Made by a program: the position numbers and the translations under genes
Notes under the pieces: model-generated
The model's input: the letters and a program-made list of their open reading frames with translations, nothing else
The model's database searches: none
Told to the model about the DNA's origin: nothing
Virus record (IMG/VR): IMGVR_UViG_3300027822_000011
Source of the DNA: a virus
Length of the DNA: 64,000 bases
Reading direction: 5' to 3' (one strand)
Part shown: one piece after another, positions 1 through 64,000 of the stretch
How the letters are laid out: the number at the start of each line of letters is the position of its first letter
How positions within the stretch are numbered: the first letter of the stretch is position 1

Positions 1-545
1 TTATCACCTGTCAATATCAAATCAGCATCTGGAAACATCTTAAAAACTTGATTTACACGAGGCTCAATGCAGCCAGGATAAGGTTCTTGATCTTTCCATA
101 TTAGCATATGGGCCACAATAATCTTTCTATTCTTCCAATATTCTGCCACTATTTTGGCAAGATCCGCCCCCCATGAACCACCATTCCATATCATTTGGAA
201 AGCTCCCCCTAACCGTAAACTTTCAAAAGAACTTTTATTAAGTAAATCCATACTATGTTGGGGCAAATCATGTTGTCCTGCCACAACTTTCATTTTCTTT
301 GGAAAGTTTCGTAAACAATTATTGATCAACTCAGGTGACCCTTTCCAATGCTCAAAGATATCACCAGCATTTAAAACCTGGCAATCATATTTTTTTTGTA
401 ATTTATAAATTTCTTTTACCTTTTTCATTTGAGCCTTGAAATGATTGTCAGTCCTGCAAGGAGGATTCCTTTCTTTTTCCATCATGTGCCAATCGGATGT
501 TAAAATAGCATCAACTTTCATTTTTGGAAAACTTGTGCGTTTCAT
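1..545 (-). CDS. SbcD/Mre11 (T4 gp47-like) metallophosphoesterase nuclease, 5' part only; runs off the window
   Basis: Hand translation from ATG 545: MKRTSFPKMKVDAILTSDWHM...AGDIFEHW...VAGQHDL, giving the DxH, GD and GxHD phosphoesterase motifs; next to the SbcC-like gene. Confidence 0.85.
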   Translation of the reverse strand, partial: MKRTSFPKMKVDAILTSDWHMMEKERNPPCRTDNHFKAQMKKVKEIYKLQKKYDCQVLNAGDIFEHWKGSPELINNCLRNFPKKMKVVAGQHDLPQHSMDLLNKSSFESLRLGGAFQMIWNGGSWGADLAKIVAEYWKNRKIIVAHMLIWKDQEPYPGCIEPRVNQVFKMFPDADLILTGD

Positions 546-713
546 ATCCTTTACACCCTTTAATTGTTTTTTCAATTTTAAATAATAAAGATAAATATTT
601 TTCTGCCATTCTTGGGTAACCATTCTCCAAAAACATATAATACTCATCATAAATTAATTTCTCAATAAGTAAAGCTTCTTTGACTTCAATTCACAACACA
701 CAATTGATATCTT

Positions 714-1805
714 TCATAATTGATTCCTTTCAACTTTTGAATTGCATAAGGGGCAAATATCAGGAAAGATCTTTTTAAACCTTTTCTGTTTTTCTTTCAA
801 CTCTTTTCTGTTTTGTACTCTTTTCTTTTCTTTTGCTTTGATTACAAAAAGCTTTTTTTCAATATTATAAACTTGATCTAAATATCTTTCTTGTGTTTTT
901 ACAAAATTAAATGCCCGGTGAATATATGGTTCCACTTCCAATCTATTCTGGATCCAATCCAATTTATTTTTGGTGTCAACCAATTCATCAAGTTTGCTTT
1001 GTAATAAATTGAAATCTTTTTTGTATTTCTCCATTTTATTTCTGATTAAAACAGCTTTATCAATAATTGGCCTAACCTTTAATAATTTATTTATATCACC
1101 TAATTTCTGCAATTGCACCTTAATTAAATCAACAGATGACGAAAAAATATCAATCTTTTGTTTGTTGAGTTCTATTCTATTTTTAACCTTTTCTGCCTGA
1201 TTCACTAATATTTTTAAAGCATCCAAATTTTTAAATTTAACCAATTTTTTCTTTTTTTCTTTTATCTGGGCTTCCACTTCTTTCTTTTCTTTAAGATCAC
1301 CGGCCAAATCTTTTTTACCTTTATCTAAACTAATATCGATATTTGTTAAATTTGCTACTTCATTTAAATGCCTGGCAATATCAGAGGAAGTTTCAGACAA
1401 AAGAAAAATAGGAGCTTTTTTCTCCAACTGCCTTTGAATATTTATCTTTCTATTCAATCTTAACATATTGGTAATTTCCTGGGGAACCGATGCCCTAACC
1501 GCATTAAATTCAATTACCTTTCCAGTCTTTATATCTTTAATTTGATACAATGCTTTTTTATTCTTTTTATACTTCATAATTGAATTATCCAAATGTAATC
1601 CAATATAAGTAGTTCCACCCCACCAAGATTGAAAATCAGAACCCATCGGCCTGTTTTCCATCATTTTACGAATAGCACTCATAGCAGCACTTTTGCCATG
1701 ATCGGTGGGGCCAATGATCATATTTACACCTGGATGAAAATTAAAAACCCCTTTTTTAAAAGAAACCCAATTTTTTAAAACCAATTTTTTAATATGATCA
1801 GACAT
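714..1805 (-). CDS. SbcC/Rad50 (gp46-like) ATPase, N-terminal half ending at the zinc hook
   Basis: Walker A GPTDHGKS, Q-loop region, coiled coil, C-terminal CPLC; no signature or Walker B motif. Confidence 0.8.
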   Translation of the reverse strand: MSDHIKKLVLKNWVSFKKGVFNFHPGVNMIIGPTDHGKSAAMSAIRKMMENRPMGSDFQSWWGGTTYIGLHLDNSIMKYKKNKKALYQIKDIKTGKVIEFNAVRASVPQEITNMLRLNRKINIQRQLEKKAPIFLLSETSSDIARHLNEVANLTNIDISLDKGKKDLAGDLKEKKEVEAQIKEKKKKLVKFKNLDALKILVNQAEKVKNRIELNKQKIDIFSSSVDLIKVQLQKLGDINKLLKVRPIIDKAVLIRNKMEKYKKDFNLLQSKLDELVDTKNKLDWIQNRLEVEPYIHRAFNFVKTQERYLDQVYNIEKKLFVIKAKEKKRVQNRKELKEKQKRFKKIFPDICPLCNSKVERNQL

Positions 1806-1932
1806 CCATTACCCCCGGTCTTTCTTTTGTAATTTTCTATTTCTACGTTTTATTTTTATATCAAATTCGTTTAATTCAAGTTCTTTGCTAATTTGATATG
1901 AAGCCGGAGCATTCATATTCAATATAATATTA

Positions 1933-2049
1933 TCATGGGTATTTTGAATTAATTTCATTGTATCCTTGATAGATCCAAGCATATGCCAATACGCCCAACC
2001 CTACAAAAATAGCCATGATAATAATACCAATCACAATTAATTTTTTCAT
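1933..2049 (-). CDS. Small membrane peptide (38 aa)
   Basis: Hand translation MKKLIVIGIIIMAIFVGLGVLAYAWIYQGYNEINSKYP; ATGA overlap with the upstream gene. Confidence 0.45.
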   Translation of the reverse strand: MKKLIVIGIIIMAIFVGLGVLAYAWIYQGYNEINSKYP

Positions 2050-2660
2050 ATTTTCTCCTTTTTGGACCTCTCATTAATTTTATTAGCCATATCCAACAAC
2101 TTTTGCCATTTTGGAGTAATTCTTGCTACATATTTCTTCTTTTTATTTTTTCCAACAATTTTTATTTTTGATGGAGGATATTGTGGAATTTTTTTACGTC
2201 TTGGAAACATTATAAAATAATATTTAACAATTCTTTTATATTCAGATATTTTGAAAAAAGGCGCTTTTTCTCCCTCAGTCGGATAAATATACCTTTGAGG
2301 ACATGGGGGATCTTCAAGATAATCTGCAATACTTCTTAAAAGATCAGGTAAAGGCATCATTTCAGTCAACCCATATCTTTTATATTTTTTAAGAATAACC
2401 CCTTCAAATGAATTAACTTGAAAATGGATGGCCCCTCGAACTAATCCCCTGCCCAAAGGGCCAGGTCTTTGACTTTTTAATTTATGAGTATGGTCTAATA
2501 CTGAATCTCTAACTTTTATTGATTTTCTAAGAATAGGGCAACATCCACCACTTTCCATATAAAGTTTCTTTTTTAAAATCTTGGCAGTTTTTCCATTCAA
2601 TTGAATAAATTTAACAGGAGCCCTATTCCGATTAACTTTTGTAAAATTACGTTTAATCAT
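2046..2660 (-). CDS. Recombination endonuclease VII (T4 gp49-like Holliday junction resolvase)
   Basis: CPIL...VLDHTH...GLVRGAIHFQVNSFEG matches the EndoVII pattern. Confidence 0.75.
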   Translation of the reverse strand: MIKRNFTKVNRNRAPVKFIQLNGKTAKILKKKLYMESGGCCPILRKSIKVRDSVLDHTHKLKSQRPGPLGRGLVRGAIHFQVNSFEGVILKKYKRYGLTEMMPLPDLLRSIADYLEDPPCPQRYIYPTEGEKAPFFKISEYKRIVKYYFIMFPRRKKIPQYPPSKIKIVGKNKKKKYVARITPKWQKLLDMANKINERSKKEKI

Positions 2661-3241
2661 CTTAACGAATCCAACATTTTTGAATATTTTTTAATTACAT
2701 CCACTGATAAATCTGACCAAATCCATGTATCATCCTTTTTTCTATACAACGCTTTTGCCACCGGATATGGGTTGGTATGATCAGAATCGATACAAAAAAT
2801 AAAATGACCTGCTTTTGCTTTACGCATTGATGCCATAATATAAATAATATGGGGACCATCATCAAAAAAACCCTGTACTGCCTGCTCAAAAGTTGCAATA
2901 TAAAAACGCTGATTAATTAAATAGCCTGGGGTGAATATTTGCAAAGCTGGCAATGATAAAACAGGAAGTGGCCCCATATATGCCAATGGTGTATAAGAGG
3001 TCCCCCACTTTCCTTTACTAAAATTAGTAATCTGCATGCCAGCTTGTTTTTTTACATTAGAATCTGCTATGAATCCATCATAAAAAATTAAATACATCCC
3101 TTCTTTTGCAGGGGTATTGCCTTGAATTATCATTTTAAAAAAATCAACACCAGCCAAACTCATTTTTTGTTTAAGAATATTAACTTTTGGTTTTCTATTT
3201 ATTTGCCCCCTGGTTGACCTGGGGTTTCTTTTTATTTTCAT
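2657..3241 (-). CDS. Hypothetical protein
   Basis: 194-aa ORF coupled to both neighbours. Confidence 0.6.
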   Translation of the reverse strand: MKIKRNPRSTRGQINRKPKVNILKQKMSLAGVDFFKMIIQGNTPAKEGMYLIFYDGFIADSNVKKQAGMQITNFSKGKWGTSYTPLAYMGPLPVLSLPALQIFTPGYLINQRFYIATFEQAVQGFFDDGPHIIYIMASMRKAKAGHFIFCIDSDHTNPYPVAKALYRKKDDTWIWSDLSVDVIKKYSKMLDSLR

Positions 3242-3244
3242 ATA

Positions 3245-4360
3245 TCACCCAAATTTTGGTTTACGTTTAAGATCCAATTGACCCTGAATTCTTTTCACAG
3301 CTTTTGCAGTGGTCTTGTATAACTTTTTTTCTCTAAGTTCTTTTTTCTTTTCAATGAAATCAATTATTGATTTTTTGGTACCTTTAAACTTTAATTCTGG
3401 ACAAATGATAGTAGCCTTTTTCGTTTTCCAATGACCAATTGTTAACAAATAATCAATACAGGATGAAACATCATCAATTCCATAACTTGGATAAATAGGA
3501 AAGTCAGCTTGCCCCTTTTTCCCAGTAAATTTATTTTTTGTAATTTTAGCCCTGGTATTTACCCCGATATCATATTTTATTTTATTTATTGTTTTTTGAA
3601 TTGGGCTGATGTAAGTAAGCCAAGTTTCAATACTGGCATAAAATTTTAAAGCCCGGCCACCTGATCTATAATGCTTTACAAAACTACCAGCAGTCAAATT
3701 ATCCCTGGTTTGCGATATAATAATCAAAATTGATCTAGTCTGTTTCAATCTGGAAACAATATGCCTAAACATTTGAGAAGCCTTTTTTTGTTTCGTAGCC
3801 TGAAAAGAACCCTTTATTTTTGAAAGATTTCCAGCTTTTCTGTGTTCCCTATTTTGCAATTCCTTTTCAATTTCTGCGTCTGCATCAATGGCATCAAATG
3901 AATCTAAAACATATATAAAAGGACGTTCATTATCACAAGCATCCATTACATTATCATAAAAATTTTCAATCGTTGTACTCATGGTTCCATCAGGAGTTGG
4001 AGCTTCCAATCTTTTTGCCAACTTCTTTCCAAACAATTTTGCATGGTCAAATGAGTCAGCAAATTCGGCATCATCATAAATAAATCTATACTTATCAAAT
4101 TTAGAAAGCAAAGAAGTTGCAGCCAAAGCACTCAAAACCAAAATCGATTTACCTGAACTTGAATCACCAATTATATTAACCATTCTGCCTTCCCGACAAA
4201 ATCTATTCCAATGACCGGTACAAGCAATATTAAAAGTGATTGACCCTCCCGGCATCCACAAAACATTATTTTTTTTCTTTATTCTTTTCTTTTTTGAAGT
4301 TGCTTCAATCAATTGGGTTTTTAATGGTTTCTTTGTTTTTGCTGGTGAATTCCTTTTCAT
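3245..4360 (-). CDS. RecA/UvsX-like recombinase
   Basis: Walker A GDSSSGKS, YVLDSFDA Walker B, IISQTR, SGGRALKFYAS. Confidence 0.9.
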   Translation of the reverse strand: MKRNSPAKTKKPLKTQLIEATSKKKRIKKKNNVLWMPGGSITFNIACTGHWNRFCREGRMVNIIGDSSSGKSILVLSALAATSLLSKFDKYRFIYDDAEFADSFDHAKLFGKKLAKRLEAPTPDGTMSTTIENFYDNVMDACDNERPFIYVLDSFDAIDADAEIEKELQNREHRKAGNLSKIKGSFQATKQKKASQMFRHIVSRLKQTRSILIIISQTRDNLTAGSFVKHYRSGGRALKFYASIETWLTYISPIQKTINKIKYDIGVNTRAKITKNKFTGKKGQADFPIYPSYGIDDVSSCIDYLLTIGHWKTKKATIICPELKFKGTKKSIIDFIEKKKELREKKLYKTTAKAVKRIQGQLDLKRKPKFG

Positions 4361-4713
4361 ATTTTATTTGTAACCCCTTTAATAATCCGTGTGATAACTT
4401 CATCTTCAATTCTATGAGTTACCAAATCTTTTCTAATTTGATCACAGAATATTTTTTCAGTCAAAGTAGGTTCACTCTTTGATTCCCTTTTCCAAGCGTG
4501 TGCAGCCTGATTTACAGCCTTTTCAATCATTTCTGATAAAGAGGGCTGCTCCCTTAAATACTCATTAATTATTTCAAGTAAAATAGCAGTTCGTGGCCGG
4601 CTGTTTTCAAGTGATAACATAGCAAGTCGATGAGCATCATTTTTGATAATATGCACCCCAACCAGTTTTTTATCAACCAAATTTTTATCTGTTTTAGACA
4701 TAAAGATACTCAT
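4357..4713 (-). CDS. Hypothetical protein
   Basis: 118-aa ORF, ATGA-coupled to the recombinase. Confidence 0.55.
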   Translation of the reverse strand: MSIFMSKTDKNLVDKKLVGVHIIKNDAHRLAMLSLENSRPRTAILLEIINEYLREQPSLSEMIEKAVNQAAHAWKRESKSEPTLTEKIFCDQIRKDLVTHRIEDEVITRIIKGVTNKI

Positions 4714-4817
4714 TTATTGATCCCTTATTTTAAAATAAGAAGCTGTAATTACCATATAAAAATACAGATTAAAACAGCCCCTTAATTATATTATAGATTT
4801 AAATTATTGCCGGACAA

Positions 4818-6326
4818 TCACACAGCATCCTGCAATTTATCATAGGCATCAAAACATTTTTGATATTTCTTGCAATCCTTTTTATTACATTCGTCATGAT
4901 CCCCCCACTCTTCACCAAATTGATAAGCAAATGGGCAACTCATGGCTTTTTTGGTGGATGATCCGGAAGTTTTCTTTTTTCCTCCCTTTCCACCTTTCTT
5001 TTTGGCAACTTTTTTATCTGCCTTCGCTTTATCTACTTTCTTTTTGGCAGCTTTTTCTTTCTTTTCCCTGGCTTTCCGTTCTTTTGGGGTTTCATCATCG
5101 TCGTTGTCGTCATCATCATCATCATCGTTGTCATCGTCGTTGTCGTCATCATCATCATCATCGTTGTCATCGTCGTTGTCATTGTCGTCATCATTATCGT
5201 TGTCATCATCATTATCGTTGTCATCATCATTATCGTTGTCATCATCATCGTTGTCATCATTATCGTCATCATCATCATTATCATCGTCGTCGTCATTATC
5301 ATTATCATTATCATCGTTGTCGTTATCATCATCGTTATCTGGGTGCTCAATATCGAAAAAATCAGCAACTACCATTCTGAGTTCAAATTCATCATCATAA
5401 TTGTAATCTTCGATGTCTTCCCCGGCATCCTCCAAAACTTCAACCAATTCTGTTTCGTCCATTTCTGATAAGTCAGACCAAGTCAATTTTGACCTGTTAT
5501 TTTTCTTGCCACCTTTCTTGCCGCCTTTCTTGCCACCTTTCTTGCCACCTTTCTTGCCGCCTTTCTTTCCAGTTTCTTCAGCCCCTTCCAAAAGTTCAAC
5601 CATTTCATCATAAGATTTAATACCCGGCAAAATGATATCATCAAGACAAGGCATCTTGTCCAACAATGATTCTTTATAATCTTTTCTTGGAATAAAATCG
5701 ACCCTGGCAGCAACCGGAAACTTGGTTTTATCAAATTTTTCTTCTTTGAATTTCACTTTCAAAGTATATCCGCCCTGTAAGCAGGCATAATTGTTCAGGT
5801 CTTCGTCTTCAAGGGCTTCAATGGCTTCTTCGACTTTGGCATAAAAATTAGCATCTGAAATATCCCAAATATACTTTTTGCCTTTCAATTTTTTATCACC
5901 TGATAAAATCTTGATTCCATAAAGCGATCTTTTTGACGGACGAAACTTGGCAGCTTTTTGACTTGCCCTTTTTGAAGTTAAATCAGGGTCATCATAAATT
6001 TCTTGCATTTTTTCACAAATTGGACATGGCTTGCCAATTGTAGTGGGGCATAAGGCAGACGCCCGGGTGGCACCAACATTTCGATGAATTTTATACGGGA
6101 ACCTGTACCAAATATCGTCAGACATGGCATCCCCTTCCGGGTGATTATCCGGGTCTTTCACAACATAAGGAAGAATATCAATTTTTAATTTATGATCAAT
6201 TTCCTCTTTAAACAATTGCCATTTTGCAGGTATATTCAACCAATTTTTCCCGGTCTTTCTCATTTGTCTTGATTTACTAACTCCTTTGCCCATATTTGAG
6301 CCACGCCCTTTTCTTTTTTTACTCAT
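4818..6326 (-). CDS. T4 gp32-like single-stranded DNA-binding protein with KKGG repeats, an Asp/Asn tract and a Cys-rich C-terminus
   Basis: IDILPY, HRNVG..LCP..GKPCPICE zinc motif and YIWDIS; position among recombination genes. Confidence 0.75.
   Translation of the reverse strand: MSKKRKGRGSNMGKGVSKSRQMRKTGKNWLNIPAKWQLFKEEIDHKLKIDILPYVVKDPDNHPEGDAMSDDIWYRFPYKIHRNVGATRASALCPTTIGKPCPICEKMQEIYDDPDLTSKRASQKAAKFRPSKRSLYGIKILSGDKKLKGKKYIWDISDANFYAKVEEAIEALEDEDLNNYACLQGGYTLKVKFKEEKFDKTKFPVAARVDFIPRKDYKESLLDKMPCLDDIILPGIKSYDEMVELLEGAEETGKKGGKKGGKKGGKKGGKKGGKKNNRSKLTWSDLSEMDETELVEVLEDAGEDIEDYNYDDEFELRMVVADFFDIEHPDNDDDNDNDDNDNDNDDDDDNDDDDDNDDNDDDDNDNDDDNDNDDDNDNDDDNDNDDDNDDDDDDDNDDDNDDDDDDDNDDDETPKERKAREKKEKAAKKKVDKAKADKKVAKKKGGKGGKKKTSGSSTKKAMSCPFAYQFGEEWGDHDECNKKDCKKYQKCFDAYDKLQDAV
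5092..5340 (-). repeat. GAT/GAC/AAC/AAT triplet tract encoding about 80 Asp/Asn residues
   Basis: tcatcg/tcgttg/tcatta iterations on the + strand. Confidence 0.95.
5502..5566 (-). repeat. 12-bp tandem repeat, about 5 copies, encoding KKGG
   Basis: ttcttgcc(a/g)cct units; protein KKGGKKGGKKGGKKGGKKGGKK. Confidence 0.9.
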
Positions 6327-6490
6327 CTTAATTCTCCTTTTGATTTTGCATTACATAATTGGTTAATTTCATCAACCCCATCAACAATACCTTTGCCAAA
6401 ACTTTTACCTAAAAAACGAACATAAGATGGAATAATAAAATAAGAAAAAAACAAAATTCCTATCATCCACCAAGTTATTTGAACTGTCAT
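6323..6490 (-). CDS. Small membrane protein (55 aa)
   Basis: Hand translation MTVQITWWMIGILFFSYFIIPSYVRFLGK...; ATGA overlaps at both ends. Confidence 0.5.
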   Translation of the reverse strand: MTVQITWWMIGILFFSYFIIPSYVRFLGKSFGKGIVDGVDEINQLCNAKSKGELR

Positions 6491-7056
6491 GTTGAATTCC
6501 TTTTCATTCCCCTACTTTTACTCATTCTCCTTTTTTTATCTTTCATTGCATTATAAGTCTTTTTTCTGATTTCCTTATTTATTTCCCTGGGAACTTCCGG
6601 CCCAGCAAAATAACTTTGACCATGTAAATGAACCAGTTCCTCTAACGCCTTTGTCCGTGTAAAATGCATCAAATCTTTCATAGAAACTGCAGTCGTATGA
6701 TCATCCTCCGCCATCATCATTTTGGTTTCTGCTTTTATCATTTTCCGTTTAACAATTAAATAATCTGGATGGGTTCTGTAAAATGCTTCAGCCTGTTTAT
6801 CAGTAGCTTTTGACTGACCAACATATTTTTCTGGATTATTTTGGCATTTCTGGATCAATTTACTCCTGGTTGATTTAACCGATTCATTAGCAATTTTATA
6901 CTTTTGGGAAGCTTTAATAACCCTTTTTCGCATCTTAGCCACTTGTTCAATATAAAGCCTTTCAAGGTCTGCATGCTCCAGCCATTCAATATCCAAGGCA
7001 TTTACATCAATCTTTGAATCGACCGAATAATCAAGTTCTCTTTTTGGCATAATCAC
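6487..7056 (-). CDS. UvsY-like recombination mediator
   Basis: SKIDVNALDIEWLEHA N-terminus and long helical body; adjacent to the gp32-like gene. Confidence 0.55.
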   Translation of the reverse strand: MIMPKRELDYSVDSKIDVNALDIEWLEHADLERLYIEQVAKMRKRVIKASQKYKIANESVKSTRSKLIQKCQNNPEKYVGQSKATDKQAEAFYRTHPDYLIVKRKMIKAETKMMMAEDDHTTAVSMKDLMHFTRTKALEELVHLHGQSYFAGPEVPREINKEIRKKTYNAMKDKKRRMSKSRGMKRNST

Positions 7057-7062
7057 TCCTTT

Positions 7063-7575
7063 TCAAATATGACTCCATGTCTGTCCTTTAATTATAAATT
7101 TAATTGTTGATGCATCCACCCCATACTTTTTACCAAGTTTAATAAAAGATGATTTTCCAGTTTTATAAATTTTTCTAATTTCCTTAACTTGACTATCAAT
7201 AAGTTTTGAACGTGGGTGATTAATTCCTCTAACTGGATTACAAAGACCATTATCATGAGCGTGTTGTGAATTTTCCTTTGGAGTCATCCATTCAAGATTA
7301 ATATTCCAGTTATTCCTTTTATCTCCATCAATATGATTGCATTCATGCTTAGGTGATGGTTTTGGTTTACCAAAATGATATATTACTAACAAATGAATAT
7401 CAATTTGAATTCTTTTTGAATTCTTCCATAAACCAATAACAGGATAATTCTTAGCAAATTGAATCTTCATTATCCCTTTTCTATTTAATGATTTTACCCT
7501 ACCAAAATTAGAAATTTCATAATTTGAAAAACCTTTAATTGTTTTCCATATTTCTTTATTTCGTTTAATCAACAT
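7063..7575 (-). CDS. NUMOD4-HNH homing endonuclease with C-terminal HTH
   Basis: EIWKTIKGFSNYEISNFGRVKS; CNHIDGDKRNN..NLEW.T.KEN..HA. Confidence 0.9.
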   Translation of the reverse strand: MLIKRNKEIWKTIKGFSNYEISNFGRVKSLNRKGIMKIQFAKNYPVIGLWKNSKRIQIDIHLLVIYHFGKPKPSPKHECNHIDGDKRNNWNINLEWMTPKENSQHAHDNGLCNPVRGINHPRSKLIDSQVKEIRKIYKTGKSSFIKLGKKYGVDASTIKFIIKGQTWSHI

Positions 7576-8522
7576 GGAGGCTCAATCCCTTGATCAATAT
7601 TATAACAAAACTGAGTAATAATTGGCCACCCTGAATCATAAGTTGATTTATATACAAACCACCCCAAAATCAAAGCACCATCAGTATTGCCATTGAGTAA
7701 AACCGAATTTGCATACCCCATAATAGCTCGCCGTACCGTTTCAGGGTCTTCCGTTTTTAATCTTTTTAAAATATCCCTTACTTTATCCCAGCAATTACCT
7801 TTCATCAGGATACGGCAAAGATCAATAATTTGAGCATTTTCTTCCAAATTTTCAGTGCTAATCATTTTCAGCATTTTTTTATTGGTTGATAAATTAATAA
7901 TCTTTGATAACAATGTTAAAGTATCCCTGGGAAACCCTTGGGTAACCATATGAATCTTTTTTATTACCTTTTGACCAACTTCTTTATTTTCCCCTTTCAT
8001 TACTCTTTTAACTAATTTGGTAGTTTCTGCCTGATCCAAAGGGGCCACTTGAAATTCAACGCACCTTGATCTTATTGTTTTTATCAACATTTCAGGATTC
8101 GTAGTACATAAAATCCAATAAACATGATCAGGGGGCTCCTCTAAAGATTTCAACAAAGCATTTTGGGCTTCATTTTTTTCGGATGAACCCCCCTTTCCAA
8201 GCATATGGGCCTCATCAATTAAATAAACCTTTACATCCCCTTTCCTTGGGAGGTAGGATAAGCTTTCCCGCAGATCTCTGACGGTTCCTATCCCTCTAAA
8301 AACGGCTGTATCCAGTTCCCTATAATCAAAATCTGAACAACCCAACTCCTTTTTAATAATTCGACCCAAAGTAGTTTTACCGCACCCCCTGGGGCCAGTT
8401 AATAAAATTGCATGGGGGCTTTCTTTTGCAAAAAATAACTCTCGCAATGACTCAACCGTTTCATCATTCCCCAAAAAATTCTTAAATGATTTAGGTCGAT
8501 ATTTAATTTTTATATCCTGCAT
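7569..8522 (-). CDS. DnaX-like AAA+ clamp loader (Pol III gamma/tau-like)
   Basis: KYRPKSF, GPRGCGKTT, YLIDEAHML, NALLKSLEEPP, TIRSRC. Confidence 0.9.
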   Translation of the reverse strand: MQDIKIKYRPKSFKNFLGNDETVESLRELFFAKESPHAILLTGPRGCGKTTLGRIIKKELGCSDFDYRELDTAVFRGIGTVRDLRESLSYLPRKGDVKVYLIDEAHMLGKGGSSEKNEAQNALLKSLEEPPDHVYWILCTTNPEMLIKTIRSRCVEFQVAPLDQAETTKLVKRVMKGENKEVGQKVIKKIHMVTQGFPRDTLTLLSKIINLSTNKKMLKMISTENLEENAQIIDLCRILMKGNCWDKVRDILKRLKTEDPETVRRAIMGYANSVLLNGNTDGALILGWFVYKSTYDSGWPIITQFCYNIDQGIEPPC

Positions 8523-8584
8523 CTTTACTCCTTTTAAAGATTTTTAAAAGCATATATATTTTAATATAATCATTGACTATATTT

Positions 8585-10015
8585 TTAAGCTGCTTTTAAT
8601 TCAACAACACCAGAATCTTGTGCCCAATTGGCATCTACTTCATATACATTTGCTTCAACCACCATTGGCACAATTATCCATTTCCATTGTTTTAATAACC
8701 ATAAACAAGCAACATCTTGGACAATTTCAAGGACATCTTCTGTTTCTTTTGGATGGGCATCAAATACCAATTCATCATGTATCTGTCCTATTAATTTAGT
8801 TTTCATTTTGTACTTTTCAAGTCTATCATACACTTCAATATAAGTTTTTAAAAGCATATGAAAAGCAGCCCCCTGAATAGGATAGTTATTAATATCATTT
8901 TCAGACATTTCACCCGAACAGGTAAAACCAGTCAAAGTTTTCAAAAAGCCATTTTTATAATATTTTTTTACATTTCGTTTTTTCCAGTCACGGTATCCCT
9001 TAAACCGATTATTCCAAAAATCATCTTCTACCCACTTAATATGCTCAACAAAATCCTCGTAATCATATATTCCTTTACCCCGTAAATGCTTTCCTAAATT
9101 CTTACCATTCATAAGGACAGGGCCATCTTTTTTACTAAAACTTCCCTTTGTCGGCAATTTACCCCAACTTGCTAAAGAAGCAGCATTATTCAAATAATAA
9201 TCACCATAAAATTGTGGAAAGACAAACCCATTCTTTGCCCCTTTTCGAAGAATTTTTTCTGCCCCTGACTTTTGAAATTCATCTAATGCATAACACTGAA
9301 TTGCCATATCAGTATGCATATTATTAACTTCTGGATGTCGGACATAATGAAGCATTTTTTTATCTTTATGATAACAACAAGAAGTTCCAACTTCAATACC
9401 GGTAAAATCTGCTGCCATTAAATGATAACCTTTACGAGGAATAAATGACGACCTTACTATTTTTTTCTGCTTTACATCCCTATTTGGTTGGTTATGAAAA
9501 TTGATATTACTTGAACTTGATCTAAAAGTCCTTGCAATATGTAAATGGAAAAATGGGTGAATAATGCCATCAACCTGTTCTTTTAAAATCCCCAATAAAA
9601 AAGTATTATTGACTTTCGATAATTTTTTATACATCATAAAAGATTGGAGATCAGGATAAATTTTTGAAATTAATTCAAGTGATTCACCATCAACAGAAGC
9701 CTGACCGGCTGGATTTGCTTTACTTGGTTTGGTCATTTTAACCGGTTTAATTCCTTCATTTTTAAAAAGAATTTCACGCAACTGTTTATCTGAATTCCAA
9801 TTTGGAGAAATGAAAGTTTTTTGCCATTTTCTACCCAATTTAGTACCAGCAAATTCTTTAGTCAACATTTTACATTTTTTGGTCAAATATTTATATTGCT
9901 TTTCACAATATTTCACATCAACCCGCATTCCTTGAATACTTGCCTGACTAAAGCATTGAATCCCTTTATGCATCAATTGTTGAGCATCTTGGGTAGTAGC
10001 CATCACCTGTGCCAT
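8585..10015 (-). CDS. polA: Family A DNA polymerase, polymerase domain only
   Basis: TFRSSSSNINFHNQP, motif A ADFTGIE, motif B RKGAKNGFVFPQFYG, NYPIQG, motif C QIHDEL. Confidence 0.9.
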   Translation of the reverse strand: MAQVMATTQDAQQLMHKGIQCFSQASIQGMRVDVKYCEKQYKYLTKKCKMLTKEFAGTKLGRKWQKTFISPNWNSDKQLREILFKNEGIKPVKMTKPSKANPAGQASVDGESLELISKIYPDLQSFMMYKKLSKVNNTFLLGILKEQVDGIIHPFFHLHIARTFRSSSSNINFHNQPNRDVKQKKIVRSSFIPRKGYHLMAADFTGIEVGTSCCYHKDKKMLHYVRHPEVNNMHTDMAIQCYALDEFQKSGAEKILRKGAKNGFVFPQFYGDYYLNNAASLASWGKLPTKGSFSKKDGPVLMNGKNLGKHLRGKGIYDYEDFVEHIKWVEDDFWNNRFKGYRDWKKRNVKKYYKNGFLKTLTGFTCSGEMSENDINNYPIQGAAFHMLLKTYIEVYDRLEKYKMKTKLIGQIHDELVFDAHPKETEDVLEIVQDVACLWLLKQWKWIIVPMVVEANVYEVDANWAQDSGVVELKAA

Positions 10016-10542
10016 TATAAACTTCCTTTTTCATAATAAGGACAATCTAAGCAAGCCAACATTTTACTACTTCCTTGATGTTTCATTGATTCAAGACAAA
10101 TATTACGATTTAAACAATCCCATGTTTCAGAACTTGATAAATCATCTTCTGTCTGTTTATAAAATTTTCCCAATCTATAATATTTAGTCCCTTTTTCTGG
10201 CTCAGAACTTTCACTAAATTTACTGCATATTCTACAAGTTGGGTTTTCCCTTAAATAAAACCCCCAAAATTCTGCCCCACATTTACATCTTTTATATTTA
10301 ATCAAAAATGGAGTTGGGTTTTCACAAGTACAAACTTCAACCATTTGTTTCTTTTTATTGCCAGGCAAAAGTAAATATTTTTTTCTGTTTTCCCTGGCTT
10401 TATCTTCCTTGAATTCAATAATACACTTTCTGCATTGATAAATTTGATAAACTAACCCATCTTTACATTTAGTCAAATCAATATCACCAACCCATGCTGG
10501 TTTATTCAATTGGGCTTTATTAAATCTTTTTAAATTTGTCAT
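10015..10542 (-). CDS. Cys-rich (zinc-binding) hypothetical protein lying between the two polymerase halves
   Basis: Multiple CxxC/CxC pairs; TAATG overlap with polA. Confidence 0.65.
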   Translation of the reverse strand: MTNLKRFNKAQLNKPAWVGDIDLTKCKDGLVYQIYQCRKCIIEFKEDKARENRKKYLLLPGNKKKQMVEVCTCENPTPFLIKYKRCKCGAEFWGFYLRENPTCRICSKFSESSEPEKGTKYYRLGKFYKQTEDDLSSSETWDCLNRNICLESMKHQGSSKMLACLDCPYYEKGSL

Positions 10543-10543
10543 T

Positions 10544-11767
10544 TCAACCTCTTTTCATCATTTCCATTTGTAATAAAGTCAACCCAAATCCATAAATTGA
10601 ATCAAGTCCACAATAAGTTAAAATAGATTTTTCACCATAATTTTTTATATATCGAAGGATATCATTAAAAGAATTTGCACCAAACTCATCCCCTGATTGT
10701 AAGAAAGGGCTTACATGTGAATCATAATCAGATACCCCAAAATTCACATAAGTTTGAAATTTTAAGCCATTCACTCCTTTTCTATTATCCAATATATGAG
10801 CATTGACCATCGTATCCCAATACCAATTTGCCACCTTTGCTTTCAAAATTATTAGTGACCACATATTTTCAAAACTTAAATTATGAGCACTCTTTTTCAC
10901 ATTTGGGTTTTCAAGAACTCTTTTAAAAAGCTTATTTCTGTAACCATTGTTCATCCACGAATAGCATTCTTTTTCTCCAATACAGGCTGATGTATTCGTA
11001 ATCACATGCCCCTTTTTATGGGGCTTTAATCCAGTACCCTCATAATCAAATGACATCAAATCTGCTTTCATAAGCCTTGGGTAAATTGATCTAAAATGTT
11101 TATCAGATTCAATATAAGTAATATATTTTTTTTCATCAGTATATTTTATTGAAGTATTTAACTTTGCTAATCCGGCTTTGATATCAAGCAACCAAACAAC
11201 TTCAGCCAAATTAATTTTTTTATAAATATCACGAGTTTCCACATATTTGGGAGAAAAAATAGGGCAAATCCATGTATCAAAATTTCTATCAGGAATTACC
11301 CAACCCCTCCACCTTTCCATGCCTCCCAACCCCTTTTTCCAATTTGCACCAATCACAGATTGAATAGCAGCTGCCCCCACTAAAAATACCAATTTTGGTT
11401 TATATTCTTTTATAATTTTTTTAACATTTTTTCTGCAACACATCACTTCTTTTTCTTCTGGTTTACTATCTTTGGGAATAGGGCAAGTGACCGCAAAAGT
11501 AGTCAAAGCATCTTGGTAAAGATTAATACCAACCTGTTTAAAAATATCTTTTATCAATTCACCCTTCCCCCCTTGCCAAGGTTTCCGTGCTCGATCTTCC
11601 TTTTTTGTTGGGGCTTCACCAATAATTAAAATCCTTTTACCAAATTTACCCCATGGTTTAATCCTACCTACTTTTGCTTTTTTGGACAAACCACAAGACG
11701 CACAGCTTAAAGGAATTTTAGTGATCTGATCACTTTTTACATCTTTTTTATCAAAAAAAGGTTTCAT
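10544..11767 (-). CDS. Uracil-DNA glycosylase (family 4)-like domain fused to a 3'-5' proofreading exonuclease (N-terminal half of the polymerase)
   Basis: CASCGL, ILIIGEAP, CP..C.. Fe-S pattern; then FDYEGTGL (ExoI), AHNLSFE (ExoII), YCGLD (ExoIII); start at MKPFF chosen by hand. Confidence 0.85.
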   Translation of the reverse strand: MKPFFDKKDVKSDQITKIPLSCASCGLSKKAKVGRIKPWGKFGKRILIIGEAPTKKEDRARKPWQGGKGELIKDIFKQVGINLYQDALTTFAVTCPIPKDSKPEEKEVMCCRKNVKKIIKEYKPKLVFLVGAAAIQSVIGANWKKGLGGMERWRGWVIPDRNFDTWICPIFSPKYVETRDIYKKINLAEVVWLLDIKAGLAKLNTSIKYTDEKKYITYIESDKHFRSIYPRLMKADLMSFDYEGTGLKPHKKGHVITNTSACIGEKECYSWMNNGYRNKLFKRVLENPNVKKSAHNLSFENMWSLIILKAKVANWYWDTMVNAHILDNRKGVNGLKFQTYVNFGVSDYDSHVSPFLQSGDEFGANSFNDILRYIKNYGEKSILTYCGLDSIYGFGLTLLQMEMMKRG

Positions 11768-11778
11768 AAGATTACCTT

Positions 11779-12795
11779 TTATTCCGGAGAAATATTGACA
11801 ACATATTCCCATTTATCAGATTTAAATTTTAAAAGCCCGTTTTTATTATCCAGCTTTGCCACCATACTGCTTTTTAAAATATCTTTAAGGAAAAACGGAT
11901 TAATCTCAAATTTTACTTTCCTTTTTGATTTAGTTGAAATCTTTTCTTCAAACCAACCCTGGATACATTTACTTTTCACTTTCATAGATTCTTTTTTAAT
12001 AGAAAGATGTATATTTTTTTCGTCTTCATCTTCACCAATAAAATCAACAGCCCGATCAATCACCCCTTTTAATTTATCTGGAAAACTCAATGATTTTCCT
12101 TTGATATCATACAAAAAAGAAGTATCTGGAAATGAAGTATTTGCATACATCCTGCAGGATATAATCACATTATCTTTTGTTTTGAAATGAACCCAATTTT
12201 TCGTAATTGAATATGTAGTAATCGGGTGATTCAAAATGGATGGGGCAGAAGTAGCCGGTAAAAGAAATTCCTTGTTAATAACCTTTTCCATTTTATATTT
12301 AAAACCCCGGTGACCATTTGAACTTTGAACTTGATCACCAGCAATATGAAGACAGGTCAATTTAGGTGCAGAGGCATCAGATCCGGCAGCAAAAATACTA
12401 AGTCTGATTCCTTCGGTAAAATCACTTGGTAATTTTTTCCATTTTTTAACAGGGGCTCCAAGTTCTTCCAAACTGACTTGTCCTTCTGGATTAATAGGCA
12501 ATCCAGCTTTTGATTTACTACTTTTAATCAGCAGGTCTTTCCCTTTCATCACCACTTTGATATACCCATCAGAATCAGGAATTACCTTTTGAATATGGGC
12601 ATGGAGTTTGTCAGCTTTTACAGTTCCAGTAAAAGAATGGTCAAGGGGGCATTTAACCGCAATTACATCATTGTAAGTGATCATTAAACCATCTATAAAT
12701 GTAACCGAATCGGCAAACTCAATAATATCCTTATTTGAAAGTCCTGGTTTAATGGCATCCAATTTTTCAAGAAATTGTTCTTTTTTAATTTTCAT
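11779..12795 (-). CDS. DNA polymerase sliding clamp (DnaN beta-like)
   Basis: 338 aa with three-domain clamp-like pattern (SSNGHRG, FPD, INPFFLKDIL); context of polymerase and clamp loader. Confidence 0.75.
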   Translation of the reverse strand: MKIKKEQFLEKLDAIKPGLSNKDIIEFADSVTFIDGLMITYNDVIAVKCPLDHSFTGTVKADKLHAHIQKVIPDSDGYIKVVMKGKDLLIKSSKSKAGLPINPEGQVSLEELGAPVKKWKKLPSDFTEGIRLSIFAAGSDASAPKLTCLHIAGDQVQSSNGHRGFKYKMEKVINKEFLLPATSAPSILNHPITTYSITKNWVHFKTKDNVIISCRMYANTSFPDTSFLYDIKGKSLSFPDKLKGVIDRAVDFIGEDEDEKNIHLSIKKESMKVKSKCIQGWFEEKISTKSKRKVKFEINPFFLKDILKSSMVAKLDNKNGLLKFKSDKWEYVVNISPE

Positions 12796-12807
12796 TATTT
12801 TTTCCTT

Positions 12808-13035
12808 TTATATATGTTTCCATTTTTCACGACGTATTATTTTACCAACATGATCCATACTTATTCCATATAACTTTCCTAATTTTTTGTAAGTATAACC
12901 CCCCTCTGCATATTTATCTCGCATTCTTGATACTGTTAACTCAGTCATTTTTGATTTGTGATGAGCACTCCCAGTTCCTGCTTTAATAAGTTCCCCTTTA
13001 AAAAATAACATATTAACCCCAAAAAACCCAAGCAA
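12808..13035 (-). CDS. Stand-alone HTH resembling the C-terminal domain of local HNH endonucleases
   Basis: SKMTELTV..MR..Y..G.YT.KKLGKLYGIS...VGKIIRREKWKHI parallels the HNH C-termini at 7063, 13247 and 38039. Confidence 0.55.
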   Translation of the reverse strand: MLGFFGVNMLFFKGELIKAGTGSAHHKSKMTELTVSRMRDKYAEGGYTYKKLGKLYGISMDHVGKIIRREKWKHI

Positions 13036-13231
13036 TACCTGTTGATTTCATGGTAATACAGAATCCTGCTCGCTCCAATCTGGTTGAGTCAGCAACCGAC
13101 ATCTTTTCAATATTAACGCCTTCTTTTCCCGCCCTGGCAGCTGATCTGATTTGGTCACAGGCTTCATAATATTTACTGTTAAATGTATCCACCAAATTTC
13201 TGGCTTCCTCTAAAGTAATTTCTTTACTCAT
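13013..13231 (-). CDS. Hypothetical protein
   Basis: 72-aa ORF with GGAG RBS. Confidence 0.55.
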   Translation of the reverse strand: MSKEITLEEARNLVDTFNSKYYEACDQIRSAARAGKEGVNIEKMSVADSTRLERAGFCITMKSTGIAWVFWG

Positions 13232-13246
13232 TTGTTCACTCCTTTT

Positions 13247-13757
13247 TTAAAGGTGTTTCCATCTTATTTTTCTAATTATTCGTGAAATAGTTGTTTGAGC
13301 AACCTCAAATCTTTTTGCTAATTTTTCTTGACTATACTTTCCACTTTTATACAATTTTCTTATCCTGTTAACTTGATATTCAGATAATTTACATCCAGGA
13401 TGACTTATCCCATATGGCATTAAATTATTTTCTGCAGCATGTATCATATTTTCTTGATGAGTCATCCACTCAAGATTATTCCACCAATTATTACCACAAT
13501 TACCATCTTTGTGATTACATTCATGAATTGGTGATGGTTTTGGTGGACCAAAATGAATTAAAACCAATAAATGGATATCTTTATGATAAAAGGTTTTATC
13601 TTGATAAAGTCCAACATACTTTCTACCTCCTAAATTTTTAGCGTGTTTTAATATTCTTGTAATCTTCCCTTTAAACAATCTAACTCTACCAAAACATGAA
13701 ATTTGATAATACAAAAAAACCCTCAATATCTTTCCATCTTTCGGTATTTCTTTTCAT
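13247..13757 (-). pseudogene. NUMOD4-HNH endonuclease with a 1-nt frameshift in a T7 run near its start
   Basis: ATG 13757 gives MKRNTERWKDIEGF; removing one T joins it to LYYQISCFGRV and the HNH motif CNHKDGNCGNNWWNNLEW. Confidence 0.7.
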
Positions 13758-13906
13758 TTATTAAGACCCTTCCGCACATATTTTTTGACCTGATCTGCTT
13801 TAGTAAGAGTATGAAAATAACTTATCAATCTTTCTTTTGCCTTTTGCTTAGTAAGTGATTTTCCTTGCCCTGGTTCCAAAAGCCAGGTAGCTAAATAAAT
13901 CCTCAT
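13754..13906 (-). CDS. Mini-ORF of the TGT N-terminal-module family (50 aa)
   Basis: MRIYLATWLLEPGQGKSLTKQKAKERLISYFHTLTKADQVKKYVRKGLNK; ATGA overlaps. Confidence 0.75.
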   Translation of the reverse strand: MRIYLATWLLEPGQGKSLTKQKAKERLISYFHTLTKADQVKKYVRKGLNK

Positions 13907-14058
13907 CGTTTGGCCTTTTTTATTATTTTAAAAGAAAGCAAAGCATTAAACAACTTTGCATTAATTTCATAAAACGAAAGTAATCTATGATTTTTACGAA
14001 GCAAGAACTCCCTTTCTTTTGTTTTTCCAGCCACACTTCCTGCTAATATAATTTTCAT
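13903..14058 (-). CDS. Mini-ORF of the TGT N-terminal-module family (51 aa)
   Basis: MKIILAGSVAGKTKEREFLLRKNHRLLSFYEINAKLFNALLSFKIIKKAKR; ATGA overlaps. Confidence 0.75.
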   Translation of the reverse strand: MKIILAGSVAGKTKEREFLLRKNHRLLSFYEINAKLFNALLSFKIIKKAKR

Positions 14059-14234
14059 TTCTTTACCCCTAATAATCTATGATTAATGCGCCGTATTTCT
14101 TTGAAAACATTGCCGCAATATAAATCATTAATCTTGATACTCCAATAGCTTAAAAGGCGTTCTTTTATATCACACATCCTTTTTCCTGAAGTGGCTTCAG
14201 TCCCTGGGGCGGTACTTGCCAGATAAATTTTCAT
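14055..14234 (-). CDS. Mini-ORF of the TGT N-terminal-module family (59 aa)
   Basis: MKIYLASTAPGTEATSGKRMCDIKERLLSYWSIKINDLY...; ATGA overlaps. Confidence 0.75.
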   Translation of the reverse strand: MKIYLASTAPGTEATSGKRMCDIKERLLSYWSIKINDLYCGNVFKEIRRINHRLLGVKK

Positions 14235-14572
14235 TTCTTTACCCACGAAAGATTACTACTCCAATTATTGGTTTTATCCCCATCTTTAAAATGAACTTTA
14301 TATTGATATAACAATGCAGGCATTGGTGGCTTAAAATGAAGCAAAACCAAATGATGTATGTATAATACATGATATTCTTCTCTATCATTAATAACAACAA
14401 ATGAAAGACCCTTTTCATCCTTTTCAATTGGCAAAAATCTTTCGTTCAAAAAAGCAGGAACTCTTTTACCAAAATTAGCAATTTCACACGACTTAACTCT
14501 GCCCAGATTTGAAATAAAATAGTAATCAAGTCCTGTTATTTGTTTCCAGATTTCAAAGTTTCTTTTTATCAT
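14231..14572 (-). CDS. Short or degenerate NUMOD4-HNH protein
   Basis: EIWKQITGLDYYFISNLGRVKS; HFKDGDKTNNWSSNLSW. Confidence 0.7.
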   Translation of the reverse strand: MIKRNFEIWKQITGLDYYFISNLGRVKSCEIANFGKRVPAFLNERFLPIEKDEKGLSFVVINDREEYHVLYIHHLVLLHFKPPMPALLYQYKVHFKDGDKTNNWSSNLSWVKK

Positions 14573-16644
14573 TTTTCAAAAAAACCTTTCATTCTGCTTT
14601 TCAATATAAACGGCCAGGGCCAAGGTTTCATTTTCTTTTCCAAATCCAAGAAATAAATAATGTTCAATTCATCCCGCATTTTGTAATCATTACAAAGCCC
14701 CGGCTTAATAATTGTTTCAACAATACTTTCTTTCTTTTTATTCCATTTTTCATTTTTCTTTAAAACATATGTATCTGGGTTTTCATTCCTGAATGATGAT
14801 TTGCCCATTTTAAAGCCCTTTGCTTTATAATACTTTTTAAAAATTTTCTGTTGAACTGGGCTGAAAGTTTTGAAATGGGCTTCTTTCTTTTTTGCTGCTG
14901 GTGATTTACTACTAACCGTTATTTTTAATGGGTTTTTGTGATAATCATATTGACCATTACTTCTTCTGGGGATCAAGATTCCACCCATACGACCGGTCAT
15001 TACCCATGAAGTTGAATCAACCGAATTACCAGTAACATATATTTTATCATTACATCTCGTAAAAAAAGCCTTTGAAGGTACCCTGACACACCATAAATTA
15101 CCAGTATACTTTACTTCTTTTTGTTTTACTTCTTTAAAATAAATCCAATCAACTGAAGAACTATTTAAACCTTTCAACCCTTTCTTAGTAGAATAAATTG
15201 AAGTTGGAATTTCAAGAAGTAAACAAGCAATTCTAATTATTTCTAAATTATGTTTTTTTACTTTTCTTGATACTGCTATTGCAAAACCCTTTTTACGAAT
15301 TAATTTAGTAATAGACCCATCTGCTAAAACTGAACAATCAATAAATCTTTGTAATTGATCTCTAGTCAAGTCCCAAATAAAATGGATAGGAAGTTTTTTA
15401 TTAGGAGCTATCTCCAATAAAAAATCACGAATCTCCCCATATAATTCAAACCAATTTTCACCTTTACAATGAGCTTCATGTGATTCATCAAGTGCTCTTT
15501 GAATCCTTTCCACCTTCCCAAAATTAACCGAATCAGATTGATATAACATAACAGAATCTTTTTTATATTTTGATCTTTTTTTAATACTTCCATCTGTCCA
15601 AAACCAAGCAAGTAATTCAACCTGTTCATTTGTGTATTTTTTTTCAACCGGAAAAGAATATTTACCAACTCTTGGAATACAATCTCCAATTTTCATTGAA
15701 TTAGTTGTTCTAAATTTCCAATTTTCTTTTTTATTATTTTGATTAGTTGTTACCCAATTATGATTGTGAGTAACTCTTGCAGAAAAATTTCTATTATCCA
15801 TTGCAACCAAATCAATATTTTTTACTGGAAAAACTGGAATTTCAAGAATAGACTCCCACTGAGCTTTTCCTTGTGAATAACATAAAATATCTTCTCCAAC
15901 TTCTAAATCATTTTTAAACTTCCAACCTGATTTTGTAAGTACTTCGTGATCTTCTTCAGTCATACAATACCAAGGATACCGAAGCATCAGAGATAAGGAA
16001 GTCATACCAAACCCATGAATCTTAACCCGAGGTATTCCATCTTTATCACAAATATGATTTAAAAAGATATCATCAAGCCAGGGGCGCAAATCTTTTGTTG
16101 ATATTGGAACCATCCCACCAAGGGCAACATACTTGTATCCTTTCAAATACTTTTTTAAATATTTAATCGGTTCCCCAAAATGATAACAAGGTAATGGGCT
16201 CAATCCGGCTTTTTCCATTATCCGTTGATTTTTCAAAGTTTCATCTGGATCACCAATGGCATCCAAATTTGCGTAAACATCAATATATTCAATATTACTT
16301 TTAATAAATGCAATATATTCGTGAATATTAATTACGGCATTTTGTGACCAAGCTGAATAAGCCCCAGAATCCAAAAACAAATTTACCTTATTTTGTTTAT
16401 TTTTAGTTTTCATATACTCACCTATATTCCATTTTTTATTATATAACCATTTTAACTGATCAACTTTTTTAATCGGAAACTCATACCCATTTTCTTGTTT
16501 AATACAAAAACATTCGGTAATATCTTTATGCTTCAATACAGAATGACTGGCAAATGAATGTAATCTTTTATTAAATAAAGAGCAAATCTCCCTTTCCCTT
16601 TCCTTTGAATGAAACCCAGTGTTGCCATAAAAAAATAAGTGCAT
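14569..16644 (-). CDS. TGT-fold (DpdA-like) 7-deazaguanine insertion enzyme containing an intein
   Basis: LFLDSGAYSAW, ANLDAIGD, PCYHFGE, VALGGMV, KIHGFG and, after the intein, SVDSTSW; located in the que cluster. Confidence 0.8.
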   Translation of the reverse strand: MHLFFYGNTGFHSKEREREICSLFNKRLHSFASHSVLKHKDITECFCIKQENGYEFPIKKVDQLKWLYNKKWNIGEYMKTKNKQNKVNLFLDSGAYSAWSQNAVINIHEYIAFIKSNIEYIDVYANLDAIGDPDETLKNQRIMEKAGLSPLPCYHFGEPIKYLKKYLKGYKYVALGGMVPISTKDLRPWLDDIFLNHICDKDGIPRVKIHGFGMTSLSLMLRYPWYCMTEEDHEVLTKSGWKFKNDLEVGEDILCYSQGKAQWESILEIPVFPVKNIDLVAMDNRNFSARVTHNHNWVTTNQNNKKENWKFRTTNSMKIGDCIPRVGKYSFPVEKKYTNEQVELLAWFWTDGSIKKRSKYKKDSVMLYQSDSVNFGKVERIQRALDESHEAHCKGENWFELYGEIRDFLLEIAPNKKLPIHFIWDLTRDQLQRFIDCSVLADGSITKLIRKKGFAIAVSRKVKKHNLEIIRIACLLLEIPTSIYSTKKGLKGLNSSSVDWIYFKEVKQKEVKYTGNLWCVRVPSKAFFTRCNDKIYVTGNSVDSTSWVMTGRMGGILIPRRSNGQYDYHKNPLKITVSSKSPAAKKKEAHFKTFSPVQQKIFKKYYKAKGFKMGKSSFRNENPDTYVLKKNEKWNKKKESIVETIIKPGLCNDYKMRDELNIIYFLDLEKKMKPWPWPFILKSRMKGFFEK
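15025..15966 (-). mobile_element. Intein (314 aa) with LAGLIDADG homing endonuclease
   Basis: Starts PWY|CMTEEDHEVLT; block B RVTHNH; ELLAWFWTDGS and VLADGS endonuclease motifs; ends YVTGN|SVDS (Cys1, terminal Asn, +1 Ser). Confidence 0.9.
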
Positions 16645-16862
16645 TATTCAATCCTCTGTATACTACTCAATTCAAATTTGGCAATACCATTTTCAAGGAG
16701 TGCCACCAAATTTAAAGCCTCATCACATGCTTCTTTTTGTAAAGAATCTCTGGCATATATCAATATTTCTTTAAATTTATACATCTCATCTTCTGTTTCT
16801 ATATGGATAGCAAATGGAATAAACACCTTTTTTATTTCAATAATTTTCATAACTTCACCCAT
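16644..16862 (-). CDS. Hypothetical protein
   Basis: 72-aa ORF coupled to the TGT-like gene. Confidence 0.5.
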   Translation of the reverse strand: MGEVMKIIEIKKVFIPFAIHIETEDEMYKFKEILIYARDSLQKEACDEALNLVALLENGIAKFELSSIQRIE

Positions 16863-17071
16863 ATTCCATTTGATTTAGTATATCCATTTTGATTAAAACC
16901 AGCTTTAACCGTTTTTAATATCTCATCCATTTTGTCAAGAATTTGTTTAAATTCACCAGATTGAGAATGGGGCTGAACTCCGGTATATTCCCAATTTCCT
17001 TTCCAAAGTTCTTTTTTATCAAAATTTGACTTTTCTTTTCCGAGTTGATCCCAACTTTGTTTAAGTGTCAT
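16847..17071 (-). CDS. Hypothetical protein
   Basis: 74-aa ORF with AAGGAG RBS. Confidence 0.5.
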   Translation of the reverse strand: MTLKQSWDQLGKEKSNFDKKELWKGNWEYTGVQPHSQSGEFKQILDKMDEILKTVKAGFNQNGYTKSNGIWVKL

Positions 17072-17137
17072 TTAATTTCTCCTTTTTAAAGATACCAAAC
17101 CGTTTTAATCTTCGCCATTGTTTATCACAGGGGTGAA

Positions 17138-17242
17138 TCACAATATTTCAAAATATGAAAGCATTCTACCCCTGAATAAACGATTAGTATTAACCCTGGT
17201 AATAGGGCTTAAACCACCATTTCCAGCAAAGAAAATTTTCAT
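17138..17242 (-). CDS. Mini-ORF of the TGT N-terminal-module family (34 aa, possibly truncated by a frameshift)
   Basis: MKIFFAGNGGLSPITRVNTNRLFRGRMLSYFEIL; begins 3 nt after the yhhQ stop. Confidence 0.65.
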   Translation of the reverse strand: MKIFFAGNGGLSPITRVNTNRLFRGRMLSYFEIL

Positions 17243-17245
17243 CTT

Positions 17246-17803
17246 TTAGTCTATTAACTCTTCTAAATCTTTCAACCATCCTGTGGCATCTGGCTCTAAT
17301 GTGGATAATGTAAAATCCCAATGAATTCGTTTTTCTTTAATAAATGGTAAGACAAAAAGTCCTGATACATATTTAATCAAAGCCTGCCCCCAAATAGCTG
17401 GCCAATACCATCCAAAAGCAATGGAAACAAAAATCATTGAATCCAACGGACATGAAAGAATATTTGAAAAAATTATTCGTTTTTTCAAAGATACTTTCAA
17501 ATATTTAAAAATGTACCAATCCACAAATTCAGAAACTCCAAAAGCTGCCACCGATGCTAAAGCCACTTTTTGATTTAAAAAAAAAGTAATAAAAGTAGCA
17601 AGTATCATCCAAAGCCAGCAAGCTTTATCTCCCCATTTCCTTTGAACAAAATCCCGAAAAGAAAAAGTTAACCCCACAAAAATTACTCCTGCAGGAAAAG
17701 CCAACCCAGCAACTTTAACTATACCAAACCAGAGTACAAAAAGATTCCCTAAAAGAATTGATACAAGATACATAATTGGCCAAAAATACTTATTTTTTGT
17801 CAT
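17246..17803 (-). CDS. yhhQ: YhhQ/QPTR (VUT family) preQ0/preQ1 transporter-like membrane protein
   Basis: Multi-TM protein with GLTFSFRDFVQRKWG, ASVAAFGVSEFVDW, LDSMIFVSIAFG; in the que cluster. Confidence 0.8.
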   Translation of the reverse strand: MTKNKYFWPIMYLVSILLGNLFVLWFGIVKVAGLAFPAGVIFVGLTFSFRDFVQRKWGDKACWLWMILATFITFFLNQKVALASVAAFGVSEFVDWYIFKYLKVSLKKRIIFSNILSCPLDSMIFVSIAFGWYWPAIWGQALIKYVSGLFVLPFIKEKRIHWDFTLSTLEPDATGWLKDLEELID

Positions 17804-17806
17804 AAT

Positions 17807-17968
17807 TCATCTCCTATTTTTTAAAAGATTAAATGCCCGTTTTTGATAATGTTGGTCTCTTTCATCATATCTTATTTCAAAAAATGATAAAAGCCTTTTC
17901 CGCAAAACAAGTAACCAACCAGTTTCCCTTTTTTTAAAACCTGAACTACCTGCCATATAGATTAACAT
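17807..17968 (-). CDS. Mini-ORF of the TGT N-terminal-module family (53 aa)
   Basis: MLIYMAGSSGFKKRETGWLLVLRKRLLSFFEIRYDERDQHYQKRAFNLLKNRR. Confidence 0.75.
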   Translation of the reverse strand: MLIYMAGSSGFKKRETGWLLVLRKRLLSFFEIRYDERDQHYQKRAFNLLKNRR

Positions 17969-18120
17969 AATGATTTCCAAAACAAAAAAACCTGCCGCAT
18001 TGTAATATCAATTTTATGAAAATAATAAGAATATAGCCGGCGTTTAATCACTCCATGTTTAATCAATTCCTTTTCTTCCCTTACCCGATCAGGAATATTG
18101 CCGGCTAAATAAATAATCAT
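17962..18120 (-). CDS. Mini-ORF of the TGT N-terminal-module family (52 aa)
   Basis: MIIYLAGNIPDRVREEKELIKHGVIKRRLYSYYFHKIDITMRQVFLFWKSLC; ATGA overlap with the folE stop. Confidence 0.75.
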   Translation of the reverse strand: MIIYLAGNIPDRVREEKELIKHGVIKRRLYSYYFHKIDITMRQVFLFWKSLC

Positions 18121-19031
18121 TTAATAAATCCTAAAAATTCAGCCCTGACTTTTTGTTTTTCTTTAAAAACCCCTTTAATTGATGAAGTCACCATTGTTGA
18201 AGTTTGCTGTTCAACCCCCCTGGCTGTCATGCATGAATGCCGGGCTTCAATTACACAAGCTGCCCCTTTTGGTTTCAAATATTTCATCAGTGCATTTGTG
18301 ACCTGTTCACCAATTCTTTCTTGAATCTGAAGCCGGCGAGAATAAATCTCCAAAAGCCTGGCCAATTTTGATACTCCAATTACCCTGCCATTTGGTATAT
18401 AAGCAATATGAGCAACCCCGTTAAATGGCAACATATGATGCTCACAAGTTGAATGCATTGTGATGTCCTTTAATACCACCATTTCATCACAATCATCTTC
18501 AGAAAAAGTTTTCATTATTTTTTCCGGATCCATTTCATAGCCACCATAAATCCTATCAAACGATTTAATGACCCTTTTTGGAGTTTCCACCAATCCTTCC
18601 CGGGTTATATCATCCCCTATATATTCAATCAATCGGACAACACTTGATTCAATATCATTCTCCGCTTTTGGTTCCCACCAAAAATGAATCCATTCATTTG
18701 GAAAATAACAAGCGGCAAACTGAAGATCTGGAAAAAATTTAGCCGCATGGTCTTTGATACCAAGAACCGCCACTGGATATCCATCAAATGCTTTAATGGT
18801 TTTACCTGAATCAATCAAATCATCAACAATTAAAATTTCTGATCTTTTGTATTTGGTAAAATTCTTTAATTCAATTAACGGCAAATCAAGAGAAACCCCC
18901 AAAGCAACCGCCAATGGAATACCGCCACGTGGAATTCCATAAATTGCTTTTAAATTAGTTTTTGAATTTTTTATAGCATCAAAAAGATACTCAACAGCAT
19001 CTTGAAAATCCTCTAACGAATATTCAATCAT
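18117..19031 (-). CDS. folE: Type I phosphoribosyltransferase fused to GTP cyclohydrolase I
   Basis: N-terminal GIPRGG and LIVDDLIDSGKT (PRPP loop); C-terminal STCEHHMLPF, GVSKLAR, RRLQIQE; true start at the ATGA overlap with queC. Confidence 0.9.
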   Translation of the reverse strand: MIEYSLEDFQDAVEYLFDAIKNSKTNLKAIYGIPRGGIPLAVALGVSLDLPLIELKNFTKYKRSEILIVDDLIDSGKTIKAFDGYPVAVLGIKDHAAKFFPDLQFAACYFPNEWIHFWWEPKAENDIESSVVRLIEYIGDDITREGLVETPKRVIKSFDRIYGGYEMDPEKIMKTFSEDDCDEMVVLKDITMHSTCEHHMLPFNGVAHIAYIPNGRVIGVSKLARLLEIYSRRLQIQERIGEQVTNALMKYLKPKGAACVIEARHSCMTARGVEQQTSTMVTSSIKGVFKEKQKVRAEFLGFIK

Positions 19032-19693
19032 TTTTCCTCCTGATATTGAAGTGGATCTTTGTGCCCATTCATTTGAAATGCTTCTTTTCTTTCCACACAG
19101 CTGCCACACTTTCCACAAGCCAAATCATTTGAAGAATAGCAAGTCCGTGTAGACTGATAAGGAACCCCCAATTTCATACCAATTTCAACAATTTTACTTT
19201 TTGACAAATAAAGAAATGGAGCGTATATTCCTTGTACAGTATTATCGGTACCAAAATCTATAGCCCGCCCCATATGCCAAATAAATTCTGGTCTACAATC
19301 TGGATAAATATGATGATCTCCCGCATGGACTCCAAGGGCTATTTTATCAATTTTTCTGGTTTCTGCAATCCCGGCCAAAATACTTGAAAAAATCATATTT
19401 CTGGCAGGAACAACTGTTTGTTTCATTGACTCAGCCTGATAATGTCCTTCAGGGAGGGGTCCCCCTAAATTTAGCAAAGCTGATTCAATACCAGTCATTG
19501 CCTGTGAAATATCAATTAATTTCAAATTAATTTTATAATATGCAGCTATCACTTTTGCCGCTGTATTTTCCAAATCATTATGTTTAGAACCATAATAAAA
19601 TGAAATGGCTTCAACTTCATTTCCTTTATTCAATAAATAAGCAGCTAAAGTAGTTGAATCAAGTCCACCTGATAAAGAAAGCAAATATTTCAT
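19028..19693 (-). CDS. queC: 7-cyano-7-deazaguanine (preQ0) synthase
   Basis: LSGGLDSTT, VPARNMIF, YPDCRPEF, TCY..CGKCGSC. Confidence 0.95.
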   Translation of the reverse strand: MKYLLSLSGGLDSTTLAAYLLNKGNEVEAISFYYGSKHNDLENTAAKVIAAYYKINLKLIDISQAMTGIESALLNLGGPLPEGHYQAESMKQTVVPARNMIFSSILAGIAETRKIDKIALGVHAGDHHIYPDCRPEFIWHMGRAIDFGTDNTVQGIYAPFLYLSKSKIVEIGMKLGVPYQSTRTCYSSNDLACGKCGSCVERKEAFQMNGHKDPLQYQEEK

Positions 19694-19714
19694 AAATCAT
19701 TCCTTAATAAAGAA

Positions 19715-19744
19715 ATCCCCGGAAAACACAAAGCCCCCGGGGAT
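19715..19744 (-). terminator. Intrinsic terminator-like hairpin
   Basis: 8-bp perfect stem ATCCCCGG/CCGGGGAT followed by TTCTTT on the minus strand. Confidence 0.65.
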
Positions 19745-19780
19745 CATTTAACAAACAGGGCTATTTAAACTGATAGCCGT

Positions 19781-20947
19781 CTATTTTGAAGTCTTGGCAA
19801 CCCCGTCTTGGGTTTTTTTGAAAACCCATTTCCCTTTGTCGTTTTCGGTAAGAGAGGCGTTCTTTTCCTTACGAATCCGGTTGGGAACCTGAATGTTCAA
19901 GGTCTTTTCCATTTTATCAATATCACGATCCGGAAAGGCTTTGCCCAGTTTTTTCAACAGGGTCTTTTTGCTCATAGGTTTGGAACTGATCAGGGAAACA
20001 ATAGTTGCGATCACCCCCGGCTTTTTGCCTTTCTTTTCTTTACCGGCCGGTTCAATACCAAGTTTTTTCAGCATAAGTTTTTTCAGATCACGGGCACCAT
20101 CAAGTCCTTTAAACTTTTTAGCTTTTTTCTGAATCTTTTTGAATTCATCATTACCGGCAACGAGTTCCTGTAATTCAACCAGCTTTTTGGTCCCTTTTAC
20201 CTTTTCTTCAATGGACAGGGCTTCATCATCGTTATCGTCGTTGTCATCGTCGTTGTCATCGTCGTTGTCATCATCATCATCGTTGTCATTATCGTTGTCA
20301 TCATCATCGTCGTCGTCGTCATCATCATCGTCATCATCATCATTATCATCGTCGTCGTCATTATCGTTGTCATCGTTGTCATCGTCATCGTTATCATTAT
20401 CATCGTTATCATTATCATCGTTATCATCTGATTCGGACAGACCCAGGGCGACAGCAATTTCAATTCGTAATTCCCCAACCTTTTTGCCGGATGTTTTGAT
20501 TTTTAATTTTTTTTCTTTATTAAGGGCTTTCAAATCGGCCGTTTTCATTTTCATGATATCGGCAAGGCTCAATTCATCATCACCACCAGCATCATCATCG
20601 TTATCGTCGTTGTCATCGTCGTTGTCATCGTCGTTGTCATCGTCATTGTCATCGTCGTTGTCATCGTCGTTGTCATCGTCGTTGTCATCGTCGTTGTCAT
20701 TTGGGGGATCTAAGACCTCCACTTTAAACTTTGTCAAAACTGCGGCCAATTCTTCTGAGATTTCATCATCGGTAGTCAGGCAGGCAGCAACTTGAATAAT
20801 TTTCTTTTTCACCTGCTTCAAATTCCCTTTTGTAATAACGATTTTATCATCATTGTCATCAGTCGGGTTCACGATCACCTGAAGTTCTTTACCAACCTTT
20901 TTCAATGTTTTCAAATCTTTCACATCTACTTTCGTCTTTTTAGCCAT
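19781..20947 (-). CDS. Asp/Asn-tract protein with a small helical (Rho-N/SAP-like) domain and a basic C-terminal domain
   Basis: Two D/N tracts; C-terminal KKPGVIATI...NIQVPNRIRK resembles the C-terminus of ORF 35433; AAGGAG RBS before MAKK. Confidence 0.8.
   Translation of the reverse strand: MAKKTKVDVKDLKTLKKVGKELQVIVNPTDDNDDKIVITKGNLKQVKKKIIQVAACLTTDDEISEELAAVLTKFKVEVLDPPNDNDDDNDDDNDDDNDDDNDDDNDDDNDDDNDDNDDDAGGDDELSLADIMKMKTADLKALNKEKKLKIKTSGKKVGELRIEIAVALGLSESDDNDDNDNDDNDNDDDDNDDNDNDDDDDNDDDDDDDDDDDDDDDNDNDNDDDDDNDDDNDDDNDDNDDEALSIEEKVKGTKKLVELQELVAGNDEFKKIQKKAKKFKGLDGARDLKKLMLKKLGIEPAGKEKKGKKPGVIATIVSLISSKPMSKKTLLKKLGKAFPDRDIDKMEKTLNIQVPNRIRKEKNASLTENDKGKWVFKKTQDGVAKTSK
20225..20700 (-). 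repeat. Two Asp/Asn triplet tracts (about 20225-20430 and 20590-20700), including gtcatcgtcgtt 12-mers
   Basis: Direct inspection; encodes NDDD repeats. Confidence 0.95.
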
Positions 20948-21085
20948 TTTGTTCTCCTTTTTCAAATAATAAATAAATTTCATTTGGTCATCAAATAACC
21001 ATCTGCTCTAATATAATCAATAACACTTTTTTATGATCTTTTTTCTCCTTTATTTTTTAATATTTTCCATAATTAATTTTTTATT

Positions 21086-21784
21086 TTATGGCATATCAAC
21101 CAATTTATGAATTTGTAAATTTAAAATAGCATTTAATTTAGATTTTTGCAAGCCCTGAATAATAATTTTTGATCGGTCTTTTAATTCGGCCAATAATTCT
21201 TTACCACTTACAGACTCAGGAATTGAGAGCATTGGAGAATAAGCAAACTGAGCGATACAGCCCTGAAGAAATAGCTTTTGATGAATTCCCATAGCATATG
21301 CCATGGTCATCCCATTTGGGATTATAAACTTGATAAAATCAGTCGATTTCAAATCAACAAAATGACTATCCACCATTTTTTCAATATAATTCAATTTATA
21401 ATCCATCACAATAGTGGTAACTTTAAGAACTCCAAGTGGAATAGGAAAAGACCCATTGGTTTCAATAGATATTTTTCTTTTCCCATCATCTAAAAATGCT
21501 ATCAAAGTCTGCAAAGCAGTTTTCTGCAAAAAAGGCTCACCCCCGGTAATCACAATATTGGTAGCTTGAGTAAATTTCACCCTTTCAATAATATCACCAA
21601 TTAATATTGCCTGCTCAGATTGCATTACTTGAGTTTCTTTTGCGTCACAATAATCACATTTTAAATTGCAACCCGCCAACCGAATAAAAAGACAATTAGC
21701 CCCCTGGGGGAACCCACCAACTTCTCCTGAAATACTTTCAAAAATTTCACTTACATATAAACATTTTCCATTTATTTTAGACAT
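21086..21784 (-). CDS. queE: 7-carboxy-7-deazaguanine synthase (radical SAM)
   Basis: EIFESISGE, FIRLAGCNLKCDYCD (CxxxCxxC), ITGGEP, IETNG. Confidence 0.95.
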   Translation of the reverse strand: MSKINGKCLYVSEIFESISGEVGGFPQGANCLFIRLAGCNLKCDYCDAKETQVMQSEQAILIGDIIERVKFTQATNIVITGGEPFLQKTALQTLIAFLDDGKRKISIETNGSFPIPLGVLKVTTIVMDYKLNYIEKMVDSHFVDLKSTDFIKFIIPNGMTMAYAMGIHQKLFLQGCIAQFAYSPMLSIPESVSGKELLAELKDRSKIIIQGLQKSKLNAILNLQIHKLVDMP

Positions 21785-22217
21785 CAGCCCCTCCATATTC
21801 TGAATAACCAGTATCAGTTTCATGTAATCTGATTTGAAGTTTTACCAAACCTTTCACTTCAACACTTATCTCCCTGAATAAAATATCATAAAAATCTTTT
21901 GCCATATTTTCTGCAGTCGGATTATATTTAACAAATACCACTTTTAAATCATACATATCAATAATACTGGGAATGCTACCACCTACATCAGGACAAAGCA
22001 CCAAGATATGATCAAATTTGTTAATAATTTTTTCATTAACAATCTCTTTCAGTTTCTTGAAATCAATCACCATTCCATCAACATTAAGCCCTATTGCTGT
22101 GATAATGACCTCAAGAACATATGAATGCCCATGAATGTTTTGACACTCCTTTGAATAGGATTTATTCAAAATATGCGCCATTTCAAACTTAAATTTCTTT
22201 CTAATTTTCCACATCAT
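21777..22217 (-). CDS. queD: 6-carboxytetrahydropterin synthase
   Basis: FEMAH, CQNIHGHSY, NPTAENMA, ETDT. Confidence 0.95.
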   Translation of the reverse strand: MMWKIRKKFKFEMAHILNKSYSKECQNIHGHSYVLEVIITAIGLNVDGMVIDFKKLKEIVNEKIINKFDHILVLCPDVGGSIPSIIDMYDLKVVFVKYNPTAENMAKDFYDILFREISVEVKGLVKLQIRLHETDTGYSEYGGADV

Positions 22218-22390
22218 AATTTCCTTTTTAATTTATGACTTGGTTTATACGCCCAAAATTTAGCTTGCTTTCTTGCGTAATTCTTCCCCCCTGGGTGTTC
22301 GGGTATTTGAATCCTGGCCCTTTCATGTTTAGCTGCAAACCCATAAAGAGAATCATAAATAAATTGATACATATCCTTTCGCATTATCGA

Positions 22391-22642
22391 TTAATTATCC
22401 AAACTTTTTAAAGCTTTTTCAAAATCGTTTAGTATTGATACAAGAGATAATGATGACTCAAAATTATAAAAAAGAGTAGTACCACGTTTAAAAACATTAT
22501 TCATTTCTTTTAATGAAACTATTATACGATGAAGTGACTTGCCAATTTCATTACACTTCCTTTGCATTCTTTCTTTATCATTACCATCTAATTCAACTAA
22601 CTGTTTTCTTTTTAAATTTATTTCAATGTTTGCATTTTCCAT
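22391..22642 (-). CDS. Hypothetical protein
   Basis: 83-aa ORF. Confidence 0.5.
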   Translation of the reverse strand: MENANIEINLKRKQLVELDGNDKERMQRKCNEIGKSLHRIIVSLKEMNNVFKRGTTLFYNFESSLSLVSILNDFEKALKSLDN

Positions 22643-22832
22643 TTTCCATCACTCCACATGAACAAGGTTTTAATTCAAGCATCCCTCTAACACATTCGAG
22701 AGTATGCCCTTGATCAAGCCACTTTGATCCAAGATCAATATGGTCTTCCACTTCCTATTCCCGGCATAAATTACACCAACCAAATTCCAAAAGATATCCA
22801 CTTCCGTAACTCCCACACATCTGACAAATCAT
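22623..22832 (-). pseudogene. Cys-rich small ORF interrupted by an in-frame TAG (22755-22757)
   Basis: MICQMCGSYGSGYLLEFGWCNLCRE*EVEDHIDLG...PCSCGVMENGKCKH. Confidence 0.4.
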
Positions 22833-22855
22833 TGACATTTTACACCCTTTCAATT

Positions 22856-23521
22856 TTATTTATTACATCTCAATTTTACTAATTCATTTACATACCCATA
22901 TATATGGAGGGCATGACTCATAGCACAAATTGGCCCAACACAAACACCAATTGAATCAGCCATGAACTTCTGTAAAACAGCTATTCCAGCCAAATTTGCC
23001 GGAAACCCACCCCACAGATCCCATGATCTAAAATACGGATAAAAAATTAACCGGTTATTACGAACTTTCATTCCAATATGTCGCAAACATGGTGGATCTA
23101 TTAATTTAAGACCATCACTCGGTCTGGCCACCTGAAGAATAGCCTGATTTGTATTTGGGGTCCTTTTCAACAAATTAATAAAATAATCAATTTGTTTATA
23201 AATTCTTGACCCGTAAGTATATTGCTCTCCTTCCTTTTTGGGAGAATCCATAAGATAAGGAATATATTGTTCAATATATCCTTTTTGAACTGGGGGCGGA
23301 AAGTTCAAATGAACTGGAATTTCCGGCAACATCAAATCATAAGGTTCTTTATAAGCATAATTAATTGTAGCTACCGCCATATGAAACTCAAGCCGGGTCT
23401 GCCCAACAAAAGAACCATGTTGAATTTTATAACTGAATCCTTCATCAATAATAGCACTGATTAATTGGAACCAAGCATCAGGAATATCTACAGCTTTAAT
23501 TGACGTAACTGGTAAATGCAT
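22856..23521 (-). CDS. thyA: Thymidylate synthase family protein (short form)
   Basis: YTYGSRI, PPCL catalytic Cys, RSWD, FPANL (Asn typical of dUMP-using enzymes). Confidence 0.85.
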   Translation of the reverse strand: MHLPVTSIKAVDIPDAWFQLISAIIDEGFSYKIQHGSFVGQTRLEFHMAVATINYAYKEPYDLMLPEIPVHLNFPPPVQKGYIEQYIPYLMDSPKKEGEQYTYGSRIYKQIDYFINLLKRTPNTNQAILQVARPSDGLKLIDPPCLRHIGMKVRNNRLIFYPYFRSWDLWGGFPANLAGIAVLQKFMADSIGVCVGPICAMSHALHIYGYVNELVKLRCNK

Positions 23522-23522
23522 T

Positions 23523-23807
23523 TCATTCTCCTTTTATTAAATTATGATTTATTAAATATTGATAGGCTGTTGAATCAAAAGGGTTTTCACTATACATTCC
23601 ATCTTTTTGTTCAACTTCCCATCTTCTTTTAACCGCTTCTTTAAAATCCTCAGTAATACAAATATATCGACATCTAAATTGAACAATCCATTTATCAGTA
23701 TTTCTTTTACTTGACTCTGGGTGAACATATTTGCTAATACCAGTGATTCCAGTTTGGTTATCTTTCCGCATTTTACGAGCATCTCGCAAACCCATATCAT
23801 CTTCCAA
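23523..23807 (-). CDS. AP2-like DNA-binding domain protein
   Basis: DNQTGITGIS...KW.VQ...F.EAVKRR resembles AP2/HNH-associated domains. Confidence 0.5.
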   Translation of the reverse strand: MEDDMGLRDARKMRKDNQTGITGISKYVHPESSKRNTDKWIVQFRCRYICITEDFKEAVKRRWEVEQKDGMYSENPFDSTAYQYLINHNLIKGE

Positions 23808-23809
23808 TT

Positions 23810-25396
23810 TTAAAAATAACTGCCTAAAATAGGTCTCCCCATCTGAAGTCGATGCAAAATAGTAACAACTCCTGTACCTTCCGTTTCCCTGGCTACAATT
23901 TCATTTAATCTGGCAACACCCATCATTTTCTCTTGAATAGTCATATTGATTCCAAGCATAGCAGTTACATGGTCAAGTTTTCGTCTATCCTCCGAGAAAT
24001 TAGTTTTATCTAATAATTTTTTGTTAAATCCTTCGGCATCACTTTGACTGGCTGAAATGAATAAAACATCACGATCTTGTGAAAGCCGCCGGCCCCTTTG
24101 CCATTTTTTGTTTTCCTGATCTCTAAAAGTCATATGCCTGGTATCTGGATCTGGCATAAATAAATCCAGATAATCAGCCACAATTATTTCAGGAACAAAC
24201 CCTTCTTCATCTTCTAAAATATCAAGTTCATTATCCAAAATTGACATACTTAATGATTCATTTGAATGAGTACTTATCCTTATATTTTGAAAACCGTGAA
24301 AAGGACTATAAAATTTTTTATTTTCTATATTTCTTTTTTCAATATATGATGATTTTACTAAAGGTTCAATTCTTGGTCTTTTCACATACCAAACAGCACC
24401 TTTAAAATTTCTAATTGTTTCTTTACTCCGCCGGCATTCCTGACAAGAACGATATCTTGGAAAATCAGTATGAGCCTCCCTGAGAGCAGCAAAAGTAACA
24501 TCATTTTCAAGAAAAGTTGAACCTTCTTCTTCAAATGGACTTTCTTGATCTGCCACAATTCGGCAACCCATTTCACAAGTTCCCATTTGGTTATGAACAC
24601 AATCAACCACTGGAATATATAAAACCCCGCAATATTTTTCTTGGTCTGAATTCATTGTAGCGTATATAGCCATTCTTCGTTCCATTTCAACCTGCCCCAT
24701 ATCACCTGCCTGAACTATAAATACTTTTTTACCTTGCGCTGCTCCTCGTAATCCGGCATCCATTAAATGAAAAGATTTGCCACCTTTATTTTGGGCAAGA
24801 TAAATCACAAATCCTTGTTTTACCATATGAGGGTCAAGTACCTGTCCTAAAGTACCGGGGTAATGAATTAATGATTTTTTTCTTGAAGCAAAAACTGCCT
24901 TAATTTGCTCATCACTTTTTAATGGCTCAACCGCATGAACCGTAATTATTTGAATTGGTTTGTATTCCTGGGCTGATTGCCTGGCATCATCTAAATCACC
25001 AGAATCAAGTGAACTATCAATTGATTCACATAAATTCCGTAATTTGCATTCATTTATATACTCAAGTGATCTTTCCTGCAAATATCCAACATCTTCGGGA
25101 TCCCAATCCTTCACCTCGTCTGATAAATCCTGCAAAATTTCTTCAATTATTTTTGCCTGGGCATCCTGAATTTTTCCCTTGTCCAAATGATCTTCATAAA
25201 TATCCTGTATTTTAGAACTGGGAGCTTTTTTATATTTTCTAAAATAACCTACTATCCAGGTCATTAACAATCTTGCTTCATTTGATTGAACAGATTGAAT
25301 ATCAATTATGGGTTCAAGATATGCCAAAAATTTGGTATCAATTATCATACCAATAACAATCTTTCTTTCTAATTTAATCAGTGTTTTTTCTTTCAT
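23810..25396 (-). CDS. dnaB: DnaB/gp41-like replicative helicase with a Cys-rich insertion
   Basis: Walker A AQNKGGKS, IIVADYLD, ASQS, FSED..K; helical N-terminal domain. Confidence 0.8.
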   Translation of the reverse strand: MKEKTLIKLERKIVIGMIIDTKFLAYLEPIIDIQSVQSNEARLLMTWIVGYFRKYKKAPSSKIQDIYEDHLDKGKIQDAQAKIIEEILQDLSDEVKDWDPEDVGYLQERSLEYINECKLRNLCESIDSSLDSGDLDDARQSAQEYKPIQIITVHAVEPLKSDEQIKAVFASRKKSLIHYPGTLGQVLDPHMVKQGFVIYLAQNKGGKSFHLMDAGLRGAAQGKKVFIVQAGDMGQVEMERRMAIYATMNSDQEKYCGVLYIPVVDCVHNQMGTCEMGCRIVADQESPFEEEGSTFLENDVTFAALREAHTDFPRYRSCQECRRSKETIRNFKGAVWYVKRPRIEPLVKSSYIEKRNIENKKFYSPFHGFQNIRISTHSNESLSMSILDNELDILEDEEGFVPEIIVADYLDLFMPDPDTRHMTFRDQENKKWQRGRRLSQDRDVLFISASQSDAEGFNKKLLDKTNFSEDRRKLDHVTAMLGINMTIQEKMMGVARLNEIVARETEGTGVVTILHRLQMGRPILGSYF

Positions 25397-25525
25397 TTGA
25401 AAATTTGTCCAATCGCATATACTATATAAAAGTCAAGAATAATTAAACAAACCAAAATTGGCCCCACATTACTTTTAACATTAAATTTCAAGGTAAGATA
25501 AATAAAAAAAAAACAAAAAACCATT

Positions 25526-25735
25526 TTAATCCTCCCATTCATTTAATCTTTTCTCAATTAAAGAATCAAGTTCAACTTTCATTGCTTTATACATTTTCCG
25601 TCTGGCTTTTTTTGGATTCTTTAATTTACAGTCATGAATAACTGATTCTTCAAGAACAATCTCAAATGGCTCAAATTCCTGTTCCTGAACCCTTTTTGAT
25701 ACCTGAACTGATATTTTATGATATTTAATTGCCAT
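25526..25735 (-). CDS. Hypothetical protein
   Basis: 69-aa ORF with AAGGAG RBS. Confidence 0.55.
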   Translation of the reverse strand: MAIKYHKISVQVSKRVQEQEFEPFEIVLEESVIHDCKLKNPKKARRKMYKAMKVELDSLIEKRLNEWED

Positions 25736-25830
25736 TTATTCTCCTTTACTTCAAAAAATTCATTTTAAAATTTTCAGTTTTATGATTTTCTGGCATAATC
25801 GTATATCTTTTCAATTGAAAAACCAAGTAA

Positions 25831-26526
25831 TCAATAAAATTTATTTATCTTAATTTCAACCTTTCTATAGGTTTTTAACAAATGAATTGGCCTGCCGTGC
25901 ACCATATCCATAAGTCGTGACATTATCCTTGAATATTCTTTTTTCCTGGTAATCTGTTCTATATCATAATTTGTAGTAACTATCGTTTTTCTATTTTCCT
26001 GGTATCTGGTGTCAATTATTTGATCTAAAATTTCTAAAGTAAAATCTGTATTCTTTTCAATTCCAAGGTCATCAAGTATCAACCATTTACAATGAGAAAC
26101 CTTTTTAACCAAAGAATCAAATTGCCATAAACCATTATCTGGATCCCGATCGTTGTTTTTTATCAATCGGCGTAATTCAATAAAAAGATCAGCTACTCTA
26201 AAAAATCTTGTATTATGATCAAGGTAAAACCAAGATTTTTTTTTTGATAATAAAACCAAAGCACATGCATAAAAAGTTTTACCAGTACCTGGCTTTCCAT
26301 AAAAAAATGCAGACTGATTAATTAATTTTTTTAATTTGTGATAATTATCAATTTCAAAATTTGGATAAAATGCAATTAACTCCCTTGCAATTTTTAATGG
26401 AAATCGTTTGATTATATATTTTTTAAATCTTTCATGTGAACTTAAATCTTCATCATCTTGAATAACCAGTTCAGGTTTATACCCTGGATCAGCATCAAAT
26501 ACGTTTTCTATCTCCATTTTAATCAT
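25831..26526 (-). CDS. DnaC/IstB-like ATPase (helicase loader)
   Basis: YGKPGTGKT, LILDDLGIE, IDTRY..RKTIVTTN, RIMSRL. Confidence 0.85.
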   Translation of the reverse strand: MIKMEIENVFDADPGYKPELVIQDDEDLSSHERFKKYIIKRFPLKIARELIAFYPNFEIDNYHKLKKLINQSAFFYGKPGTGKTFYACALVLLSKKKSWFYLDHNTRFFRVADLFIELRRLIKNNDRDPDNGLWQFDSLVKKVSHCKWLILDDLGIEKNTDFTLEILDQIIDTRYQENRKTIVTTNYDIEQITRKKEYSRIMSRLMDMVHGRPIHLLKTYRKVEIKINKFY

Positions 26527-27571
26527 CCTTACTAAAAGTAAAATCGTTATTTATAATTCCTTGCCGGCTTTCAATCGTTGAATTATTATTATTTAGTCTA
26601 TTTTCTTTTTCCATAGCAGCTTCAACTTTAAAAAATTTATTTCTAAACGATTTTCCAGATTGTAAAATATGTGAATAATCATTTCCTATTGTTTCAGCAT
26701 GATAATTTAAAACAGCTTTTATTCTTTCTTTTATTTTTCTTGGAACTCTGCCGGGTTTAATTTTTAAATCCTGTTGAACTAATAATCGAATTTGATTAAA
26801 CCATTCATTGAAACCTTTGAATTTCATTTTTGGATATTCTTCAGAATTTATTTTCTTTAGTAGTTTTGCAAGGTGAATAAAATATTTATTATCTGGATTC
26901 TCAGGATCATTCAAATTATATTTTGTAATTTGATTTCTTGAAATTCTAAAAATATTCAAATAAAATTTATTTTCAGAATCATAAAAGCTTGAGGGTGGAT
27001 ACCCGAAAGAATGAGATTTAGATTTAAAATTATTAATTTTCCTTAAAGCATTTTTATTTAATACTTTAGTATTCCTATAAGCATTTATATAAGGCGTCCA
27101 CCGGGTGGCTTTTTTGCCCGGGTGGAAACTGGCTTGCAAATCCCCACTCTCCCCATTTTTGCCCGGGTGGGTTTCCATTAATATTTTTTGCTTGTTATGC
27201 TCTTCAAAAACTTTTCTGTTTTGCTCTTTACTCACATAACGCAAATGAATATACCACCCTTTTACCCGATTTGTTTTACTATCAAAAATAGAAACGTCCT
27301 CAATCAATCCAATTTCAAGTAATTTCTTTTTGGCAGCCCTTATTTTTTTATAGTTCATATGCAGCCCCTTGGCAGCAAAAGCAGTCGTTGCTTTTATCTG
27401 ATCAGTCTTTTGCATTTGGGAGCACATATTGTAAAACAAATATAAAAGAATAGCAGTATCTCCACTTGGAGTCCCTACCAATTTTTTATAATGATGAACT
27501 GAAATATAAGTAATTTTAAGCCATTCATCAGCCACATATCCATGAAAATCTTTATCACTTACCCTTTTCAT
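26519..27571 (-). CDS. Putative replication initiator (lambda O-like position)
   Basis: N-terminal wHTH-like region; directly upstream of the DnaC-like gene; internal iteron-like repeats. Confidence 0.55.
   Translation of the reverse strand: MKRVSDKDFHGYVADEWLKITYISVHHYKKLVGTPSGDTAILLYLFYNMCSQMQKTDQIKATTAFAAKGLHMNYKKIRAAKKKLLEIGLIEDVSIFDSKTNRVKGWYIHLRYVSKEQNRKVFEEHNKQKILMETHPGKNGESGDLQASFHPGKKATRWTPYINAYRNTKVLNKNALRKINNFKSKSHSFGYPPSSFYDSENKFYLNIFRISRNQITKYNLNDPENPDNKYFIHLAKLLKKINSEEYPKMKFKGFNEWFNQIRLLVQQDLKIKPGRVPRKIKERIKAVLNYHAETIGNDYSHILQSGKSFRNKFFKVEAAMEKENRLNNNNSTIESRQGIINNDFTFSKDD
27101..27170. repeat. Iteron-like direct repeats
   Basis: TTTTTGCCCGGGTGG at 27111-27125 and 27156-27170, plus CCGGGTGG at 27101-27108. 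Confidence 0.7.
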
Positions 27572-27581
27572 ATCAACTCTC

Positions 27582-27911
27582 CTACTTCAATAAATGATGA
27601 TAAAAGGCTTTTTGAAATTTATCAGTGATAGAATATGAATAATGCCCTCTGGCTATTACAATTGAAAACCATTCATGATGGCAAAGATATCCTATTACTT
27701 TTTTGATATCATCAATAGTTATATCCATAGTAAAAGATAAATATTCAATAGATGGGACTGATTTGTAAACACTAAAAAATAAATGAATATGAACCAAAAA
27801 CTTTTTAATATATTCGTTTTCTTGGGTTTCATAATGATCAGAAAGGGAATGAGGACTAAACTCAAAAATAGATTTTTTCCCAATAGGTTTCTTGAACTTA
27901 CAATTATTCAT
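27582..27911 (-). CDS. Hypothetical protein, possible wHTH
   Basis: 109-aa ORF with AAGGAG RBS. Confidence 0.55.
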   Translation of the reverse strand: MNNCKFKKPIGKKSIFEFSPHSLSDHYETQENEYIKKFLVHIHLFFSVYKSVPSIEYLSFTMDITIDDIKKVIGYLCHHEWFSIVIARGHYSYSITDKFQKAFYHHLLK

Positions 27912-28030
27912 TGAACTTTCTCCTTGTTTAAGCTTTCTGCCTGGGAGCGTTACAAGGAGATTTCATCAACCGAATGGACAAAACCAACACTCCCGTTTCC
28001 TTGCCGGGCCAATGGCAGGGTGGCAGAATA
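27912..28030 (-). promoter_or_regulatory. Structured 5' leader with a predicted RBS-sequestering pseudoknot
   Basis: GGGAGUGUU/AACGCUCCC and UCUCCUUGU/ACAAGGAGA stems in A-B-A'-B' order; UUCUGCC/GGCAGAA long-range pairing. Confidence 0.6.
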
Positions 28031-28037
28031 AAATTTG

Positions 28038-28066
28038 ATTATATTAATTAAATATCAAAAAATCAA
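28038..28066 (-). promoter_or_regulatory. Sigma70-type promoter
   Basis: TTGATT-N17-TATAAT. Confidence 0.75.
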
Positions 28067-28099
28067 GTAATATCATATTATTTTTATAACTTCTTAAAA

Positions 28100-29035
28100 T
28101 CATTGAAAATTAAATACCTTGTTTAAAATAATTTGAATTTGTTTAACCTTCATATCTCCTGGGTCAATCCCCAGATTATGTTTTACTATTTCGGCATCTT
28201 TACCAGCAAAAATAAGTTGTTTCATTAATTTTTTAGCTGATTTTATACCAGCATTATCAGGGTCAAAAAGAATATAAACCGTTTCATATTTTTTCAATAA
28301 TAAAAATTGTTCTGCCGTATAATCAACCCCAAAACAACAAGTAGCTGGATAGCCTGCTAAAACCACTTTCCAGACATCAAAAATACCTTCACAAAGAATT
28401 ATAAAAGGAAAGTTAGCTGGATCCGGGGCATTATATAATATTGTTTTGTGTTCAATTTTTTCTATCTTGGCAGGACATGTTATATATTTCAAAGAACTAT
28501 AATTGGTATGATCTCTGGATTGCCATGATACCACTTCATTATCAAATAAAATAGGGGCTATAATTCTATATGATAAATCTATTTCATCTAAAAAACCTGC
28601 GCATCCAGTAGCAAATAAATGGAATTTCTTAGCAATCCAGATTGAGTCTTGCCTTGAGAATCCCCTTTTATTCATAAGATATGCCATTGCCACTGGCCGC
28701 TTAAGTATTGGCTTTATATCATCAGGCATTTTAAATTTAAAACGAACAACTTTGATCTTATGTTCTTTTATTTTGGTATTTCCATTATACTGTTTTATAA
28801 GCTTGTTTGCATCTTTGAATGGAATGCCAAGTAATTGCATTAAAACTTTTTGGGTAGATTTAAATCCACACCGCCAGCATTTAAAATAATTTTTACTTAA
28901 ATTATACCCCAAATGATTACCAGAATGACCTGAACAAAAAGGACATGGAATATTATACCAACCTGATCTATAATGCTTTTCACCTTCATGGGCATATCTA
29001 ATTGAATAGTCTTGAAATAATCGGTTGATATCCAC
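28100..29035 (-). CDS. DNA primase (zinc finger + TOPRIM)
   Basis: CPFC...CWRC, WQSRD, LCEGIFD, FDPD..G. Confidence 0.85.
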   Translation of the reverse strand: MDINRLFQDYSIRYAHEGEKHYRSGWYNIPCPFCSGHSGNHLGYNLSKNYFKCWRCGFKSTQKVLMQLLGIPFKDANKLIKQYNGNTKIKEHKIKVVRFKFKMPDDIKPILKRPVAMAYLMNKRGFSRQDSIWIAKKFHLFATGCAGFLDEIDLSYRIIAPILFDNEVVSWQSRDHTNYSSLKYITCPAKIEKIEHKTILYNAPDPANFPFIILCEGIFDVWKVVLAGYPATCCFGVDYTAEQFLLLKKYETVYILFDPDNAGIKSAKKLMKQLIFAGKDAEIVKHNLGIDPGDMKVKQIQIILNKVFNFQ

Positions 29036-29038
29036 TTT

Positions 29039-29311
29039 CTATTTTCCTTTTTTAATATGATTAAAAACAATTTCATTTACAGCTTGAAAATTATAATTAA
29101 CCACATAAATATTAAAAAATACCCCTTTAGTTTCTTCACTAAATTTGGTAGCCAGGGTGATTGCTTCTTTTTCAGTTTTTATTAATTCCTCCCCGGCGAA
29201 TTTATCAGGGAAAGTATCAACAGTATACATCTTATTTTCTTTTCGCAAAAAGCGAACCATATACCCTTTGTCCTTTCCTTTTATTATTTGCAAAGCAACT
29301 TCCAACTTCAT
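29039..29311 (-). CDS. Hypothetical protein
   Basis: 90-aa ORF. Confidence 0.5.
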   Translation of the reverse strand: MKLEVALQIIKGKDKGYMVRFLRKENKMYTVDTFPDKFAGEELIKTEKEAITLATKFSEETKGVFFNIYVVNYNFQAVNEIVFNHIKKGK

Positions 29312-29312
29312 T

Positions 29313-29507
29313 TTAATTCCTTTTTATTATTCTTGGATTCCTATTGACTTTAGATCTTATTTTGCACATTTCACATTTTAATTTTTTAGGAGGCAAAGCT
29401 GACCCATAATAAAAGTATTTGCCCCCACATTTTGTACAAATAAGCAAAAATCCTTTTTCTTCTTTTTTAGGAATAATTCCAATTTTAAACCCTTTTGGTA
29501 TTTTCAT
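29313..29507 (-). CDS. Small zinc-ribbon protein
   Basis: CTKC...CEMC. Confidence 0.55.
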   Translation of the reverse strand: MKIPKGFKIGIIPKKEEKGFLLICTKCGGKYFYYGSALPPKKLKCEMCKIRSKVNRNPRIIKRN

Positions 29508-29764
29508 TTCCTTTTCATTTCCTTTTCAAAGAAATTAATCCAAGATTTATGATGATATCTCCAAAAAGAATTTCCTGATAGTCTTTGACAATTGATTGTC
29601 CTGAAAATAATTAAATGAGCAGAAATGCCAAAATCATCACAATTATTTAAATAGTTATCGATTGAATCTGCTATAGATTTAATCACCAAATAAAAATCAA
29701 TCGTTATTCCTTGTTTGGATAAAAACTGTTTAAATAATTCTTTTTCTTTTTCAGTAATTTTCAT
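29504..29764 (-). CDS. Hypothetical protein
   Basis: 86-aa ORF. Confidence 0.5.
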   Translation of the reverse strand: MKITEKEKELFKQFLSKQGITIDFYLVIKSIADSIDNYLNNCDDFGISAHLIIFRTINCQRLSGNSFWRYHHKSWINFFEKEMKRK

Positions 29765-29782
29765 TATATCCCCTCTCCCTCC

Positions 29783-30232
29783 CTAAATTGCAATACCATT
29801 CAAATGATCAATTTCATGTTGAACCATCACAGCTGGCAGACCTTTGAAAATTGCAAACATTTTTGCCCCAGTCACCAATTGATAAGTGACTTTAATTTTT
29901 TTATATCTGCGTTTAATCACTCGATTTACATACATTCTTTCTGGAAAAGACATGCATCCTTCTTTATATTTCTTAATACCGGCAGACTTCACAGGAATAG
30001 AAACCGGATTAACCATAACAACCGGTTTCTTATTAATCACAACAATGATTATTCTGCGATGTTCACCAATTTGACTTGCAGCCAGGCCAATACAGATTTC
30101 TTTATTTTCTTCTATAGTATCAAGCATGTCTTGAATAATGGTTTTATTACGATGTACTTCAATATCAGAAAAATAACATTTTACACTTTTCTTGCTCAAT
30201 TTAACCACATCAGTACTAATTTTTTTAATCAT
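29783..30232 (-). CDS. def: Peptide deformylase
   Basis: GLAASQIG, EGCMS, QHEIDHLNG. Confidence 0.95.
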   Translation of the reverse strand: MIKKISTDVVKLSKKSVKCYFSDIEVHRNKTIIQDMLDTIEENKEICIGLAASQIGEHRRIIIVVINKKPVVMVNPVSIPVKSAGIKKYKEGCMSFPERMYVNRVIKRRYKKIKVTYQLVTGAKMFAIFKGLPAVMVQHEIDHLNGIAI

Positions 30233-30557
30233 TTTCCTTTCCTTTCTTTTTAATTAAAGTATTCTGTCTATTAATTTTTAATGCTTTTAAATATTCTGCC
30301 CGGCGATCGCATTTAGTAATATTTGGACATGGGTGACAAAGACTCAAATCAATCCAATATCTATTAAAACAATAAATCCAGAAATCAGGTCTTTCACAAT
30401 ATTCTGGTGGATCAGGTAAATAACCACCAAGATTCTTTTTTGGTATTTCAATTATCATTGGTGGATTTCTTTTTATAATTCTGGAATTTCTTTTTATAAT
30501 TCTGGAATTTCTTTTTATTATTTTTTTATTCCGTTGCATAAAGTTCCTATCTTTCAT
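30225..30557 (-). CDS. Hypothetical protein with tandem IIKRN(S/P) repeats
   Basis: 21-bp tandem repeat at about 30466-30535; Cys-containing C-terminal half. Confidence 0.55.
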   Translation of the reverse strand: MKDRNFMQRNKKIIKRNSRIIKRNSRIIKRNPPMIIEIPKKNLGGYLPDPPEYCERPDFWIYCFNRYWIDLSLCHPCPNITKCDRRAEYLKALKINRQNTLIKKKGKEND

Positions 30558-31053
30558 TATAAATTGAATGTAATTGATTGAAAGCTTCTGAGATTTCTAC
30601 CGGTTTATAATGATATCTTTTTAAAATTTTTCTTAACCATGGTCGAAGACCTTTTGATGGGGCCGAATAAATTGCAATTATCCTGGCTATCTTTTGTATA
30701 ATTGGATTAGGATTATTCACAAAATTATCATAAACCATAATTGATTCTGATAATGGATAAGTATGTATATTAATGGGCTCCCCTGTAAAATATATATTAG
30801 TTCGTTTTAATGCATATTTTTTAATAATCAAAGAATTCAATTTATATTTACAACAAGTGAATAAAAAGTTTTTAAAATTTTCTGATTTACTCGAATCATA
30901 CTTGTTAACTACTTCACAAAAAACAAGATTAAATTCAGCAATTAATTCTTCAACTTCAAATCCGGTTCTACGGGAAAATGTATTTGCCAATTTTTTTATA
31001 AATTTTTCGTAATCATAATAAAGATCAGTTACCAATTGTTTTTCACTTTTCAT
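30547..31053 (-). CDS. Phage sigma factor-like protein
   Basis: Region 2-like IKKLA..F..RTGFEVEELIAE.NL.FCE....YD....FKNFL. Confidence 0.65.
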   Translation of the reverse strand: MKSEKQLVTDLYYDYEKFIKKLANTFSRRTGFEVEELIAEFNLVFCEVVNKYDSSKSENFKNFLFTCCKYKLNSLIIKKYALKRTNIYFTGEPINIHTYPLSESIMVYDNFVNNPNPIIQKIARIIAIYSAPSKGLRPWLRKILKRYHYKPVEISEAFNQLHSIYNER

Positions 31054-32546
31054 TAACCATTCCTTTGAATACTTTTTTCAATTCCAAGTTCATGAAATTT
31101 TTTTGAACAAGTTGAAGCAGCCCCTCGCAAGACCGTTTCTTTATAATCAAAATAATAAAATATGTATGCTTTCTTTTTTCTTTTCTTTACCTCTTTGTTT
31201 TCTGGAACCCGGGTCACTCTTCCAAAAAATTGTTCAAAAGCATCTGGATCAGCTACCGGAGAAGTTAAATGAAGAACAGACATTAATTCTTCATCAAATC
31301 CTTTCCCTATTAATCTATCAGTTGCAAAGATAAATTTCACCTTGTTTTTCATAGCTTGAGCAACTATTTTTTTCCTTTCCACCCGGGATACCTTACCGAT
31401 TAATAATTTAGCAGTTAATTTAAAATGATGGGGCATTAAGTCTATCAAAGTTTCCAAATGTTTTGAACTTGATGAAATTATTAAGTGAATTCCATAAATA
31501 TCAACATTGTTTATAATGGTATCAATAATTAATTTATTTCTGGTTTCATCCTGCAGCATTAAAGATTTTGCTGTTGAATATGACCGACGGAAATTAATTT
31601 CCCCATTATATGTGGAACTCACAAAAATACCGGCAGCTGGTAATTTTTCCACTGATTCTCTATTTATTGCAAGATGAATCCCACCCAACAGCCATAGCAT
31701 CACCCGGGTTTTTCCATCCCTACGCCTGGGGGTGGCTGATAATCCCATCACATATTCACCCTTAAAATTGTTTATAATTCTTTCGTAAGATTCAGTGGCC
31801 ACTATATGGCATTCGTCAACGATCATCATTCCAAAATGATCAAGTAAATTTAAGCGGTCTCTAAGGGTTTGCATTAATGCGACGGTAATTGATTCAATCT
31901 TTTCAATACCACCCCCCACATGACCAATTTTATTTTCTGGGATTCCTAAAAAAATGGTTATTCTGCTTTTCCATTGTTCAAGTAATTCAGTAGTGTCAAT
32001 AATTATAATTGTAGGTTGATTAATTTGAGCAACTTTATAAAGGGACATCACCGTTTTACCGGTTCCGGTTCCAGCTTGCAAAATTCCATTCTTGACAGAA
32101 TATTTTTTAAATAAATGCTGGCCTTTACTTTTTTTTAATTTTCCTTTAAATTTAAAATCGGTAGTACCAAGAGTAGTTCTTTTATTTATTATTTTGTATT
32201 TCACGCCATGACGCATAAAAATCTTTTTAACAATATTAAAACCACCTCTTGGCACCACCAAATCGCTGCCATCAAATTCATAATAGTAAAGCCATTCATT
32301 AATTTTACGGGAAGTCCATCTCCCATCTTTCTTTTCTTTTGCCACAATATAGCCCCTGGGCCTGTCACTCATTTTCAATCGTCTGCGTTTACAGATAGCA
32401 AGATACTCAGGATTGCGCATGGTAAATTTTGAACGAATTTCGTTCTCGAGAATATATGGAAAAACCAAACGAACTTTATTGTCAAGAATAATTCTTTGTG
32501 ATAAATTTTTCTTTTTCCTGGGAGGTGGATTCCTTTTTACCAGCAT
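31053..32546 (-). CDS. Superfamily 2 helicase (UvsW/XPB-like)
   Basis: AGTGTGKT, IVDECH, GLSATP.R.D, GKGFD, QFFGRVTR. Confidence 0.9.
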   Translation of the reverse strand: MLVKRNPPPRKKKNLSQRIILDNKVRLVFPYILENEIRSKFTMRNPEYLAICKRRRLKMSDRPRGYIVAKEKKDGRWTSRKINEWLYYYEFDGSDLVVPRGGFNIVKKIFMRHGVKYKIINKRTTLGTTDFKFKGKLKKSKGQHLFKKYSVKNGILQAGTGTGKTVMSLYKVAQINQPTIIIIDTTELLEQWKSRITIFLGIPENKIGHVGGGIEKIESITVALMQTLRDRLNLLDHFGMMIVDECHIVATESYERIINNFKGEYVMGLSATPRRRDGKTRVMLWLLGGIHLAINRESVEKLPAAGIFVSSTYNGEINFRRSYSTAKSLMLQDETRNKLIIDTIINNVDIYGIHLIISSSSKHLETLIDLMPHHFKLTAKLLIGKVSRVERKKIVAQAMKNKVKFIFATDRLIGKGFDEELMSVLHLTSPVADPDAFEQFFGRVTRVPENKEVKKRKKKAYIFYYFDYKETVLRGAASTCSKKFHELGIEKSIQRNG

Positions 32547-32561
32547 TTTTATTATCCTATA

Positions 32562-33620
32562 TTATTTGGCTATATCATTAAGCAATCGGTAATATCCAAT
32601 GAAAGAAGAAATATTATGTTGACAATAATCATTTCTGACTTCTGTTTCAATTGGGCTATGAGTAAATGCCCCTTTACTGAGCCCCCGTTTGATAAATGAT
32701 TTTGCTTGAAATTTTAATTGTCTTTTTACAATATTCAAATAGATATCTCTTTGTTCCCATCTTGGGAAAGCCATGTCCATAAATCGAATATAAGACAAAA
32801 GACACTCAGATCGACAAGCCATTGGTCCGGCAGCTTTTGATGGTCTATCTCTCAAAGTTGTTTCAACTATCTTGGAAGCATACGGAAACAAAACATTATC
32901 AATTAAAGTGGGGTCAGCATACTTTGTAATTTCTTCAATTGCTTGCATCATCCAATGATCCCGGACAAATCCAACTTTACCAAAATACTCATAATAAGCT
33001 GCGATCGTTTGCAATATGGTAGCACTCATCAAAGTAAAATTAATAAGAAATTTTAAATTTTTTGATAGGGCCAAAAGGGCTTCCCCTGGGTAAAATGAAG
33101 AATAGAATTTTTTATCTTTTCCGGTATAAACATTTCTTTTGTGAAAATCAAATAATGATGTGGTAGGATTAATGCAATTCGCAATATATTGAATAAGAGA
33201 TCGGCCCCGGTTCAGGTATTCAATATTATTAAATAAATGATGACCATCATTGTAGTCATTAATAATAGAATAAAACCGAAAAAAGGCACAAGCTCCCAAA
33301 CCATTGGCACCAAGTTTAATATAACTATCCTCAACAGCAACCCAGCAAGCGCCAGATTCAAATAAATTTGATTTTTGAATATATTCCTTTTCCATATAAT
33401 CCAAAGATTTTTGGACAGCATTCAAAATATCTGGGTTTTTGGTTTCCCGGTAAACATCCAGCATGGCCCACAATGACCCAAAATGACGAAGGATGTTATA
33501 TCCTTTTATTCTTTTCAATGATTTGCAATCATACCCATAAATAAAACGACCATCATCTTCAATAAGTCTTTCAAGCCATTCACTTCCTAACTTAGCAATT
33601 TTCAAACTTTCTGTATACAT
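32562..33620 (-). CDS. Predicted alpha/alpha-barrel protein of unknown function
   Basis: GRFIYGY...YNILRH, KLGANGL, FYPGEALLAL, DHWM, RNDYCQHNIS; recalled resemblance to an uncharacterised bacterial family. Confidence 0.45.
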   Translation of the reverse strand: MYTESLKIAKLGSEWLERLIEDDGRFIYGYDCKSLKRIKGYNILRHFGSLWAMLDVYRETKNPDILNAVQKSLDYMEKEYIQKSNLFESGACWVAVEDSYIKLGANGLGACAFFRFYSIINDYNDGHHLFNNIEYLNRGRSLIQYIANCINPTTSLFDFHKRNVYTGKDKKFYSSFYPGEALLALSKNLKFLINFTLMSATILQTIAAYYEYFGKVGFVRDHWMMQAIEEITKYADPTLIDNVLFPYASKIVETTLRDRPSKAAGPMACRSECLLSYIRFMDMAFPRWEQRDIYLNIVKRQLKFQAKSFIKRGLSKGAFTHSPIETEVRNDYCQHNISSFIGYYRLLNDIAK

Positions 33621-33715
33621 TTGATTCCTTTATATAAATAAAAATGGTAAAAATATGGCCAAGCTGACCAAAAACAAAACTCCCTCTAAGACATATTTTA
33701 AAAATTCTTTTAATT

Positions 33716-34045
33716 TCATATTTTTAAAGTAGACCGCATTAATGAAAGTTCATCCCGCATTTGATTGATATTCGTGATTGTCTGATAATTAAAAGAAGGT
33801 CGATAAATAATCATCAATGCAATTTTTTTAAAATGATTCACTGGTTTAACAATTGCAAAAGTATTTACAAAAGTAGTCACCCATCCATGTTGAATTACTA
33901 ATTGCTCAAGACGGTATTTGATTTCATTCTCGAGTTCATTCATTCTATATTTAAAATCATCATTAATAAAATTATGGGTAAAAGATAAAAGCAATTCATC
34001 TTTTCCATAAAACTCAATATTAAAAGTATGCCGGTTTTGTTTCAT
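33716..34045 (-). CDS. Hypothetical protein
   Basis: 109-aa ORF with AAGGAG RBS. Confidence 0.55.
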   Translation of the reverse strand: MKQNRHTFNIEFYGKDELLLSFTHNFINDDFKYRMNELENEIKYRLEQLVIQHGWVTTFVNTFAIVKPVNHFKKIALMIIYRPSFNYQTITNINQMRDELSLMRSTLKI

Positions 34046-34056
34046 TTTTTCTCCTT

Positions 34057-34079
34057 AAAAAATGGGGGCCAAAGCCCCC
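34057..34079 (-). terminator. Intrinsic terminator
   Basis: GGGGGC-TTTG-GCCCCC followed by ATTTTTT. Confidence 0.75.
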
Positions 34080-34085
34080 GGTTAG

Positions 34086-34901
34086 TTATGCTGCCAATTT
34101 CACTTCTGCAATATGTTCAGCCATGCTCCAAAAAGATTGATTTAACATCTTGTCCCGTTTGATATTTGAAACTTCCCTTGTTTTTGATCGTCTGCCGGAA
34201 GCTGCCCTGCCAGAAAGCCCGCCTTTGATTGCATTTTCTTGAATTCGATTAAAAGTTGTCCATAAATTAGTTTTTTCATCATCCCGTCGCCTGGCAACCA
34301 AAAGCTGTTCAGGTTGAATTGATGAATGATCAGAACCCTCGAACATTATTTCATGGGCGGCAGAAGCAAAAATATTTTGTTCATTTGGGCTTAATTCTAT
34401 TGATTCCCATGTTTGAATCCTGTCCCCAACCTTTTCCATATTACCAGCAACAAATTTAGCTGATTCAATAAAAAAGTCTGCATCAAATCCCATATGGCGA
34501 TGCCGGTATTCTGCCAAATTTGAACCAACAATTAATCCATTGGAACAAACTAATCTATAAATTCCACCAGTCAAAATATAGGCAGAACCAGCATCATGTG
34601 AATTATAAAGGGTCATTTGTAATCTACGATCACCCAGGTCAAGTTCTGGCCGGGTAAAAGTAATTGCATGTTGTTGAAAGCCCTGTTTTTCAATCAATCT
34701 TGGTCTACCCTGCCTGGCTTCAACCGGAGTCCAACCAGCATCCCTGAGATAATTAACAGCTGAAATGGTGGGAATAAAAGAATATTTGTCAGAGGTTTTA
34801 AATGATGGGAGAGTGGCCCCTATACTGGATGCTTTTGCAATGAGTTGATCATTTGATAATTCTACTGAAGGTTTGTGATCTTTGAAGTTTAAAATTGTCA
34901 T
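34086..34901 (-). CDS. DUF932 family protein
   Basis: YSFIPT...L...GW.PV, NSHDAGSAY, GIYRLVCSNGLIVG, LWTTFNRIQEN. Confidence 0.85.
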   Translation of the reverse strand: MTILNFKDHKPSVELSNDQLIAKASSIGATLPSFKTSDKYSFIPTISAVNYLRDAGWTPVEARQGRPRLIEKQGFQQHAITFTRPELDLGDRRLQMTLYNSHDAGSAYILTGGIYRLVCSNGLIVGSNLAEYRHRHMGFDADFFIESAKFVAGNMEKVGDRIQTWESIELSPNEQNIFASAAHEIMFEGSDHSSIQPEQLLVARRRDDEKTNLWTTFNRIQENAIKGGLSGRAASGRRSKTREVSNIKRDKMLNQSFWSMAEHIAEVKLAA

Positions 34902-34958
34902 GGCGTTTTCCTTTATCTTAATTGATTATTGGGTCTTTCCCGTAACCCATTAACAATC

Positions 34959-34986
34959 ATTATATAGAAGTTAAAGTAAAAATCAA
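34959..34986 (-). promoter_or_regulatory. Sigma70-type early promoter
   Basis: TTGATT-N16-TATAAT with an A-tract UP region. Confidence 0.65.
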
Positions 34987-35015
34987 CCCCCTTTTATAGT
35001 TTTTTTAAAGTTTTT

Positions 35016-35369
35016 TTAAAAAGTCTTGCCATTCTTGCCAACAGCCAGTAATGGATATTTTCTTGAACGGGGCTTCCATCCTGAAATGGTAAAAGATTCA
35101 TTATTGAAAACAAAAGAATCCCCAATATTCAACAAGAATTCTTTATTTGATGTCCGGGCTTTAAAATCTTCAAAATTTTTAACAAAAACAGGTACCATTT
35201 CACCTTTTTCATTACTGGCAACCCCAGTTAATTTAACATGAAATTGGCCAGACTGATAATTAATGTTGCCTAATGATAATGAAATTTCAAGCTGTTCTGT
35301 TGCAACTTCAAGAACTGTATCTAAATCTTTTCTGACTTTTTTTAAATTTTCTTTATTAAATTCTTGCAT
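35016..35369 (-). CDS. Hypothetical phage protein
   Basis: 117-aa ORF, C-terminal GWKPRSRKYPL. Confidence 0.6.
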   Translation of the reverse strand: MQEFNKENLKKVRKDLDTVLEVATEQLEISLSLGNINYQSGQFHVKLTGVASNEKGEMVPVFVKNFEDFKARTSNKEFLLNIGDSFVFNNESFTISGWKPRSRKYPLLAVGKNGKTF

Positions 35370-35393
35370 GATATTTTTCCTTGTTTAGATGAT

Positions 35394-35418
35394 TAAAGCA
35401 GGGGAGCCGGAGCCCCCC
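35394..35418 (-). terminator. Terminator-like hairpin
   Basis: GGGGGGC-TCCG-GCTCCCC followed by TGCTTT. Confidence 0.5.
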
Positions 35419-35432
35419 GGTTGGCCCTTTAA

Positions 35433-36449
35433 TTATTCAGTTATGATTTTGTATCCCTTGTCAGTTTTTTCAATGGTCAGTCCTTTGTCTTTCCGCAATC
35501 TACTGGGAACTTGGACATTTATTGTTTTCATCATTTTTTCAGGGGATCTTTCAGGAAAAACCTTTTCCAGTTTTGCAAGAATTTGTTTCTTGGTTCGATG
35601 TTTTGGAATAATAGCTTTTATGATAATGGCAATGACCCCAACCTTTTTGTCGGATATTTTGACCTTCAACTTTTTTTCTGCCCCTGAATCACTGGCATTT
35701 CTAGTAACTTTTCCTGCAATGATCAGCTGTTTTTTTGAAATTTCTTTCTTTTCTTTCTTTTCAGGAACCGGGGTTTCTTTTTTATCCTTTTTATTTTCGT
35801 TATCTTGATCAGCTTTCATATCTGCCAGATAAGTTGTTGTTTCAAGGACAATTCTTGCATTTTTGATATTTTCAGTATTTGGATTTTTTTCTTCAGCGAA
35901 AAGCATGTCATCAATGATCTGGCTGATATAATCATCATCATAATCAGAAAGATCATTTAAAAGAGTTTCTTTTTCAGGAGCCGGGGTTTCTTTAACATCA
36001 ACTTTATAATTAGTTTTTAAGCTATCCATTATAAAGATATCTCTAGCAGTCCATTTTCCGGCTTTTTCAATTCCAGTTGCATAGAATTCAGTTCCAGTGG
36101 CAACAATATTTATATTATCAAAATTTTCAGCCTGTTTTTTGATTTCTGCCATTTTTTTATCTGTTTCAGTAATTTCTTTTTTTTCAGGGGCCGGAGTTTC
36201 TTTTTTAGTTGTTTTTGGTTCGGTTGAAACCCAATTAAAAGTATTTCCATCTTTTTGCTGCAAAAGCATTCCGTTTAATTTTAATTCTGCCAGGGCGCGG
36301 GCGATTGTTCGGGTTGATGCTATATGACCAACTTTGTTATCAATATCTTTTCTTGAAACTGAACCAACTTCATTATTTAAAAAGGTCATTATTGCTTTTT
36401 TCAGTTCGTCTTTTTTAGTTGTTTTCGTAGTAGCTGTTGTCATTTTCAA
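35433..36449 (-). CDS. Early DNA-binding protein: N-terminal wHTH, KETP(A/V)PEK repeats, basic C-terminal domain paralogous to ORF 19781
   Basis: STRTIARALAEL HTH; three KETPxPEK copies; KKVGVIAII...NVQVPSRLRK. Confidence 0.65.
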   Translation of the reverse strand: MKMTTATTKTTKKDELKKAIMTFLNNEVGSVSRKDIDNKVGHIASTRTIARALAELKLNGMLLQQKDGNTFNWVSTEPKTTKKETPAPEKKEITETDKKMAEIKKQAENFDNINIVATGTEFYATGIEKAGKWTARDIFIMDSLKTNYKVDVKETPAPEKETLLNDLSDYDDDYISQIIDDMLFAEEKNPNTENIKNARIVLETTTYLADMKADQDNENKKDKKETPVPEKKEKKEISKKQLIIAGKVTRNASDSGAEKKLKVKISDKKVGVIAIIIKAIIPKHRTKKQILAKLEKVFPERSPEKMMKTINVQVPSRLRKDKGLTIEKTDKGYKIITE

Positions 36450-36496
36450 TCTCCTTATTTTGTTTTTTATATTTGATTCCCTGTTAATCTGTCAAT

Positions 36497-36525
36497 AATA
36501 TATACCTTTAAAAACATTAAATCAC
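36497..36525 (-). promoter_or_regulatory. Probable sigma70-type early promoter
   Basis: GTGATT-N17-TATATT; upstream TTTAAAAAAACTTTAAAAAAA shared with the 34986 promoter. Confidence 0.5.
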
Positions 36526-36602
36526 GCTTTTTTTAAAGTTTTTTTAAATTATTTTTTAAATTATTTTTAAAGAAAGATAAGGGATTGATTTTACAAGAGA
36601 TA

Positions 36603-36620
36603 GGGAGGCTTTCACCCCCC
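36603..36620 (-). terminator. Terminator-like hairpin after the glycosyltransferase operon
   Basis: GGGGGG-TGAAAG-CCTCCC followed by TATCTCTTGT. Confidence 0.45.
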
Positions 36621-36624
36621 TTTT

Positions 36625-37029
36625 TTATTTACTCCATCTTAAAGAAACAAGAAATTTCTTGAAAGATACAAAATCAAGCAATAATTCTTTTTGATAGAAT
36701 TCTATATGTTCAACTTTTATTGAACTGAAGTGAATTACTGGGGCAGTAATTATATGCATACCTGGAACCGGCTTTATTTTAATCAATCCGGAGGATAACT
36801 TAAACAGACCGTAATAATTAAAAGAAAGGATACTGCCATATTCAAAACCTTTTCCAATAAATCCAGCAAATGGGGTTTTATGGAGTTTTCCAACTCTCAA
36901 CGGCACCGGTTCTGATTTAATTTTAAAATTACCATTTTCATACATGGGTATCAAAATATTGTTTTCAAATTCAGTTAAATATCCTTTCCATTTTTCAATC
37001 ATTCTTTCTTTCTCCATTTTGCCACCCAT
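36625..37029 (-). CDS. Hypothetical protein
   Basis: 134-aa ORF. Confidence 0.5.
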   Translation of the reverse strand: MGGKMEKERMIEKWKGYLTEFENNILIPMYENGNFKIKSEPVPLRVGKLHKTPFAGFIGKGFEYGSILSFNYYGLFKLSSGLIKIKPVPGMHIITAPVIHFSSIKVEHIEFYQKELLLDFVSFKKFLVSLRWSK

Positions 37030-38054
37030 TCATTTAAAGTAATGATAGTATTATCCTTTATTAATAGGCGCTGTCTTATATAATTTGGATCATGTAAAAT
37101 TTTAGTGACCCAATCATTTAAAATTTCAGGACGACCCTTGGTTACTTCCCGGAGATTAATCAATGCCTTATATCCTCCAAACAAATAATGCGCCACAAAC
37201 CGATTCCATATAGTTCCATCATACGTTGAATGGTAATCACGTCTTTCCCCATGGTGGTGCAAAACAGTTCCTGGGTGGATGAATTTTGAGTGCCCGGTAA
37301 CTGATAAAGCATAATTCATAAAATTTTCACCACCGCCATATGCTCCAAATGAAGTAGGCCAACCACCAACCCTTTCATATACCTGTCTTGAAATCATCAT
37401 GCCACAAGTACTCATACAAGATACTTCAAATAACTGGACTTTTTTATCAGGCATACTGGTAAAAGAATATCCATAAAAATTATTCTCAACAACCATTTTA
37501 TATATCAATTTGCGCCATTCTAAAATTTTATAAGTCAATGGCATATGGAAAGTCCCAATTGATTCGTATCCATTAATGTAATCTGAATACATTTCAGGTA
37601 TCCCGGCATCAGGAACACAATGGGCATCAATGAATAAAAAAGTATCTGCCTTTGCTGCAATACAAGCCAACCTTTTACATTCCCAATGACTAAGCTGTTC
37701 GTTATATTCCATATAACGCAACCAAGGATTTCCCCCGGCTGACGCTTTTATGGCATCTCCTGCTTTATCCTGGTGAAAACTTGGGGCCAGTTTACTGGCA
37801 ATTTCATTAATATCACTTACCATTAACTCCCCATTTTGCTTTGCAGCTTTTTCACTTAAATCTCTGGCAACATTATATTGAGCAAACTGCCATTGAGTAG
37901 TTAATTCTGGGCACATATTATTCACAGCAATTATTTCAAAATTAAGCTTGCCCAACAGAGTTGAAGCAATCGACTGAATTGTAAACAAAGCCTGGGGATA
38001 TTCTCCCGCAAATGGGATGATAATTGATAAATCAGGTTTCATATGTGCCTCCAT
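36999..38054 (-). CDS. Glycosyltransferase, GT-A fold (GT2-like)
   Basis: LSIIIPF, FLFIDAH (DxH), VGGW...YGGGE. Confidence 0.8.
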   Translation of the reverse strand: MEAHMKPDLSIIIPFAGEYPQALFTIQSIASTLLGKLNFEIIAVNNMCPELTTQWQFAQYNVARDLSEKAAKQNGELMVSDINEIASKLAPSFHQDKAGDAIKASAGGNPWLRYMEYNEQLSHWECKRLACIAAKADTFLFIDAHCVPDAGIPEMYSDYINGYESIGTFHMPLTYKILEWRKLIYKMVVENNFYGYSFTSMPDKKVQLFEVSCMSTCGMMISRQVYERVGGWPTSFGAYGGGENFMNYALSVTGHSKFIHPGTVLHHHGERRDYHSTYDGTIWNRFVAHYLFGGYKALINLREVTKGRPEILNDWVTKILHDPNYIRQRLLIKDNTIITLNEWVAKWRKKE

Positions 38055-38620
38055 CTTTTTTTATTTATTATTTTTCCAATTAAAGGTTGTTTAACTCCAA
38101 ACATTTCAGCAAGAATAGTTTGAGTATATTGTCCTACTGAATATAACTTTCTAATTGTTTTTACTTTATCAGCATTTAATTTAGCAGCAGGATTCAATTC
38201 TCCCTTTGGTAATGGATTTAATCCAGTATCAAAAGCATGTTTAATATTTTCAGAATAAGTGGCCCATTCTAAATTAGTCCACCAATTATTACTTTTATCA
38301 CCATCTTTGTGATGTGGGATATGATCAGGAGAAGGCCTTCGTTCCCCAAAATAATTAATAACTAATTGGTGAACTCCTATTCTTTTACATACCCCATTTC
38401 TAACCAAACCTACTTTTATGTAACCATGATCTCTTTTTCTTGGAAAAATTTTCATAAATACTTCCTGTAAAAGCATAGTTGTTTTTCTATGGGGTACTAA
38501 TCTTTCTAATGATTTTACTTTACCCAAATTAGAAATAGCATAATTTGGGTATTCTTTAATTACTTTCCAGATTTCAAAATTTCTTTTTATACTTAAATCT
38601 GGTTTGATAGTGTTACTCAT
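38039..38620 (-). CDS. NUMOD4-HNH homing endonuclease
   Basis: EIWKVIKEYPNYAISNLGKVKS; HHKDGDKSNNWWTNLEWAT.SEN. Confidence 0.9.
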   Translation of the reverse strand: MSNTIKPDLSIKRNFEIWKVIKEYPNYAISNLGKVKSLERLVPHRKTTMLLQEVFMKIFPRKRDHGYIKVGLVRNGVCKRIGVHQLVINYFGERRPSPDHIPHHKDGDKSNNWWTNLEWATYSENIKHAFDTGLNPLPKGELNPAAKLNADKVKTIRKLYSVGQYTQTILAEMFGVKQPLIGKIINKKRWRHI

Positions 38621-39365
38621 TTATTTTCTCCCATTCAGTAAAAAAAGCTTTAATACCCTTTTTTTGGTATCCGTTGTCTGTCATCCATTTTCTGCCAATA
38701 TCCTGAATAATTGGTGGACATGGTCCCTTTGGTTGAAATACACCAAAATTAGATTTCAAAATTTGTATGTAATTTCCTTTAATTTGTTTTTCAGGATTTG
38801 AGTCTGGTCTTAAAATAGCTGCAAAATACAAAAGAAAAGAAGTTTTATTTAAAGATGGGTGCCCAGCCCATCCAATAGTTCCCCGTAAATTTTCAGGAAT
38901 TTCAAAAAATGCACCATTCCATTTTATATGCTTATTCCATACTTTCATGGTTGACTCACCAGTACTTTTAAAAGATGATAGACGCAAATGAACAAGGTCA
39001 TTATCTTGTTTAAATAAATCAATCATATTAGAAAAACTAAGTGGTTTTACCATTTCCCAATCTTCTTCCAAATTAAAAGTATAAGGTGATGAAAGCTGCC
39101 CCAGACACCTACAAAAGGCTTTTGAAAAACTGGGCGTTTGTGATACCGATATATTTTTAATATAAAATGGAATCGTTTCAAGATAATTCAAAATTTCATG
39201 AAAAGTCTTATCTGGTGTTTTTGAACCGACCATATCAATATTCATTATTAATTTAGCATTGGTAATAGCATCACCAAACAAATTTTTTATGAATGAATCA
39301 AAAGTCCTTTTTATCAAATCCGGTCGCAAAGTTGCCGTCATCATAATATCAAATTTATCATTCAT
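38613..39365 (-). CDS. Glycosyltransferase, GT-A fold
   Basis: IMMTATLRPDLIKRTFDSF, FNLEEDW (ExD metal motif), HPSL. Confidence 0.7.
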   Translation of the reverse strand: MNDKFDIMMTATLRPDLIKRTFDSFIKNLFGDAITNAKLIMNIDMVGSKTPDKTFHEILNYLETIPFYIKNISVSQTPSFSKAFCRCLGQLSSPYTFNLEEDWEMVKPLSFSNMIDLFKQDNDLVHLRLSSFKSTGESTMKVWNKHIKWNGAFFEIPENLRGTIGWAGHPSLNKTSFLLYFAAILRPDSNPEKQIKGNYIQILKSNFGVFQPKGPCPPIIQDIGRKWMTDNGYQKKGIKAFFTEWEKINE

Positions 39366-40074
39366 GTAAACCCATCCTTTGAAAGCAAATTACATTTTTA
39401 TAATATGATGATAATTCTTTTTTAGTCCGGCCAAATGAACCAAGATTAGTTTTCCATCTATTCTCATACTCTTTCATATTAGAAAAACCTTTTTCTTTAA
39501 AAAGGTTAATCCAAAATTGACGCGGGGCACAATTCACATGACCATGCCCTTTTTGGCCGGGGGCAGCTGCAGATATCAGAATATTATCACTTAACAGAAT
39601 CAAATTATCTACATAAATTTTAGCATATTCTATTTCAATATGTTCAGCCACTTCAAGGCTAAAAGCAAGATCATATTTACTTTCACATGATCCCATATTT
39701 AGAGTATACCGTAAATCCCATATTGAAACTTGATCAGTTACCATGAATTCTTCTGCCGCCTGAGAACCCTCAATGCCCCACGCAACATACCCAGAATCAT
39801 TAAACCATTTTACATAATCACCAATTGCGCATCCAACATCAACAATAGTATTGCCTTTATATTGCAATAAATCATAAGTCTTGGCTAATGCTTCACAAAC
39901 ATACGGAGCCCGCCAGGAAAGACTTTTTCGATTCTTAAAAAATCCCCCTTTATACGTCCCACTTACTGAATTTAATATTTTATGCCGCAAAGTTGTTCCA
40001 GCTTTTGACCCCTTTATCCCGGCCAGTACTATATCATTTTTACCTTTGAGCAAATTATCATTTGTAATATTCAT
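39358..40074 (-). CDS. Class I SAM-dependent methyltransferase
   Basis: IVDVGCAIG, GIEGS, YDLAFSLEVAEHI, GQKGHGHVN. Confidence 0.85.
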   Translation of the reverse strand: MNITNDNLLKGKNDIVLAGIKGSKAGTTLRHKILNSVSGTYKGGFFKNRKSLSWRAPYVCEALAKTYDLLQYKGNTIVDVGCAIGDYVKWFNDSGYVAWGIEGSQAAEEFMVTDQVSIWDLRYTLNMGSCESKYDLAFSLEVAEHIEIEYAKIYVDNLILLSDNILISAAAPGQKGHGHVNCAPRQFWINLFKEKGFSNMKEYENRWKTNLGSFGRTKKELSSYYKNVICFQRMGLHE

Positions 40075-40082
40075 TTTGGATT

Positions 40083-40541
40083 TTATTCCTTCCGTTCACT
40101 GGTTGAGTCATCAAAAGATATCATTTTTTCTTTATGATAATCACATATTTCAATCATTTCTCCGGCAGGAGAAACCACGCACCCGCATTCCCTGGTATGA
40201 TTTGATTCTTCAGGAATAGCTTTTGAAAGGTTTTCATTTTCAAAACCTTCCTTTTCCTGCCGCATGATATTTTTAATTTTGTCAGGAGTCAGTTTCCAAT
40301 CTGGGGCAGGTATTGATAAATCAGCCTGTGGGCCACATGGATAAGTTCGTCCGGCAGAATCAAATGAAGCAACCCTGCTCCTTTTTTCAATTGCAATCAT
40401 ATCCAAGCATGCTATTACCTCAAGAAAATCTGAATCATCAATTAAAATCCGTAATATTTCATCAATTGAGGCGTTTTTGAAATCTTTATTTTCTTTCAAA
40501 TCTTGCATTAATTTATTTCTCATGATATCTCCTTTTACCAT
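40083..40541 (-). CDS. Hypothetical protein
   Basis: 152-aa ORF with C-terminal CGC...CDYH. Confidence 0.5.
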   Translation of the reverse strand: MVKGDIMRNKLMQDLKENKDFKNASIDEILRILIDDSDFLEVIACLDMIAIEKRSRVASFDSAGRTYPCGPQADLSIPAPDWKLTPDKIKNIMRQEKEGFENENLSKAIPEESNHTRECGCVVSPAGEMIEICDYHKEKMISFDDSTSERKE

Positions 40542-41661
40542 ATGATTTAAACGAATCCATCAATTTTACTTTACTTTCAATATTTGGTGGATTCCCTTTT
40601 AACATTTTAAAAAATTTGGTTAATTGTGGAATAACTACTGAATCATATCCCATTCTACGTTGGTATATTTTAGCCCTGGCTTTTTTTTCTTTTAAATCAA
40701 AACGCCGCAAAATATCAAAAAGATGATCAGCCCATTGCTCATAACTTTGCCCTGGATTAAAGACAAAAGTTGAAATATAGTCATGCACCAATAATGGGGT
40801 GAACCTGGGTGTATTTGATAATACAACTGGAATCCCACAAGCGTGAGCCTCTAGGATACTTCTATCATTTTGACCACCCGTTCCCAAATGCATAAAAATT
40901 TTACATTCAGAAAATAAATATGATAAAGTTGATTTTTTTAAAATCCCTGGCATAACCACTTCATTTTTTACAAAATTCGTTTTTAACATTTCAAGAGTTT
41001 GAGTTGATCTTCTGGTCCCTCCTGGCATTACAGTTTTTGGATAAAAGCCATATTTATTTTTAAAAGTTTCTATGACTTTAACTGTTTGCCATTGTCCTTT
41101 TTTATCATGAATATTTGATGCCCCAATACAGATATCAAATATAATAGGATTATTTTGAGGATGAAAGATATTTTCATTGGTTGGTTTTACGAAAGGAAAA
41201 TGATACCTACCATGTCTATCAATTTCATTAGTCATTCCTAAATCATCAAAAACAATATCCCACCATGTCCATTTATCCCGGCCAGTATTTGCTGCATAGC
41301 AAATCAACCAATTTTTTCCTTTATATTGCAAAAGGAAATCATGCCAATGACGAAAACCTCCTCTAACAAAAATGATAGTATCATCGTCAATATATTCTTT
41401 TACCAAATTGATTTCAGGAATTACAAAGTTTTTAGCCCCTTTCACAAAATTGGCATAACCTGGGTTAACTCCAGATTCAAAAAATACTTTCATATCAGTT
41501 ATTGTTTTATTATCAATCAAAGATTGAAACATTTGAAAATAACATTCATCACCATGAATTTTTTGATAATGATCACCAGCCGGTTTCTGTTTCCAGGTCT
41601 CCCCAACAATTGACCCTGCCGGGGCTGACCCACTACTCATAAATAAAAATAAAACTTTCAA
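40513..41661 (-). CDS. Glycosyltransferase, GT-B fold (GT4-like)
   Basis: KKGQ, GGQNDRSILEAHACGIPVV. Confidence 0.8.
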   Translation of the reverse strand: MKVLFLFMSSGSAPAGSIVGETWKQKPAGDHYQKIHGDECYFQMFQSLIDNKTITDMKVFFESGVNPGYANFVKGAKNFVIPEINLVKEYIDDDTIIFVRGGFRHWHDFLLQYKGKNWLICYAANTGRDKWTWWDIVFDDLGMTNEIDRHGRYHFPFVKPTNENIFHPQNNPIIFDICIGASNIHDKKGQWQTVKVIETFKNKYGFYPKTVMPGGTRRSTQTLEMLKTNFVKNEVVMPGILKKSTLSYLFSECKIFMHLGTGGQNDRSILEAHACGIPVVLSNTPRFTPLLVHDYISTFVFNPGQSYEQWADHLFDILRRFDLKEKKARAKIYQRRMGYDSVVIPQLTKFFKMLKGNPPNIESKVKLMDSFKSYGKRRYHEK

Positions 41662-41683
41662 AACAAACCTTTTTGTTTTTCCA

Positions 41684-42985
41684 TTAACCCATTACCGGAA
41701 GATAATATCTGGTATAAATTGAATCCATATTATACTTCATTCTGCAATATGTTTTTGTCATTATGGCTTCATTTGAATAAAGCCGATTTAAAATTGCCAT
41801 TGCCACCGCTTCAATATATCCCGGATCATCCAAAGCATCCACTTTTTGTGAAAAGGATCCAAAATCAAAAGATGGTGGATGAATTGACATCACCTCTTGC
41901 ATCATATGAAGTGACCTATTTGTAACCACCATTGCTCCAGAAAAAGCAGCTTCCGGGCCAACTAAACCAAAAGATTCTTCCCGGGTTGGGAAAACAAAAA
42001 GATTTGAAATCAATTGTAATTCACGGATAATCTTTCTTGATATCCCAATGGCATATTCTTCTTTTAATTCTGACGTGAAAATAAAATCACGTTCATATAT
42101 CAAACCAATTGTTTCTGCATGATCAATATACTTTTGAATATCTTCCTTTCTTTGGCGCCCAGTAGCCCATTGATTTGCAATTACCAAAAAGACTGGAACC
42201 TTGGTCTTGATTTTCATGATAGCAAAAAGTTCAATCACTATTCCCAATTGCTTTGCTTCTAATCTATCGGTTGAACAAGGATAAACTTGAACAATCTCTG
42301 AATCCATAATTCTTGTATACCTATCAAGAATTTCATTGGTCTCATCACTGAAATCGTACCAATTTCTTATATCTTTTATATGGGGTATGATTTTCACCCG
42401 GGCAGATGGAATTTTAAAAGATTCGGCAACTCTCATAATTTCCGTTTTATTTGGGAAAACCACTGAATGATTAAACCCCAATTTGTCAAGACTCCACCAG
42501 TCTCTATTTCCTGAAGGAACTGAATGGACCCAATGAAACCACCCGGTAGGAATTTGAGCAGATCGAAGTTTATTATTTGTATCAATGATGGCATGAAAAT
42601 ATGGAAGATTCCATCCAGTAAAAATAAAGTCATGTGTAAGGACAATGGTGACACCATGTTCAAGGAAAGAATGAAAGAAGATATCACCTGCCTCGGCAGA
42701 TAATTCTTTATGATCGTCATTCATATCATCCAACACATAATCTTTCAAATGCATGAATCTTGTTTTTCTTTCAATGATAAGCTGATCACCATATTTACTA
42801 GCAAGATCTACCAAACCGGCAGCTTCATCAAATTTATTATTATATGATTCATTCACATAAATGATTACCTTGTGATTATTTTTAAGCAACATTTGTGCCT
42901 GATCAACCACAATTCCAGTAAGAGAATAACCCGGGTTAAATTCTGCAAAATTGGTCAGGATTGCCACTGTTTTTTTATTTGACAT
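41684..42985 (-). CDS. Glycosyltransferase, GT-B fold (GT4-like)
   Basis: LTHDFI, HWVHS, LFVFPTREESFGLVGPEAA (EX7E). Confidence 0.85.
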   Translation of the reverse strand: MSNKKTVAILTNFAEFNPGYSLTGIVVDQAQMLLKNNHKVIIYVNESYNNKFDEAAGLVDLASKYGDQLIIERKTRFMHLKDYVLDDMNDDHKELSAEAGDIFFHSFLEHGVTIVLTHDFIFTGWNLPYFHAIIDTNNKLRSAQIPTGWFHWVHSVPSGNRDWWSLDKLGFNHSVVFPNKTEIMRVAESFKIPSARVKIIPHIKDIRNWYDFSDETNEILDRYTRIMDSEIVQVYPCSTDRLEAKQLGIVIELFAIMKIKTKVPVFLVIANQWATGRQRKEDIQKYIDHAETIGLIYERDFIFTSELKEEYAIGISRKIIRELQLISNLFVFPTREESFGLVGPEAAFSGAMVVTNRSLHMMQEVMSIHPPSFDFGSFSQKVDALDDPGYIEAVAMAILNRLYSNEAIMTKTYCRMKYNMDSIYTRYYLPVMG

Positions 42986-43056
42986 TTGAATACCTTTCTG
43001 TTTTTGATAAACATTGGTTTTTGGGACACCCCTAAAGATGCCCCAGATTTTAATAA

Positions 43057-43227
43057 TTAAACATTTTCTAAATTTTTTGGATCATTCAACAAGAACTTTT
43101 CTTTGGTATCCCAGTATAAACGATCCATTTCGTTTTTATTCATTCCTTGCTGTTTAGCATAAGTAAAATAACCGGTTAAAAGAATTTTAGCCATTTCTGT
43201 AATCACTATTGCTTTTGTATCAGACAT
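43057..43227 (-). CDS. Small protein in the lysis module
   Basis: Hand translation MSDTKAIVITEMAKILLTGYFTYAKQQG... (56 aa). Confidence 0.5.
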   Translation of the reverse strand: MSDTKAIVITEMAKILLTGYFTYAKQQGMNKNEMDRLYWDTKEKFLLNDPKNLENV

Positions 43228-43247
43228 CACGCCCCTTTCTTATAAAA

Positions 43248-43622
43248 CTAAAGAAGAGTTGACCGATTTAAAAGCCCTAAAATTTCCGGCAATAAATCAG
43301 GAGGAATTGGATCCCCAGTAATCATAAAGCTATCATATGATTTTATCAATGGATAAACGTCTATCAAAATTTTTTTCTTTTTTCGAAGAACTTCTTTTTG
43401 ATCATCAGACAAGGTGGGCTCATCTACTTTTACCCAGTCACCAGTCACTTTTGAATATCCAGTGGTTATCATATAATCATCATATTGCATATTGAATTGG
43501 TCATAAATTGTAACCAATTGCTGCTGTGGGGAAGGGCCGTCCCGATTCAAACAACCCGTCAAAAGAACAATCAAAGCCGACATAAAAAGAATAGCCATTA
43601 ATCTTGATTTTACTACTTTCAT
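43248..43622 (-). CDS. Lipoprotein, spanin-like
   Basis: Signal peptide with lipobox LLTGC; follows the holin-like gene. Confidence 0.6.
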   Translation of the reverse strand: MKVVKSRLMAILFMSALIVLLTGCLNRDGPSPQQQLVTIYDQFNMQYDDYMITTGYSKVTGDWVKVDEPTLSDDQKEVLRKKKKILIDVYPLIKSYDSFMITGDPIPPDLLPEILGLLNRSTLL

Positions 43623-43649
43623 TCATTCCTCCTTTAAAAAGTTTAAAAT

Positions 43650-43934
43650 TTACTCGTCGTCCGGTATTTTCACATTTTCCAGATCTTTCTGGGTATCCTT
43701 TATTGGGGTTTCTGGAACATGTGAAATATCATCAGAACTGCCATAATAATAAGTTAAAATTAAAGTCAAAAGATTCCCAGAAACAAAGCCAATAACCGGG
43801 CCAGTAAATTCAGATTTTACAACCGTTTCAGAAAAACAGGCCAGCATAATAAATGCCATTCCCACCAAAAAAGAAAGAACAGCAAAAAATGCTCTGAATT
43901 TTACTCTGAATTCTTCCGATTGAAACTTACTCAT
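43650..43934 (-). CDS. Holin-like two-TM protein
   Basis: Two hydrophobic segments, YYYGSS after TM2, charged tail. Confidence 0.6.
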   Translation of the reverse strand: MSKFQSEEFRVKFRAFFAVLSFLVGMAFIMLACFSETVVKSEFTGPVIGFVSGNLLTLILTYYYGSSDDISHVPETPIKDTQKDLENVKIPDDE

Positions 43935-43991
43935 AACCTTTTCCTTTTATTTTATATCATTATAAAAATATAATAATCATTGACATTATTT

Positions 43992-44483
43992 TTAAGCTGT
44001 AGTGGTAGTAGTTGATGTCGTCGTTGAAGTTGTACTTGGTAATGAACCAATATCATATGAACCATTTAAAATTAGGGTAGTTGCGCTATGTGCCATGCCC
44101 ATTATCTGAGTTGTTCCACTTGGACTTTGAGTCAATTCTCCTGCAATACTTGCACTTAAAAATACTGGGGAACCCGGAATAAAAGTCCAAGCTGCATTTG
44201 TAATAGGTCCCACTCTTTGAATATTAATTTCATCATCCAAAATTCCAGTTACCAAAGTCAATCCTAATGCAGGTTGTAATTTTCCACCTGACTTAGCTAA
44301 TTTATACTTGGTTTCCCCTTTAAAAATTCCAACAGCTTTATATTGACCAACTGTTTCACCAAGAATAGCTTGTAAATTAGTATGAATTACAGAATCTAAT
44401 TGGGCCATGTCTGAATTCATAATTGTATCCCAGCCCTGAACTGAATATTCAATATTATGCAAGCTGTATTTAGAAGTTGTCAT
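43992..44483 (-). CDS. Virion fiber/cement-like protein with a Thr/Ser tail
   Basis: ALGL, WTFIPGSPVFLS..AGELTQSP..QIMGMA.SAT; C-terminus STTSTTTSTTTTTA. Confidence 0.55.
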   Translation of the reverse strand: MTTSKYSLHNIEYSVQGWDTIMNSDMAQLDSVIHTNLQAILGETVGQYKAVGIFKGETKYKLAKSGGKLQPALGLTLVTGILDDEINIQRVGPITNAAWTFIPGSPVFLSASIAGELTQSPSGTTQIMGMAHSATTLILNGSYDIGSLPSTTSTTTSTTTTTA

Positions 44484-44496
44484 TTTTCCTCCAAAA

Positions 44497-45885
44497 TTAA
44501 AGTGATAGTTTTGTAATTAATGAAGTTGAAACAGATCTATAAGTGGTTCCGTCTTCTTCAATAAAATTAGTTATTTTAAATTCAATGGAAGTTGCTAATG
44601 CTCCATTATCAGAAATATTTGCCGCTGAAGAATAAGTCCAGGTTAAGGCATTAATATCGGTTTCAGTTCTTACCAAAACAGAACTTACCCAAACTTCCAC
44701 AGTAAAATATCCCTCATGATCACTATTTGCTAAAATAGTTCCTGGTACTCCAATACCTGCCCCAGTTCCTCTTTTTCTGGCACTCCAAGTTAAAATAATA
44801 TCTGCAGAATATCTTGAAGCAAAAGATGCCCCATTACCACAAAAATTTACTACCCTGTAAGGAGTTTTAGCAACCCCTGAGATAACCAATGGAAAAGCAA
44901 TTGAATCTGAAATACTCCCTTTTAACTGATTATTAAAGGGAACCAATTTAAAATATCTGGTGGCCCCGGCTATAATTTCAGTATCGTCAACTTGCCCTAT
45001 AAATTGATTAATAAAAAAAGCTCCGGTTCCAATTGGGTGAACAGCTTGACTCGTCCCATATCTCCCACGAATAACCCCTTCTAATAAATAAATGGTTCCA
45101 GAAACAGGCGTAATTGATGTGAATGAAATTATTTCATCTTCGATTGATAACAGATTATTTTGACCACTAAGAGTATTAGACCACGCAATAGTATCAATCA
45201 AAGAAACATCAGTTGTTGAAAAATTTATCAAAATGCCATTAGTATCATCAATTGGAAAAGTTAAAGGATATTCTTCGGTTAATTCTCCATATGGTTGGAT
45301 ATTAGCAAAAGTATCTATTAAATTATATGAACTGTCATCATAACTAATATAAAGTTCAAACCCAAGATCAACCGGGGTCATTCTGGCAGCTACTGGTATT
45401 ACTTGAATTCCAGTTCCTGATAAAGCATAAGGGGCCTCAGCAACTTTTACATAATCAAATCCTTCTGGGGTATAATCGGTTGGTTGCACTGAATGATCAA
45501 CAATAGTTGAAATAAAAGTAGTTGTTGATTTGGCAACTCCAAATATATCTTCCATACAATTTATTGTGATTTTTTCAGATTCCATTGAACTTTCTTCGAT
45601 AAATAAAATCCGTAAAATCATTTCAACTATTCCATATTTAGCAAATGAAAATTTAAAAGTATCACCAACTTGTAATCTAAATAAATTTCTATTCACTACC
45701 AAAGATAAAATAGCAAAAGGATATGATTCTTTTTGTAATTGTTGTTTAGCAGCCCATACTGCATTTGAGTTTCTGGTGAATAATCCAAGCTGAATTGTTT
45801 TTGAAACTATCCTATTTTGAATAGCTCTATTTCCTGGATCACGGGCAGGTGGATCTGCCATAGATTTTTTAAAATCAAGTGCCAT
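44497..45885 (-). CDS. Tail tip/host-specificity protein, C-terminal part
   Basis: ARDPGN, LQVGDTFKF, LEGVIRGRYGT, YFKLVPFN, ILTWSAR. Confidence 0.7.
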   Translation of the reverse strand: MALDFKKSMADPPARDPGNRAIQNRIVSKTIQLGLFTRNSNAVWAAKQQLQKESYPFAILSLVVNRNLFRLQVGDTFKFSFAKYGIVEMILRILFIEESSMESEKITINCMEDIFGVAKSTTTFISTIVDHSVQPTDYTPEGFDYVKVAEAPYALSGTGIQVIPVAARMTPVDLGFELYISYDDSSYNLIDTFANIQPYGELTEEYPLTFPIDDTNGILINFSTTDVSLIDTIAWSNTLSGQNNLLSIEDEIISFTSITPVSGTIYLLEGVIRGRYGTSQAVHPIGTGAFFINQFIGQVDDTEIIAGATRYFKLVPFNNQLKGSISDSIAFPLVISGVAKTPYRVVNFCGNGASFASRYSADIILTWSARKRGTGAGIGVPGTILANSDHEGYFTVEVWVSSVLVRTETDINALTWTYSSAANISDNGALATSIEFKITNFIEEDGTTYRSVSTSLITKLSL

Positions 45886-45904
45886 TTTATTCTCCCCCTT
45901 TTAT

Positions 45905-48058
45905 TTATTTCCACGCATACAAATTATTTGTAGCACCAAATAATTTTATCCACTCTCCATCATCATAAGGAGTCCATTCTGCCACATTTCCACCCCAATA
46001 ACCTAAAGCTCCACCTGTTCTATTAATGAGCCCACCAGCAGTTAAATTAAAACCCCCCATTGCATGGGTTTCAATATCAGTATAATCACTTCCTGCTATT
46101 TTTACTGGGTCAATATGAAACAATTGACCATCATCTAAACCCAATTTATTATATGACCCATGACCAGCAACATAAATATCTCCATCAGTAGTCAAAATAT
46201 GAATACCTTCTTGACTTGAAGTACCAGTTAATTGAATTTTTTTTACTTTTAATCCAGATACTAATGATTGTTCAAATTCATTTGGTCTAAAACTCGAATA
46301 TCCTAAACCTAACTGACCATATGAATTTGCTCCACATCCATATAAATTATCCTCAATATCAATAGCACTTGCCATTGAATAAAAGTTTTTTGGAGTAGTT
46401 ACATATTTCCAGGAAATTGACTCTGGAACTAATTGGAGATCCAGATATGAAACATTATTACCCAAACCTAAATTACCAAAACCACCATAACCACAATCAT
46501 ACATTTGATGAGAAGTATTTATAAAATATGAAGTATATACCCCAGCATGAATATATTCCCAGTCTGAATTAATTCCAATCATAGTTAAATCTTGTAAATT
46601 TGTTCCATAATTATCTCGTGGCAAACCTAAACCTAATTGACCGTGAGAATTCCAACCACATGAAAAAATAAAACCTGATTGTGAAAGTAATAAAGTGTGA
46701 TTATTCATGCAAGATACTTGCTTCCAAGGGCCTTCGTCTAATAAAGTAAGTTCTAATAATTCAACATTTTCAGCAATACCTGGCATGACTTTTGATGCAT
46801 TTTTACCAATTCCATATAGTTGGCCAGTTTCAGTAACAAACATTGCTCCATCATTAAAACAAGCTACACTAATTACATCACCAATAATAATTCTTGTTAA
46901 TTCATCAATTGCAATATCTATTGGAAGCCCAATACATCTATACCCATTCTGACCGGCCCCATAAAAACCAGTTAATAAATTAATTAATTCAGAATATTGA
47001 ACTTTTATTTCATTAAGGGTATCAATCCACGCTTTTCTTGAAAAAACAGGAGTTTCTAAAAGGGTATTTTCATCAACCAATAATAAATCATCAACAACAT
47101 AATCATCCCGAATTAATTTAGTATAAAATTTTCCATCAGATCCATACCGCAAAATATTATCAATATGACTATTTATTGATTGAATATAAGTCATAGCATT
47201 TGTCTGATCTTTTAATAAAACAGATATCCCCCTATTTTCACTTAATAAAGTATTAGCCACCTGACTAAAAGAACTTTCATTTAAATAACTTTCTGGTAAT
47301 CCAGTCAAATTATTTAAAATATACCACAAAGCATGGGCTGGGTTATAATCATATAATTTGATAATATTATTGGAATTAAATGATAAAACAGGAGTTTTTT
47401 GTACCATAATTGTCATGGTTGGCATTCGAGGATAATTACCAATATAGCAATCATTAAAAACGGCCCAACAATAATTCCTATATGGAGTATTTAAAGTTTC
47501 ATCATCCATCAATCCACCAAGAGTTGTATTTGGTATTTGATCATCAGTTCCAAAATAAAAAGTACATGACCCCATATCAAGTAAAGTAACTGTTTCTTGT
47601 CCACCTGAAACAGGACATTCCAAATATCCTTCCCAAACCACATTGTCATTTTTAAAAATGGTGTAAAGAATATCAACTGGTCCTTTTACAAAACCTAAGG
47701 CCCAAGTAGCGTAATATTTATATCCAGACAATTGAGAACTTGAAGATGGTGAGCCCCCTTTTCCCCCTGAACTTGTTTCAGAATATTGCGCCTCTGATCT
47801 TTCATTTAAATATATCAAAAGATGCCCAGTTATTTTACCAATACCAAGTAAATCTGGACAAGGGTCACCAATAGTACTGATTGTCACGCTTTTTTCTGGA
47901 TTTGGTAACCCTGGGGTTGGGACATCTGCAGTAATTGGGTCAATCATCACCCCAACACCAAGACCTAACCCAGCCCCATAAACTGCCCCCATTGGGCCAC
48001 CAAGGAAAAATCCTATTGTCCCACCTATTGCCCCACCGAGGAATCCACCTAATGACAT
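45905..48058 (-). CDS. Tail tip protein, N-terminal part, fused to an RCC1-like beta-propeller
   Basis: Gly-rich N-terminus, DQIPN, PYRNYCWAVF, YNPAHALWYIL; then repeated G.N.(Y/H)GQLGLG motifs. Confidence 0.75.
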   Translation of the reverse strand: MSLGGFLGGAIGGTIGFFLGGPMGAVYGAGLGLGVGVMIDPITADVPTPGLPNPEKSVTISTIGDPCPDLLGIGKITGHLLIYLNERSEAQYSETSSGGKGGSPSSSSQLSGYKYYATWALGFVKGPVDILYTIFKNDNVVWEGYLECPVSGGQETVTLLDMGSCTFYFGTDDQIPNTTLGGLMDDETLNTPYRNYCWAVFNDCYIGNYPRMPTMTIMVQKTPVLSFNSNNIIKLYDYNPAHALWYILNNLTGLPESYLNESSFSQVANTLLSENRGISVLLKDQTNAMTYIQSINSHIDNILRYGSDGKFYTKLIRDDYVVDDLLLVDENTLLETPVFSRKAWIDTLNEIKVQYSELINLLTGFYGAGQNGYRCIGLPIDIAIDELTRIIIGDVISVACFNDGAMFVTETGQLYGIGKNASKVMPGIAENVELLELTLLDEGPWKQVSCMNNHTLLLSQSGFIFSCGWNSHGQLGLGLPRDNYGTNLQDLTMIGINSDWEYIHAGVYTSYFINTSHQMYDCGYGGFGNLGLGNNVSYLDLQLVPESISWKYVTTPKNFYSMASAIDIEDNLYGCGANSYGQLGLGYSSFRPNEFEQSLVSGLKVKKIQLTGTSSQEGIHILTTDGDIYVAGHGSYNKLGLDDGQLFHIDPVKIAGSDYTDIETHAMGGFNLTAGGLINRTGGALGYWGGNVAEWTPYDDGEWIKLFGATNNLYAWK

Positions 48059-48060
48059 GA

Positions 48061-48510
48061 CTATTCCTTTATTCTGTATGCATATTTCATTTGTGATTTA
48101 AATTTTTTATCATTCACATGAATGCTCACCACTCCAATATCATTTATTGCTTGATAAATATGCTTATCAAAAAAAATACCAGTATGCGAAGCTGCTTTTC
48201 CATAATGTGATAAAACAATATCACCATTTTTTAAATTATTCAAAGAAACTTTGTATACAAATAAATATTTTAAAATGGCCTCCTCCAATACTTCTCGAGT
48301 ATTATGCATATGCCAATCTCTTGGATAATTTGGTATCATTCCCTTTTTCAAAGAAAGTAATTCAAATTCTTCAAAAACTCTGACACACAAATGAATACAA
48401 TCGCATCCAATTTGCTGAACTCCGCATCTATGCCGAAAAGGGGTACCCTCCCATTTTTTTAAAATTTTTAATAATTTTTGTTGTCTTTTTTTATCTTCAA
48501 AATAGTCCAT
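48061..48510 (-). CDS. NlpC/P60 tail-associated peptidase
   Basis: WEGTPFRH, GCDCIHL, GDIVL, HTGIF. Confidence 0.85.
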   Translation of the reverse strand: MDYFEDKKRQQKLLKILKKWEGTPFRHRCGVQQIGCDCIHLCVRVFEEFELLSLKKGMIPNYPRDWHMHNTREVLEEAILKYLFVYKVSLNNLKNGDIVLSHYGKAASHTGIFFDKHIYQAINDIGVVSIHVNDKKFKSQMKYAYRIKE

Positions 48511-48519
48511 ATCATTCCT

Positions 48520-49338
48520 TTACCATGAAACTCTGGTTGCCGGATTATCAACCGGTATAAATGGAAACCCTAAAAAATTATTAATATTATCAAATTTATC
48601 CCGGCAGGTTTCAATTCTTCCGTCGCAGCCAGGATAGGCAGTTATTGCGCTACCATCTATCAAAGTCACCATTCTATAATTCAAAGTGATAACATCCCCT
48701 ACATGATCAACAATCGTTCTTGATTCCTGCCCAAAAATGACCTCTCCTCTAATAAAAAATCCATCAGCTTGCAATGCAAAATCTGACGAGGTCAATATTA
48801 AACCGGTAGCATCTAAACTAATAGTAGTTGAAGTAATATATGATGCTTTAGTCAAAGAACAATTTTCATCAAAAAGGAAATGGTTACAATTTACCTGGTA
48901 CCGCCATATAGGAATTATTTTTTTAAGAAAATGTTCAAAACCAATACAGGTAGCTGACGCAACCGGCCCTTTAAAAGAAACCGTTTTTAATTGACCTGAA
49001 AATAGAATTACCGCTTCAAGAGGATCCATATCACGATGCAATTTGGATACTTCTATCCAAATACCTTCGATAGGGTTAATCGCAATATATTCCAAAGCAG
49101 GGTCATCTAAATATCCAAATTTAATAACAAGACTCGTTAAATCAATTTGAGCAGTAAACCTAATTGAACCTCTACTAATTGTGGCAGGCAAATAAGTTTC
49201 ACCATCAAAATCAACAGAAACATCACCACTGGTATACCTCCAATGGTCTCCATTATCATTCCATAAATGATAAAGTTCAACTGGTTTTCGTTGAATAGCT
49301 TCTTCTTTGGCTATATAAGCAATTGATGCACTTTTCAT
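48520..49338 (-). CDS. Minor tail protein (DUF2163/BR0599, gpL-like)
   Basis: WRYTSGD, CNHFLFDENC, GCDG..ETC..KFDN..NFLGFPFIP. Confidence 0.85.
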   Translation of the reverse strand: MKSASIAYIAKEEAIQRKPVELYHLWNDNGDHWRYTSGDVSVDFDGETYLPATISRGSIRFTAQIDLTSLVIKFGYLDDPALEYIAINPIEGIWIEVSKLHRDMDPLEAVILFSGQLKTVSFKGPVASATCIGFEHFLKKIIPIWRYQVNCNHFLFDENCSLTKASYITSTTISLDATGLILTSSDFALQADGFFIRGEVIFGQESRTIVDHVGDVITLNYRMVTLIDGSAITAYPGCDGRIETCRDKFDNINNFLGFPFIPVDNPATRVSW

Positions 49339-49344
49339 AATTTA

Positions 49345-49590
49345 TTACCTTAGCCCTAATCTAATCATAGGAATTTTGTGTGAATACCTATTGTTTGTCC
49401 TAATCGGAGAATCATTTAAATAAGAACAATATTTATGATCTGAAAATTTTTGAAAAATTTCCTTTTCTAATCGACCAGCTGTTAAAGATCTTGAAGAATC
49501 TCTACTATACCTAATTATTACCGGGAATAATAAAGATAAATAATCAGTTGGTATGGCTACTTTACTACTAAAATAATTACCCACAATCAA
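49345..49590 (-). CDS. Hypothetical protein
   Basis: AAGGAG RBS before GTG; about 79 aa. Confidence 0.4.
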   Translation of the reverse strand: MIVGNYFSSKVAIPTDYLSLLFPVIIRYSRDSSRSLTAGRLEKEIFQKFSDHKYCSYLNDSPIRTNNRYSHKIPMIRLGLR

Positions 49591-49606
49591 CTCCTTATTA
49601 AATTTA

Positions 49607-50923
49607 TTAAACTGTGGTAGTTGTAGTTGTCACAAAATAATCAGTTACTCTTGGAGATATTCCAACTTCTAAAGATAATCTGGTATTTGCTGCAGAAGCA
49701 AATCCCCAATGTCTCCAACCTTCATCACAAATAACATAATAAGAAGTTGAATCAGGTGCTATTGAAAAATTAACATCTGGAGTAAGAGCAGTGGCTGAAT
49801 TTGCTGTTATCAATCGCATTTGACCAGCACCAGTTCCAGTTGTTATAATTACGACTTTATCAACAAATTCATTAACAGTCCAACTTTGCCCGGTATCATT
49901 TAAAGCAGTTGTTGATCCAGAAGTTGCCAAAGTCTCCTCTTGCTGAATTCCTATACAAACGGTATCTTCATATGAAGTATAATCGGCTACAGCTTCAAAA
50001 GGACTTTTTAAAAGAAAGTTGTCAAGAAACCCAATCAAACCAGTACCACCAGTTCCCCTTTTAACCATCAAAGGACTACCAATGTATAAATTAGATGGCC
50101 CTTGATTAATTGCCCCACTAAAATTATCTGGGTCTAAAAAAGCAGGATCAAATAATTCATAACATGCATTATATCCAGAAATATTAGCAGTACCTTGAGT
50201 TGTATAAATCTCAGAAGCTGTATAACATTGCAGTGCATTAAAATTCATCAAAATATATGGATCAGGAGCATATCCAACAATAGCACCGGCTTGAAAGGCT
50301 AAATAAATCTGATCAACTGTTATTGTATGGTTCACTCTATCCACTGCTGTTATTATTGATTTGTGTGATCTTCCGGTACATGATGAATTTTGAGTGTCCC
50401 AAATAGATACCATAGCACCAACAGTAAAATATTGAGCTTGCCCTTTTCCAAGCTGTAATACTTTAACCAATCCAGTTGTAACAGAAGCCCCTAATTTGGC
50501 TATTGCTTTATGGGCACATGATATTCTTGCCATAATAGTACCATAATAAGATGCAGCAACTTTTGTAATAAAAGATAAAAAATCTTTATTACCAGTCATC
50601 CAAAAATAAAACGGACTTTCAGATGTAATAATAAAATTATATGAATCACCTCCAATTTTGATTAATCCTGCATGAGTGCTGTTATTCCAAAAATAATACC
50701 GGTGAAGTTGAATTTTATTTGCAACAGTTAAATTTAATTTTAAATAATTTCTCCAATAACAAGGCTTATCACTTTCACCATCTGAATAATAAACAACATA
50801 ATTACTTCCTGATAATTGATCATCATGAAGAGTCCATCCCATTGCTACTAATTCAGTTTCTATTAAAGCAATACAAGCTGCCCTATCAGCAACTGCTAAA
50901 GCTACAATTCTTCGCATTGTCAT
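49607..50923 (-). CDS. Tail-associated protein with a Thr-rich C-terminus
   Basis: GTGAGQMRLITAN...PDSTSYYVI; ends VTTTTTTV; position in the tail module. Confidence 0.55.
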   Translation of the reverse strand: MTMRRIVALAVADRAACIALIETELVAMGWTLHDDQLSGSNYVVYYSDGESDKPCYWRNYLKLNLTVANKIQLHRYYFWNNSTHAGLIKIGGDSYNFIITSESPFYFWMTGNKDFLSFITKVAASYYGTIMARISCAHKAIAKLGASVTTGLVKVLQLGKGQAQYFTVGAMVSIWDTQNSSCTGRSHKSIITAVDRVNHTITVDQIYLAFQAGAIVGYAPDPYILMNFNALQCYTASEIYTTQGTANISGYNACYELFDPAFLDPDNFSGAINQGPSNLYIGSPLMVKRGTGGTGLIGFLDNFLLKSPFEAVADYTSYEDTVCIGIQQEETLATSGSTTALNDTGQSWTVNEFVDKVVIITTGTGAGQMRLITANSATALTPDVNFSIAPDSTSYYVICDEGWRHWGFASAANTRLSLEVGISPRVTDYFVTTTTTTV

Positions 50924-50940
50924 GTCTTTTTCTCCTTTTA

Positions 50941-52581
50941 TTAATTTTCATTAAATCCTATTATGTGCGCTGGTTTAAAATATGAAGTAACTCCAGAACT
51001 TACGTCTTCTCCTTGTTGAAATGAGAGAGTAGTTGAAGTTGTTCCTGTTTGAGTAGTAGTGGTCGTTGAAGTAGAACTCGTAGTCGTTGTTGACAAAATT
51101 GGTGGATTTGTCATGGTCGTTGAACTTGTACTTGAAGTAGAACTCGTACTCGTAGTCGAAAAAGTTGATGTAGTCGAAAAAGTTGATGTTGTGGTTGATG
51201 AAGATGAAGTTGAAGTACTCGTGCTCGTTGAAGTAGTTGAATTTGTTGAAGATGTTGTAGTCGAACTCGAAGTAGTCGTGGTCGTTGAAGTAGTAGTAGT
51301 CCCCCCAAAAACAGTAGTTGATGTAGTTGATGAAGAAGTCGTTGAAGTAGTCGTGGTCGTTGAAGTAGTGGTAGTTGTCATTATTGGTTGTTCAGAATAG
51401 GAAGATTTAAAAGTTAAATCAATATCAACTTTTGAATCTGTTAGATATTTTAATTCTATTTCATCTTGATTAAATTGACAAAATGAACAAAAACAGACCA
51501 ATAATCCACCATTGATATCTTCCTGAGTAATATCATAAGCCAGACCATTTGTTAAGCGCAAGGTATCAGCATCCTGCGCAAGTTTGACCCCTACTACCTG
51601 ATAATCCCCATTTGGCCAAATAATGATAATGTAATCACCAAGGGGAGTTCCTTCATAATAAGTCCCATATTCAATATTTTCAATTGGCAATAAAGTATCC
51701 GAACTGCTTGCCGGTAAATTCACCTTAATATCAACCAACCAAGATGGTCTCCAGAAAGAACCAAATCTACCCTTATGATAATCAAAGAATTCAATTATAC
51801 TTTGAATAGCATCTTTATCAACTCCATAATATGATGCCTTTTCTTTTATATCATTATTCTCCCATTCATCCCAAAAAGTACTTTTTCCTAAATAGGCTAA
51901 TAATTCACTTTGGTGCATTTGATCTTCTTGGACCTGAGTTGACCAATCCGGCAAAATATTAAAAATAGGATAATCTTTGTAAACTGGCCAAGCTGAAATC
52001 GAAGGACTATATCTTGTAATTTCATCAAATTCTTCGGATGCTTCAATATTAATATCAGCCAAAATATTTGTGGAATATACACTACTTTGAACAATTTGAA
52101 TCCTTGCTTTTAGGATAGGATAAACACATATTCCACTTTCCCAAGTTGATACCAAATTATCAACAACGGTTATTTGATTTGCTGAAATAGTAGCAATTGT
52201 GGCAATTTCAAATTCATTTTGATTTTTATAAATAACGCATTTTGCCCCTACTTCAAAATTTCTATTTGCCGTTTCAGTAATTAATAATATTTTTTGGCCT
52301 AACAAAACTTCATCTAATAAAGTTGCTGAATCTTGCCAATACGGAATACCCCATACTTTTTGTAAATTTTTATTAATCTTTCGTTTTACATAAGATGTTT
52401 GGCCATAAGTTCCGGTTTCTATCTTAAATGATAAAACCCTGCGAGGCCAAGTAAAAATTGCTGATTTCTTTGGACTATTATTAATTGATGTTTGAAAAGT
52501 TGTCTTCCACTTCTTTTTAAAAGATATCCCCCTTTGCCAATTTGGTTCAATTAAAAAATAATCATCAACTGAAGTAGTCAT
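50941..52581 (-). CDS. Distal tail-like protein with a roughly 105-residue Thr/Ser tract
   Basis: FLIEPNW, WPRRVL, FFDYHKGRFGSFWRPSW; follows the tape measure. Confidence 0.65.
   Translation of the reverse strand: MTTSVDDYFLIEPNWQRGISFKKKWKTTFQTSINNSPKKSAIFTWPRRVLSFKIETGTYGQTSYVKRKINKNLQKVWGIPYWQDSATLLDEVLLGQKILLITETANRNFEVGAKCVIYKNQNEFEIATIATISANQITVVDNLVSTWESGICVYPILKARIQIVQSSVYSTNILADINIEASEEFDEITRYSPSISAWPVYKDYPIFNILPDWSTQVQEDQMHQSELLAYLGKSTFWDEWENNDIKEKASYYGVDKDAIQSIIEFFDYHKGRFGSFWRPSWLVDIKVNLPASSSDTLLPIENIEYGTYYEGTPLGDYIIIIWPNGDYQVVGVKLAQDADTLRLTNGLAYDITQEDINGGLLVCFCSFCQFNQDEIELKYLTDSKVDIDLTFKSSYSEQPIMTTTTTSTTTTTSTTSSSTTSTTVFGGTTTTSTTTTTSSSTTTSSTNSTTSTSTSTSTSSSSTTTSTFSTTSTFSTTSTSSTSSTSSTTMTNPPILSTTTTSSTSTTTTTQTGTTSTTLSFQQGEDVSSGVTSYFKPAHIIGFNEN
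51048..51380 (-). repeat. Low-complexity tract encoding poly-Thr/Ser
   Basis: gtagtcgt/gttgaagt iterations on the + strand. Confidence 0.9.
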
Positions 52582-52583
52582 AT

Positions 52584-55391
52584 TTACACCCCACTTCTTA
52601 GCATTCTTTGGGCTGCTTCTGGCCTGGCTCCAAGTATATTTAAAACTGCATTTTGTCCTGCAGACGAAGCAAGATAACTTTCTATTTGTGATGGGTCAGT
52701 CACATTTATGATATTAACCTGGGGTGATTCAGTTCCTTGATTTGGTGAATTATTTTTTTGGTTATTGGTTATTACATTATTAATATTTCTACTTCTATTT
52801 GTGATAGGTCCCCCGGCAGCATATCCGGCAAATGCTCCTTTTAGAAGAGTCTTGTGTCGAATAGCTTCCATAAATGGAAGTCCATAATAATCAACAGCTG
52901 ATACCGGTTGCATAAATTCTCGTGATGTTGCCCTAATCAAAATATCATCAGAGGTTGAAGTTGGTGAGTTACCCCTTACTTCACCACCCGCGGCCAATCC
53001 CTGCCCAGCAATCACAGCAATCTGGGCAGCTCCCATTGCTCCTGCTATCACTGCCATTGGAATATTTGGTAATGCTTTTGTAATAGCTGTGGCAGTATTT
53101 ATAGTGGCTTCTGCTATTGCGGCAGCTTTTGCAAGATAAAAAAGTTCTTTATTTTCCTTGCCCATCATTTCATATAATTGACCAAATATCTGAGCAGCCC
53201 CACCTGCTATATTTTTTAAATTATTTATTTTATATTCGTTTAAACGCATTTGTTGATCAGCTGCCATTTGTTCTTTTTCTTGAGCCTGGGCAGCAGTTTG
53301 ATCACTAATAGCTTTTTTCTGTTCAGCAAAAGCTGTTTCAATTTCAAGTTCACTTGCTTTTCGATCGTTTAATGCATCAATATTTGCTTTATGGAAAACA
53401 CGCACCGTTTCAAGTTCAGCATTTTGACGAGTTTGTAAATCAGATATTTCTTTTTGAAATAAGCTGTCAAGAGTTGTGGTCTCATCTGATCTCAACCGGT
53501 CTTTCTGATCTTGTAATGCTTTCTCAGCTTTCACTTTTAACCGATTAACTTTTAATTGGGCAGACAATTCTTTTTCTTTTAAATCATCCTGTGCTTTTAT
53601 TTTTTCAGCATCTAAAGCAATGGTTTCAATTTGTAATTTTTTATCAAGTGAAAAAAGCTGTGCATTTAATATTTCTTTTTTAGAAATATCTGTTTCAGTT
53701 TCAAACTTATTAACTAAAATTTCTCTTTCTTGTGCTGATCTACGGGTAATAATTTCCAATCTATCAGTATAATACTTATCCAAAGAAACTTTTTTTTGTT
53801 CATAATCAGCTTCCAGTTGTGCTTCTTCTTGACCAAGCATGGCATTTAATCGAATTAAAGCTGCCTTTAACTTAGCTTCAATCGAAACTGGTACAATATT
53901 ATTGGCTATTCCTTTACCAAGTTTTTTAGAACCTTTACCAAGCGGACCAGATGGCTTTCCAGCATTCTCTAAAACCTTCCTTGCTTTATTCATTTCAGCA
54001 GTAATTGGTTTGGTAACTGACCCATCAAATTTGTCCCCAATACCCACTAAAGATTTTGATTCTTCCAAATATCCTTTTAAAGCTTCTTGAGCCAAGGCAA
54101 AATTACCAGTTAAAGCGGCCCCGGCAACTATTGATAAAGCAATCCAAGATTGAAATAAATTAACAGTTTTTGATACCACCCAATTTATTCCAGTAAAAAC
54201 ATCAACAACGGTTCGTCCCCATCCTGATAAGTTCCCATCCTTTTGTAATTTAATAAGAGTATTAGTCACCGACACCAGCCAATCTCGAAAAGCTGTTAAA
54301 ATAACTTGGACTTCTGGGCCAAATGCTTCTCCAAGGGCTATTTTAACTGATTCAATTACAGATACTGTTTTTCGTAATTGACCACCAATTCCTGCTTCCA
54401 TTTTTTCTGCTATTTCTTCTGATACTCCACCGGCATTTCTTAATTTTTCAATTAAATCTGCTAATGAATCAGAACCCATATTTAATAAAGCTGCCATACC
54501 TGGGCCAGCTCGCTCACCAAAAATGGCTAATGCTTCATCACCACGAATTCCTGCTTGTTCAAGTTGTTCAAGAGTTTTCTGGAATCCAACAAAATCACCA
54601 TCACTATCTTTTATCTGAAGAGCGACTCCTCCAAGTCTATCGGTTAGTCCAGCTAACAATTTAGATTCCTGGGCGGTTGGATTCAACAAGGCGCCAATCG
54701 TTCCTTTTAAAGCTGTTCCAGCAAGAGTACCTTTTATACCTGCGGTTCCTAATGCTCCAATAGCCCCAACTAAGTCTTCAAAATCGGATCCAACCCCTTT
54801 TGCAATTGGCCCAACAATTTTGAAAGCTTCCCCAATTTCAACCAAATTAACATTACTGGAAGTAAAAGTTTTAACAAGAACATCATTGACTTGACTTAAA
54901 TTTTCAACTTCAAGACCAAAAGCTGACAAAACATTGGTTGCAATATCTGCGGCTGATCCAAGATCTAATGCACCAGCAGCTGCCAAATTTAAAACCCCTG
55001 GCAATGCAGTGGTAGCTTCCGATGCTTCAAACCCAGCCATTCCCAAAAATCTAAGGGCTTCAGCAGCATTGCTTGCGGTATATCTAGTTTCTTTCCCCAT
55101 CTCTTTGGCAACGTTAGTCATCTTGACCATTTCATCAGTTGTTGCCCCAGTTACGGCAGCTACTCCCCGCATATTATCGTCAAAATCAGCAAAGGTTTTT
55201 ACCGCACTACCAAAAAGGGCTCCACTTGCTAAAAGACCGGCAATCCCAGCCATTTGCACATAGAACCCTTTCATACTTTTTGCAGCGTCTGCAGCCCCTT
55301 TATTAACTTTACCTAAATCATTTTTTAAACCGGATAAACCACGCTTTGCCATATTCTGCAGGGTAACCCGGATATTTAGGTCATCTGTCAT
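52584..55391 (-). CDS. Tape measure protein, TP901 family
   Basis: FDDNM..V.AVTGAT, ETRYTAS.AAEAL..LGMAG, GIKGTLAGTAL; long coiled coil. Confidence 0.95.
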   Translation of the reverse strand: MTDDLNIRVTLQNMAKRGLSGLKNDLGKVNKGAADAAKSMKGFYVQMAGIAGLLASGALFGSAVKTFADFDDNMRGVAAVTGATTDEMVKMTNVAKEMGKETRYTASNAAEALRFLGMAGFEASEATTALPGVLNLAAAGALDLGSAADIATNVLSAFGLEVENLSQVNDVLVKTFTSSNVNLVEIGEAFKIVGPIAKGVGSDFEDLVGAIGALGTAGIKGTLAGTALKGTIGALLNPTAQESKLLAGLTDRLGGVALQIKDSDGDFVGFQKTLEQLEQAGIRGDEALAIFGERAGPGMAALLNMGSDSLADLIEKLRNAGGVSEEIAEKMEAGIGGQLRKTVSVIESVKIALGEAFGPEVQVILTAFRDWLVSVTNTLIKLQKDGNLSGWGRTVVDVFTGINWVVSKTVNLFQSWIALSIVAGAALTGNFALAQEALKGYLEESKSLVGIGDKFDGSVTKPITAEMNKARKVLENAGKPSGPLGKGSKKLGKGIANNIVPVSIEAKLKAALIRLNAMLGQEEAQLEADYEQKKVSLDKYYTDRLEIITRRSAQEREILVNKFETETDISKKEILNAQLFSLDKKLQIETIALDAEKIKAQDDLKEKELSAQLKVNRLKVKAEKALQDQKDRLRSDETTTLDSLFQKEISDLQTRQNAELETVRVFHKANIDALNDRKASELEIETAFAEQKKAISDQTAAQAQEKEQMAADQQMRLNEYKINNLKNIAGGAAQIFGQLYEMMGKENKELFYLAKAAAIAEATINTATAITKALPNIPMAVIAGAMGAAQIAVIAGQGLAAGGEVRGNSPTSTSDDILIRATSREFMQPVSAVDYYGLPFMEAIRHKTLLKGAFAGYAAGGPITNRSRNINNVITNNQKNNSPNQGTESPQVNIINVTDPSQIESYLASSAGQNAVLNILGARPEAAQRMLRSGV

Positions 55392-55393
55392 TT

Positions 55394-55600
55394 TTATCTC
55401 CTTTTCATAAATCTGCTCCACGCCCTATCATCTGCAAACCTGGCTATTCTCATTGAACTGGCAAAATCTTTTTGGGTTTCATTATTAATTAATTGATGTT
55501 CATTCAGGGCTAAAACAAAAAAACTATATCCATAAGATAAAACATCAGTATGACCTGCTTCTATAAGATGGCAAGAATCTTTGAAAAGTTGTTTATATGC
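55394..55600 (-). CDS. Tail assembly chaperone, downstream (T-like) frame
   Basis: Overlaps the end of the upstream ORF in the -1 frame: HLIEAGH...YGYSFF; directly before the tape measure. Confidence 0.55.
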   Translation of the reverse strand, partial: AYKQLFKDSCHLIEAGHTDVLSYGYSFFVLALNEHQLINNETQKDFASSMRIARFADDRAWSRFMKRR

Positions 55601-56007
55601 TTCTCCAACATTTTGCTGAATAGCTTTATTATTTTCAACTTTTCTAATACGTCTAAAAAATCTTGGTTCACCTCCCGAAACTTGTCCCACAAAAGTTTAA
55701 TTTCTGACGGAGCCAGATTATTATCAATTAAATCCTGCAATTTAAAATCACAAGTCTTTTTCATGACTTCACTAATTTCGTCAGAATATTCTTTTAATTC
55801 ATCCAAAAAACCTTTTTGCCTTTTTTGAATAACTGGTTCCTGGCCGTTTTGTGATTTCTCAATTGGTGTGGTTGGGGCTTCTTCAGATTTAAAAAATTGA
55901 TTATTTTGACTTAATTCAATAATATCTTTAATAGTCAATTCTTTTATAGTATAATTTATAGTTTCCCCGCCATCAAGATCTATGTTAACGGTTCCTGATT
56001 TTCTCAT
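55561..56007 (-). CDS. Tail assembly chaperone (G-like)
   Basis: Between tail tube and tape measure; IKELTIKDI, LAPSEIKLLW..F.EVN..F. Confidence 0.65.
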   Translation of the reverse strand: MRKSGTVNIDLDGGETINYTIKELTIKDIIELSQNNQFFKSEEAPTTPIEKSQNGQEPVIQKRQKGFLDELKEYSDEISEVMKKTCDFKLQDLIDNNLAPSEIKLLWDKFREVNQDFLDVLEKLKIIKLFSKMLEKHINNFSKILAIL

Positions 56008-56017
56008 AATTCGGCCT

Positions 56018-56614
56018 TTACGTAGTAGTTGTGGTTGTAGTTGAAGTGGTAGTGGTGGTTTTAATCTTATAATCAAAATAAGGTGACGCAGGAAAATGCG
56101 CTGTATCAGCAAGTCCTTCGGCACGATAAGTCATTGAAAGATATTCATTACCAATCAATTGAAATGGGCCATTTGGTTTGATTTTTGTCCGTCTGAAATA
56201 TCCCTCAGATTGTGGACCAATGGGGTTATTTGAAACAAAGATAATGGCATACTCTTTGTCATATCCCTGCATACCTGAAATAGTCCGTGAAGTTGCATCC
56301 AAGGTGCCCAATAAAAACATATTTAAATTGGCAGCTGCAATCTCATCCAGATTAAAATTGCAAGCATAGTCAAGGGAAGTAACAGGGTCAAGATCTTTTA
56401 AATTTACCCCTTCCCTGCTTGAATGATGGGGCCTTGATTCGGTCGCCGGCTCAATATCAAAAGCAGTGGCATTCCCGACATCAACAAAATCCCCTAAATT
56501 TCCAGCCGTATAAGCGGTGGGGTAAGTTGGGGGAGTCGTGCCTGTCCATTCCCCTACATATAAGATTCCCCTACCTGACGGGACATATAAACCAGTATTA
56601 TGTGGAGTTGTCAT
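56018..56614 (-). CDS. Major tail tube protein with a poly-Thr C-terminus
   Basis: GRGILY, DVGNATAFDI, LDEI...NL.MFLLG; ends KTTTTTSTTTTTTT. Confidence 0.8.
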   Translation of the reverse strand: MTTPHNTGLYVPSGRGILYVGEWTGTTPPTYPTAYTAGNLGDFVDVGNATAFDIEPATESRPHHSSREGVNLKDLDPVTSLDYACNFNLDEIAAANLNMFLLGTLDATSRTISGMQGYDKEYAIIFVSNNPIGPQSEGYFRRTKIKPNGPFQLIGNEYLSMTYRAEGLADTAHFPASPYFDYKIKTTTTTSTTTTTTT

Positions 56615-57064
56615 CTAAATTCCTCCTGTATCATGAATATATTTGTGAATTGCCGTCATTTGAAAAGCCACAAAAGGATTCCAAATGTTTACTTTTTCTT
56701 TAATTTTAATGGTAGTTTCATATACCAGTTTTCCCCGACTTTCATCAGTATAAAGCTGTTTGAAAAGATCATCAGCTACACTTGAAATCAAAGAATCTGC
56801 ATCTTCATTTACTTGCAAATATACAAAAATATCCACTTTGATTTCAGACCTGATTTGGTCAACTGCTACTCCCCTTTGACTAAATTTTTCATTAGGAACT
56901 GGCATTCTACCAACAACTGCGCAAACAGGGAACTGCGTTTGAGCATAACAAGTTAACTCTGCATATTCTGGCAAAGTTCTAATCGGTGATTTAATACTTG
57001 GTACGGCTTGAACCAAATTAAAATCACTAATAATTATTTGCTCTCTCTTACTATTTGCGGCCAT
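56615..57064 (-). CDS. Tail terminator-like protein
   Basis: SKREQII, QFPVCAV, LYTDESRG; position before the tail tube. Confidence 0.6.
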   Translation of the reverse strand: MAANSKREQIIISDFNLVQAVPSIKSPIRTLPEYAELTCYAQTQFPVCAVVGRMPVPNEKFSQRGVAVDQIRSEIKVDIFVYLQVNEDADSLISSVADDLFKQLYTDESRGKLVYETTIKIKEKVNIWNPFVAFQMTAIHKYIHDTGGI

Positions 57065-57068
57065 TATA

Positions 57069-57539
57069 TTATCCTCTGGTTAATTTATCATAATAATCAT
57101 TCACAATGTCCTTAATTCCTTTTATATCATCCTGGGACAACTCAAAAAACTCCCGATCCTGATGAAGGAAAAATGCTTTTGCCGGGTTTCGTTCTTTGTT
57201 TTTATACCCCGGTGCTTCTGGACCTTGTGTATTCATAAAAAAGATATCAACAGAATCCCTATTTGTATCATAAGTCATGGCTGAAAGCATTGACCCTGTT
57301 CTGGTCAAATCTACCGGCTTAACAGGAAAATCCCTTTTACCTCTTTCCACTGCATATCCTTTTGAATAAGGAGTGAAGTCAAGGCCATGCACATCCTCCC
57401 CTTTAAGAGTTCTGCGTTTGATTCTGGTCATGGCATACATCCCAATATCACCCAGCATCATATCACGGAATGGAGCATCACGGAGGGCCGTTATCTTTCG
57501 AGTCAAGCCCTTTAATCCGGTTAATTCAATAGTACTCAT
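57069..57539 (-). CDS. Tail completion/virion morphogenesis protein
   Basis: RIKRRT..G.DV.G..FTPYS..Y, VDLTRTGSML, REFFELS. Confidence 0.7.
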   Translation of the reverse strand: MSTIELTGLKGLTRKITALRDAPFRDMMLGDIGMYAMTRIKRRTLKGEDVHGLDFTPYSKGYAVERGKRDFPVKPVDLTRTGSMLSAMTYDTNRDSVDIFFMNTQGPEAPGYKNKERNPAKAFFLHQDREFFELSQDDIKGIKDIVNDYYDKLTRG

Positions 57540-57540
57540 T

Positions 57541-57981
57541 TTAAGCCCTCAACAATCGCCTGGGTGCCCGTATGGCAATTTCATCAGTATCAACTATTCC
57601 TGAATCATCCCAATCATACCCAAGACCCATGCCTATAACTGCGTCAAATTCATTGCCAAACATACCGGCAAACAAAGACATATTTCTTTCAAAGCCATCA
57701 ATCTCAGGACAATCTTTCATGAGAAGCATATACGCAAATTCTAAAGTCTTGAATGCTTCAAGTCTTGTCAAATCCCCATCTTTTACCTTAATTGGATCAA
57801 AAAGGGTCAAGGTAGGGTCAATGCCCTGGATAGGGGCTACTTGGTTATACCATCGAGCCACAAGCATTCTGTTGATAATATCAAATGCTTCCAGCCTTTG
57901 AGTTTCCCAATCATCCACTCCCAAAGACAAAATATTGCTTCTGTATTTTAATAAATCTGCGTCCACACAATAAGTAGCCAT
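57541..57981 (-). CDS. Head-tail adaptor-like protein
   Basis: MATYC..ADL, YDWDDSG; position after the capsid genes. Confidence 0.6.
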   Translation of the reverse strand: MATYCVDADLLKYRSNILSLGVDDWETQRLEAFDIINRMLVARWYNQVAPIQGIDPTLTLFDPIKVKDGDLTRLEAFKTLEFAYMLLMKDCPEIDGFERNMSLFAGMFGNEFDAVIGMGLGYDWDDSGIVDTDEIAIRAPRRLLRA

Positions 57982-57993
57982 AGCTACCCCCTT

Positions 57994-58347
57994 TTATTGA
58001 AGTGATGGCCCCTTTTGGATAACGGGAACTCTTACCCCTGTTTCCTGATTGAATCCTGCAGGGCCAACTTTAATATCAGTCATAGCCCCCTCATCCATAT
58101 CAGTCACCAAGGATTTACCAGGAATACGTACCAATACGTTCGGTGGCTCTGTGGCATCAACTGGGATTTGTGGATACCCTTTTTTAAGTAAAAACTGGGC
58201 TACCTTAATATCATCAGTTGTAAATGATCCACCATCAAAATCAGCCAATTTTCTATCACGATTGGGATCCCAAACAATTTTGGGTAAATTCGATTTATAA
58301 AATCGATACCGTTGTTTGCCTTTAACTTTTGGATTATTCCGTTTCAT
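57994..58347 (-). CDS. Hypothetical structural-module protein
   Basis: 117-aa ORF after the capsid. Confidence 0.55.
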   Translation of the reverse strand: MKRNNPKVKGKQRYRFYKSNLPKIVWDPNRDRKLADFDGGSFTTDDIKVAQFLLKKGYPQIPVDATEPPNVLVRIPGKSLVTDMDEGAMTDIKVGPAGFNQETGVRVPVIQKGPSLQ

Positions 58348-58385
58348 ACTATTCTGCCTTTCTTATGAATATTATTGCCAAATCA

Positions 58386-58616
58386 TCAAGCAGTAGTTGT
58401 GGTTGTACTTGATGAAGTTGAAGTAGTCGTGGAACTGGAAGTTGAAGTAGTAGAAGTTGTCGTGGTCGTGGTCGTGGTCGTGGTCGTTGACCAAACTCCT
58501 GATACTTGCAAATGCCGATTTAAAGCAGCAAAATACTTCCTTTCTTCCGGGTAACGGGCTGGGCTCGTTTCCATGAACCGCCTTTCCCTTTTATAATCCT
58601 CATTACTCATGGTCAT
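58386..58616 (-). CDS. Small protein with a Thr/Ser tail of about 30 residues
   Basis: Ends STTTTTTTTTTSTTSTSSSTTTSTSSSTTTTTA; AAAGGGAG RBS. Confidence 0.65.
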   Translation of the reverse strand: MTMSNEDYKRERRFMETSPARYPEERKYFAALNRHLQVSGVWSTTTTTTTTTTTSTTSTSSSTTTSTSSSTTTTTA

Positions 58617-58666
58617 TCTCCCTTTCTACAAAAAAAATTTAAATCAAAAACAAAACTGAACCCGTA

Positions 58667-59632
58667 TCAAAGGGAAGTAGTTAGGTTAGTGATTGTTCCA
58701 TGAAATTCTTCCGGACCATAATCAATACCGATTTGGCCATAAATCTGGCCTCGTTCGGATGCCCCTGTTTTGGAAAGTTCTTCATAAAAAAGAACCCCTT
58801 TACCTGGCACCGGTAGAAAGACCGGTTTGCAAACATCAAGATCAGCTACCAGCAAGGTAGCTGATGGAACATTTGGTGCCCAGATAACACCGAATTGAGC
58901 AAAATCAGTTTCAATCTGTTTGATATCCATACCACCCACATTTCTGTCCTGGGGAGCATAACCAAAGATTTCCGTAATTTGCTGTTTCTGAAATGCATTC
59001 ACAAAAATAACCGGGTTTCTGAATTCCGCCCCATTAGATGCCATATTCCTGACCAGTTCATTAAACATGGTACGACTCAGGGCAGTACTGGAAGCATCTA
59101 CCGTATTGGTTGAACAGGCGGTAATAACCCCCCTGGTTTTTGCAGCTACACCAGCACCGGTTGCTTTTTGATATTCACCATTTAAAAAAGTATAATCGGT
59201 ATTCACTGCAATCTGTCGGAGATGGGCACCGATTTGAAAATCTTTTTCATTCTGAACCGGTTGCATTTCATTCATATCAACCAAACCAGTGGTAGCATCA
59301 GCAACAATAGAACCTGGAACAGATTGTTTTGCATAGGAAATGCTTACTGATCTATGAAAAATCTGACAGGTATTGGTATCCTGACCACGAACATAAGTCC
59401 AGGGAGTAGGGGCAGTCAATGATGCTGTTTCAGTGATGGCTGGCTGGCTGGGACTTTCCAAGGCCCAAGGCTGCGCAAGGGGAAACTCAAAAGAACTTAC
59501 GGTCCTGATTCCAGCACCTTGTAAACCACCAATCATATTTAAAAATGGGGTTTGATTTGCACCGATTAAATAAAGTTCACCAGTGTAGTTCGGACAATTC
59601 CACGAGGTACCTGCAGCTTCTGTATTAGCCAT
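58667..59632 (-). CDS. Major capsid protein (DUF5309/SU10-like, HK97 fold)
   Basis: QTPFLNMIGG, NTCQIF..SV.IS, TRGVI, IETDFAQF, LSKTGASE.GQI; AAGGAG RBS before MANT. Confidence 0.85.
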   Translation of the reverse strand: MANTEAAGTSWNCPNYTGELYLIGANQTPFLNMIGGLQGAGIRTVSSFEFPLAQPWALESPSQPAITETASLTAPTPWTYVRGQDTNTCQIFHRSVSISYAKQSVPGSIVADATTGLVDMNEMQPVQNEKDFQIGAHLRQIAVNTDYTFLNGEYQKATGAGVAAKTRGVITACSTNTVDASSTALSRTMFNELVRNMASNGAEFRNPVIFVNAFQKQQITEIFGYAPQDRNVGGMDIKQIETDFAQFGVIWAPNVPSATLLVADLDVCKPVFLPVPGKGVLFYEELSKTGASERGQIYGQIGIDYGPEEFHGTITNLTTSL

Positions 59633-59669
59633 TTTACTTCTCCTTAAATAATTGGAGACTTTGAAATAT

Positions 59670-60539
59670 TTAAAGGGCCTGCTCAATCGCAAAGATTTTA
59701 TTCTTTAACGAAATTGCAAGCTGTGTTTGTCCATTTTTCAAAGCTTCCTTGTGTTGTGTTTTGAGGGTAGCCAGGTCATCTGGATCCCCCTGATTTCCTT
59801 TTCCGCCTTGTCCACCTGAACCACCACTTGAAGCAGCCAGAATACTATCTCGATTTGGATACTCGTCTATAATGATACCCATTGCTTCTTCAAATTCCGC
59901 CGGTTCACCCGGGTTCAATTTAGAATTTATGATATCACCATTGGCATGATAAGCCCGGAGAACTGCTTTGCCGTCATCGTCTTCCACCTTATAATATTTT
60001 CCAAAAGTGTCTTCTCCGATATCCGGCGGCAAAATCGTTTTCTTTTTTTCACCAACAAAGAAAGGAGATTGCGCAAATTTATTGGTTACCATCAATTTTC
60101 TGATAACACTATCTTTTTTCCCAACCACTTCCAAATGAGCATTATCCCGTTCATTTAAAACCTGGTCTTTTGCTGCCAGTTTGGCATCATAAGATTCCTT
60201 CATGTCAGCTTTCAATTTGTCAACCTTATCTGCTTTCATCCAGTCTTTATCATTGAAATTTTCAACCGTTGCCAATGCTTTGTCAGCATTTTCTTTCCAT
60301 TCGGAAAGTTTATCTGCTTCAATGTTTTCAAAGATTTTATAAGTATCACGAAGATCACGATAATTATCCCGATCTTTTTTGTTCTGCTTTCCCAGTTCAC
60401 CGATTTTCACATACATGCCGGCAGGATCAAGTGGCAAGTCTTTTTTGTCAGGATCCTGATCGTCATAATATACAATCTTTTTATCATCAGTGATCACCGG
60501 GGCATTTGTTTCTGCATCAAGCTTCATTACTAAAGGCAT
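59670..60539 (-). CDS. Capsid scaffolding protein
   Basis: Coiled coil, SK.NPGE.A.FEEA...II..YP.RD.IL, Gly-rich linker; directly before the capsid gene. Confidence 0.7.
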   Translation of the reverse strand: MPLVMKLDAETNAPVITDDKKIVYYDDQDPDKKDLPLDPAGMYVKIGELGKQNKKDRDNYRDLRDTYKIFENIEADKLSEWKENADKALATVENFNDKDWMKADKVDKLKADMKESYDAKLAAKDQVLNERDNAHLEVVGKKDSVIRKLMVTNKFAQSPFFVGEKKKTILPPDIGEDTFGKYYKVEDDDGKAVLRAYHANGDIINSKLNPGEPAEFEEAMGIIIDEYPNRDSILAASSGGSGGQGGKGNQGDPDDLATLKTQHKEALKNGQTQLAISLKNKIFAIEQAL

Positions 60540-60626
60540 TTTGTACTCCTTGTCCATTCGGACGTTTTGGCGGCTTTCCTTATTCAAGGGAATAAGCCAG
60601 ACCAATTAACTTACAATTAATTAAAT

Positions 60627-61124
60627 TTAAAAAATAAAAAATCTTTGATTTGCAATTTTAAAATTGCGTATATCAAAATGAAACCAACGTGTCTCCTTTT
60701 CTATTGCCATTATATATTTAAATTCATTTCTCTCATTGTTTGTCATTATATACTTTATGATGTCTTTTACCAAATAATTTTTGAACGTACTATCTAACGC
60801 CCTACCAAAACAATGCTGTGACGTAAATGATGACCAAGAAGCACGAATGACCCCGGTTTGCTTGAAATGCTTAATATCAATTAATCGGATAGGATCCCTA
60901 TATCCTCTTTCATCATTCGATCCACCCCATAGATAATTGTTTACCGTCATCTTTCCAAATAAACCCCGCAATTGAACTGCAGTCCATAAAAGCCTTGAAT
61001 CGGTAAGTCTCCAAATTGTTTTATTTATGTTTTTATTTTTGTCACGATACTGGTCAACTATCCAGGGCGGAAAAATTTCTTCCGGCCTAAATATATTTGG
61101 ATTTGGTATATAATATGCCATCAA
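60627..61124 (-). CDS. Peptidase M15-type endolysin
   Basis: F.PEE, LRGLFG, RGYR, SQHCFGRALD (SxH...D), WFHFDIR. Confidence 0.8.
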   Translation of the reverse strand: MMAYYIPNPNIFRPEEIFPPWIVDQYRDKNKNINKTIWRLTDSRLLWTAVQLRGLFGKMTVNNYLWGGSNDERGYRDPIRLIDIKHFKQTGVIRASWSSFTSQHCFGRALDSTFKNYLVKDIIKYIMTNNERNEFKYIMAIEKETRWFHFDIRNFKIANQRFFIF

Positions 61125-61138
61125 TTCTCCTTTACCAA

Positions 61139-61378
61139 TTAATACACAGTTTCTGGGTCAGATTGTTCAGCAAATTTAATCACAATTGATCCCTGGCCCA
61201 TTAATTCTATCATTCTGGTTGCCAATACAAAATCAGGTTCTCCCTGCCACGGTAAAACTGATTGATCAATATATTTATTAAACACTTTTTCGATTTCTGG
61301 TTCTTCCGATGATATAATGCCATTATCAATTATATATGTCCCATTACCATATTGAATTTTTATCATTTCTTCCCCCAC
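61139..61378 (-). CDS. Small acidic hypothetical protein (candidate immunity partner)
   Basis: 79-aa ORF immediately after the zincin-type domain. Confidence 0.45.
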   Translation of the reverse strand: MGEEMIKIQYGNGTYIIDNGIISSEEPEIEKVFNKYIDQSVLPWQGEPDFVLATRMIELMGQGSIVIKFAEQSDPETVY

Positions 61379-61415
61379 ATAATTTTTAATATAAATTCAA
61401 AATGACCCGGATCCT

Positions 61416-62621
61416 TCATAAAAAATTCATATGGATCACGCCCATCTGTTCAAGCCCCATTGAAACAAGTTCAGTCGCCCCACTAGCATAAAATTTACCA
61501 CAATAATGACTAAAAAATCCATCTGACCATCCCATTTCCCTCGTTCCTTTATAAATAGGAGTAAGTGGATCACCGGCTGCTCTTTTCCTTAAAAAAGCAT
61601 TAGCACGGGCTTTTAATCCAGGTATAGTAGTTTCTATATGATGTCCAAATTCATGAGTAATAGTCAAAGCATCAGCATTACCAACATACATGCCTGATGG
61701 TCGTGTAACACCCTTACCTTTCATTTCTTTACTGTAATATGCTCTTATACCAGATTGGTGATTCAAATGAATTTCAGGTATTTTCTTTAATACAGATGGA
61801 TGTAATAAATCTTCAGTTTTAGATATAGCTTTTTTAAAATTATTAATTAAACTTGTACTTTTACCGGTTGGGTAGACGACCGAAATAGTGCCGCCTTTAG
61901 GTGGAATAATCCCTTTCAAAACCACTTCTTTAGTCATATCAGTCATTTGTTGAACTGGTCCATTTAAATCTCTTTTTACATCCCCAATGTCAGCAACCGC
62001 TTTCCAATATTTTTTCTCAAGACTCCTATATTCAGGCACTTTTTTAAACTCTCTATAATTAATATTAAGTTCGTCTTCAAGTTTATCTTCAAGTTTATTT
62101 TGTTCTTGCTTAATAGCATTTCTAATTTTGATTTTAGCATCTAATTCTTTTTGTAATTTATTAGCAGAACTTTGATACATCTTATATTCAGGACTTGCTT
62201 TTACTACCGCTAATTCTTTTTGAATTCTTTTTAAAGACGGAGCATTTGATACAATATCTTTACCAATAGTTTCTGGTTTCACAATTGGTTTTGGAACTGG
62301 TTTTGGTGAAACCCCTTTTTTCTGAATAAGTTGGATTATTGTAAAATCCCCTTCTGTTCTGCCAGCCAATATGGCAGCATTGACCCTGTGATTACCATCT
62401 GCCAATAAATAAGTTTTATCAGGTAATTGATAAACCCGTGGTAATCCGATCTTTGCATATTCGACATCACTAAATTCTTTGGCCATCTGAATAGTTCGTT
62501 CTTGTTCAATAGTTGATTGGTATGTTTTAAGTTTATTAAAAGGTAATTTTTTAGTTATTGGCATTTGACACTTGCTATCCCCCCAAAATATCAATAAATT
62601 TATCACGTCTTGATATATCAA
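61416..62621 (-). CDS. ParB-like plus HExxH zincin domains; probable frameshift-separated C-terminal extension of MuF
   Basis: YLLADGNHRVNA; THEFGHHIE; TELVSMGLE. Confidence 0.6.
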   Translation of the reverse strand: MIYQDVINLLIFWGDSKCQMPITKKLPFNKLKTYQSTIEQERTIQMAKEFSDVEYAKIGLPRVYQLPDKTYLLADGNHRVNAAILAGRTEGDFTIIQLIQKKGVSPKPVPKPIVKPETIGKDIVSNAPSLKRIQKELAVVKASPEYKMYQSSANKLQKELDAKIKIRNAIKQEQNKLEDKLEDELNINYREFKKVPEYRSLEKKYWKAVADIGDVKRDLNGPVQQMTDMTKEVVLKGIIPPKGGTISVVYPTGKSTSLINNFKKAISKTEDLLHPSVLKKIPEIHLNHQSGIRAYYSKEMKGKGVTRPSGMYVGNADALTITHEFGHHIETTIPGLKARANAFLRKRAAGDPLTPIYKGTREMGWSDGFFSHYCGKFYASGATELVSMGLEQMGVIHMNFL

Positions 62622-62841
62622 ATGCTGTGGTATCCTTAAAGGTTGGTAAAGATGTTTTACTTGGCCATTTTTGTTGAACTAAATTAGAGGATAACTTAGT
62701 ACCATCTTCCGTAAAACGGGTAAGCAATGTTGGTTCTTTTTTAATTGGTTTCACAATTGGTTTAACAATCACTTTATTTTTTTTTAATTGGATTGCCTTT
62801 TTTATCCAGTCTCCACAATTTATCAAGCATCTCCTGCTCAT
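62575..62841 (-). CDS. Linker fragment between MuF and its extension
   Basis: KPIVKPIK repeat also present in ORF 61416; joined to both neighbours by removing 1 nt in A9 and G6 runs. Confidence 0.45.
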   Translation of the reverse strand: MSRRCLINCGDWIKKAIQLKKNKVIVKPIVKPIKKEPTLLTRFTEDGTKLSSNLVQQKWPSKTSLPTFKDTTAFDISRRDKFIDILGG

Positions 62842-63667
62842 CTTCTTCCAACCATTTTTTACGAACAGGTTGCCAATGATGACGGCAATTATATCCCCCT
62901 CTTTTAGTCATAGCTGGTCCGCTTTTACCTTGCCACTTAAAATTCCATGAATTAATCATTGTTCTTGTATATGGATTACCTACCCGCCTGCGGCAAAAAC
63001 GCCTTGATTTGCTCATCAGGGTGCCCATATAAATAAAGGTATCCATTCCAAGGTCTTCAGCTTTTTTAAGCATTACTTCATTGTGATAATTCATTATCAT
63101 ATCACGGGCGTATAATCTGGCATATTGAGCAAGGGAAGAACCAACCACCCCTTTGGCTGCAGATCCCAATATTGCTTGCCTGATTTCACTTTCTAAATCA
63201 GAAAACTTGCCCCCGGCCAGGACATTATCATAAACAGATTGAACTACCTTTTGCTTTGCTGTTTCTCCAATACCAAGAAAATCAGAATAATATCCATCAC
63301 GCAAAACCTGAGTCATTGTTTCATCAACATCACCAAATTTAGCTGCTTCACCAATCGTCTTGAAATTTGTTTTTATATCGGCATGGGCAGATTTAAAATC
63401 TCGAACAATTTTTCTGGTATGATTATTAAAATCAGAATAAAAAAACTTTTCTATTTTTACTTGAAGTTTCTGTGCAACTCCTAAATTGGCCTTTAATCTC
63501 ATAAGTTTGCCGGTATCATCCATTTTCAAAACATTCAATGAATTAAGAATATCGGTTTGCAAAGTTTTCATTGAATTCTGAACCATAGTGATATGCTTCT
63601 TTTGACGAGCCTTTAACCATTCATCAGAATCCCGTGCTGCCTTTGTAATTTCCTTTTTTGAAGCCAT
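62774..63667 (-). CDS. MuF/SPP1 gp7-like minor head protein
   Basis: YARLYARD, FIYMG, SR.FC, RGGYNCRHHW; follows the portal. Confidence 0.85.
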   Translation of the reverse strand: MASKKEITKAARDSDEWLKARQKKHITMVQNSMKTLQTDILNSLNVLKMDDTGKLMRLKANLGVAQKLQVKIEKFFYSDFNNHTRKIVRDFKSAHADIKTNFKTIGEAAKFGDVDETMTQVLRDGYYSDFLGIGETAKQKVVQSVYDNVLAGGKFSDLESEIRQAILGSAAKGVVGSSLAQYARLYARDMIMNYHNEVMLKKAEDLGMDTFIYMGTLMSKSRRFCRRRVGNPYTRTMINSWNFKWQGKSGPAMTKRGGYNCRHHWQPVRKKWLEEDEQEMLDKLWRLDKKGNPIKKK

Positions 63668-63674
63668 AGGTCAA

Positions 63675-64000
63675 TTACTCCTCGTCATCTTCTTTCATGC
63701 CTTTATCAATAATATTTCTTGTTCCAGGGTTATCTTCATCATCTATTTCACCAGTAGTACTTTCCCCTGGTTCCGGCATTTTATCAACGGCATCATCAAT
63801 TTCTTGATTTATTAAATTCTGGTCATCTTCGGACATTGATGGCAGAACCTGTTTTGCAGTCTGCTTTTGTAATAATCCATTAAAGGTTTTAGACATGACT
63901 ATTGTTTTTGCCGTCAAAGCATTTTCAAGATCTGCCGCTACATCCTCTACATTAAACGATTTGGATCGACCAAAATTTACTTCTTCCTTATATTTGTCCC
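63675..64000 (-). CDS. Portal protein C-terminus (partial)
   Basis: Open frame from the window edge (SFNVEDVAADLENAL...SKTF), acidic tail, upstream of MuF. Confidence 0.6.
   Translation of the reverse strand, partial: DKYKEEVNFGRSKSFNVEDVAADLENALTAKTIVMSKTFNGLLQKQTAKQVLPSMSEDDQNLINQEIDDAVDKMPEPGESTTGEIDDEDNPGTRNIIDKGMKEDDEE

Follow-up and report, generated by a model that had tools for sequence, protein, structure and literature searches.

Background on DpdA and related systems

DpdA enzymes swap guanine for 7-deazaguanine in DNA and shield phage DNA from restriction and Cas9, the modified motifs being GA and GGC only in phage CAjan and GA in iggy. Canonical phage DpdA1 (Escherichia phages CAjan and 9g; Seuratvirus; with homologs in Rhizobium, Stenotrophomonas and Microcystis phages) is a single chain of 300-307 aa in which an N-terminal strand 1-helix 1-strand 2-helix 2 segment, hereafter the module, is integral. 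It is 47-53% identical over the core to the enzyme described here and shares with it the DSGA motif and the strand-8 Asp, as well as the gene neighbourhood (queE-queC-queD-folE-dpdA-clamp-polymerase), whereas members of the present clade are mostly module-less and are accompanied by one to seven free modules. The DpdA of the bacterial Dpd restriction-modification system (7UI4) likewise has a TGT-type (beta/alpha)8 barrel with a catalytic Asp on strand 3, as in this clade, but is a single chain with large insertions, a structural Zn site defined by the motif CXCX2CX22H and a requirement for the ATPase DpdB (PMC10164549). In eukaryotes, too, a TGT-family enzyme works with a paralog-derived second subunit, in the tRNA-guanine transglycosylase heterodimer QTRT1/QTRT2; that partner, however, is a whole-barrel paralog, whereas the mini-protein of the present locus is a 50-aa fragment that is predicted to complete the catalytic barrel itself.

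Enzyme pieces that are encoded separately and then reassemble are familiar both from phage 'genes in pieces', in which homing-endonuclease genes lie at or near the split, and from laboratory complementation of TIM-barrel fragments. In contrast to both, the detached quarter-barrel considered here has been multiplied into conserved paralog classes and repeatedly re-fused. A further analogy, without homology, is provided by Type I HsdS, where alternative small specificity partners are encoded near one catalytic machine; here, the partner would join the catalytic fold, and any effect on specificity is hypothetical. To our knowledge, no natural TIM barrel has exchangeable quarter-barrel subunits, and a literature search for a split DpdA or for such subunits found no description.

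Here, we have analysed a 64,000-nucleotide stretch of marine phage DNA (IMG/VR record IMGVR_UViG_3300027822_000011, hereafter the window) in which six mini-genes lie on either side of dpdA. Among sequencing runs, a search returned only its probable source sample, a marine metagenome of 2014, and no RNA run. We consider it reasonably probable that the locus encodes a naturally split TIM-barrel DpdA with alternative N-terminal quarter-barrel subunits, where completion of the barrel is predicted and where we infer that the subunit classes differ. If so, a TIM barrel built from a quarter-barrel fragment, hitherto known mainly from protein engineering on barrel evolution, would exist in nature.

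DpdA and its gene neighbourhood

The dpdA product of the window is a phage DpdA1 of the TGT superfamily, as established by homology, catalytic Asp residues, fold and linkage to preQ0 genes. It matches PHROG 887 (E=7e-51), and its core matched 174 phage records in tblastn at 46-53% identity across 97-98% of the core, including the Seuratvirus '7-deazaguanosine inserting enzyme'. Both LFLDSGAYSAW, with the strand-3 DSGA Asp, and SVDSTSW, with the strand-8 Asp, are found in the ORF; the two catalytic residues are invariant in homolog alignments A3 and A7 and correspond to D63 and D206 of CAjan DpdA1 (PMC7544227). In the AlphaFold2 model of a clade homolog (P0062), the core has pLDDT >90 and is most similar to 7UI4 (Z=12.6, 231 aligned residues) and to TGTs (Z~12), aligning only from residue 81 of the former and residues 86-91 of the latter. 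The translated window ORF, with one Cys in its C-extein, lacks the structural Zn motif of bacterial DpdA, and no DpdB was seen near dpdA. The genes for FolE, QueD, QueE and QueC all lie upstream on this strand, at distances of up to 6 kb (Table 1).

The insertion within the ORF begins with CMTEED and ends with ...TGN followed by S (Cys1, terminal Asn, Ser nucleophile), and the core HMM matches ORF residues 83-229 and 542-690 contiguously across it. By these sequence criteria (Cys1, C-terminal Asn plus nucleophile, rejoining exteins) it is an intein, with a weak LAGLIDADG_3 match (E=0.006), and its splicing is needed to restore strand 8. Met78, at the boundary of linker and core, is a probable internal start that would give a core-only form: its RBS/start motif recurs at mini-genes 4 and 5 and at the ORF that begins at 16850, and a Met at this position is kept in all of the fused homologs compared (24/24). 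A search across the window for a second DpdA-like core that could serve the extra mini-genes found none.

Table 1. Features of the dpdA region in the window (positions in the 64,000-nucleotide stretch)
Feature	Position	Strand	Description
Mini-gene 6	13754..13906	-	50 aa, 'ATW..QG..L.K' class
Mini-gene 5	13903..14058	-	51 aa, AG class
Mini-gene 4	14055..14234	-	59 aa, 'AS.APG.E' class
NUMOD4/HNH homing-endonuclease gene	14231..14572	-	between DpdA and mini-gene 4
DpdA1-type ORF	14569-16644	-	691 aa, intein-bearing
DpdA core, C-extein	14569..15024	-	strand 8 through C-terminal helix
Intein	15025..15966	-	314 aa; directly ahead of SVDSTSW (strand 8, nucleophile Asp)
DpdA core, N-extein	15967..16413	-	barrel strands 3-7, DSGA catalytic Asp
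In-frame ATG, Met78	16411..16413	-	start point of module-less homologs; AGGTGA 4 nt upstream
Linker, cis module to core	16414..16524	-	~37 aa
Cis module	16525..16644	-	aa 1-40 of DpdA ORF, 'GNTGF' class
Mini-gene 3	17138..17242	-	34 aa; stops right after strand 2, lacks second helix
Vut_1/YhhQ-type putative preQ0 transporter	17246..17803	-	between mini-genes 2 and 3
Mini-gene 2	17807..17968	-	53 aa, 'AGSSGF' class
Mini-gene 1	17962..18120	-	52 aa, AG class; start overlaps FolE stop (ATGA)
preQ0 pathway context as a whole	18117..22217	-	
PRTase-FolE fusion	18117-19118	-	preQ0 pathway
QueC	19028-19693	-	preQ0 pathway
QueE	21086-21823	-	preQ0 pathway
QueD	21777-22217	-	preQ0 pathway

A family of mini-genes in the window

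The original prediction of six short ORFs sharing a motif, with a seventh copy at the N-terminus of the TGT-like ORF, was borne out by a six-frame reading of the window: all six (34-59 aa) are present on the minus strand, and the seventh is the cis module. The family follows the pattern M-x-[IL]-[YFI]-[LMF]-[AY]-[GST], 15-25 residues, R-[LM]-[LYIH]-S-[YF]. In a leave-one-out comparison, each copy in turn was withheld, and an HMM of the other six was searched against the complete set of 1,697 six-frame ORFs. Every copy was recovered; the omitted one invariably ranked seventh, above ~1,690 other ORFs (E-values of 4e-9, 7e-8, 1e-7, 4e-6, 7e-6, 8e-4 and 0.035 for the seven copies), while the best unrelated ORF had E>=0.2 and no further copy was found within the 64 kb. 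The ATGA-type joins to neighbouring genes could also be read directly, at five junctions (FolE to mini-gene 1, HNH to 4, 4 to 5, 5 to 6 and 6 to the next ORF). In addition, mini-genes 1 and 2 overlap by 7 nt, 3-nt spacers separate mini-gene 2 from Vut_1 and Vut_1 from mini-gene 3, and a 19-nt junction sequence occurs repeatedly in the region.

Searches with the mini-proteins gave no Pfam match above threshold, no PHROG match, only a spurious best match in a PDB profile search (E=0.11) and only unnamed clusters in the ESM Atlas (scores <=0.85). When the region was compared with phage genomes by blastn, no close relative was detected, the sole match being 200 nt under FolE.

Module-less cores, adjacent mini-genes and fusions in relatives

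Among the 120 best clade DpdA homologs, 90 have fewer than 20 residues ahead of the catalytic Asp, that is, they begin just before DSGA and hence lack the module. Wherever a related locus continues beyond dpdA (13 of 13), one to seven mini-genes lie beside it, often with overlapping stop and start, and a module-less DpdA with adjacent mini-genes was found in L002, L005, L008, L013, L014, L021, L022 and L026, while all four mini-genes that were looked up from the other side adjoin a DpdA core. Most relatives have a module-less core and neighbouring mini-genes; no mini-gene was found at E<=0.01 in the six canonical DpdA1 loci scanned. The wider family comprises 595 clusters at E<=1e-3, most of which are stand-alone proteins of 45-75 aa, and includes at least three conserved classes (AG, AS.APG.E, ATW..QG..L.K and others) that keep class-specific loop motifs across clusters. 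Two long profile matches (P0145 and P0234) were discarded as false positives, being repeat proteins with RLLSF-like words.

Homologs with the module fused ahead of DSGA, which the original prediction had anticipated among related phage proteins, were found as well. In L028, the DpdA core carries a fused 'AGSSGF' module that scores 166 against window mini-gene 2, and a free-standing 75-aa 'GNTGF' gene (P0181) matches the cis module of the window with a score of 126; the core-fused module of P0118 scores 81 against mini-gene 5. These sequence relationships support an exchange of module classes between free and fused positions across phages. Two proteins (P0135 and P0158) have three tandem modules on one core, which fits poorly with a simple picture of one module per barrel.

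This exchange bears on a different explanation, in which one module, either cis-fused or in an adjacent mini-gene, is the true N-terminal piece and the extra mini-proteins are regulators, either competitive or dominant-negative subunits whose complexes with the core are inactive or differently timed, or subunits that titrate the core. Such a role would suit a window that has a cis module and six extras, one of them (mini-gene 3) cut off after strand 2, and mini classes that lack the YTSN loop motif of canonical DpdA1; the co-fold described below, moreover, demonstrates binding and not activity. However, classes with an 'extra' copy in the window are found in other phages at the fused position, which is presumably the productive one, class-specific loop motifs are conserved over many clusters, and every class retains the strand-2 sequence R-L-x-S-Y almost without variation. 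We regard regulation as unlikely, although dominant-negative or decoy roles of the extra copies deserve some weight.

The module as the first quarter of the barrel

Both profile comparison and modelling agree with the proposal that the motif corresponds to the opening strand-helix-strand(-helix) unit of the barrel. In hhalign, mini columns 1-37 align with canonical DpdA1 residues 1-48, N-terminus to N-terminus (P=2e-4). AlphaFold2 did not place the module of the naturally fused P0062, and canonical DpdA1 was therefore modelled to fix the topology. The resulting model (E2-6, H25-32, E37-40, H47-55 and E60-63, the last being DSGA; pLDDT 86-93) also has 7UI4 as its best structural match (Z=18.0), and its residue 1 aligns with residue 4 of 7UI4 and residue 40 of Z. 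mobilis TGT. These models support the assignment of the mini module to strand 1-helix 1-strand 2-helix 2 of a TGT-type barrel, preceding the DSGA strand 3. In Z. mobilis TGT, the floor of the ribose-34 pocket is formed by V45 on strand 1 and L68 on strand 2 (PMC8597004), and in bacterial DpdA, insertions in the strand 1/helix 1 and strand 2/helix 2 loops line the DNA surface and the active site (PMC10164549).

In P0062, the module was built as helices outside the barrel (pLDDT 35-65), an outcome that we count against a split enzyme.

Completion of the barrel in trans, which had been put forward on sequence grounds, is predicted by the co-fold of the module-less L013 core with its own mini-protein (ipSAE 0.88; best control 0.01), the score mark applied being one reached by 58 of 80 solved complexes and 2 of 110 mismatched pairs. 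The partner has pLDDT 70, and at least 88% of contacts are shared between runs. Residues 2-6 of the mini-protein contact core residues 147-153 (strand 8), its residues 23-28 contact core residues 5-12 (strand 3) and helix 1 contacts the C-terminal helix of the core, a predicted arrangement with the mini-protein between strands 8 and 3 and the barrel closed.

The co-fold is a prediction for a relative rather than for the window proteins and may owe its geometry to intact TGT barrels that the model has memorised; it speaks to binding only. The idea that four mini-proteins might form a barrel of their own was dropped, as L005, L008, L014 and L013 have only one or two mini-genes and the co-fold seats the mini-protein in the core.

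The same data weigh on a reading in which the core is self-sufficient and the mini-proteins, derived from the DpdA N-terminus, are an independent family with another job, such as DNA binding or counter-defence. It gains from the lack of Pfam, PHROG and PDB sequence matches to the mini-proteins and from the failure of AlphaFold2 to dock the fused module. Nevertheless, the corresponding canonical segment is an integral and confidently modelled part of the barrel, and the clade core matches solved structures from strand 3 onward only. Furthermore, the mini-genes are strictly linked to dpdA, with translational coupling, re-fusion has occurred repeatedly and exactly at the core N-terminus, and the co-fold interface is the one that barrel topology demands, so that independence of the two appears improbable.

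A proposed mechanism for a split enzyme

In the split DpdA that we favour, each mini-gene would encode the opening quarter of the DpdA1 TIM barrel (strand 1-helix 1-strand 2-helix 2) as a detached copy, and the transglycosylase of this clade would be divided into a core of six strands (3-8), which holds the two catalytic Asp residues, and small subunits for the N-terminus. A mini-protein would enter between core strands 8 and 3, where it would complete the barrel and contribute part of the target-nucleotide pocket, and the conserved paralog classes would represent alternative N-terminal subunits for one core. The window has one class fused in cis, and a start at Met78 would also provide a core-only form for the six free mini-proteins; given the tethered cis module, these would have to compete with it or rely on this putative internal start.

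It is possible, although we consider it doubtful, that the mini classes are exchangeable specificity subunits, each of which presents a different strand 1-helix 1 loop at the catalytic face and retargets the enzyme to another G context. If this were true, one phage could modify many more guanines than CAjan does with its single-motif DpdA1, and the enzyme would be a natural TIM barrel made of one core and a library of quarter-barrel modules. A split DpdA in which a swappable 50-aa protein floors the target-nucleotide pocket would make target-motif choice testable by mixing one core with different mini-proteins.

Selection on the mini-genes

Between the window and L001, in which the ortholog of mini-gene 4 directly follows DpdA, the mini-genes have pN of 0.12-0.30 and pS of 0.83-0.95, with a core pN of 0.13; pN and pS are given instead of dN/dS because synonymous sites are saturated. 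On these substitution patterns, the mini-genes are under purifying selection, consistent with the constraint expected of preserved peptides. A scenario of decaying partial duplications of the dpdA 5′ end, generated by recombination or homing-endonuclease activity, could draw on the two HNH endonuclease genes that flank the array and lie with the intein in the same 3 kb, on the repeated 19-nt junction sequence and on the frameshifted mini-genes of L003 and L004, but it is very improbable and already largely refuted by non-synonymous change far below the saturated synonymous change, by intact ORFs with conserved starts, by hundreds of clusters with class-specific motifs and by an ortholog order that is maintained across phages.

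Several of the mini-genes found by HMM sit in stretches without a called gene. Gene callers often miss such short ORFs, and a module-less dpdA may therefore be mis-annotated as complete.

The DpdA gene and its mini-gene array

The 691-aa ORF at 14569-16644 encodes a DpdA1-type DNA transglycosylase (PHROG 887, E=7e-51), which is 46-53% identical to phage DpdAs of Seuratvirus, Rhizobium, Sulfitobacter and others. An intein splits it just ahead of the strand-8 nucleophile motif SVDSTSW, and no second DpdA core was found in the window. Upstream lie FolE (as a PRTase fusion), QueC, QueE, QueD and a Vut_1/YhhQ-type transporter, and downstream a clamp, a polymerase and a clamp loader, an arrangement shared with known DpdA1 phages. 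In the fusion (18117-19118), the phosphoribosyltransferase domain lies N-terminal to GTP cyclohydrolase I (PHROG 8995 + PHROG 2197). The DNA polymerase region (8585-11812) comprises two ORFs, 10544-11812 and 8585-10015, both PHROG 17 and separated by a 175-aa ORF. Inteins also occur in related contigs, in FolE (L027) and DNA polymerase A (L026). A search of sequencing runs traced the window DNA solely to its probable source, a marine metagenome from 2014, and yielded no RNA run.

The six mini-ORFs around this gene (minis 1-6) were found exactly where the original prediction had placed them, and the seventh copy of their shared segment (the module), proposed for the start of the TGT-like ORF, corresponds to the first ~40 residues of the DpdA ORF. 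The ATGA-type joining described there is also present, the minis being chained to neighbouring genes through overlaps of the ATGA or a comparable type, or across spacers of 3 nt. The similarity among the seven copies is real and not due to chance, because an HMM built from all of them detected no eighth copy in the 64-kb window and, in leave-one-out searches of 1,697 six-frame window ORFs, each omitted copy ranked right behind the six training copies (E of 4e-9 to 0.035 vs at least 0.2 for the top unrelated ORF). Two small ORFs between mini 3 and DpdA (16644-17071), at 16847-17071 (74 aa) and 16644-16862 (72 aa), have no family match and do not belong with the minis.

Coordinates of the mini-genes, the DpdA segments and two natural tandem-module proteins
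Feature	Location	Strand	Remark
Mini 1	17962-18120	minus	
Mini 2	17807-17968	minus	
Mini 3	17138-17242	minus	without second helix
Mini 4	14055-14234	minus	
Mini 5	13903-14058	minus	
Mini 6	13754-13906	minus	
N-extein	15967-16644	minus	
Intein, 314 aa	15025-15966	minus	directly before SVDSTSW; weak LAGLIDADG match
C-extein	14569-15024	minus	
P0158	L023 6001-7089		single ORF: three tandem modules and one DSGA core
P0135	L024 6001-7218		single ORF: three tandem modules and one DSGA core

Structural identity of the module

Canonical DpdA1, the single-chain phage enzyme of 300-307 aa, starts with M-[RKN]-[ILV]-[YF]-x-A-[GA], followed by a helix containing acidic and basic residues, L-E-S-Y-H-Y, a second helix and VFLDSGAF. 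In a profile-profile comparison the two N-termini line up, with mini columns 1-37 matching its residues 1-48 (P=2e-4). An AlphaFold2 model of the canonical protein P0271, which has 99% identity to the DpdA of Escherichia phage GottfriedDienst, contains strand 2-6, helix 25-32, strand 37-40, helix 47-55 and strand 60-63 (DSGA) in its N-terminal region (pLDDT 86-93), and its residue 1 superposes on residue 4 of bacterial DpdA (7UI4, Z=18.0) and residue 40 of Z. mobilis TGT (Z=17.9). In the bacterial DpdA crystal structure, catalytic Asp95 follows strand 3, and loop insertions of strand1/helix1 and strand2/helix2 belong to the surface that binds DNA and to the flanks of the active site (PMC10164549). 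The ribose-34 pocket of Z. mobilis TGT is floored by V45 and L68 (PMC8597004). Therefore, the module is the first quarter of the barrel (strand 1-helix 1-strand 2-helix 2) and contributes to the substrate site, in agreement with the earlier view of the motif as the first unit of a TIM barrel.

Distribution of module-less DpdAs and minis

Among the 120 best homologs of the window DpdA, 90 are module-less, with fewer than 20 residues ahead of the catalytic Asp. The fusion ahead of DSGA that the original prediction had mentioned for related proteins is present in about 25. The model of one clade member aligns to solved structures only from residue 81 of 7UI4 or residues 86-91 of TGT, i.e., from strand 3 onward.

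An HMM search had been proposed, and an exhaustive profile search with the mini family gave 595 clusters (E<=1e-3), almost exclusively stand-alone proteins of 45-75 aa, apart from a few repeat-protein false positives. One to seven minis lie beside DpdA on the same strand in 13 of 14 viral contigs, these 13 being all that reach beyond the DpdA gene. A module-less DpdA with a mini immediately up- or downstream was observed in L002, L005, L008, L013 and L014 (the mini overlaps the DpdA stop in three), and two contigs of another type of phage (84 and 97 kb) have module-less DpdAs with 6 and 4 minis. Conversely, four minis of different classes were looked up and all adjoin a DpdA core. In contrast, canonical DpdA1 loci scanned for minis have none. 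The array is thus part of a large, undescribed family; as the original prediction had supposed, literature searches found no description of a split DpdA or of such mini-proteins.

Selective constraint, classes and exchange of modules

For the three minis with orthologs in L001, the window's nearest relative, non-synonymous divergence is 0.12-0.30 per site and synonymous divergence, which is saturated, 0.83-0.95; this is the constraint that had been asked about, and it is comparable to that on the DpdA core (0.13 and 0.71). The sequences thus suggest that the minis are real genes in conserved classes. Three main classes were distinguished among 150 cluster representatives, AG (80), AS.APG.E (42) and ATW..QG..L.K (14), whose specific motifs sit in the loop after strand 1, strand 1 itself and the strand-2 R-L-x-S-Y being kept in all classes. 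At least one mini of each main class is present in the window, and downstream of DpdA L001 has these classes in the same order. In two contigs of a single metagenome (L003 2647-2765, L004 10586-11002), several minis are frameshifted at the same spot, in A-rich ERE codons, probably through homopolymer sequencing error or else perhaps through recoding.

The fused module of L028 is orthologous to free mini 2 of the window (score 166; other window modules at most 63), its free 75-aa protein P0181 to the window's fused module (126; others at most 64), and the fused module of P0118 scores highest against mini 5 (81); thus, the N-terminal position of the core can be filled by different classes. A Met was present in all 24 fused homologs examined, 4-22 residues ahead of the catalytic Asp, at the point where module-less genes start. 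In the window DpdA this is Met78, preceded with 4-nt spacing by AGGTGA, within a motif also found where mini 4, mini 5 and one further gene begin, and Shine-Dalgarno-like words also precede the internal Met in L006, L009, L011 and L027. It is therefore plausible that a core-only isoform is made. The sequence around Met78 (16391-16453) recurs as a direct repeat of 63 nt (73% identity) at the small-ORF junction (16828-16890), both copies carrying GGTGA-N4-ATGAAAA, a shared translation-start context.

Predicted barrel closure and overall interpretation

The natural module-less DpdA of L013 was co-folded with its own downstream mini, using alignments made in this analysis. The pair reached an ipSAE of 0.88 (0.87-0.88 in three runs) vs 0.01 for the best control; in the benchmark, 58 of 80 solved complexes passed the mark, as did 2 of 110 mismatched pairs. 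The partner had a pLDDT of 70, and the runs had at least 88% of contacts in common. Residues 2-6 of the mini contact core 147-153 (YSVDSTSW, strand 8), its residues 23-28 contact core 5-12 (LMLDSGA, strand 3), and the mini helix packs on the C-terminal helix of the core, so that the predicted interface is the one needed for barrel closure. The co-fold envisaged for the window was thus run on a relative's pair; being a prediction on a relative, and one that may in part draw on what the model has learned from intact TGT barrels, it supports but does not demonstrate core-mini binding.

The likeliest explanation, which we hold with moderate confidence, is a natural split of DpdA1, in which small, partly interchangeable subunits would provide the core with its N-terminal quarter-barrel. 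Several findings are difficult for a split enzyme: the window core already bears a tethered module, mini 3 is incomplete, AlphaFold2 left the cis module of the homolog P0062 unplaced, and natural P0135 and P0158 have their tandem modules on one core. It is possible that the extra copies have regulatory or unrelated roles. For the split DpdA1, the most interesting reading is that classes might change the DNA target context, as suggested by the position of the class-specific loop at the catalytic face and by analogy with the roles of strands 1 and 2 in TGT and bacterial DpdA. Each tandem module of P0158 and P0135 begins with Met, and their genes adjoin QueC, followed by a ParB_N-domain gene.

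HNH endonucleases and junction repeats

The 19-nt GGGTAAAGAAATGAAAATT (coding strand) forms both the HNH-mini 4 (14224-14247) and the mini 4-mini 5 (14048-14071) junctions, and in L001 the mini-4 ortholog lies directly 3' of DpdA; therefore, the HNH gene 14231-14572 seems to have been inserted where two genes meet. Downstream of mini 6, at 13247-13757, is an apparently frameshifted NUMOD4/HNH endonuclease: a NUMOD4-like N-terminus, MKRNTERWKDIEG..., starts from the ATG at 13757, which overlaps mini 6 (ATGA), but this N-terminus enters a T-run and its frame differs from that of the 159-aa ORF 13247-13726.

Follow-up and report, generated by a model that had tools for sequence, protein, structure and literature searches.

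The 691-aa open reading frame (ORF) studied here is, judged by its similarity to known enzymes, a DpdA1-type DNA 7-deazaguanine transglycosylase interrupted by an intein, and on balance we consider it probable, though by no means assured, that it represents a re-fused split DpdA which has retained an internal start and makes both a complete and a headless form. It lies on the minus strand of a 64,000-nucleotide stretch of viral DNA (IMG/VR record IMGVR_UViG_3300027822_000011), which was analysed as a whole and is called the window below. An enzyme with the predicted DpdA activity would swap guanine in DNA for 7-deazaguanine. According to the reading that we favour, a mini-gene and the enzyme core have come to stand in one frame without a stop codon between them, and this would be one of many re-fusions of the split enzyme. 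Ribosomes starting at position 16644, coupled via a TAATG overlap to the upstream ORF, would produce the complete single-chain enzyme, and the strong and unstructured ribosome-binding site at 16413 would probably also yield the headless core, which comprises strands beta3 to beta8. This core could be completed only in trans, by one of six free quarter-barrel mini-proteins, and the internal start would go back to the start of a gene that was once separate. The coordinates of all features are given in Table 1.

Table 1. Features of the 691-aa ORF and of the free module mini-genes in the window
Feature	Coordinates	Strand	Evidence and remarks
Free module mini-gene, 52 aa	17962..18120	(-)	ORF list, family search
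Free module mini-gene, 53 aa from MLIYMAG start	17807..17968	(-)	ORF list, family search
Free module mini-gene, 34 aa	17138..17242	(-)	ORF list, family search; identical protein P0124 in public library
TAATG, stop of upstream 72-aa ORF overlapping the ATG of the long ORF (translational coupling)	16642..16646	(-)	ORF list and sequence
691-aa ORF: module 7, linker and intein-interrupted DpdA1-type transglycosylase core	14569..16644	(-)	ORF list, PHROGs, tblastn
Module 7 proper, residues 1-36, MHLFFYGNTGFHSKEREREICSLFNKRLHSFASHSV	16537..16644	(-)	Family HMM 60 bits, profile comparison, homologues P0135 and P0024
41-aa tail/linker of module 7, residues 37-77	16414..16536	(-)	P0135 alignment to residue 51; aromatic pattern
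Internal Shine-Dalgarno sequence AGGTGA	16418..16423	(-)	-8.6 kcal/mol; 4 nt to ATG, 7 nt from GG of GGAGG register
Internal in-frame ATG, codon 78	16411..16413	(-)	Equals start of separately encoded headless core in relatives
Core N-extein, residues 79-226	15967..16410	(-)	Invariant columns and fold alignment
Intein, 314 aa, residues 227-540 (Cys1 ... Gly-Asn / +1 Ser)	15025..15966	(-)	Boundaries, tblastn
Core C-extein, residues 541-691 and stop codon	14569..15024	(-)	Similarity to intein-less homologues
Free module mini-gene, 59 aa	14055..14234	(-)	ORF list, family search; orthologue at same place in L001
Free module mini-gene, 51 aa	13903..14058	(-)	ORF list, family search
Free module mini-gene, 50 aa, MRIYLATWLLEP type	13754..13906	(-)	Family HMM

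When the ORF product was compared with PHROGs, residues 72-226 matched phrog_887 (queuine tRNA-ribosyltransferase) with an E-value of 6.7e-51. In tblastn searches, the N-extein of the core shared 44-53% identity with the DpdA proteins of cultured phages, including those of Pseudomonas phage Iggy (46% identity, E 1e-31) and of phage JenP1 (44.7%). The motifs of the N-extein follow each other in the order FLDSGA strand, NLD, HxGE, LGGM and HGFG, and the alignment columns contain invariant aspartates in FLDSGA, NLD and SVDSTSW, taken to be the equivalents of D102, D156 and D280 of the tRNA-guanine transglycosylases (TGTs). The C-extein shares 73-76% identity with the C-terminal part of intein-less homologues. 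Genes of preQ0 synthesis, QueC (19028-19693) and a PRTase-FolE fusion (18117-19031), were found in the same strand run together with a YhhQ-like gene, and in a syntenic relative (L001) QueD and QueE are additionally present. At the nucleotide level, a blastn search of the gene cluster against cultured phages returned a single 200-bp match only. The intein begins with Cys1, ends with a C-terminal Asn and is followed by a +1 Ser. Its ends read CMTEED...VTGN, followed by SVDSTSW, so that its insertion site lies directly 5' of the SVDSTSW motif carrying the putative nucleophile Asp. Excision of residues 227-540 restores RYPWY-SVDSTSW, which is the same motif as in intein-less homologues. The intein matches inteins in unrelated phage proteins (tblastn), and a homing-endonuclease domain was scored below the threshold (LAGLIDADG_3, 17.3 bits at a cut-off of 22.5).

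The original prediction had described the first 77 residues of the ORF as a family module plus a short linker. The module was indeed recovered at about residues 1-36, and module 7 proper would correspond to the beta1-alpha1-beta2 unit of a TIM barrel. The linker, however, measures 41 aa and is not short; it contains an aromatic NGYEF...KKW pattern that is common to the linkers of other fused forms. The module family (MKIYLAG..RE..RLLSYY) has seven copies within 13754-18120, all of them on the minus strand, and six of these are free-standing ORFs of 34-59 aa. A profile of the seven copies, searched against 1.84 billion proteins, detected 146 representative clusters, almost all of them 45-70 aa long with the module at residue 1. 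A comparison with relatives, which had been proposed as a check on whether module 7 exists as a separate ORF, identified such a counterpart: the free-standing 75-aa mini-protein P0135 is 47% identical to residues 1-51 of the extension (pairwise E 1e-16). A metagenome scan for orthologues of module 7 gave 178 pattern matches, none of which was confirmed. Pfam and PHROGs assigned no family to the 77-aa extension or to five free modules, one free module gave no tblastn match among cultured phages at E 1, and little was gained from a viral search with the single protein P0118. We also considered that the last 26 codons of the extension might have originated from a frameshift, and rejected this because the other frames are stop-rich and gave no match; the probability that 26 codons are open by chance at 34% GC was estimated at about 0.14, which is uninformative. 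The modules flank variable inserted genes (YhhQ, HNH). A role of the modules as DNA-level recombination linkers of the PeSL type was rejected because of their conservation at the protein level, their divergent codons and the closed alternative frames.

All cultured DpdA1 enzymes carry a fused N-terminal segment of 55-65 aa, for example MKLYLAGIYTSNF...YLESYHYIHKQAYVDKIRADGVKVFLDSGAFSA. When a profile of 60 free mini-proteins was aligned by hhalign with this segment, which had been cut before FLDSGA, a probability of 80% and an E-value of 1.4e-5 were obtained over 34 columns. Since the window's own chain carries the intein, AF2 was run on two intein-less fused homologues. The resulting models had pLDDT values of 86-88 with a confident core, and fold comparison yielded Z-scores of 12-13 against TGTs and of 12.6 over 250 residues against the DpdA structure 7UI4 (TIM-barrel fold). 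Here, we found that the core start (model residue 46) aligns with residue 91 of the Z. mobilis TGT and thus the DSG Asp (model D57) falls on TGT Asp102 in the beta3 strand. In the Salmonella enzyme the equivalent Asp95 follows beta1, beta2 and the insertions Ins1 and Ins2 (PMC10164549). By homology and position, the module is the putative beta1-alpha1-beta2-alpha2 quarter with which the barrel begins, and the sequence following 16413 would provide beta3 to beta8. The module was not confidently built into the barrel in the AF2 models, even in cis (pLDDT 44-71; in the second model, short strands were formed at residues 5-6 and 28-29). Because AF2 was confident for the core and not for the module, the idea of barrel completion rests on homology and position and not on the model. 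A search of PDB sequences with the fused-family profile gave no match.

An internal Shine-Dalgarno (SD) sequence and an in-frame ATG at 16413, 77 codons into the ORF, had been predicted together with the peptide MKTKNKQNKVNLFLDSGAYSAW, and these data proved to be exact. AGGTGA-N4-ATG was confirmed; the minus-strand letters at the site are ...AATATAGGTGAGTATATGAAAACTAAAAAT... and the sequence 77 codons into the ORF is AATATAGGTGAGTATATGAAAACT. The ATG stands directly 5' of AAA, and translation from it gives the leader MKTKNKQNKV. In the long ORFs of the window, anti-SD duplexes of -8.6 kcal/mol or below were present at 27% of the first ATGs versus 4.3% of 438 internal in-frame ATGs. This comparison indicates that the window's phage uses SD sites, but it also means that about one chance site is expected per 23 internal ATGs, and thus the internal SD on its own is only suggestive. 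What raises the site above chance is its position, which coincides exactly with the start of core-only homologues. The leader MKTKNKQNKV is near-identical to the N-terminus of headless orthologues, and the N-terminus of the core-only homologue P0002 is MKTKNKKNKVNLFLDSGAFSA, also given as MKTKNKKNKVNLF. The earlier view of the anatomy, a module and a core with an internal ribosome-binding site at their boundary, proved to be right.

The binding energy of the internal site is in the range of the enzyme genes of the cluster (YhhQ -9.4, PRTase-FolE -10.3, QueC -7.4 kcal/mol). The seven module starts are weaker (-2.4 to -6.6 kcal/mol) and rely on ATGA or TAATG overlaps. The long ORF's own start at 16644 is preceded by an AGAGGA SD of -6.6 kcal/mol, which is weaker than the internal one. 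RNA folding indicated that the surroundings of the internal start are A/U-rich and unstructured (z -0.48), and since there is no RNA structure at this place, a riboregulation signal is absent. A promoter scan of the region 13600-19800 yielded 26 sites versus 27.3 expected and thus gave no sign of an internal promoter. The internal site may be blocked by ribosomes that have started at 16644 and are still elongating.

Gene callers may prefer an internal start and therefore we read 94 non-redundant related genes of IMG/VR from stop to stop, counting a gene as headless when an in-frame stop codon was located no more than 25 codons upstream of the motif. Fifty-one of these genes were fused to a module, 28 were truly headless and 15 were unclear or of another kind; in about one-third of the relatives the core is a separate gene starting at the equivalent Met. 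The proximal internal ATG was kept in 43 of the 51 fused genes (84%). In the remaining eight fused genes the proximal ATG is absent, which suggests that the fused chain alone can suffice. The median strength of the internal SD was -4.1 in fused relatives versus -5.5 for headless genes (p 0.03), and because these SDs are usually weak in fused relatives, the internal ATG could be a relic of frequent recent fusions. Among the best 120 database homologues, 90 had been called from a Met no more than 16 residues before the motif; 26 had an extension of at least 35 aa, and the internal Met was kept in all 26. Free modules were found at each of the 14 headless loci with full flanks (2-6 per locus) and also at 31 of 34 fused loci. 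Where a fused gene had kept the ATG, a median of three free modules lay nearby, versus one where it had not (one-sided p 0.02, with n=5 in the smaller group and kinship ignored). In a first set of 79 loci, a separate module ORF abutted the core in 18, and with a refined module profile all module matches in this set were on the DpdA strand.

When the fused and headless labels were mapped on the core tree, we counted 20 changes among 82 labelled tips, compared with 22.2 ± 1.8 for shuffled labels, and the well-supported branches alone force at least eight changes. To judge from this tree, the fused/split state is labile and both fusion and fission are frequent. The two cores nearest to that of the window are P0001 (82% identity), which is headless, and L001 (81%), which is fused to a different module type. 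Because the nearest cores lack a head or carry another one and because fusion and fission are frequent, the fusion in the window's gene is probably recent. In an older coherent fused subfamily (KLHSYFH...GFEKKWF), the Met is still kept in most members. The original prediction had offered two explanations, namely two isoforms for which the free mini-ORFs could serve as swap-in partners and the recent loss of a stop codon between a mini-ORF and the core. For the former, comparative support came from the homology of the modules, their co-occurrence with the core, the retention of the ATG and the enzyme-grade SD, and the isoforms themselves are predictions from sequence. The latter gained comparative backing from P0001, L001, the P0135 match and the roughly 20 state changes. 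These two explanations are not mutually exclusive.

Leftover start signals are expected when the fused/split state changes very often, and the internal SD and ATG might be such a relic with little or no use. Only the full-length fused protein would then matter, and the free modules would act otherwise or compete with the cis module. The internal SDs of fused relatives, which are mostly weak (median -4.1), the 8 of 51 fused genes without the ATG and the single-chain nature of the cultured and characterised DpdA1 enzymes are in line with this explanation. However, the SD in the window's ORF is strong (-8.6), unstructured and above that of the ORF's own start, the ATG is retained in most fused genes and in all N-extended database homologues (26/26), and the Met persists in most members of the older fused subfamily, so we regard a pure relic as unlikely. 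It would be quite improbable, in our estimation, that the core is the real gene, with 16413 as principal start, the upstream 77 codons as a mini-gene that has lost its stop codon and the fusion protein as a minor read-through by-product. The fused architecture is canonical in cultured DpdA1 enzymes and the fused chain is the sole possible product in eight relatives; the fused product is therefore very likely active and not incidental, and owing to the TAATG coupling the translation of module 7 is assured. These arguments have to be set against the closest core, which is headless (P0001), the different module of L001, an extension that is of the same size as the free-standing P0135 and 47% identical to it, and an SD that is module-grade at 16644 (-6.6) and enzyme-grade at 16413.

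The modules might also be unrelated to the completion of DpdA and act, for instance, as small regulators, anti-defence peptides, leader peptides or recombination linkers, in which case the extension would be irrelevant to catalysis. The failure of AF2 to dock the module confidently, the lack of Pfam or PHROG matches and the presence of modules on the flanks of variable inserted genes (YhhQ, HNH) would fit such a role. We consider it highly improbable, since the modules show profile homology to the DpdA1 N-terminal segment, are always near DpdA and on the DpdA strand, and are conserved as proteins, the other frames being closed. Moreover, headless genes are never without modules at loci with full flanks, and relative to TGT and DpdA structures the core is without beta1-beta2.

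In-frame internal initiation giving rise to two proteoforms is known from T7 gene 4A/4B, phiX174 A/A*, and infB and clpB of E. coli. If our reading is correct, the ORF resembles these genes in that an SD-preceded in-frame ATG in a longer ORF would yield a product without the N-terminal module. The in-frame internal start has its own ribosome-binding site and is conserved in long-form relatives, in which the SD is often weak. It differs from the T7 4A/4B type in that the two products are predicted from the nucleotide sequence and that the short form would amount to a barrel with a part missing, dependent on a separately encoded fragment. Natural split enzymes and fragment complementation are exemplified by the split archaeal tRNA-guanine transglycosylase and by split inteins. 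As in these systems, adjoining stretches of a protein that is otherwise one polypeptide are encoded by two cistrons, and both the fused and the split state occur among relatives. The small fragment shows homology to the part that the large one lacks, and the separate cistrons of the relatives always occur together. In contrast to the known systems, the split is located inside the barrel, after beta2, and the small fragment exists in several paralogous versions.

Phage DpdA1 enzymes have been described as gp44 of Pseudomonas phage Iggy and in the Escherichia phages CAjan, 9g and JenP1 (PMC6884629, PMC10484667). The window's enzyme is 44-47% identical to them over the core N-extein and shares with them the catalytic motifs FLDSGA, NLD, HGFG and VDS, a neighbourhood of FolE, QueC, QueD, QueE and a sliding clamp, and, fused at the N-terminus, a beta1-beta2 segment with homology to the module. 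However, its N-terminal segment is shorter and without the 12-aa IYTSN loop, its linker is much longer, the segment is duplicated into six free mini-genes, and an internal ribosome-binding site with ATG as well as an intein are present. With bacterial DpdA (Salmonella Montevideo, PDB 7UI4; PMC10164549) and the tRNA-guanine transglycosylases, it has in common the TIM-barrel fold and the DSG Asp that falls on TGT Asp102, but those enzymes are single chains with beta1-beta2, including Ins1 and Ins2, inside the polypeptide. Our literature search found no paper describing a split DpdA or its mini-genes. What the present analysis adds is the fused state in which the internal start has been retained, the frequency of this arrangement and the lability of the fused/split state.

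The beta1/alpha1 and beta2/alpha2 loops, for which contact with DNA and a position beside the active site have been proposed in bacterial DpdA, would be located on the modules. Phage DpdA1 enzymes differ in their choice of motif: that of Iggy modifies GA only and that of CAjan GA, GGC and GGT (PMC10484667). A tentative and rather doubtful extension of our reading is that the seven modules are interchangeable quarter-barrel subunits. The single chain would then be the default enzyme, and the free core, re-equipped by the six other modules, might retarget 7-deazaguanine insertion to additional motifs and in this way widen the protection against restriction.

For the annotation of such genes, these data imply that start-site callers will disagree, as 90 of the 120 best homologues were called from the internal Met, yet more than half of the related genes, read from stop to stop, are open upstream through the module. 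The window would supply an intermediate state, in which the gene has been re-fused but the start signals of a headless gene are still in place. This reading leads to a testable prediction, namely two proteoforms with a length difference of 77 residues, and a single construct allows the use of the module in cis and in trans to be compared. If the first quarter of the barrel is a separable subunit present in multiple copies, it would constitute a natural modular specificity system within a TIM-barrel enzyme and also one of the rare examples in nature of fragments complementing each other inside a barrel.

Database homologues in which modules are joined in tandem were found, and one of them is P0134 (405 aa, from a GC-rich source), in which the DpdA core is preceded in frame by three tandem fused modules, each starting with a methionine. 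Two-module tandem fusions were observed in P0123, P0128, P0150, P0202, P0203 and P0227. Many free mini-proteins (P0130, P0131, P0144, P0157, P0159, P0161, P0163) end at their C-terminus in NEN(L/I)(F/L/S)(C/G)R, and this ending corresponds to the ATGAAAATTTATCTTGCAGG of the following module, read one base out of frame. Thus, where mini-genes lie in tandem, the end of one commonly extends over the start of the following one.

In the window, three modules follow DpdA in tandem and are bordered on either side by a NUMOD4/HNH homing-endonuclease gene (see table). The first of these two genes is lacking in the syntenic relative L001. The fusion of a phosphoribosyltransferase-like domain with GTP cyclohydrolase I is shared by both loci. 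The FolE-DpdA interval is variable (16644-18120 in the window vs. L001:5697-5869). In the window it involves two modules, a YhhQ-like gene, one further module and two small ORFs, and the inserted genes carry modules at their flanks, whereas in L001 it consists of a single 54-aa ORF, which is unrelated to this content.

Coordinates of features in the window and in related loci
Feature	Position	Strand	Remark
NUMOD4/HNH homing-endonuclease gene	14231-14572	(-)	first of two
NUMOD4/HNH homing-endonuclease gene	13247-13726	(-)	second of two
Phosphoribosyltransferase-like domain + GTP cyclohydrolase I	18117-19031	(-)	fused
Intein, 314 aa	15025-15966	(-)	inside DpdA ORF, immediately ahead of SVDSTSW motif
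Annotated DpdA, L184 (Mycobacterium phage Nadezda)	335-1527		begins at beta2-like motif (MNLLWSYVY)
(AG)n tracts in modules of related loci, examples	L053:3880-3900; L080, L085, L017, L043, L079

The DpdA of the window is interrupted by an intein, and the SVDSTSW motif directly after it contains the putative nucleophile Asp of the enzyme. This intein was absent from all 120 of the 120 best short homologues, and its closest relatives are inteins in actinophage terminase, portal and methylase genes. In the cultured phage Nadezda, a 45-aa ORF is located upstream of the annotated DpdA. This arrangement may reflect a different type of split, or the start may have been mis-called.

In modules of related loci, it is often an (AG)n tract, 10-19 nt long, that encodes the RERE motif. 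No such tract was present in the window's own modules, and module 7 uses GAAAGGGAAAGGGAG where relatives often have it. In 602 kb, 49 tracts were found on the coding strand vs. one on the other strand, and 15 of the 36 distinct tract-bearing modules are out of frame across the tract. The tracts in the relatives' modules look like sites of slipped-strand on/off switching or of programmed slippage.

Follow-up and report, generated by a model that had tools for sequence, protein, structure and literature searches.

Organization of the locus

The window analyzed here is a stretch of 64,000 nucleotides of viral DNA (IMG/VR record IMGVR_UViG_3300027822_000011) that contains, on its minus strand, a leader of 51% G+C in surroundings of ~30% G+C. 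A gene for a DnaG-type primase (Toprim; PHROG 47) is located upstream of this leader. The first cistron downstream, ORF109 (27582 to 27911, minus strand), encodes a small winged-helix protein for which a profile search of 1.84 billion proteins detected eight representatives; an AlphaFold model of this protein (pLDDT of 80) had winged helices of the MarR, MntR, ArsR and DnaD-N types as its top Foldseek matches, all of them weak (E of ~0.04). A gene for a 350-aa protein, the replication initiator candidate (26519 to 27571, minus strand), starts 10 nt past the ORF109 stop and is followed by a gene for a DnaC-like helicase loader (25831 to 26526, minus strand; Pfam IstB_IS21, PHROG 50). A DnaB-like helicase is also encoded downstream of the leader.

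The 350-aa protein had no Pfam or PHROG match of its own and was modeled confidently only in an N-terminal winged-helix-like domain. This domain aligned with the N terminus of the initiator encoded on another IMG/VR contig, L001 (hhalign probability of 96.6%, E of 6e-10), a protein that matches the PHROG families "replication initiation O-like" and "DnaD-like." This homology is the first link of the unannotated 350-aa protein to a function, that of an O-like initiator, and, with the DnaC-like loader encoded next to it, makes the description of the downstream genes in a first-pass annotation of this DNA, as an initiator/DnaC operon, a reasonable one.

A sigma70-like promoter was present at 28038 to 28066 (minus strand), where the first-pass annotation had placed it, with a −35 element TTGATT (28066-28061), a 17-nt spacer and a −10 element TATAAT (28043-28038). 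Its score of 10/12 was the highest for any promoter-like site of the region, and transcription is predicted to start near 28031. In the minimum-energy nested fold of the leader, three helical elements, all on the minus strand, were arranged around a three-way junction. The closing helix, P1, pairs 28022-28028 with 27935-27941 and was found both in this fold and in the alignments described below. The same pairing of the 5′ UUCUGCC had previously been described as a competing one that could act as a switch; the pairing itself is real (28028-28022/27941-27935), but it forms a conserved and covarying closing helix that shares no nucleotides with the knot and whose 3′ strand lies inside pseudoknot loop 3. 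The P2 hairpin (27999 to 28020) has a stem of 28020-28014/28005-27999 and a loop (28013-28006) with a GGCC that belongs to the heptamer GGCCCGG at 28004-28010; this hairpin and its invariant loop motif had not been described in the earlier annotation. The third element, P3, is one long hairpin with a lower helix, P3a, in which 27986-27994 (stem A) pairs with 27943-27951 (A′) through 9 bp, including one G-U, and an upper helix with its loop, P3b (27959 to 27985), in which 27985-27977 pairs with 27967-27959 around the loop 27976-27968.

An anti-Shine-Dalgarno stretch forms a 7-nt bulge on the 3′ side of P3 in the nested fold. This bulge (27952 to 27960, minus strand; core 27958-27952) is the 5′ strand of a pseudoknot, the 3′ strand of which (27919 to 27927, minus strand) is formed by the Shine-Dalgarno region of ORF109 (positions −16 to −8 relative to the start codon). 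The resulting stem B (27960-27952/27927-27919) consists of nine perfect Watson-Crick pairs over the Shine-Dalgarno sequence of an ORF starting at 27911, and the two pairs beyond the core, at 27960-27959, compete with the base of P3b. The strands follow one another in the order A-B-A′-B′ with 0 nt between B and A′, and the topology is that of an H-type pseudoknot (S1-S2-S1′-S2′; 27994-27986, 27960-27952, 27951-27943 and 27927-27919); the two helices are expected to stack at this joint. Stems, strand order, joint and Shine-Dalgarno pairing were all located where the first-pass annotation had put them. Its description of a classic H-type knot was accurate for the topology but too simple for the fold, since "loop 1" of the knot is the conserved upper helix P3b and a P2 GGCC hairpin is found in five of seven lineages.

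Taken by itself, the window copy provided evidence that was only moderate. Its folding z score of −1.2 was weak. Of the 153 ORFs of the A+T-rich window, 5 had a start region with a 9-nt complement in the 130 nt preceding it, and the duplex energy of the knot ranked third among these 153 ORFs. The pairing of the bulge had a P value of 0.006 relative to shuffles of its own downstream region. No tRNA or tmRNA was detected in the window with ARAGORN, and no intrinsic terminator or attenuator was seen within the leader. Decisive support came from comparison with relatives.

Occurrence of the leader in related phages

Relatives were located through relatives of ORF109, the initiator and the primase. 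Searches with the ORF109 profile and the initiator led to a small clade in the Logan, ENA, JGI and NCBI metagenome assemblies, and the same leader was found in six further lineages of uncultured phages. The seven lineages compared are the window (with an identical copy in L023), L024, L025, L124, L126, L127 and L001. The L025 leader is identical in L026 to L028 and in L030, and a further locus, L125, has the same ORF109 protein as L124 and an equally scoring leader match. All ORF109-linked members of the clade share a gene order of primase, leader, ORF109-like gene, initiator and DnaC-like gene, a synteny also shared by P0009, a relative of ORF109. Another apparent relative, P0011 (731 aa), proved to be a tandem repeat of 153 bp translated spuriously and was rejected, and the gene call at L025, where an ORF had been extended through the leader, was corrected. 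L001 is an IMG/VR contig with a primase 46% identical to that of the window. It has no ORF109, and its leader lies directly before the gene for the O-like initiator; the leader, therefore, goes with the initiator.

Recognition of one leader by a model of another was examined with a covariance model that had the window sequence as its only source and was run with filters off. The top match of this model was the leader in four of the five ORF109-linked loci, while in L126 the leader was the second match, about level with a spurious match in L024. The E values were 3e-4, 2e-3, 0.012, 0.023 and 0.24; the start of the match coincided with the hand-set P1 in four of the five cases. A second covariance model recovered the L001 leader, which was absent from its building set, at an E value of 2. 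When ~95 loci of more distant primase relatives were scanned with the covariance model, no leader other than that of L001 was found.

The phage is without a close sequenced relative: the 1.2-kb leader region had no nucleotide match among 50,697 phage records, and the best primase match was to Vibrio siphophages at 25% identity. No relatives of ORF109 or the initiator were detected in IMG/VR, where the L001 initiator was likewise without a further relative, and a search of the GTDB representative genomes detected no primase of the ORF109 clade. The 20 viral matches to a 16-mer taken from the junction were all attributable to chance. A gapped pattern combining the bulge with the Shine-Dalgarno sequence gave 7 viral and 73 genome matches, approximately the number expected by chance, and none was confirmed by the covariance model. 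A full-text literature search found no description of the leader.

A common fold supported by covariation

Each of the seven leaders was folded singly, and one shared architecture emerged (z scores of −1.2, −2.7, −2.4, −2.1, −4.9, −3.0 and −3.8). The common core, present in 7/7 lineages, consists of the G+C-rich lower helix P3a and the upper helix P3b separated by a 3′ bulge of 7 to 9 nt. The domain is 75 to 110 nt long, and P3 is a helix of 12 to 19 bp with this asymmetric bulge. P1 is clear in the window, L025, L124, L127, L126 and L001 and is reduced to a 3-bp remnant in L024. P2 lies inside the three-way junction in the window, L025, L124 and L127 and just 5′ of P1, outside the junction, in L001; it is absent from L024 and L126. 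Among the seven lineages, the junction strands are short and poorly conserved in both sequence and length.

Because the 3′ halves of the leaders were placed incorrectly by MAFFT, hand-set coordinates and model-based alignments were used. Standard pairs occupied 153 of the 156 cells of the hand alignment, and 26 of its 36 columns changed on both sides. For P1, compared in six lineages, all 38 cells paired and all eight columns exhibited two-sided change, in agreement with the covariance-model alignment. The corresponding values were 55/55 cells and 8/12 columns for P3a and 36/37 cells and 7/9 columns for P3b; in the model-made alignment, 8 of 9 pairs of P3a had changed on both sides. This second alignment, of five lineages, had 98.3% of its cells paired, as against 77% in shuffles and 41% to 55% with slid partners. 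Two-sided change was observed in 19 of its 31 pairs, relative to 7.8 ± 1.9 in shuffles and 2 to 5 with slid partners, a level reached by 0 of 500 shuffles. Because the structure guided both alignments, one made by hand and the other by the model, these pair counts are inflated, and the number of lineages is only seven. The concern is reduced by the agreement of the independent single-sequence folds and by the cross-recognition obtained with the one-sequence model. These analyses indicated that the leader is a real, conserved and previously uncatalogued folded RNA.

The pseudoknot and the position of its partner

A stretch downstream of P1 is complementary to the bulge in 7/7 lineages, and the joint between the two knot helices is 0 to 1 nt in every one. 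Five versions of the bulge and partner sequences, of 6 to 9 bp, were observed, with the two strands changing together. Relative to shuffles of the downstream region, P values for the pairing in L025, L124, L127 and L001 were 0.042, 0.004, 0.15 and 0.005, in addition to the 0.006 of the window. The per-lineage values had a wider range of 0.001 to 0.15, and Fisher's method gave a combined P value of 7.6e-6 for the five independent versions. The weakest knot was that of L127, with 6 bp (P = 0.15). Covariation in related phages, the check proposed in the first-pass annotation, was thus detected, the stems and the knot being kept or compensated (two-sided change in 19/31 helix pairs; knot P of 7.6e-6).

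The position of the partner differs between lineages. The window and L126 have the same bulge and pair it with the Shine-Dalgarno sequence, at −16 to −8 and −13 to −5, respectively. L024 also has this bulge and a partner at −15 to −7 with two differences, both of which lead to G-U pairs. L025 has a different 7-nt pair with a partner at −20 to −14, just 5′ of the Shine-Dalgarno sequence; L127 has another pair of 6 nt with a partner at −20 to −15; and L001 has an 8-nt pair with a partner at −19 to −12 that ends where the Shine-Dalgarno sequence begins. In L124, the 7-nt pair has its partner at −58 to −52. Three lineages, therefore, use the Shine-Dalgarno sequence as the partner, another three have a partner no more than 20 nt from the start codon, and one has a remote partner; six of the seven partners fall between positions −20 and −5 relative to the start codon. 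The earlier identification of strand B′ with the Shine-Dalgarno sequence holds for the window, and for three lineages in all, but the other four pair elsewhere. Direct occlusion of the Shine-Dalgarno sequence is not universal, as in the predicted fold of L124 this sequence is free and the partner is at −58 to −52. L124 has an additional hairpin between the knot and the start codon, with an anti-Shine-Dalgarno stretch in its 3′ arm.

The folding strand and the invariant GGCC motif

The helices contain 18 G-U cells and 1 A-C cell, so that the complementary strand or a cruciform DNA would carry 18 mismatches. In the window and in each of the five ORF109-linked relatives, the first helix is preceded, at a distance of 7 to 14 nt, by the end of a sigma70-like promoter scoring 10/12; in L001, a promoter-like site, TTGACA-17-TAAACT, was read by eye. 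The predominance of G-U over A-C cells, together with the conserved sense promoter, indicated that the folding molecule is a sense-strand mRNA leader. No antisense promoter occupied a conserved position in the relatives, and the window had a single weak antisense promoter-like site, at 27877-27904. No upstream ORF or leader peptide was conserved in position or sequence among the seven leaders.

GGCC is invariant in 7/7 leaders, mostly as GGCCCGG. It sits in the P2 loop wherever P2 exists (5/7 lineages) and is base paired in L024 and L126, where it forms part of the 3′ strand at the base of a long helix. The GGCCCGG heptamer occurs three times in the 64-kb window, the other two occurrences being within coding regions. 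No partner in cis for the GGCC loop was found near the initiator start or elsewhere in the ORF109 mRNA. The GGCC resembles the GCCCGGG core of iteron-like repeats located inside the initiator gene of the window; autoregulation of the iteron type was considered and rejected, as these repeats vary from phage to phage while the GGCC of the leader is constant. Neither ORF109 nor the initiator is an obvious partner for the motif, since the iterons differ while GGCC is constant and ORF109 is absent from L001. The GGCC hairpin is the best candidate for a point of contact with another molecule.

Comparison with known systems

No plausible family was found over the core of the element when the window from 27500 to 28500 was searched with the 4,227 covariance models of Rfam 15 at an E value of ≤10, and whole-locus searches of five relatives at an E value of ≤1 gave no match in any leader. 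The int-alpA family (RF02996) was among those without a match. The expectation that the sequence would match neither a Shine-Dalgarno-pairing pseudoknot riboswitch nor the T4 gene 32 operator was borne out, as no family was detected at an E value of ≤10. A link to preQ1-type riboswitches or to the gene 32 operator was not supported, the leader having no Rfam match at this threshold and lacking the defining features of either system.

The Escherichia coli rpsO/S15 and alpha-operon/S4 operators are pseudoknots that include the ribosome-binding site. Like these operators, the phage leader places a 5′-leader pseudoknot at the translation initiation region of an mRNA and would dose a nucleic acid-binding protein at the step of initiation. 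The phage leader has no sequence or Rfam relationship to either, its knot draws its 5′ strand from the bulge of a long hairpin within a junction, and the genes concerned are those of phage replication. The rpsO pseudoknot is discussed in PMC7038950. In the preQ1-II, preQ1-III, SAM-II, SAM-V, SAM/SAH and NAD+-II riboswitches, one strand of the knot coincides with or borders the Shine-Dalgarno sequence, as in the leader. Unlike these RNAs, the leader has no covariance-model match at an E value of ≤10 (including preQ1-II, RF01054, and preQ1-III, RF02680) and no conserved junction resembling a ligand pocket, and one of its hairpins is dispensable. The preQ1-II and preQ1-III riboswitches lie before genes for synthesis or transport of queuosine precursors, whereas the genes here encode a winged-helix protein, an O-like initiator and a DnaC-like loader, without que, transport or metabolic genes.

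In the repY-repZ (repB-repA) leaders of IncI-alpha, IncB and IncL/M plasmids, translation of the initiator depends on an upstream hairpin that pairs beside the ribosome-binding site. These knots activate translation, use an apical loop, need translation of a leader peptide and are blocked by an antisense RNA. The phage leader shares the long-range pairing near the ribosome-binding site of an initiator operon but pairs through a bulge and has neither a conserved leader ORF nor a conserved antisense promoter. As the knot buries the Shine-Dalgarno sequence in three lineages, its effect would be repression, unlike that of the activating plasmid knots.

The gene 32 operator of T4 and RB69 acts on translation and consists of a pseudoknot of ~28 nt near the 5′ end, followed by >40 nt of RNA that is unstructured, has UUAAA/UAAA repeats and includes the ribosome-binding site, and to which the single-stranded DNA-binding protein (SSB) binds cooperatively (PMC535899). 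The likeness is that of a folded pseudoknot near the 5′ end of a phage mRNA for a replication protein. The differences are a domain of 75 to 110 nt, a linker of 5 to 15 nt between the folded domain and the 3′ strand of the knot, the absence of a repeat array, a knot that reaches the Shine-Dalgarno sequence itself by pairing with it or lying next to it, and a first cistron for a winged-helix protein and a second for an O-like initiator rather than a cistron for SSB. By analogy, the leader would work like the rpsO and alpha-operon operators and the Shine-Dalgarno-pairing riboswitches while being a member of none of these groups.

Proposed mechanism and alternative explanations

The reading that we favor, with a probability of roughly 60%, is that the leader is a translational operator acting through the knot to throttle expression of the initiator operon. 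The RNA would begin a few nucleotides ahead of P1 and fold into a compact domain comprising P1, the P2 hairpin with its GGCC loop and the long P3 hairpin. The 3′ bulge of P3 would then pair with the ribosome-binding region and stack on P3a, forming the pseudoknot. P1 and the knot share no nucleotides, and the linkers of 5 to 15 nt suffice only if P1 folds back along P3. The stretch held by a 30S subunit extends from about −20 to the start codon and includes, in 6/7 lineages, the 3′ strand of the knot. Once formed, the knot would bar the 30S subunit from the Shine-Dalgarno region and hold down synthesis of ORF109. Synthesis of the initiator would probably be lowered too, because the initiator gene starts 10 nt after the end of ORF109. 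We infer the effect on translation from position alone, and likewise the trans-acting factor considered next and the coupling to the initiator.

A factor in trans that stabilizes or opens the fold would be favored, with a protein likelier than a metabolite and the GGCC hairpin as the candidate for recognition; within the operator reading, such a factor and a constitutive set-point are about as likely as each other. The poor conservation of the junction strands and the possible loss of P2 argue against a small-molecule pocket and fit better with a structural gate that is read by a protein or another RNA. The first-pass annotation had offered a translational operator or riboswitch-like element as its interpretation; an operator appears plausible from the position of the knot, but the small-molecule reading is weakened by the poor junction conservation.

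An orphan riboswitch, in which junction and pseudoknot form an aptamer for a small molecule, such as a metabolite of the nucleotide pool or a 7-deazaguanine precursor, that sets the knot and hence translation of the initiator, is doubtful. The combination of a multistem junction with a pseudoknot is a signature used to flag ligand-binding RNAs (PMC5737381), and the leader exhibits it. The extra hairpin of L124 with its anti-Shine-Dalgarno stretch, found in that lineage only, resembles an expression platform. In L025, PTPS and radical-SAM genes were observed just past the replication module and could be set beside the 7-deazaguanine proposal. Against this, no Rfam 15 family matched, the preQ1 classes included (E of ≤10 for the window and ≤1 for the relatives); the junction strands are short and variable, leaving GGCC as the sole invariant unpaired motif of the seven sequences; P2 is missing from L024 and L126 and, in L001, is found outside P1; and the regulated genes are not metabolic.

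The leader might have no function as a translational gate and serve instead at the 5′ terminus of the mRNA, as a stabilizer against 5′-end-dependent decay or, through P3, as a processing site of the RNase III type. Stem-loops at the 5′ terminus stabilize bacterial mRNAs, RNase III-type processing is known for the T7 early mRNAs and the lambda N leader, and the RNase III sites of T7 are hairpins with asymmetric internal loops. The geometry of the leader is compatible with such roles: in the window and the five ORF109-linked relatives, P1 or P3 starts 7 to 14 nt past the −10 box, a few nucleotides from the predicted 5′ end, and P3 is a 12- to 19-bp helix broken by an asymmetric bulge. This length is mostly shorter than the approximately two helical turns preferred by RNase III, and covariation of the bulge with a stretch at or beside the ribosome-binding site would be left unexplained by either role. 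We consider this account unlikely as a replacement for translational control, with which mRNA stabilization could in any case coexist.

Also improbable is a reading of the leader as a sensor, either a riboswitch of a new class or an RNA-RNA sensor of dosage mediated by GGCC, that would tie synthesis of the initiator to a cellular or phage-made signal; the candidate signals would be the supply of nucleotides or 7-deazaguanine precursors or the number of leader transcripts present. A further proposal, modeled on plasmid copy number control, is that an antisense RNA targets the leader, with the conserved hairpin loops making kissing contacts with a counter-transcript or, through GGCC, with a second copy of the leader. 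GGCC is self-complementary and exposed in a loop in five lineages, the IncI-alpha and IncB plasmids control their replication initiators by leader pseudoknots and antisense RNAs and so provide an established precedent, and the weak antisense promoter-like site at 27877-27904 lies close by in the window. The relatives have no antisense promoter conserved in position, however, a mirror-image RNA would hold ~18 A-C mismatches, and GGCC is base paired rather than looped in L024 and L126, which together make this proposal very unlikely.

Equally remote is an element acting at the DNA level, with the P2 inverted repeat and its GGCC center as an operator for ORF109 or the initiator, or as part of an origin, and the rest of the structure incidental: ORF109 and the N-terminal domain of the initiator have winged-helix folds, P2 is a 6- to 8-bp inverted repeat around GGCC just past the promoter, and an iteron-like repeat with a GCCCGGG core is present inside the initiator gene, but the ratio of 18 G-U to 1 A-C points to selection on one RNA strand, the covariation of P1, P3 and the knot has no rationale at the DNA level, P2 is absent from L024 and L126, the iterons vary between phages while GGCC is constant, and L001 has no ORF109.

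Significance

The translational operator proposed here would be a known kind of device in a leader that, judged from its sequence comparisons, appears to constitute a new RNA family, distributed over seven lineages of uncultured phages. Only for a few model phages and plasmids has the control of initiator dosage been worked out in detail. The leader adds an RNA device, supported by covariation and absent from Rfam, that precedes the initiator operon in an uncultured phage clade from marine and other environments. The device is small and has clear parts, namely, the bulge, its partner and the GGCC hairpin, and the lineages supply natural variants of the partner position. These properties make the leader a convenient system for the study of how a pseudoknot may gate ribosome entry and a possible orphan switch.

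Genes and minor features at the leader

In the L001 relative, the gene for ORF109, the small winged-helix protein, is absent, and the pseudoknotted leader therefore lies directly ahead of the initiator gene. An inserted 222-aa ORF without a PHROG match (L001:4003-4671) is located between the primase gene and the leader of this relative. In L025 and four relatives with an identical leader (L026-L028 and L030), the database gene call for ORF109 (L025:4591-5004) begins at an ATG within the P3 hairpin of the leader, adding ∼21 residues to the protein. Judging from an alignment with the remaining ORF109 proteins, the true start of the L025 gene is a TTG at position 4654, and a good Shine-Dalgarno sequence is present upstream of this codon.

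In the L124 lineage alone, an additional hairpin (L124:2450-2500) separates the pseudoknot partner from the start codon. The 3′ arm of this hairpin, an anti-Shine-Dalgarno stretch, pairs with a purine-rich 5′ arm, an arrangement that looks like a three-part expression platform.

The window leader also contains a 12-codon ORF on the minus strand (27928-27966; ATG at 27966, stop at 27930-27928), which crosses P3b, the P3 bulge, P3a and P1. This ORF has no Shine-Dalgarno sequence and is not conserved among the relatives. A weak promoter-like site (9/12) on the plus strand at 27877-27904, directed antisense into the leader, was likewise not conserved among relatives.

One apparent ORF109 relative, a 731-aa database protein with 13 stretches matching the ORF109 profile, was rejected as spurious, being the translation of a tandem repeat (153-bp unit, 13.9 copies; L128:2404-4529) on a 535-kb ENA contig.

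Repeated sequences

Across the whole window, 66 copies of the hexamer YGGCCS, mostly TGGCCC or TGGCCG, were counted. Dinucleotide-preserving shuffles gave an expectation of 39 ± 6, and the observed number was not reached in any of 100 shuffles. A codon-pair effect may explain this excess, or the hexamer may be a motif of the genome as a whole.

G+C-rich direct repeats were observed within the initiator genes of the window (27061-27180), L024 (1451-1506), L025 (5444-5680) and L126 (2525-2605), while L127 has instead a run of a 6-nt unit (3361-3390). The repeats occupy a similar position in all five genes and their sequences are phage specific, a pattern that would be expected of iterons co-evolving with the initiator.

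What the first reader, a model, noticed from the sequence alone, without database searches (positions are those of the whole stretch)
36999..58616. Mucin-like Thr/Ser tails on five virion-module proteins plus an adjacent glycosyltransferase cluster: candidate virion O-glycosylation system
Seen: Thr/Ser tracts at or near the C-terminus of ORFs 58386 (about 30 aa), 56018 major tail tube (14 aa), 50941 distal tail-like (about 105 aa), 49607 and 43992. Directly downstream of the structural and lysis genes, in the same direction, are two GT-B, two GT-A and one SAM-methyltransferase gene. Established: some mycobacteriophages use their own glycosyltransferases to glycosylate capsid and tail-tube subunits. 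Inference: the poly-Thr/Ser tails are dedicated acceptor sites, and the four GTs plus MTase build a capped glycan coat. Such a coat could shield the virion, aid adhesion or change environmental persistence. Repeated addition of acceptor tails to unrelated structural proteins would be a distinctive design.
Basis: partly seen in the sequence, partly recalled or inferred. Interest (0 to 1): 0.85.

Follow-up and report, generated by a model that had tools for sequence, protein, structure and literature searches.

The report
Phage poly-threonine tails with glycosyltransferase island
An uncultured marine phage puts threonine-only tails on five proteins of its particle and carries a conserved set of sugar-adding enzymes, so the particle is very probably sugar-coated, which has been shown by experiment only for mycobacteriophages.

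Summary
Ser/Thr runs of 5 or more occur in exactly five coding frames of the window, all in the virion module. Downstream lie two GT-B genes, two GT-A genes and a SAM methyltransferase.

- 79 of 80 tail-tube homologues, down to 35% identity, end in a poly-Thr tail. Tails also recur on a small post-capsid protein and on the distal-tail protein.
- The GT4-type enzyme at 41684-42985 is present in 10 of 12 related phage records and in 5 of 5 complete ones.
- Around 76 loci that carry this enzyme, Ser/Thr tracts lie on the virion side in 39 of 52 and on the other side in 1 of 49.
- One complete phage has an unrelated capsid family and no such tail tube. It still carries the cluster, with poly-Thr tails on its capsid protein and two other virion proteins.
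- The GT-A at 36999-38054 is closest, among solved structures, to mucin-type polypeptide GalNAc-transferases.

No glycan has been demonstrated. The enzymes are not homologous to the mycobacteriophage ones, and Che8 has no poly-Thr tails. I class it as a new variant of a known kind.

This scan has noted the same theme on other DNA, including a relative of this clade (e1-4887084) and Firmicutes phages.

The parts
58386..58616 (-). Small protein directly after the major capsid gene: a conserved N-terminal part of about 42 aa followed by a 33-aa Ser/Thr tail and a terminal Ala. Candidate capsid-bound acceptor protein.
   Evidence: A small tailed ORF at this syntenic place is present in 48 of 68 related loci, with a conserved N-terminal motif. 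No Pfam or PHROG hit.
56018..56614 (-). Major tail tube protein with a 13-aa C-terminal poly-Thr tail (one Ser).
   Evidence: phrog_807 at 6.7e-19. 79 of 80 homologues, down to 35% identity, end in an S/T tail with a median length of 14 aa.
50941..52581 (-). Distal-tail-like protein with a 117-aa mucin-like region (87% S/T, residues 402-518) before a 28-aa ordinary C-terminus.
   Evidence: phrog_1082 at 5.8e-55. Composition. A tailed ORF at this position is present in 22 of 36 related loci.
49607..50923 (-). 438-aa tail-tip-region protein ending TTTTTTV.
   Evidence: A homologue in G002 (37% identity) ends TTTTTV.
43992..44483 (-). 163-aa protein, the last gene of the tail module, with 13 S/T residues plus Ala at its end.
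   Evidence: phrog_4368, function unknown. A weak local match (45% over 53 residues) in G007 is a 287-aa ORF with a 20-aa tail.
41684..42985 (-). Core GT4-type (retaining GT-B) glycosyltransferase, called GTB1 here. Candidate initiating protein O-glycosyltransferase.
   Evidence: AF2 pLDDT 91. Closest structures are BshA, MshA, TarM and PimA at Z 15-17.6, and SdgB at Z 14. The E337 and E345 (E-x7-E) columns are invariant. Present in 10 of 12 related records and 5 of 5 complete ones. The family has 710 proteins.
40513..41661 (-). Second GT-B glycosyltransferase (GTB2).
   Evidence: Glycos_transf_1 at 1.3e-8. Present in 3 of 12 records and in 42 of 76 GTB1 loci.
40083..40541 (-). 152-aa ORF of unknown function inside the cluster. 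Not found in relatives, so its membership is doubtful.
   Evidence: No family hit. No tblastn hit in related loci.
39358..40074 (-). SAM-dependent methyltransferase. Candidate sugar O-methyltransferase.
   Evidence: Methyltransf_23 at 28.8 bits against a cut-off of 27. Present in 39 of 76 GTB1 loci.
38613..39365 (-). GT-A-fold glycosyltransferase with no Pfam match.
   Evidence: AF2 pLDDT 76. Foldseek matches to SpsA, TarS, TarP, K4CP and GnT-I with TM 0.56-0.62 and E about 1e-8 to 1e-7. E100 and D102 are invariant. Present in 42 of 76 loci.
38039..38620 (-). HNH/NUMOD4 homing endonuclease inserted between the two GT-A genes. A mobile passenger, not part of the pathway.
   Evidence: HNH_3 at 5e-9 and NUMOD4 at 8e-9. 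No homologue in any related locus, and the flanking genes abut in G001.
36999..38054 (-). GT-A glycosyltransferase (GTA) closest to mucin-type polypeptide GalNAc-transferases (GT27-like). It carries a DxH motif, a GGxx..YGGGEN motif and a downstream His.
   Evidence: The profile against PDB gives only ppGalNAc-Ts at E below 0.001 (2.6e-5 and 5.8e-5). D and H of the DxH motif are invariant. Present in 8 of 12 records and 4 of 5 complete ones.
36625..37029 (-). Conserved 134-aa ORF of unknown function. In this window it follows the GT27-like gene at the end of the island.
   Evidence: tblastn hits in 28 related loci. No Pfam hit.
36602..36621 (-). Terminator-like GC-rich hairpin that closes the virion-GT gene block.
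   Evidence: 8-pair stem with 5 G-C pairs, then a T-rich tail. This is a consensus scan only.

Best explanation
This is a phage-encoded system that O-glycosylates virion proteins in the host cytoplasm. C-terminal or near-terminal poly-Thr(/Ser) tracts on surface-exposed proteins act as portable, mucin-like acceptor tags. The tagged proteins are a small capsid-adjacent protein, the tail tube, the distal tail protein and two tail-end proteins.

A soluble GT4 enzyme (41684-42985), conserved across the clade, most likely puts the first sugar on Thr hydroxyls. The GT27-like GT-A (36999-38054) is the other candidate for this step, or it adds a second sugar. The second GT-B and the second GT-A extend the chain, and the SAM methyltransferase modifies a sugar.

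Shown here: the tails, the enzyme folds and motifs, their clade-wide co-occurrence, and their appearance together on unrelated capsid and tail families.

Inferred: that sugars are attached, which enzyme starts, the identity of the glycan, and the benefit. Possible benefits are shielding from proteases or from adsorption to particles, or adhesion.
For: 1. The tails are under amino-acid-level selection. 79 of 80 tail-tube homologues keep one down to 35% identity, and the codons are mixed.
2. Tails recur at three syntenic places in 80 related loci. Some relatives carry many more tracts: the G004 stretch I read has 5 tailed virion-side ORFs, on top of the three syntenic ones.
3. GTB1 is in 10 of 12 records and 5 of 5 complete ones; GTA is in 8 of 12.
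4. Polarity: S/T tracts lie upstream (virion side) of GTB1 in 39 of 52 loci and downstream in 1 of 49.
5. G014 is complete and has no detectable homologue of this clade's tail tube. Its capsid protein belongs to another family (phrog_29). It has the full cluster plus poly-Thr+AP tails on the capsid protein and two other virion proteins.
6. Both tails switched together from Thr to Ser in three relatives. Ser fractions correlate between the two proteins (rho 0.48, p 6e-4).
7. GTA is nearest to ppGalNAc-Ts, the enzymes that glycosylate mucin Thr/Ser tracts. GTB1 belongs to GT4, the family of SdgB, which O-GlcNAcylates Ser-Asp repeat proteins.
8. Downstream of GTB1, relatives carry a variable sugar-tailoring island: acetyltransferases, methyltransferases, a sulfotransferase-like gene and an epimerase/dehydratase.
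9. No GT has a membrane segment.
10. The cluster lies at the end of the virion gene block, before a terminator-like hairpin.
11. Precedent: mycobacteriophages glycosylate the C-termini of capsid and tail-tube proteins with their own GTs (Freeman 2023, as quoted in PMC12619734).
Against: - There is no biochemical evidence. The phage is uncultured and known from one marine metagenome run.
- Tails and GTs are both nearly universal in the clade, so most of the co-occurrence is a few evolutionary events rather than many independent ones.
- Fold and motif similarity do not fix the acceptor. The GT27 match is weak (E about 1e-5), and the protein lacks the lectin domain.
- The complex prediction of GTB1 with the 76-aa tailed protein gave no answer.
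- Ser/Thr-rich tracts can also serve as plain flexible spacers.
Confidence: 0.66

Rival explanations
1. The poly-Thr tracts are unglycosylated flexible bristles or spacers, serving for example against aggregation or for weak adhesion. The GT island serves another target, namely phage DNA hypermodification.
For: The genome carries a 7-deazaguanine DNA-modification cluster (first-reader note e1-5359596). Phage GTs that glycosylate DNA are well known (PMC12619734). Two relatives have a thymidylate-synthase-like gene that could make hydroxymethyl pyrimidines.
Against: The ThyA-like gene is in only 2 of 5 complete relatives, and the TGT Pfam model hits 0 of 5, while GTB1 is in 5 of 5. The island sits at the end of the virion block, not in the replication module. 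Tails and GTs move together onto unrelated capsid and tail families in G014. To my knowledge, glycosylated deazaguanines are not known.
Confidence: 0.12
2. The GTs modify the host envelope (O-antigen, teichoic acid, capsule) during infection, for example to block superinfection. The tails are unrelated to them.
For: Structural neighbours of the enzymes include TarM, TarS and TarP, and TarP is prophage-encoded. GT4 and GT2 enzymes commonly act on envelope glycopolymers.
Against: No tyrosine integrase is found in 5 complete relatives, and several have direct terminal repeats, so the phages are probably virulent and seroconversion would have little value. There is no membrane segment, flippase, polymerase or GtrA/B-like gene in the window. 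This reading does not explain the clade-wide tails, their polarity or their concerted Thr-to-Ser switch.
Confidence: 0.1
3. The tails are glycosylated, but initiation is done by a host enzyme and the phage GTs only extend or tailor the glycan.
For: The acceptor specificity of GTB1 and GTA is unknown. The island varies a great deal downstream of GTB1, as expected for tailoring enzymes.
Against: GTB1 is conserved across phages with very different GC content and presumably different hosts. Cytoplasmic protein O-glycosyltransferases acting on poly-Thr are not a general host function, to my knowledge. A GT27-like enzyme is itself a typical initiator.
Confidence: 0.08

Closest known systems
Mycobacteriophage virion glycosylation (Che8, Corndog, Myrna; Freeman et al. 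2023, Cell Host Microbe, PMC10527164). The paper is not held here; I cite it through PMC12619734 and PMC13445384.
   Same: Phage-encoded glycosyltransferases, with acceptor sites at the C-termini of virion surface proteins including the tail tube. Modification is presumably cytoplasmic, before or during assembly.
   Different: Che8 capsid and tail-tube proteins end ..NKTGS and ..YSDGS, with no poly-Thr tract. GTB1 found no match in 50,697 phage records, and GTA found none in the Che8 genome. Here the tags are 6-117 residues long and sit on five proteins, and the capsid tag sits on a separate small protein. The host is not an actinobacterium; this is a marine, low-GC, uncultured phage. Glycosylation is not demonstrated here.
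Mucin-type O-glycosylation by polypeptide GalNAc-transferases (CAZy GT27)
   Same: Dense Thr/Ser tracts serve as acceptors. The GT-A at 36999-38054 aligns to ppGalNAc-T10, T4 and T9 over the N-terminal nucleotide-binding start, the DxH motif, the Gal/GalNAc-T-like GGxx..GGEN motif and the downstream His.
   Different: There is no ricin-type lectin domain and no membrane anchor. The protein is 351 aa and would act in a bacterial cytoplasm. The similarity is weak (E about 1e-5). The donor sugar is unknown.
Glycosylation of serine-rich repeat adhesins and SD-repeat proteins in Gram-positive bacteria (GtfA/GtfB, SdgA/SdgB; GT4)
   Same: Cytoplasmic GT4 enzymes put the first sugar on low-complexity Ser-rich tracts, and further GT-A and GT-B enzymes extend it. 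SdgB is among the structural neighbours of GTB1 (Z 14).
   Different: SdgB ranks below generic GT4 enzymes such as BshA and MshA. No DUF1975-type insertion was detected by Pfam. The substrates here are Thr-dominated tails of virion proteins, not secreted adhesins.
Giant-virus and chlorovirus capsid glycosylation by virus-encoded enzymes (for example PBCV-1 A064R, which has two GT domains and a methyltransferase domain). This rests on my own knowledge and on the review PMC9614988, which is listed but which I did not read.
   Same: A virus-encoded set of several GTs plus a sugar methyltransferase builds the glycan on structural proteins independently of host machinery.
   Different: Those are eukaryotic viruses, with N-linked atypical sequons in PBCV-1. 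No poly-Thr tags are involved. No homology was tested.

Membership tests
Che8-type mycobacteriophage virion glycosylation system | Phage-encoded glycosyltransferases in the genome | tested here: met
   Four GT genes are present.
Che8-type mycobacteriophage virion glycosylation system | O-linked glycans demonstrated on the C-termini of capsid and tail-tube subunits | not testable with these tools
   This needs mass spectrometry or glycan staining of virions or co-expressed proteins.
Che8-type mycobacteriophage virion glycosylation system | Sequence relationship of the GTs to those of Che8 and its relatives | tested here: not met
   tblastn of GTB1 against 50,697 phage records found no match at E of 1e-3 or below. 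GTA against the Che8 genome found no match at E of 1 or below.
Che8-type mycobacteriophage virion glycosylation system | Same kind of C-terminal acceptor sequence | tested here: not met
   Che8 gp6 ends ..NKTGS and gp11 ends ..YSDGS, with no poly-Thr.
CAZy GT4 (retaining GT-B) for 41684-42985 | Two-Rossmann-domain GT-B fold closest to GT4 structures | tested here: met
   pLDDT 91. BshA, MshA, TarM, PimA and a Rickettsia GT score Z 15-17.6 over 320-348 residues.
CAZy GT4 (retaining GT-B) for 41684-42985 | E-x7-E motif in the C-terminal domain | tested here: met
   E337 and E345 are invariant in 32 homologues.
CAZy GT27 polypeptide GalNAc-transferase for 36999-38054 | GT-A catalytic domain with a DxH metal motif and a downstream His ligand | tested here: met
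   Asp and His of the DxH motif are invariant and align to the DSH of GalNAc-T10 and T4. The HH at about residue 267 aligns to the His of T4.
CAZy GT27 polypeptide GalNAc-transferase for 36999-38054 | Gal/GalNAc-T motif (..GG..D....WGGEN.E..) | tested here: inconclusive
   GGWP..YGGGENF aligns to GGYDPGLEIWGGE in T10. The total score is only 25-27 bits (E 2.6e-5 to 5.8e-5), although ppGalNAc-Ts are the only PDB hits below 1e-3.
CAZy GT27 polypeptide GalNAc-transferase for 36999-38054 | C-terminal ricin-type lectin domain and N-terminal membrane anchor | tested here: not met
   The protein is 351 aa with no Ricin Pfam hit and no hydrophobic segment.
Serine-rich-repeat / SD-repeat protein glycosylation (GtfA/B, SdgB) | GT4 enzyme with the DUF1975-type acceptor-binding insertion | tested here: not met
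   Pfam reports only Glycos_transf_1 for GTB1. SdgB (Z 14) ranks below generic GT4 enzymes.
Envelope seroconversion cassettes of temperate phages (Gtr-type) | Membrane-bound GtrA/GtrB/GtrC-like proteins and an integrase | tested here: not met
Phage_integrase hits 0 of 5 complete relatives.

The most novel reading that the evidence does not exclude
A bacterial-virus version of mucin biology. A short poly-Thr tail would be a portable glyco-tag, read by a conserved cytoplasmic GT4 enzyme and/or a ppGalNAc-T-like enzyme. Phages would graft this tag onto any surface protein: capsid, decoration protein, tail tube, distal tail or fibres. A fast-evolving tailoring island would diversify the glycan, as happens with O-antigens. 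If so, a large share of uncultured marine tailed phages are glycoprotein-coated particles. The tag-enzyme pair could also be a minimal, transferable protein-glycosylation tool that works in bacterial cytoplasm.
Probability: 0.4. Interest if true: 0.85.

Novelty: new variant of a known kind. Interest (0 to 1): 0.72.

Why it matters
As I recall its abstract, the paper on mycobacteriophage virion glycosylation reported little sign of it in the broader phage population.

Here a large uncultured marine clade carries an unrelated enzyme set together with mucin-like poly-Thr tags on up to a dozen virion proteins. The clade comprises at least 118 viral contigs with the tail tube and 710 members of the GT4 enzyme family.

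If the tags are glycosylated, three things would follow:
- Phage surfaces in the sea would be chemically quite different from what is assumed, with consequences for adsorption to particles and mucus, decay, grazing and host recognition.
- Mucin-type O-glycosylation would have an analogue in viruses of bacteria.
- The system would offer a simple tag-plus-enzyme tool for glycoengineering.

The prediction can be tested directly by co-expressing two or three genes in E. coli.

Tried and rejected
- Complex prediction of GTB1 with the 76-aa tailed protein gave no answer (score 0.00, controls not run). This is no evidence either way.
- The search for related loci with the single GTB1 protein found nothing. 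It worked only with alignments.
- Megablast of the region against GenBank phages found no match. There are no isolated relatives. The nearest tail tubes are Ruegeria and Cylindrospermopsis phages at 31-36% identity over part of the protein.
- The Freeman 2023 paper is not held. I took its claims from citing papers and checked the Che8 sequences directly.
- Pattern searches for eight Thr codons, or eight WCN codons, suggested that the complete phage G014 has the GT cluster but no tails. Reading the DNA showed this was a false negative caused by AGY Ser codons. G014 has three tailed virion proteins. I therefore rejected G014 as a counter-example.
- I considered that the tracts might be slippage-prone DNA repeats. 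I rejected this because the codons are mixed and the tracts are kept over deep divergence.
- NCBIfam and PADLOC-type naming gave nothing specific for the GTs (PADLOC was not run).
- Literature searches for poly-threonine phage tails or GT27 in phages found no description of such a system.

Full report
**What is there**

The window is part of a tailed-phage genome. Its own contig is 77,303 bp, and its GC content is about 33%. It comes from a marine metagenome. All genes lie on the minus strand, and no whole genome is held for it.

The gene order, read along the minus strand, is as follows:
- A capsid protein of the SU10 type at 58667-59692.
- A 76-aa ORF at 58386-58616.
- Head-tail connector genes.
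- The tail tube at 56018-56614.
- Chaperones and the tape measure protein.
- A GTA-like tail tip. This comprises a distal-tail-like protein at 50941-52581, a 438-aa protein, a BR0599/hub protein, an NlpC/P60 peptidase, and a split host-specificity protein with an RCC1 propeller.
- A 163-aa protein at 43992-44483.
- Two small membrane or lipoprotein genes.
- The glycosyltransferase block at 36625-42985.

Their lengths are 33, 13, 117 (87% S/T), 6 and 13 residues. Four are at the very C-terminus, followed by at most one Ala or Val. The fifth is near the C-terminus.

- With S+T at 12% of residues, 2e-8 runs of 13 or more are expected by chance.
- Within-protein shuffles give 0.11 proteins with a C-terminal tract, against 4 observed.
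- All five tracts lie among the 25 ORFs of the virion part and none among the other 63 (Fisher p = 0.0014).
- Thr and Ser codons in the tracts are mixed, so selection acts on the protein and these are not DNA repeats.

**The enzymes**

- 41684-42985 (GTB1) folds with pLDDT 91 as a GT-B enzyme. It is closest to GT4 members: BshA, MshA, TarM and PimA at Z 15-17.6, and SdgB at Z 14. Its E-x7-E motif is invariant.
- 40513-41661 is a second Glycos_transf_1 protein.
- 39358-40074 is a SAM methyltransferase.
- 38613-39365 has no Pfam hit but folds as GT-A, like SpsA, TarS and TarP (TM 0.56-0.62), with an invariant E-x-D.
- 36999-38054 (GTA) is a GT-A. I searched its profile against all PDB sequences, once built from 6 homologues and once from 33. 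Both times only polypeptide GalNAc-transferases scored below E = 1e-3 (T10 at 2.6e-5 and 5.8e-5; also T4, T9 and others). The alignment covers the DxH motif, the Gal/GalNAc-T-like motif and the downstream His.
- GTA lacks the lectin domain and the membrane anchor, so it is GT27-like rather than a member of GT27.
- None of these proteins has a hydrophobic segment, and the window holds no flippase- or polymerase-like protein.
- An HNH/NUMOD4 homing endonuclease at 38039-38620 is an insertion absent from relatives.
- A conserved 134-aa ORF (36625-37029) and a terminator-like hairpin (36621-36602) close the block.

**Comparative test: the tails**

The tail tube has 80 homologues in the protein collection, down to 35% identity. 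Of these, 79 end in an S/T tail with a median length of 14 residues, usually closed by Ala, Val or Ala-Pro. The exception is a 125-aa fragment.

In 80 related IMG/VR loci, tails recur at three syntenic places:
- A small ORF just after the capsid gene, in 48 of 68 loci. It has a conserved N-terminal part of about 40 aa.
- The tail tube.
- The distal-tail position, in 22 of 36 loci.

Further fibre-like proteins carry tails or internal Thr linkers in several relatives.

**Comparative test: the enzymes**

- GTB1 is found in 10 of 12 long related records and in 5 of 5 that are at least 90% complete. The two records without it are fragments cut before, or about where, the gene would lie.
- GTA is in 8 of 12 records. 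GTB2 is in 3 of 12.
- Among 76 viral loci found through GTB1, 49 have GTA, 42 have GTB2, 42 have the second GT-A and 39 have the methyltransferase.
- ORFs with an S/T run of 8 or more lie upstream of GTB1, on the virion side, in 39 of 52 loci. They lie downstream in 1 of 49.
- Downstream of GTB1, relatives carry a variable sugar-tailoring island. It includes hexapeptide acyltransferases, extra methyltransferases, a GT9-methyltransferase fusion, a sulfotransferase-like protein, an NAD epimerase/dehydratase and other GTs.

**Three results that go beyond simple clade-wide presence**

1. G014 is a complete 82.6-kb phage with terminal repeats. It has the full cluster in the order GTB1, GTB2, methyltransferase, GT-A and GTA, with two extra ORFs before GTA, but no detectable homologue of this clade's tail tube. 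Its capsid protein belongs to a different family (phrog_29). Even so, that capsid protein, a 229-aa protein and a 214-aa protein in the tail-tube position all end in poly-Thr plus Ala-Pro. The tags therefore travel with the enzymes rather than with particular structural protein families.

2. In three relatives, the small protein and the tail tube have both switched from poly-Thr to poly-Ser. Across 46 genomes the Ser fractions of the two tails correlate (rho 0.48, p 6e-4). This is what a shared reader of the tails would produce. These three phages may, however, represent only one or two evolutionary events.

3. The nearest isolated phages by tail tube are Cylindrospermopsis phage Cr-LKS3 and Ruegeria phage V16. 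Neither has a tail on its tail tube, and no glycosyltransferase is annotated in the 32-40 kb of each that I looked at.

**Rival readings**

*DNA as the target.* The window has a deazaguanine cluster (first-reader note). Among 5 complete relatives, however, a thymidylate-synthase-like gene is present in 2 and the TGT Pfam model hits none, while GTB1 is in all 5.

*Host envelope as the target.* The relatives have no tyrosine integrase, the enzymes are soluble, and no export genes are present.

Neither rival explains the tails, their position relative to the enzymes, or the concerted Thr-to-Ser switch. Plain unglycosylated spacers remain possible, because no glycan has been seen.

**Comparison with what is known**

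The only experimentally shown phage virion glycosylation is in mycobacteriophages (Freeman 2023, cited in PMC12619734 and PMC13445384). The logic is the same here: the phage's own GTs, and C-termini of surface subunits. The parts differ. Che8 capsid and tail-tube proteins end in ..TGS and ..DGS without any poly-Thr, and the enzymes show no detectable sequence relationship.

The acceptor design resembles mucins and the serine-rich repeat adhesins of Gram-positive bacteria. The two candidate initiating enzymes resemble the enzyme families used there, GT27 and GT4 respectively.

I found no paper that describes poly-Thr tags with glycosyltransferases in phages.

Within this scan the theme has been noted before on other DNA. 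One note concerns an ~83-kb relative of this clade (e1-4887084). Several concern Enterococcus, Clostridium and Lacticaseibacillus phages that use a single GT-A inside the virion module. Those are unverified AI notes. I did not use them as evidence.

**Verdict**

I put the confidence at about 0.66 that the tails are O-glycosylated by the phage's own enzymes. I class it as a new variant of a known kind, with interest 0.72.

Noticed in passing
window 38039-38620 (-): An HNH/NUMOD4 homing endonuclease gene is wedged between the two GT-A genes and overlaps both by a few codons. Relatives have the two GT-A genes adjacent or nearly so, with no such insertion.
   Followed up: partly
L027, L055, L060 (related IMG/VR loci): Three relatives carry poly-Ser instead of poly-Thr on both the small post-capsid protein and the tail tube. 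This is a concerted change of tag chemistry within a genome. Whether their GTs differ could not be checked, because the contigs are fragments.
   Followed up: partly
L084 (G004:40590-60000), and G004 30605-52616: This 95-kb relative has about 15 separate Thr-tract loci in its virion module. They include internal Thr linkers between domains of fibre-like proteins, and five ORFs in this stretch that end in tails of 14-16 residues (the longer ones end TT..TSS).
   Followed up: partly
tail-tube homologues P0001-P0080 and tails in L001-L171: Most tails end with one small non-polar residue or pair after the Thr run (Ala, Val, Ala-Pro). This may be part of the recognition signal, or it may protect the C-terminus.
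   Followed up: no
window 36625-37029 (-): A 134-aa ORF with no family match is conserved in 28 related loci, in the GT island (in this window directly after the GT27-like gene). It may be an unrecognised component such as a chaperone or adaptor for the tags.
   Followed up: partly
window 44497-48058 (-): The host-specificity (Rcc01698/phrog_1101) tail-tip protein is split into two ORFs.
   Followed up: no
G001:52440-52700 and G002:41729-41998: A thymidylate-synthase-like gene is present in only 2 of 5 complete relatives, and in G002 the match contains three stop codons. DNA-modification gene content seems to vary widely within the clade.
   Followed up: no
window 60627-61124 (-): A 165-aa ORF lies upstream of the scaffold-like and capsid genes. 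It has no Pfam hit but is conserved in 19 related loci. Its function is unknown, and the endolysin of this phage was not identified.
   Followed up: no
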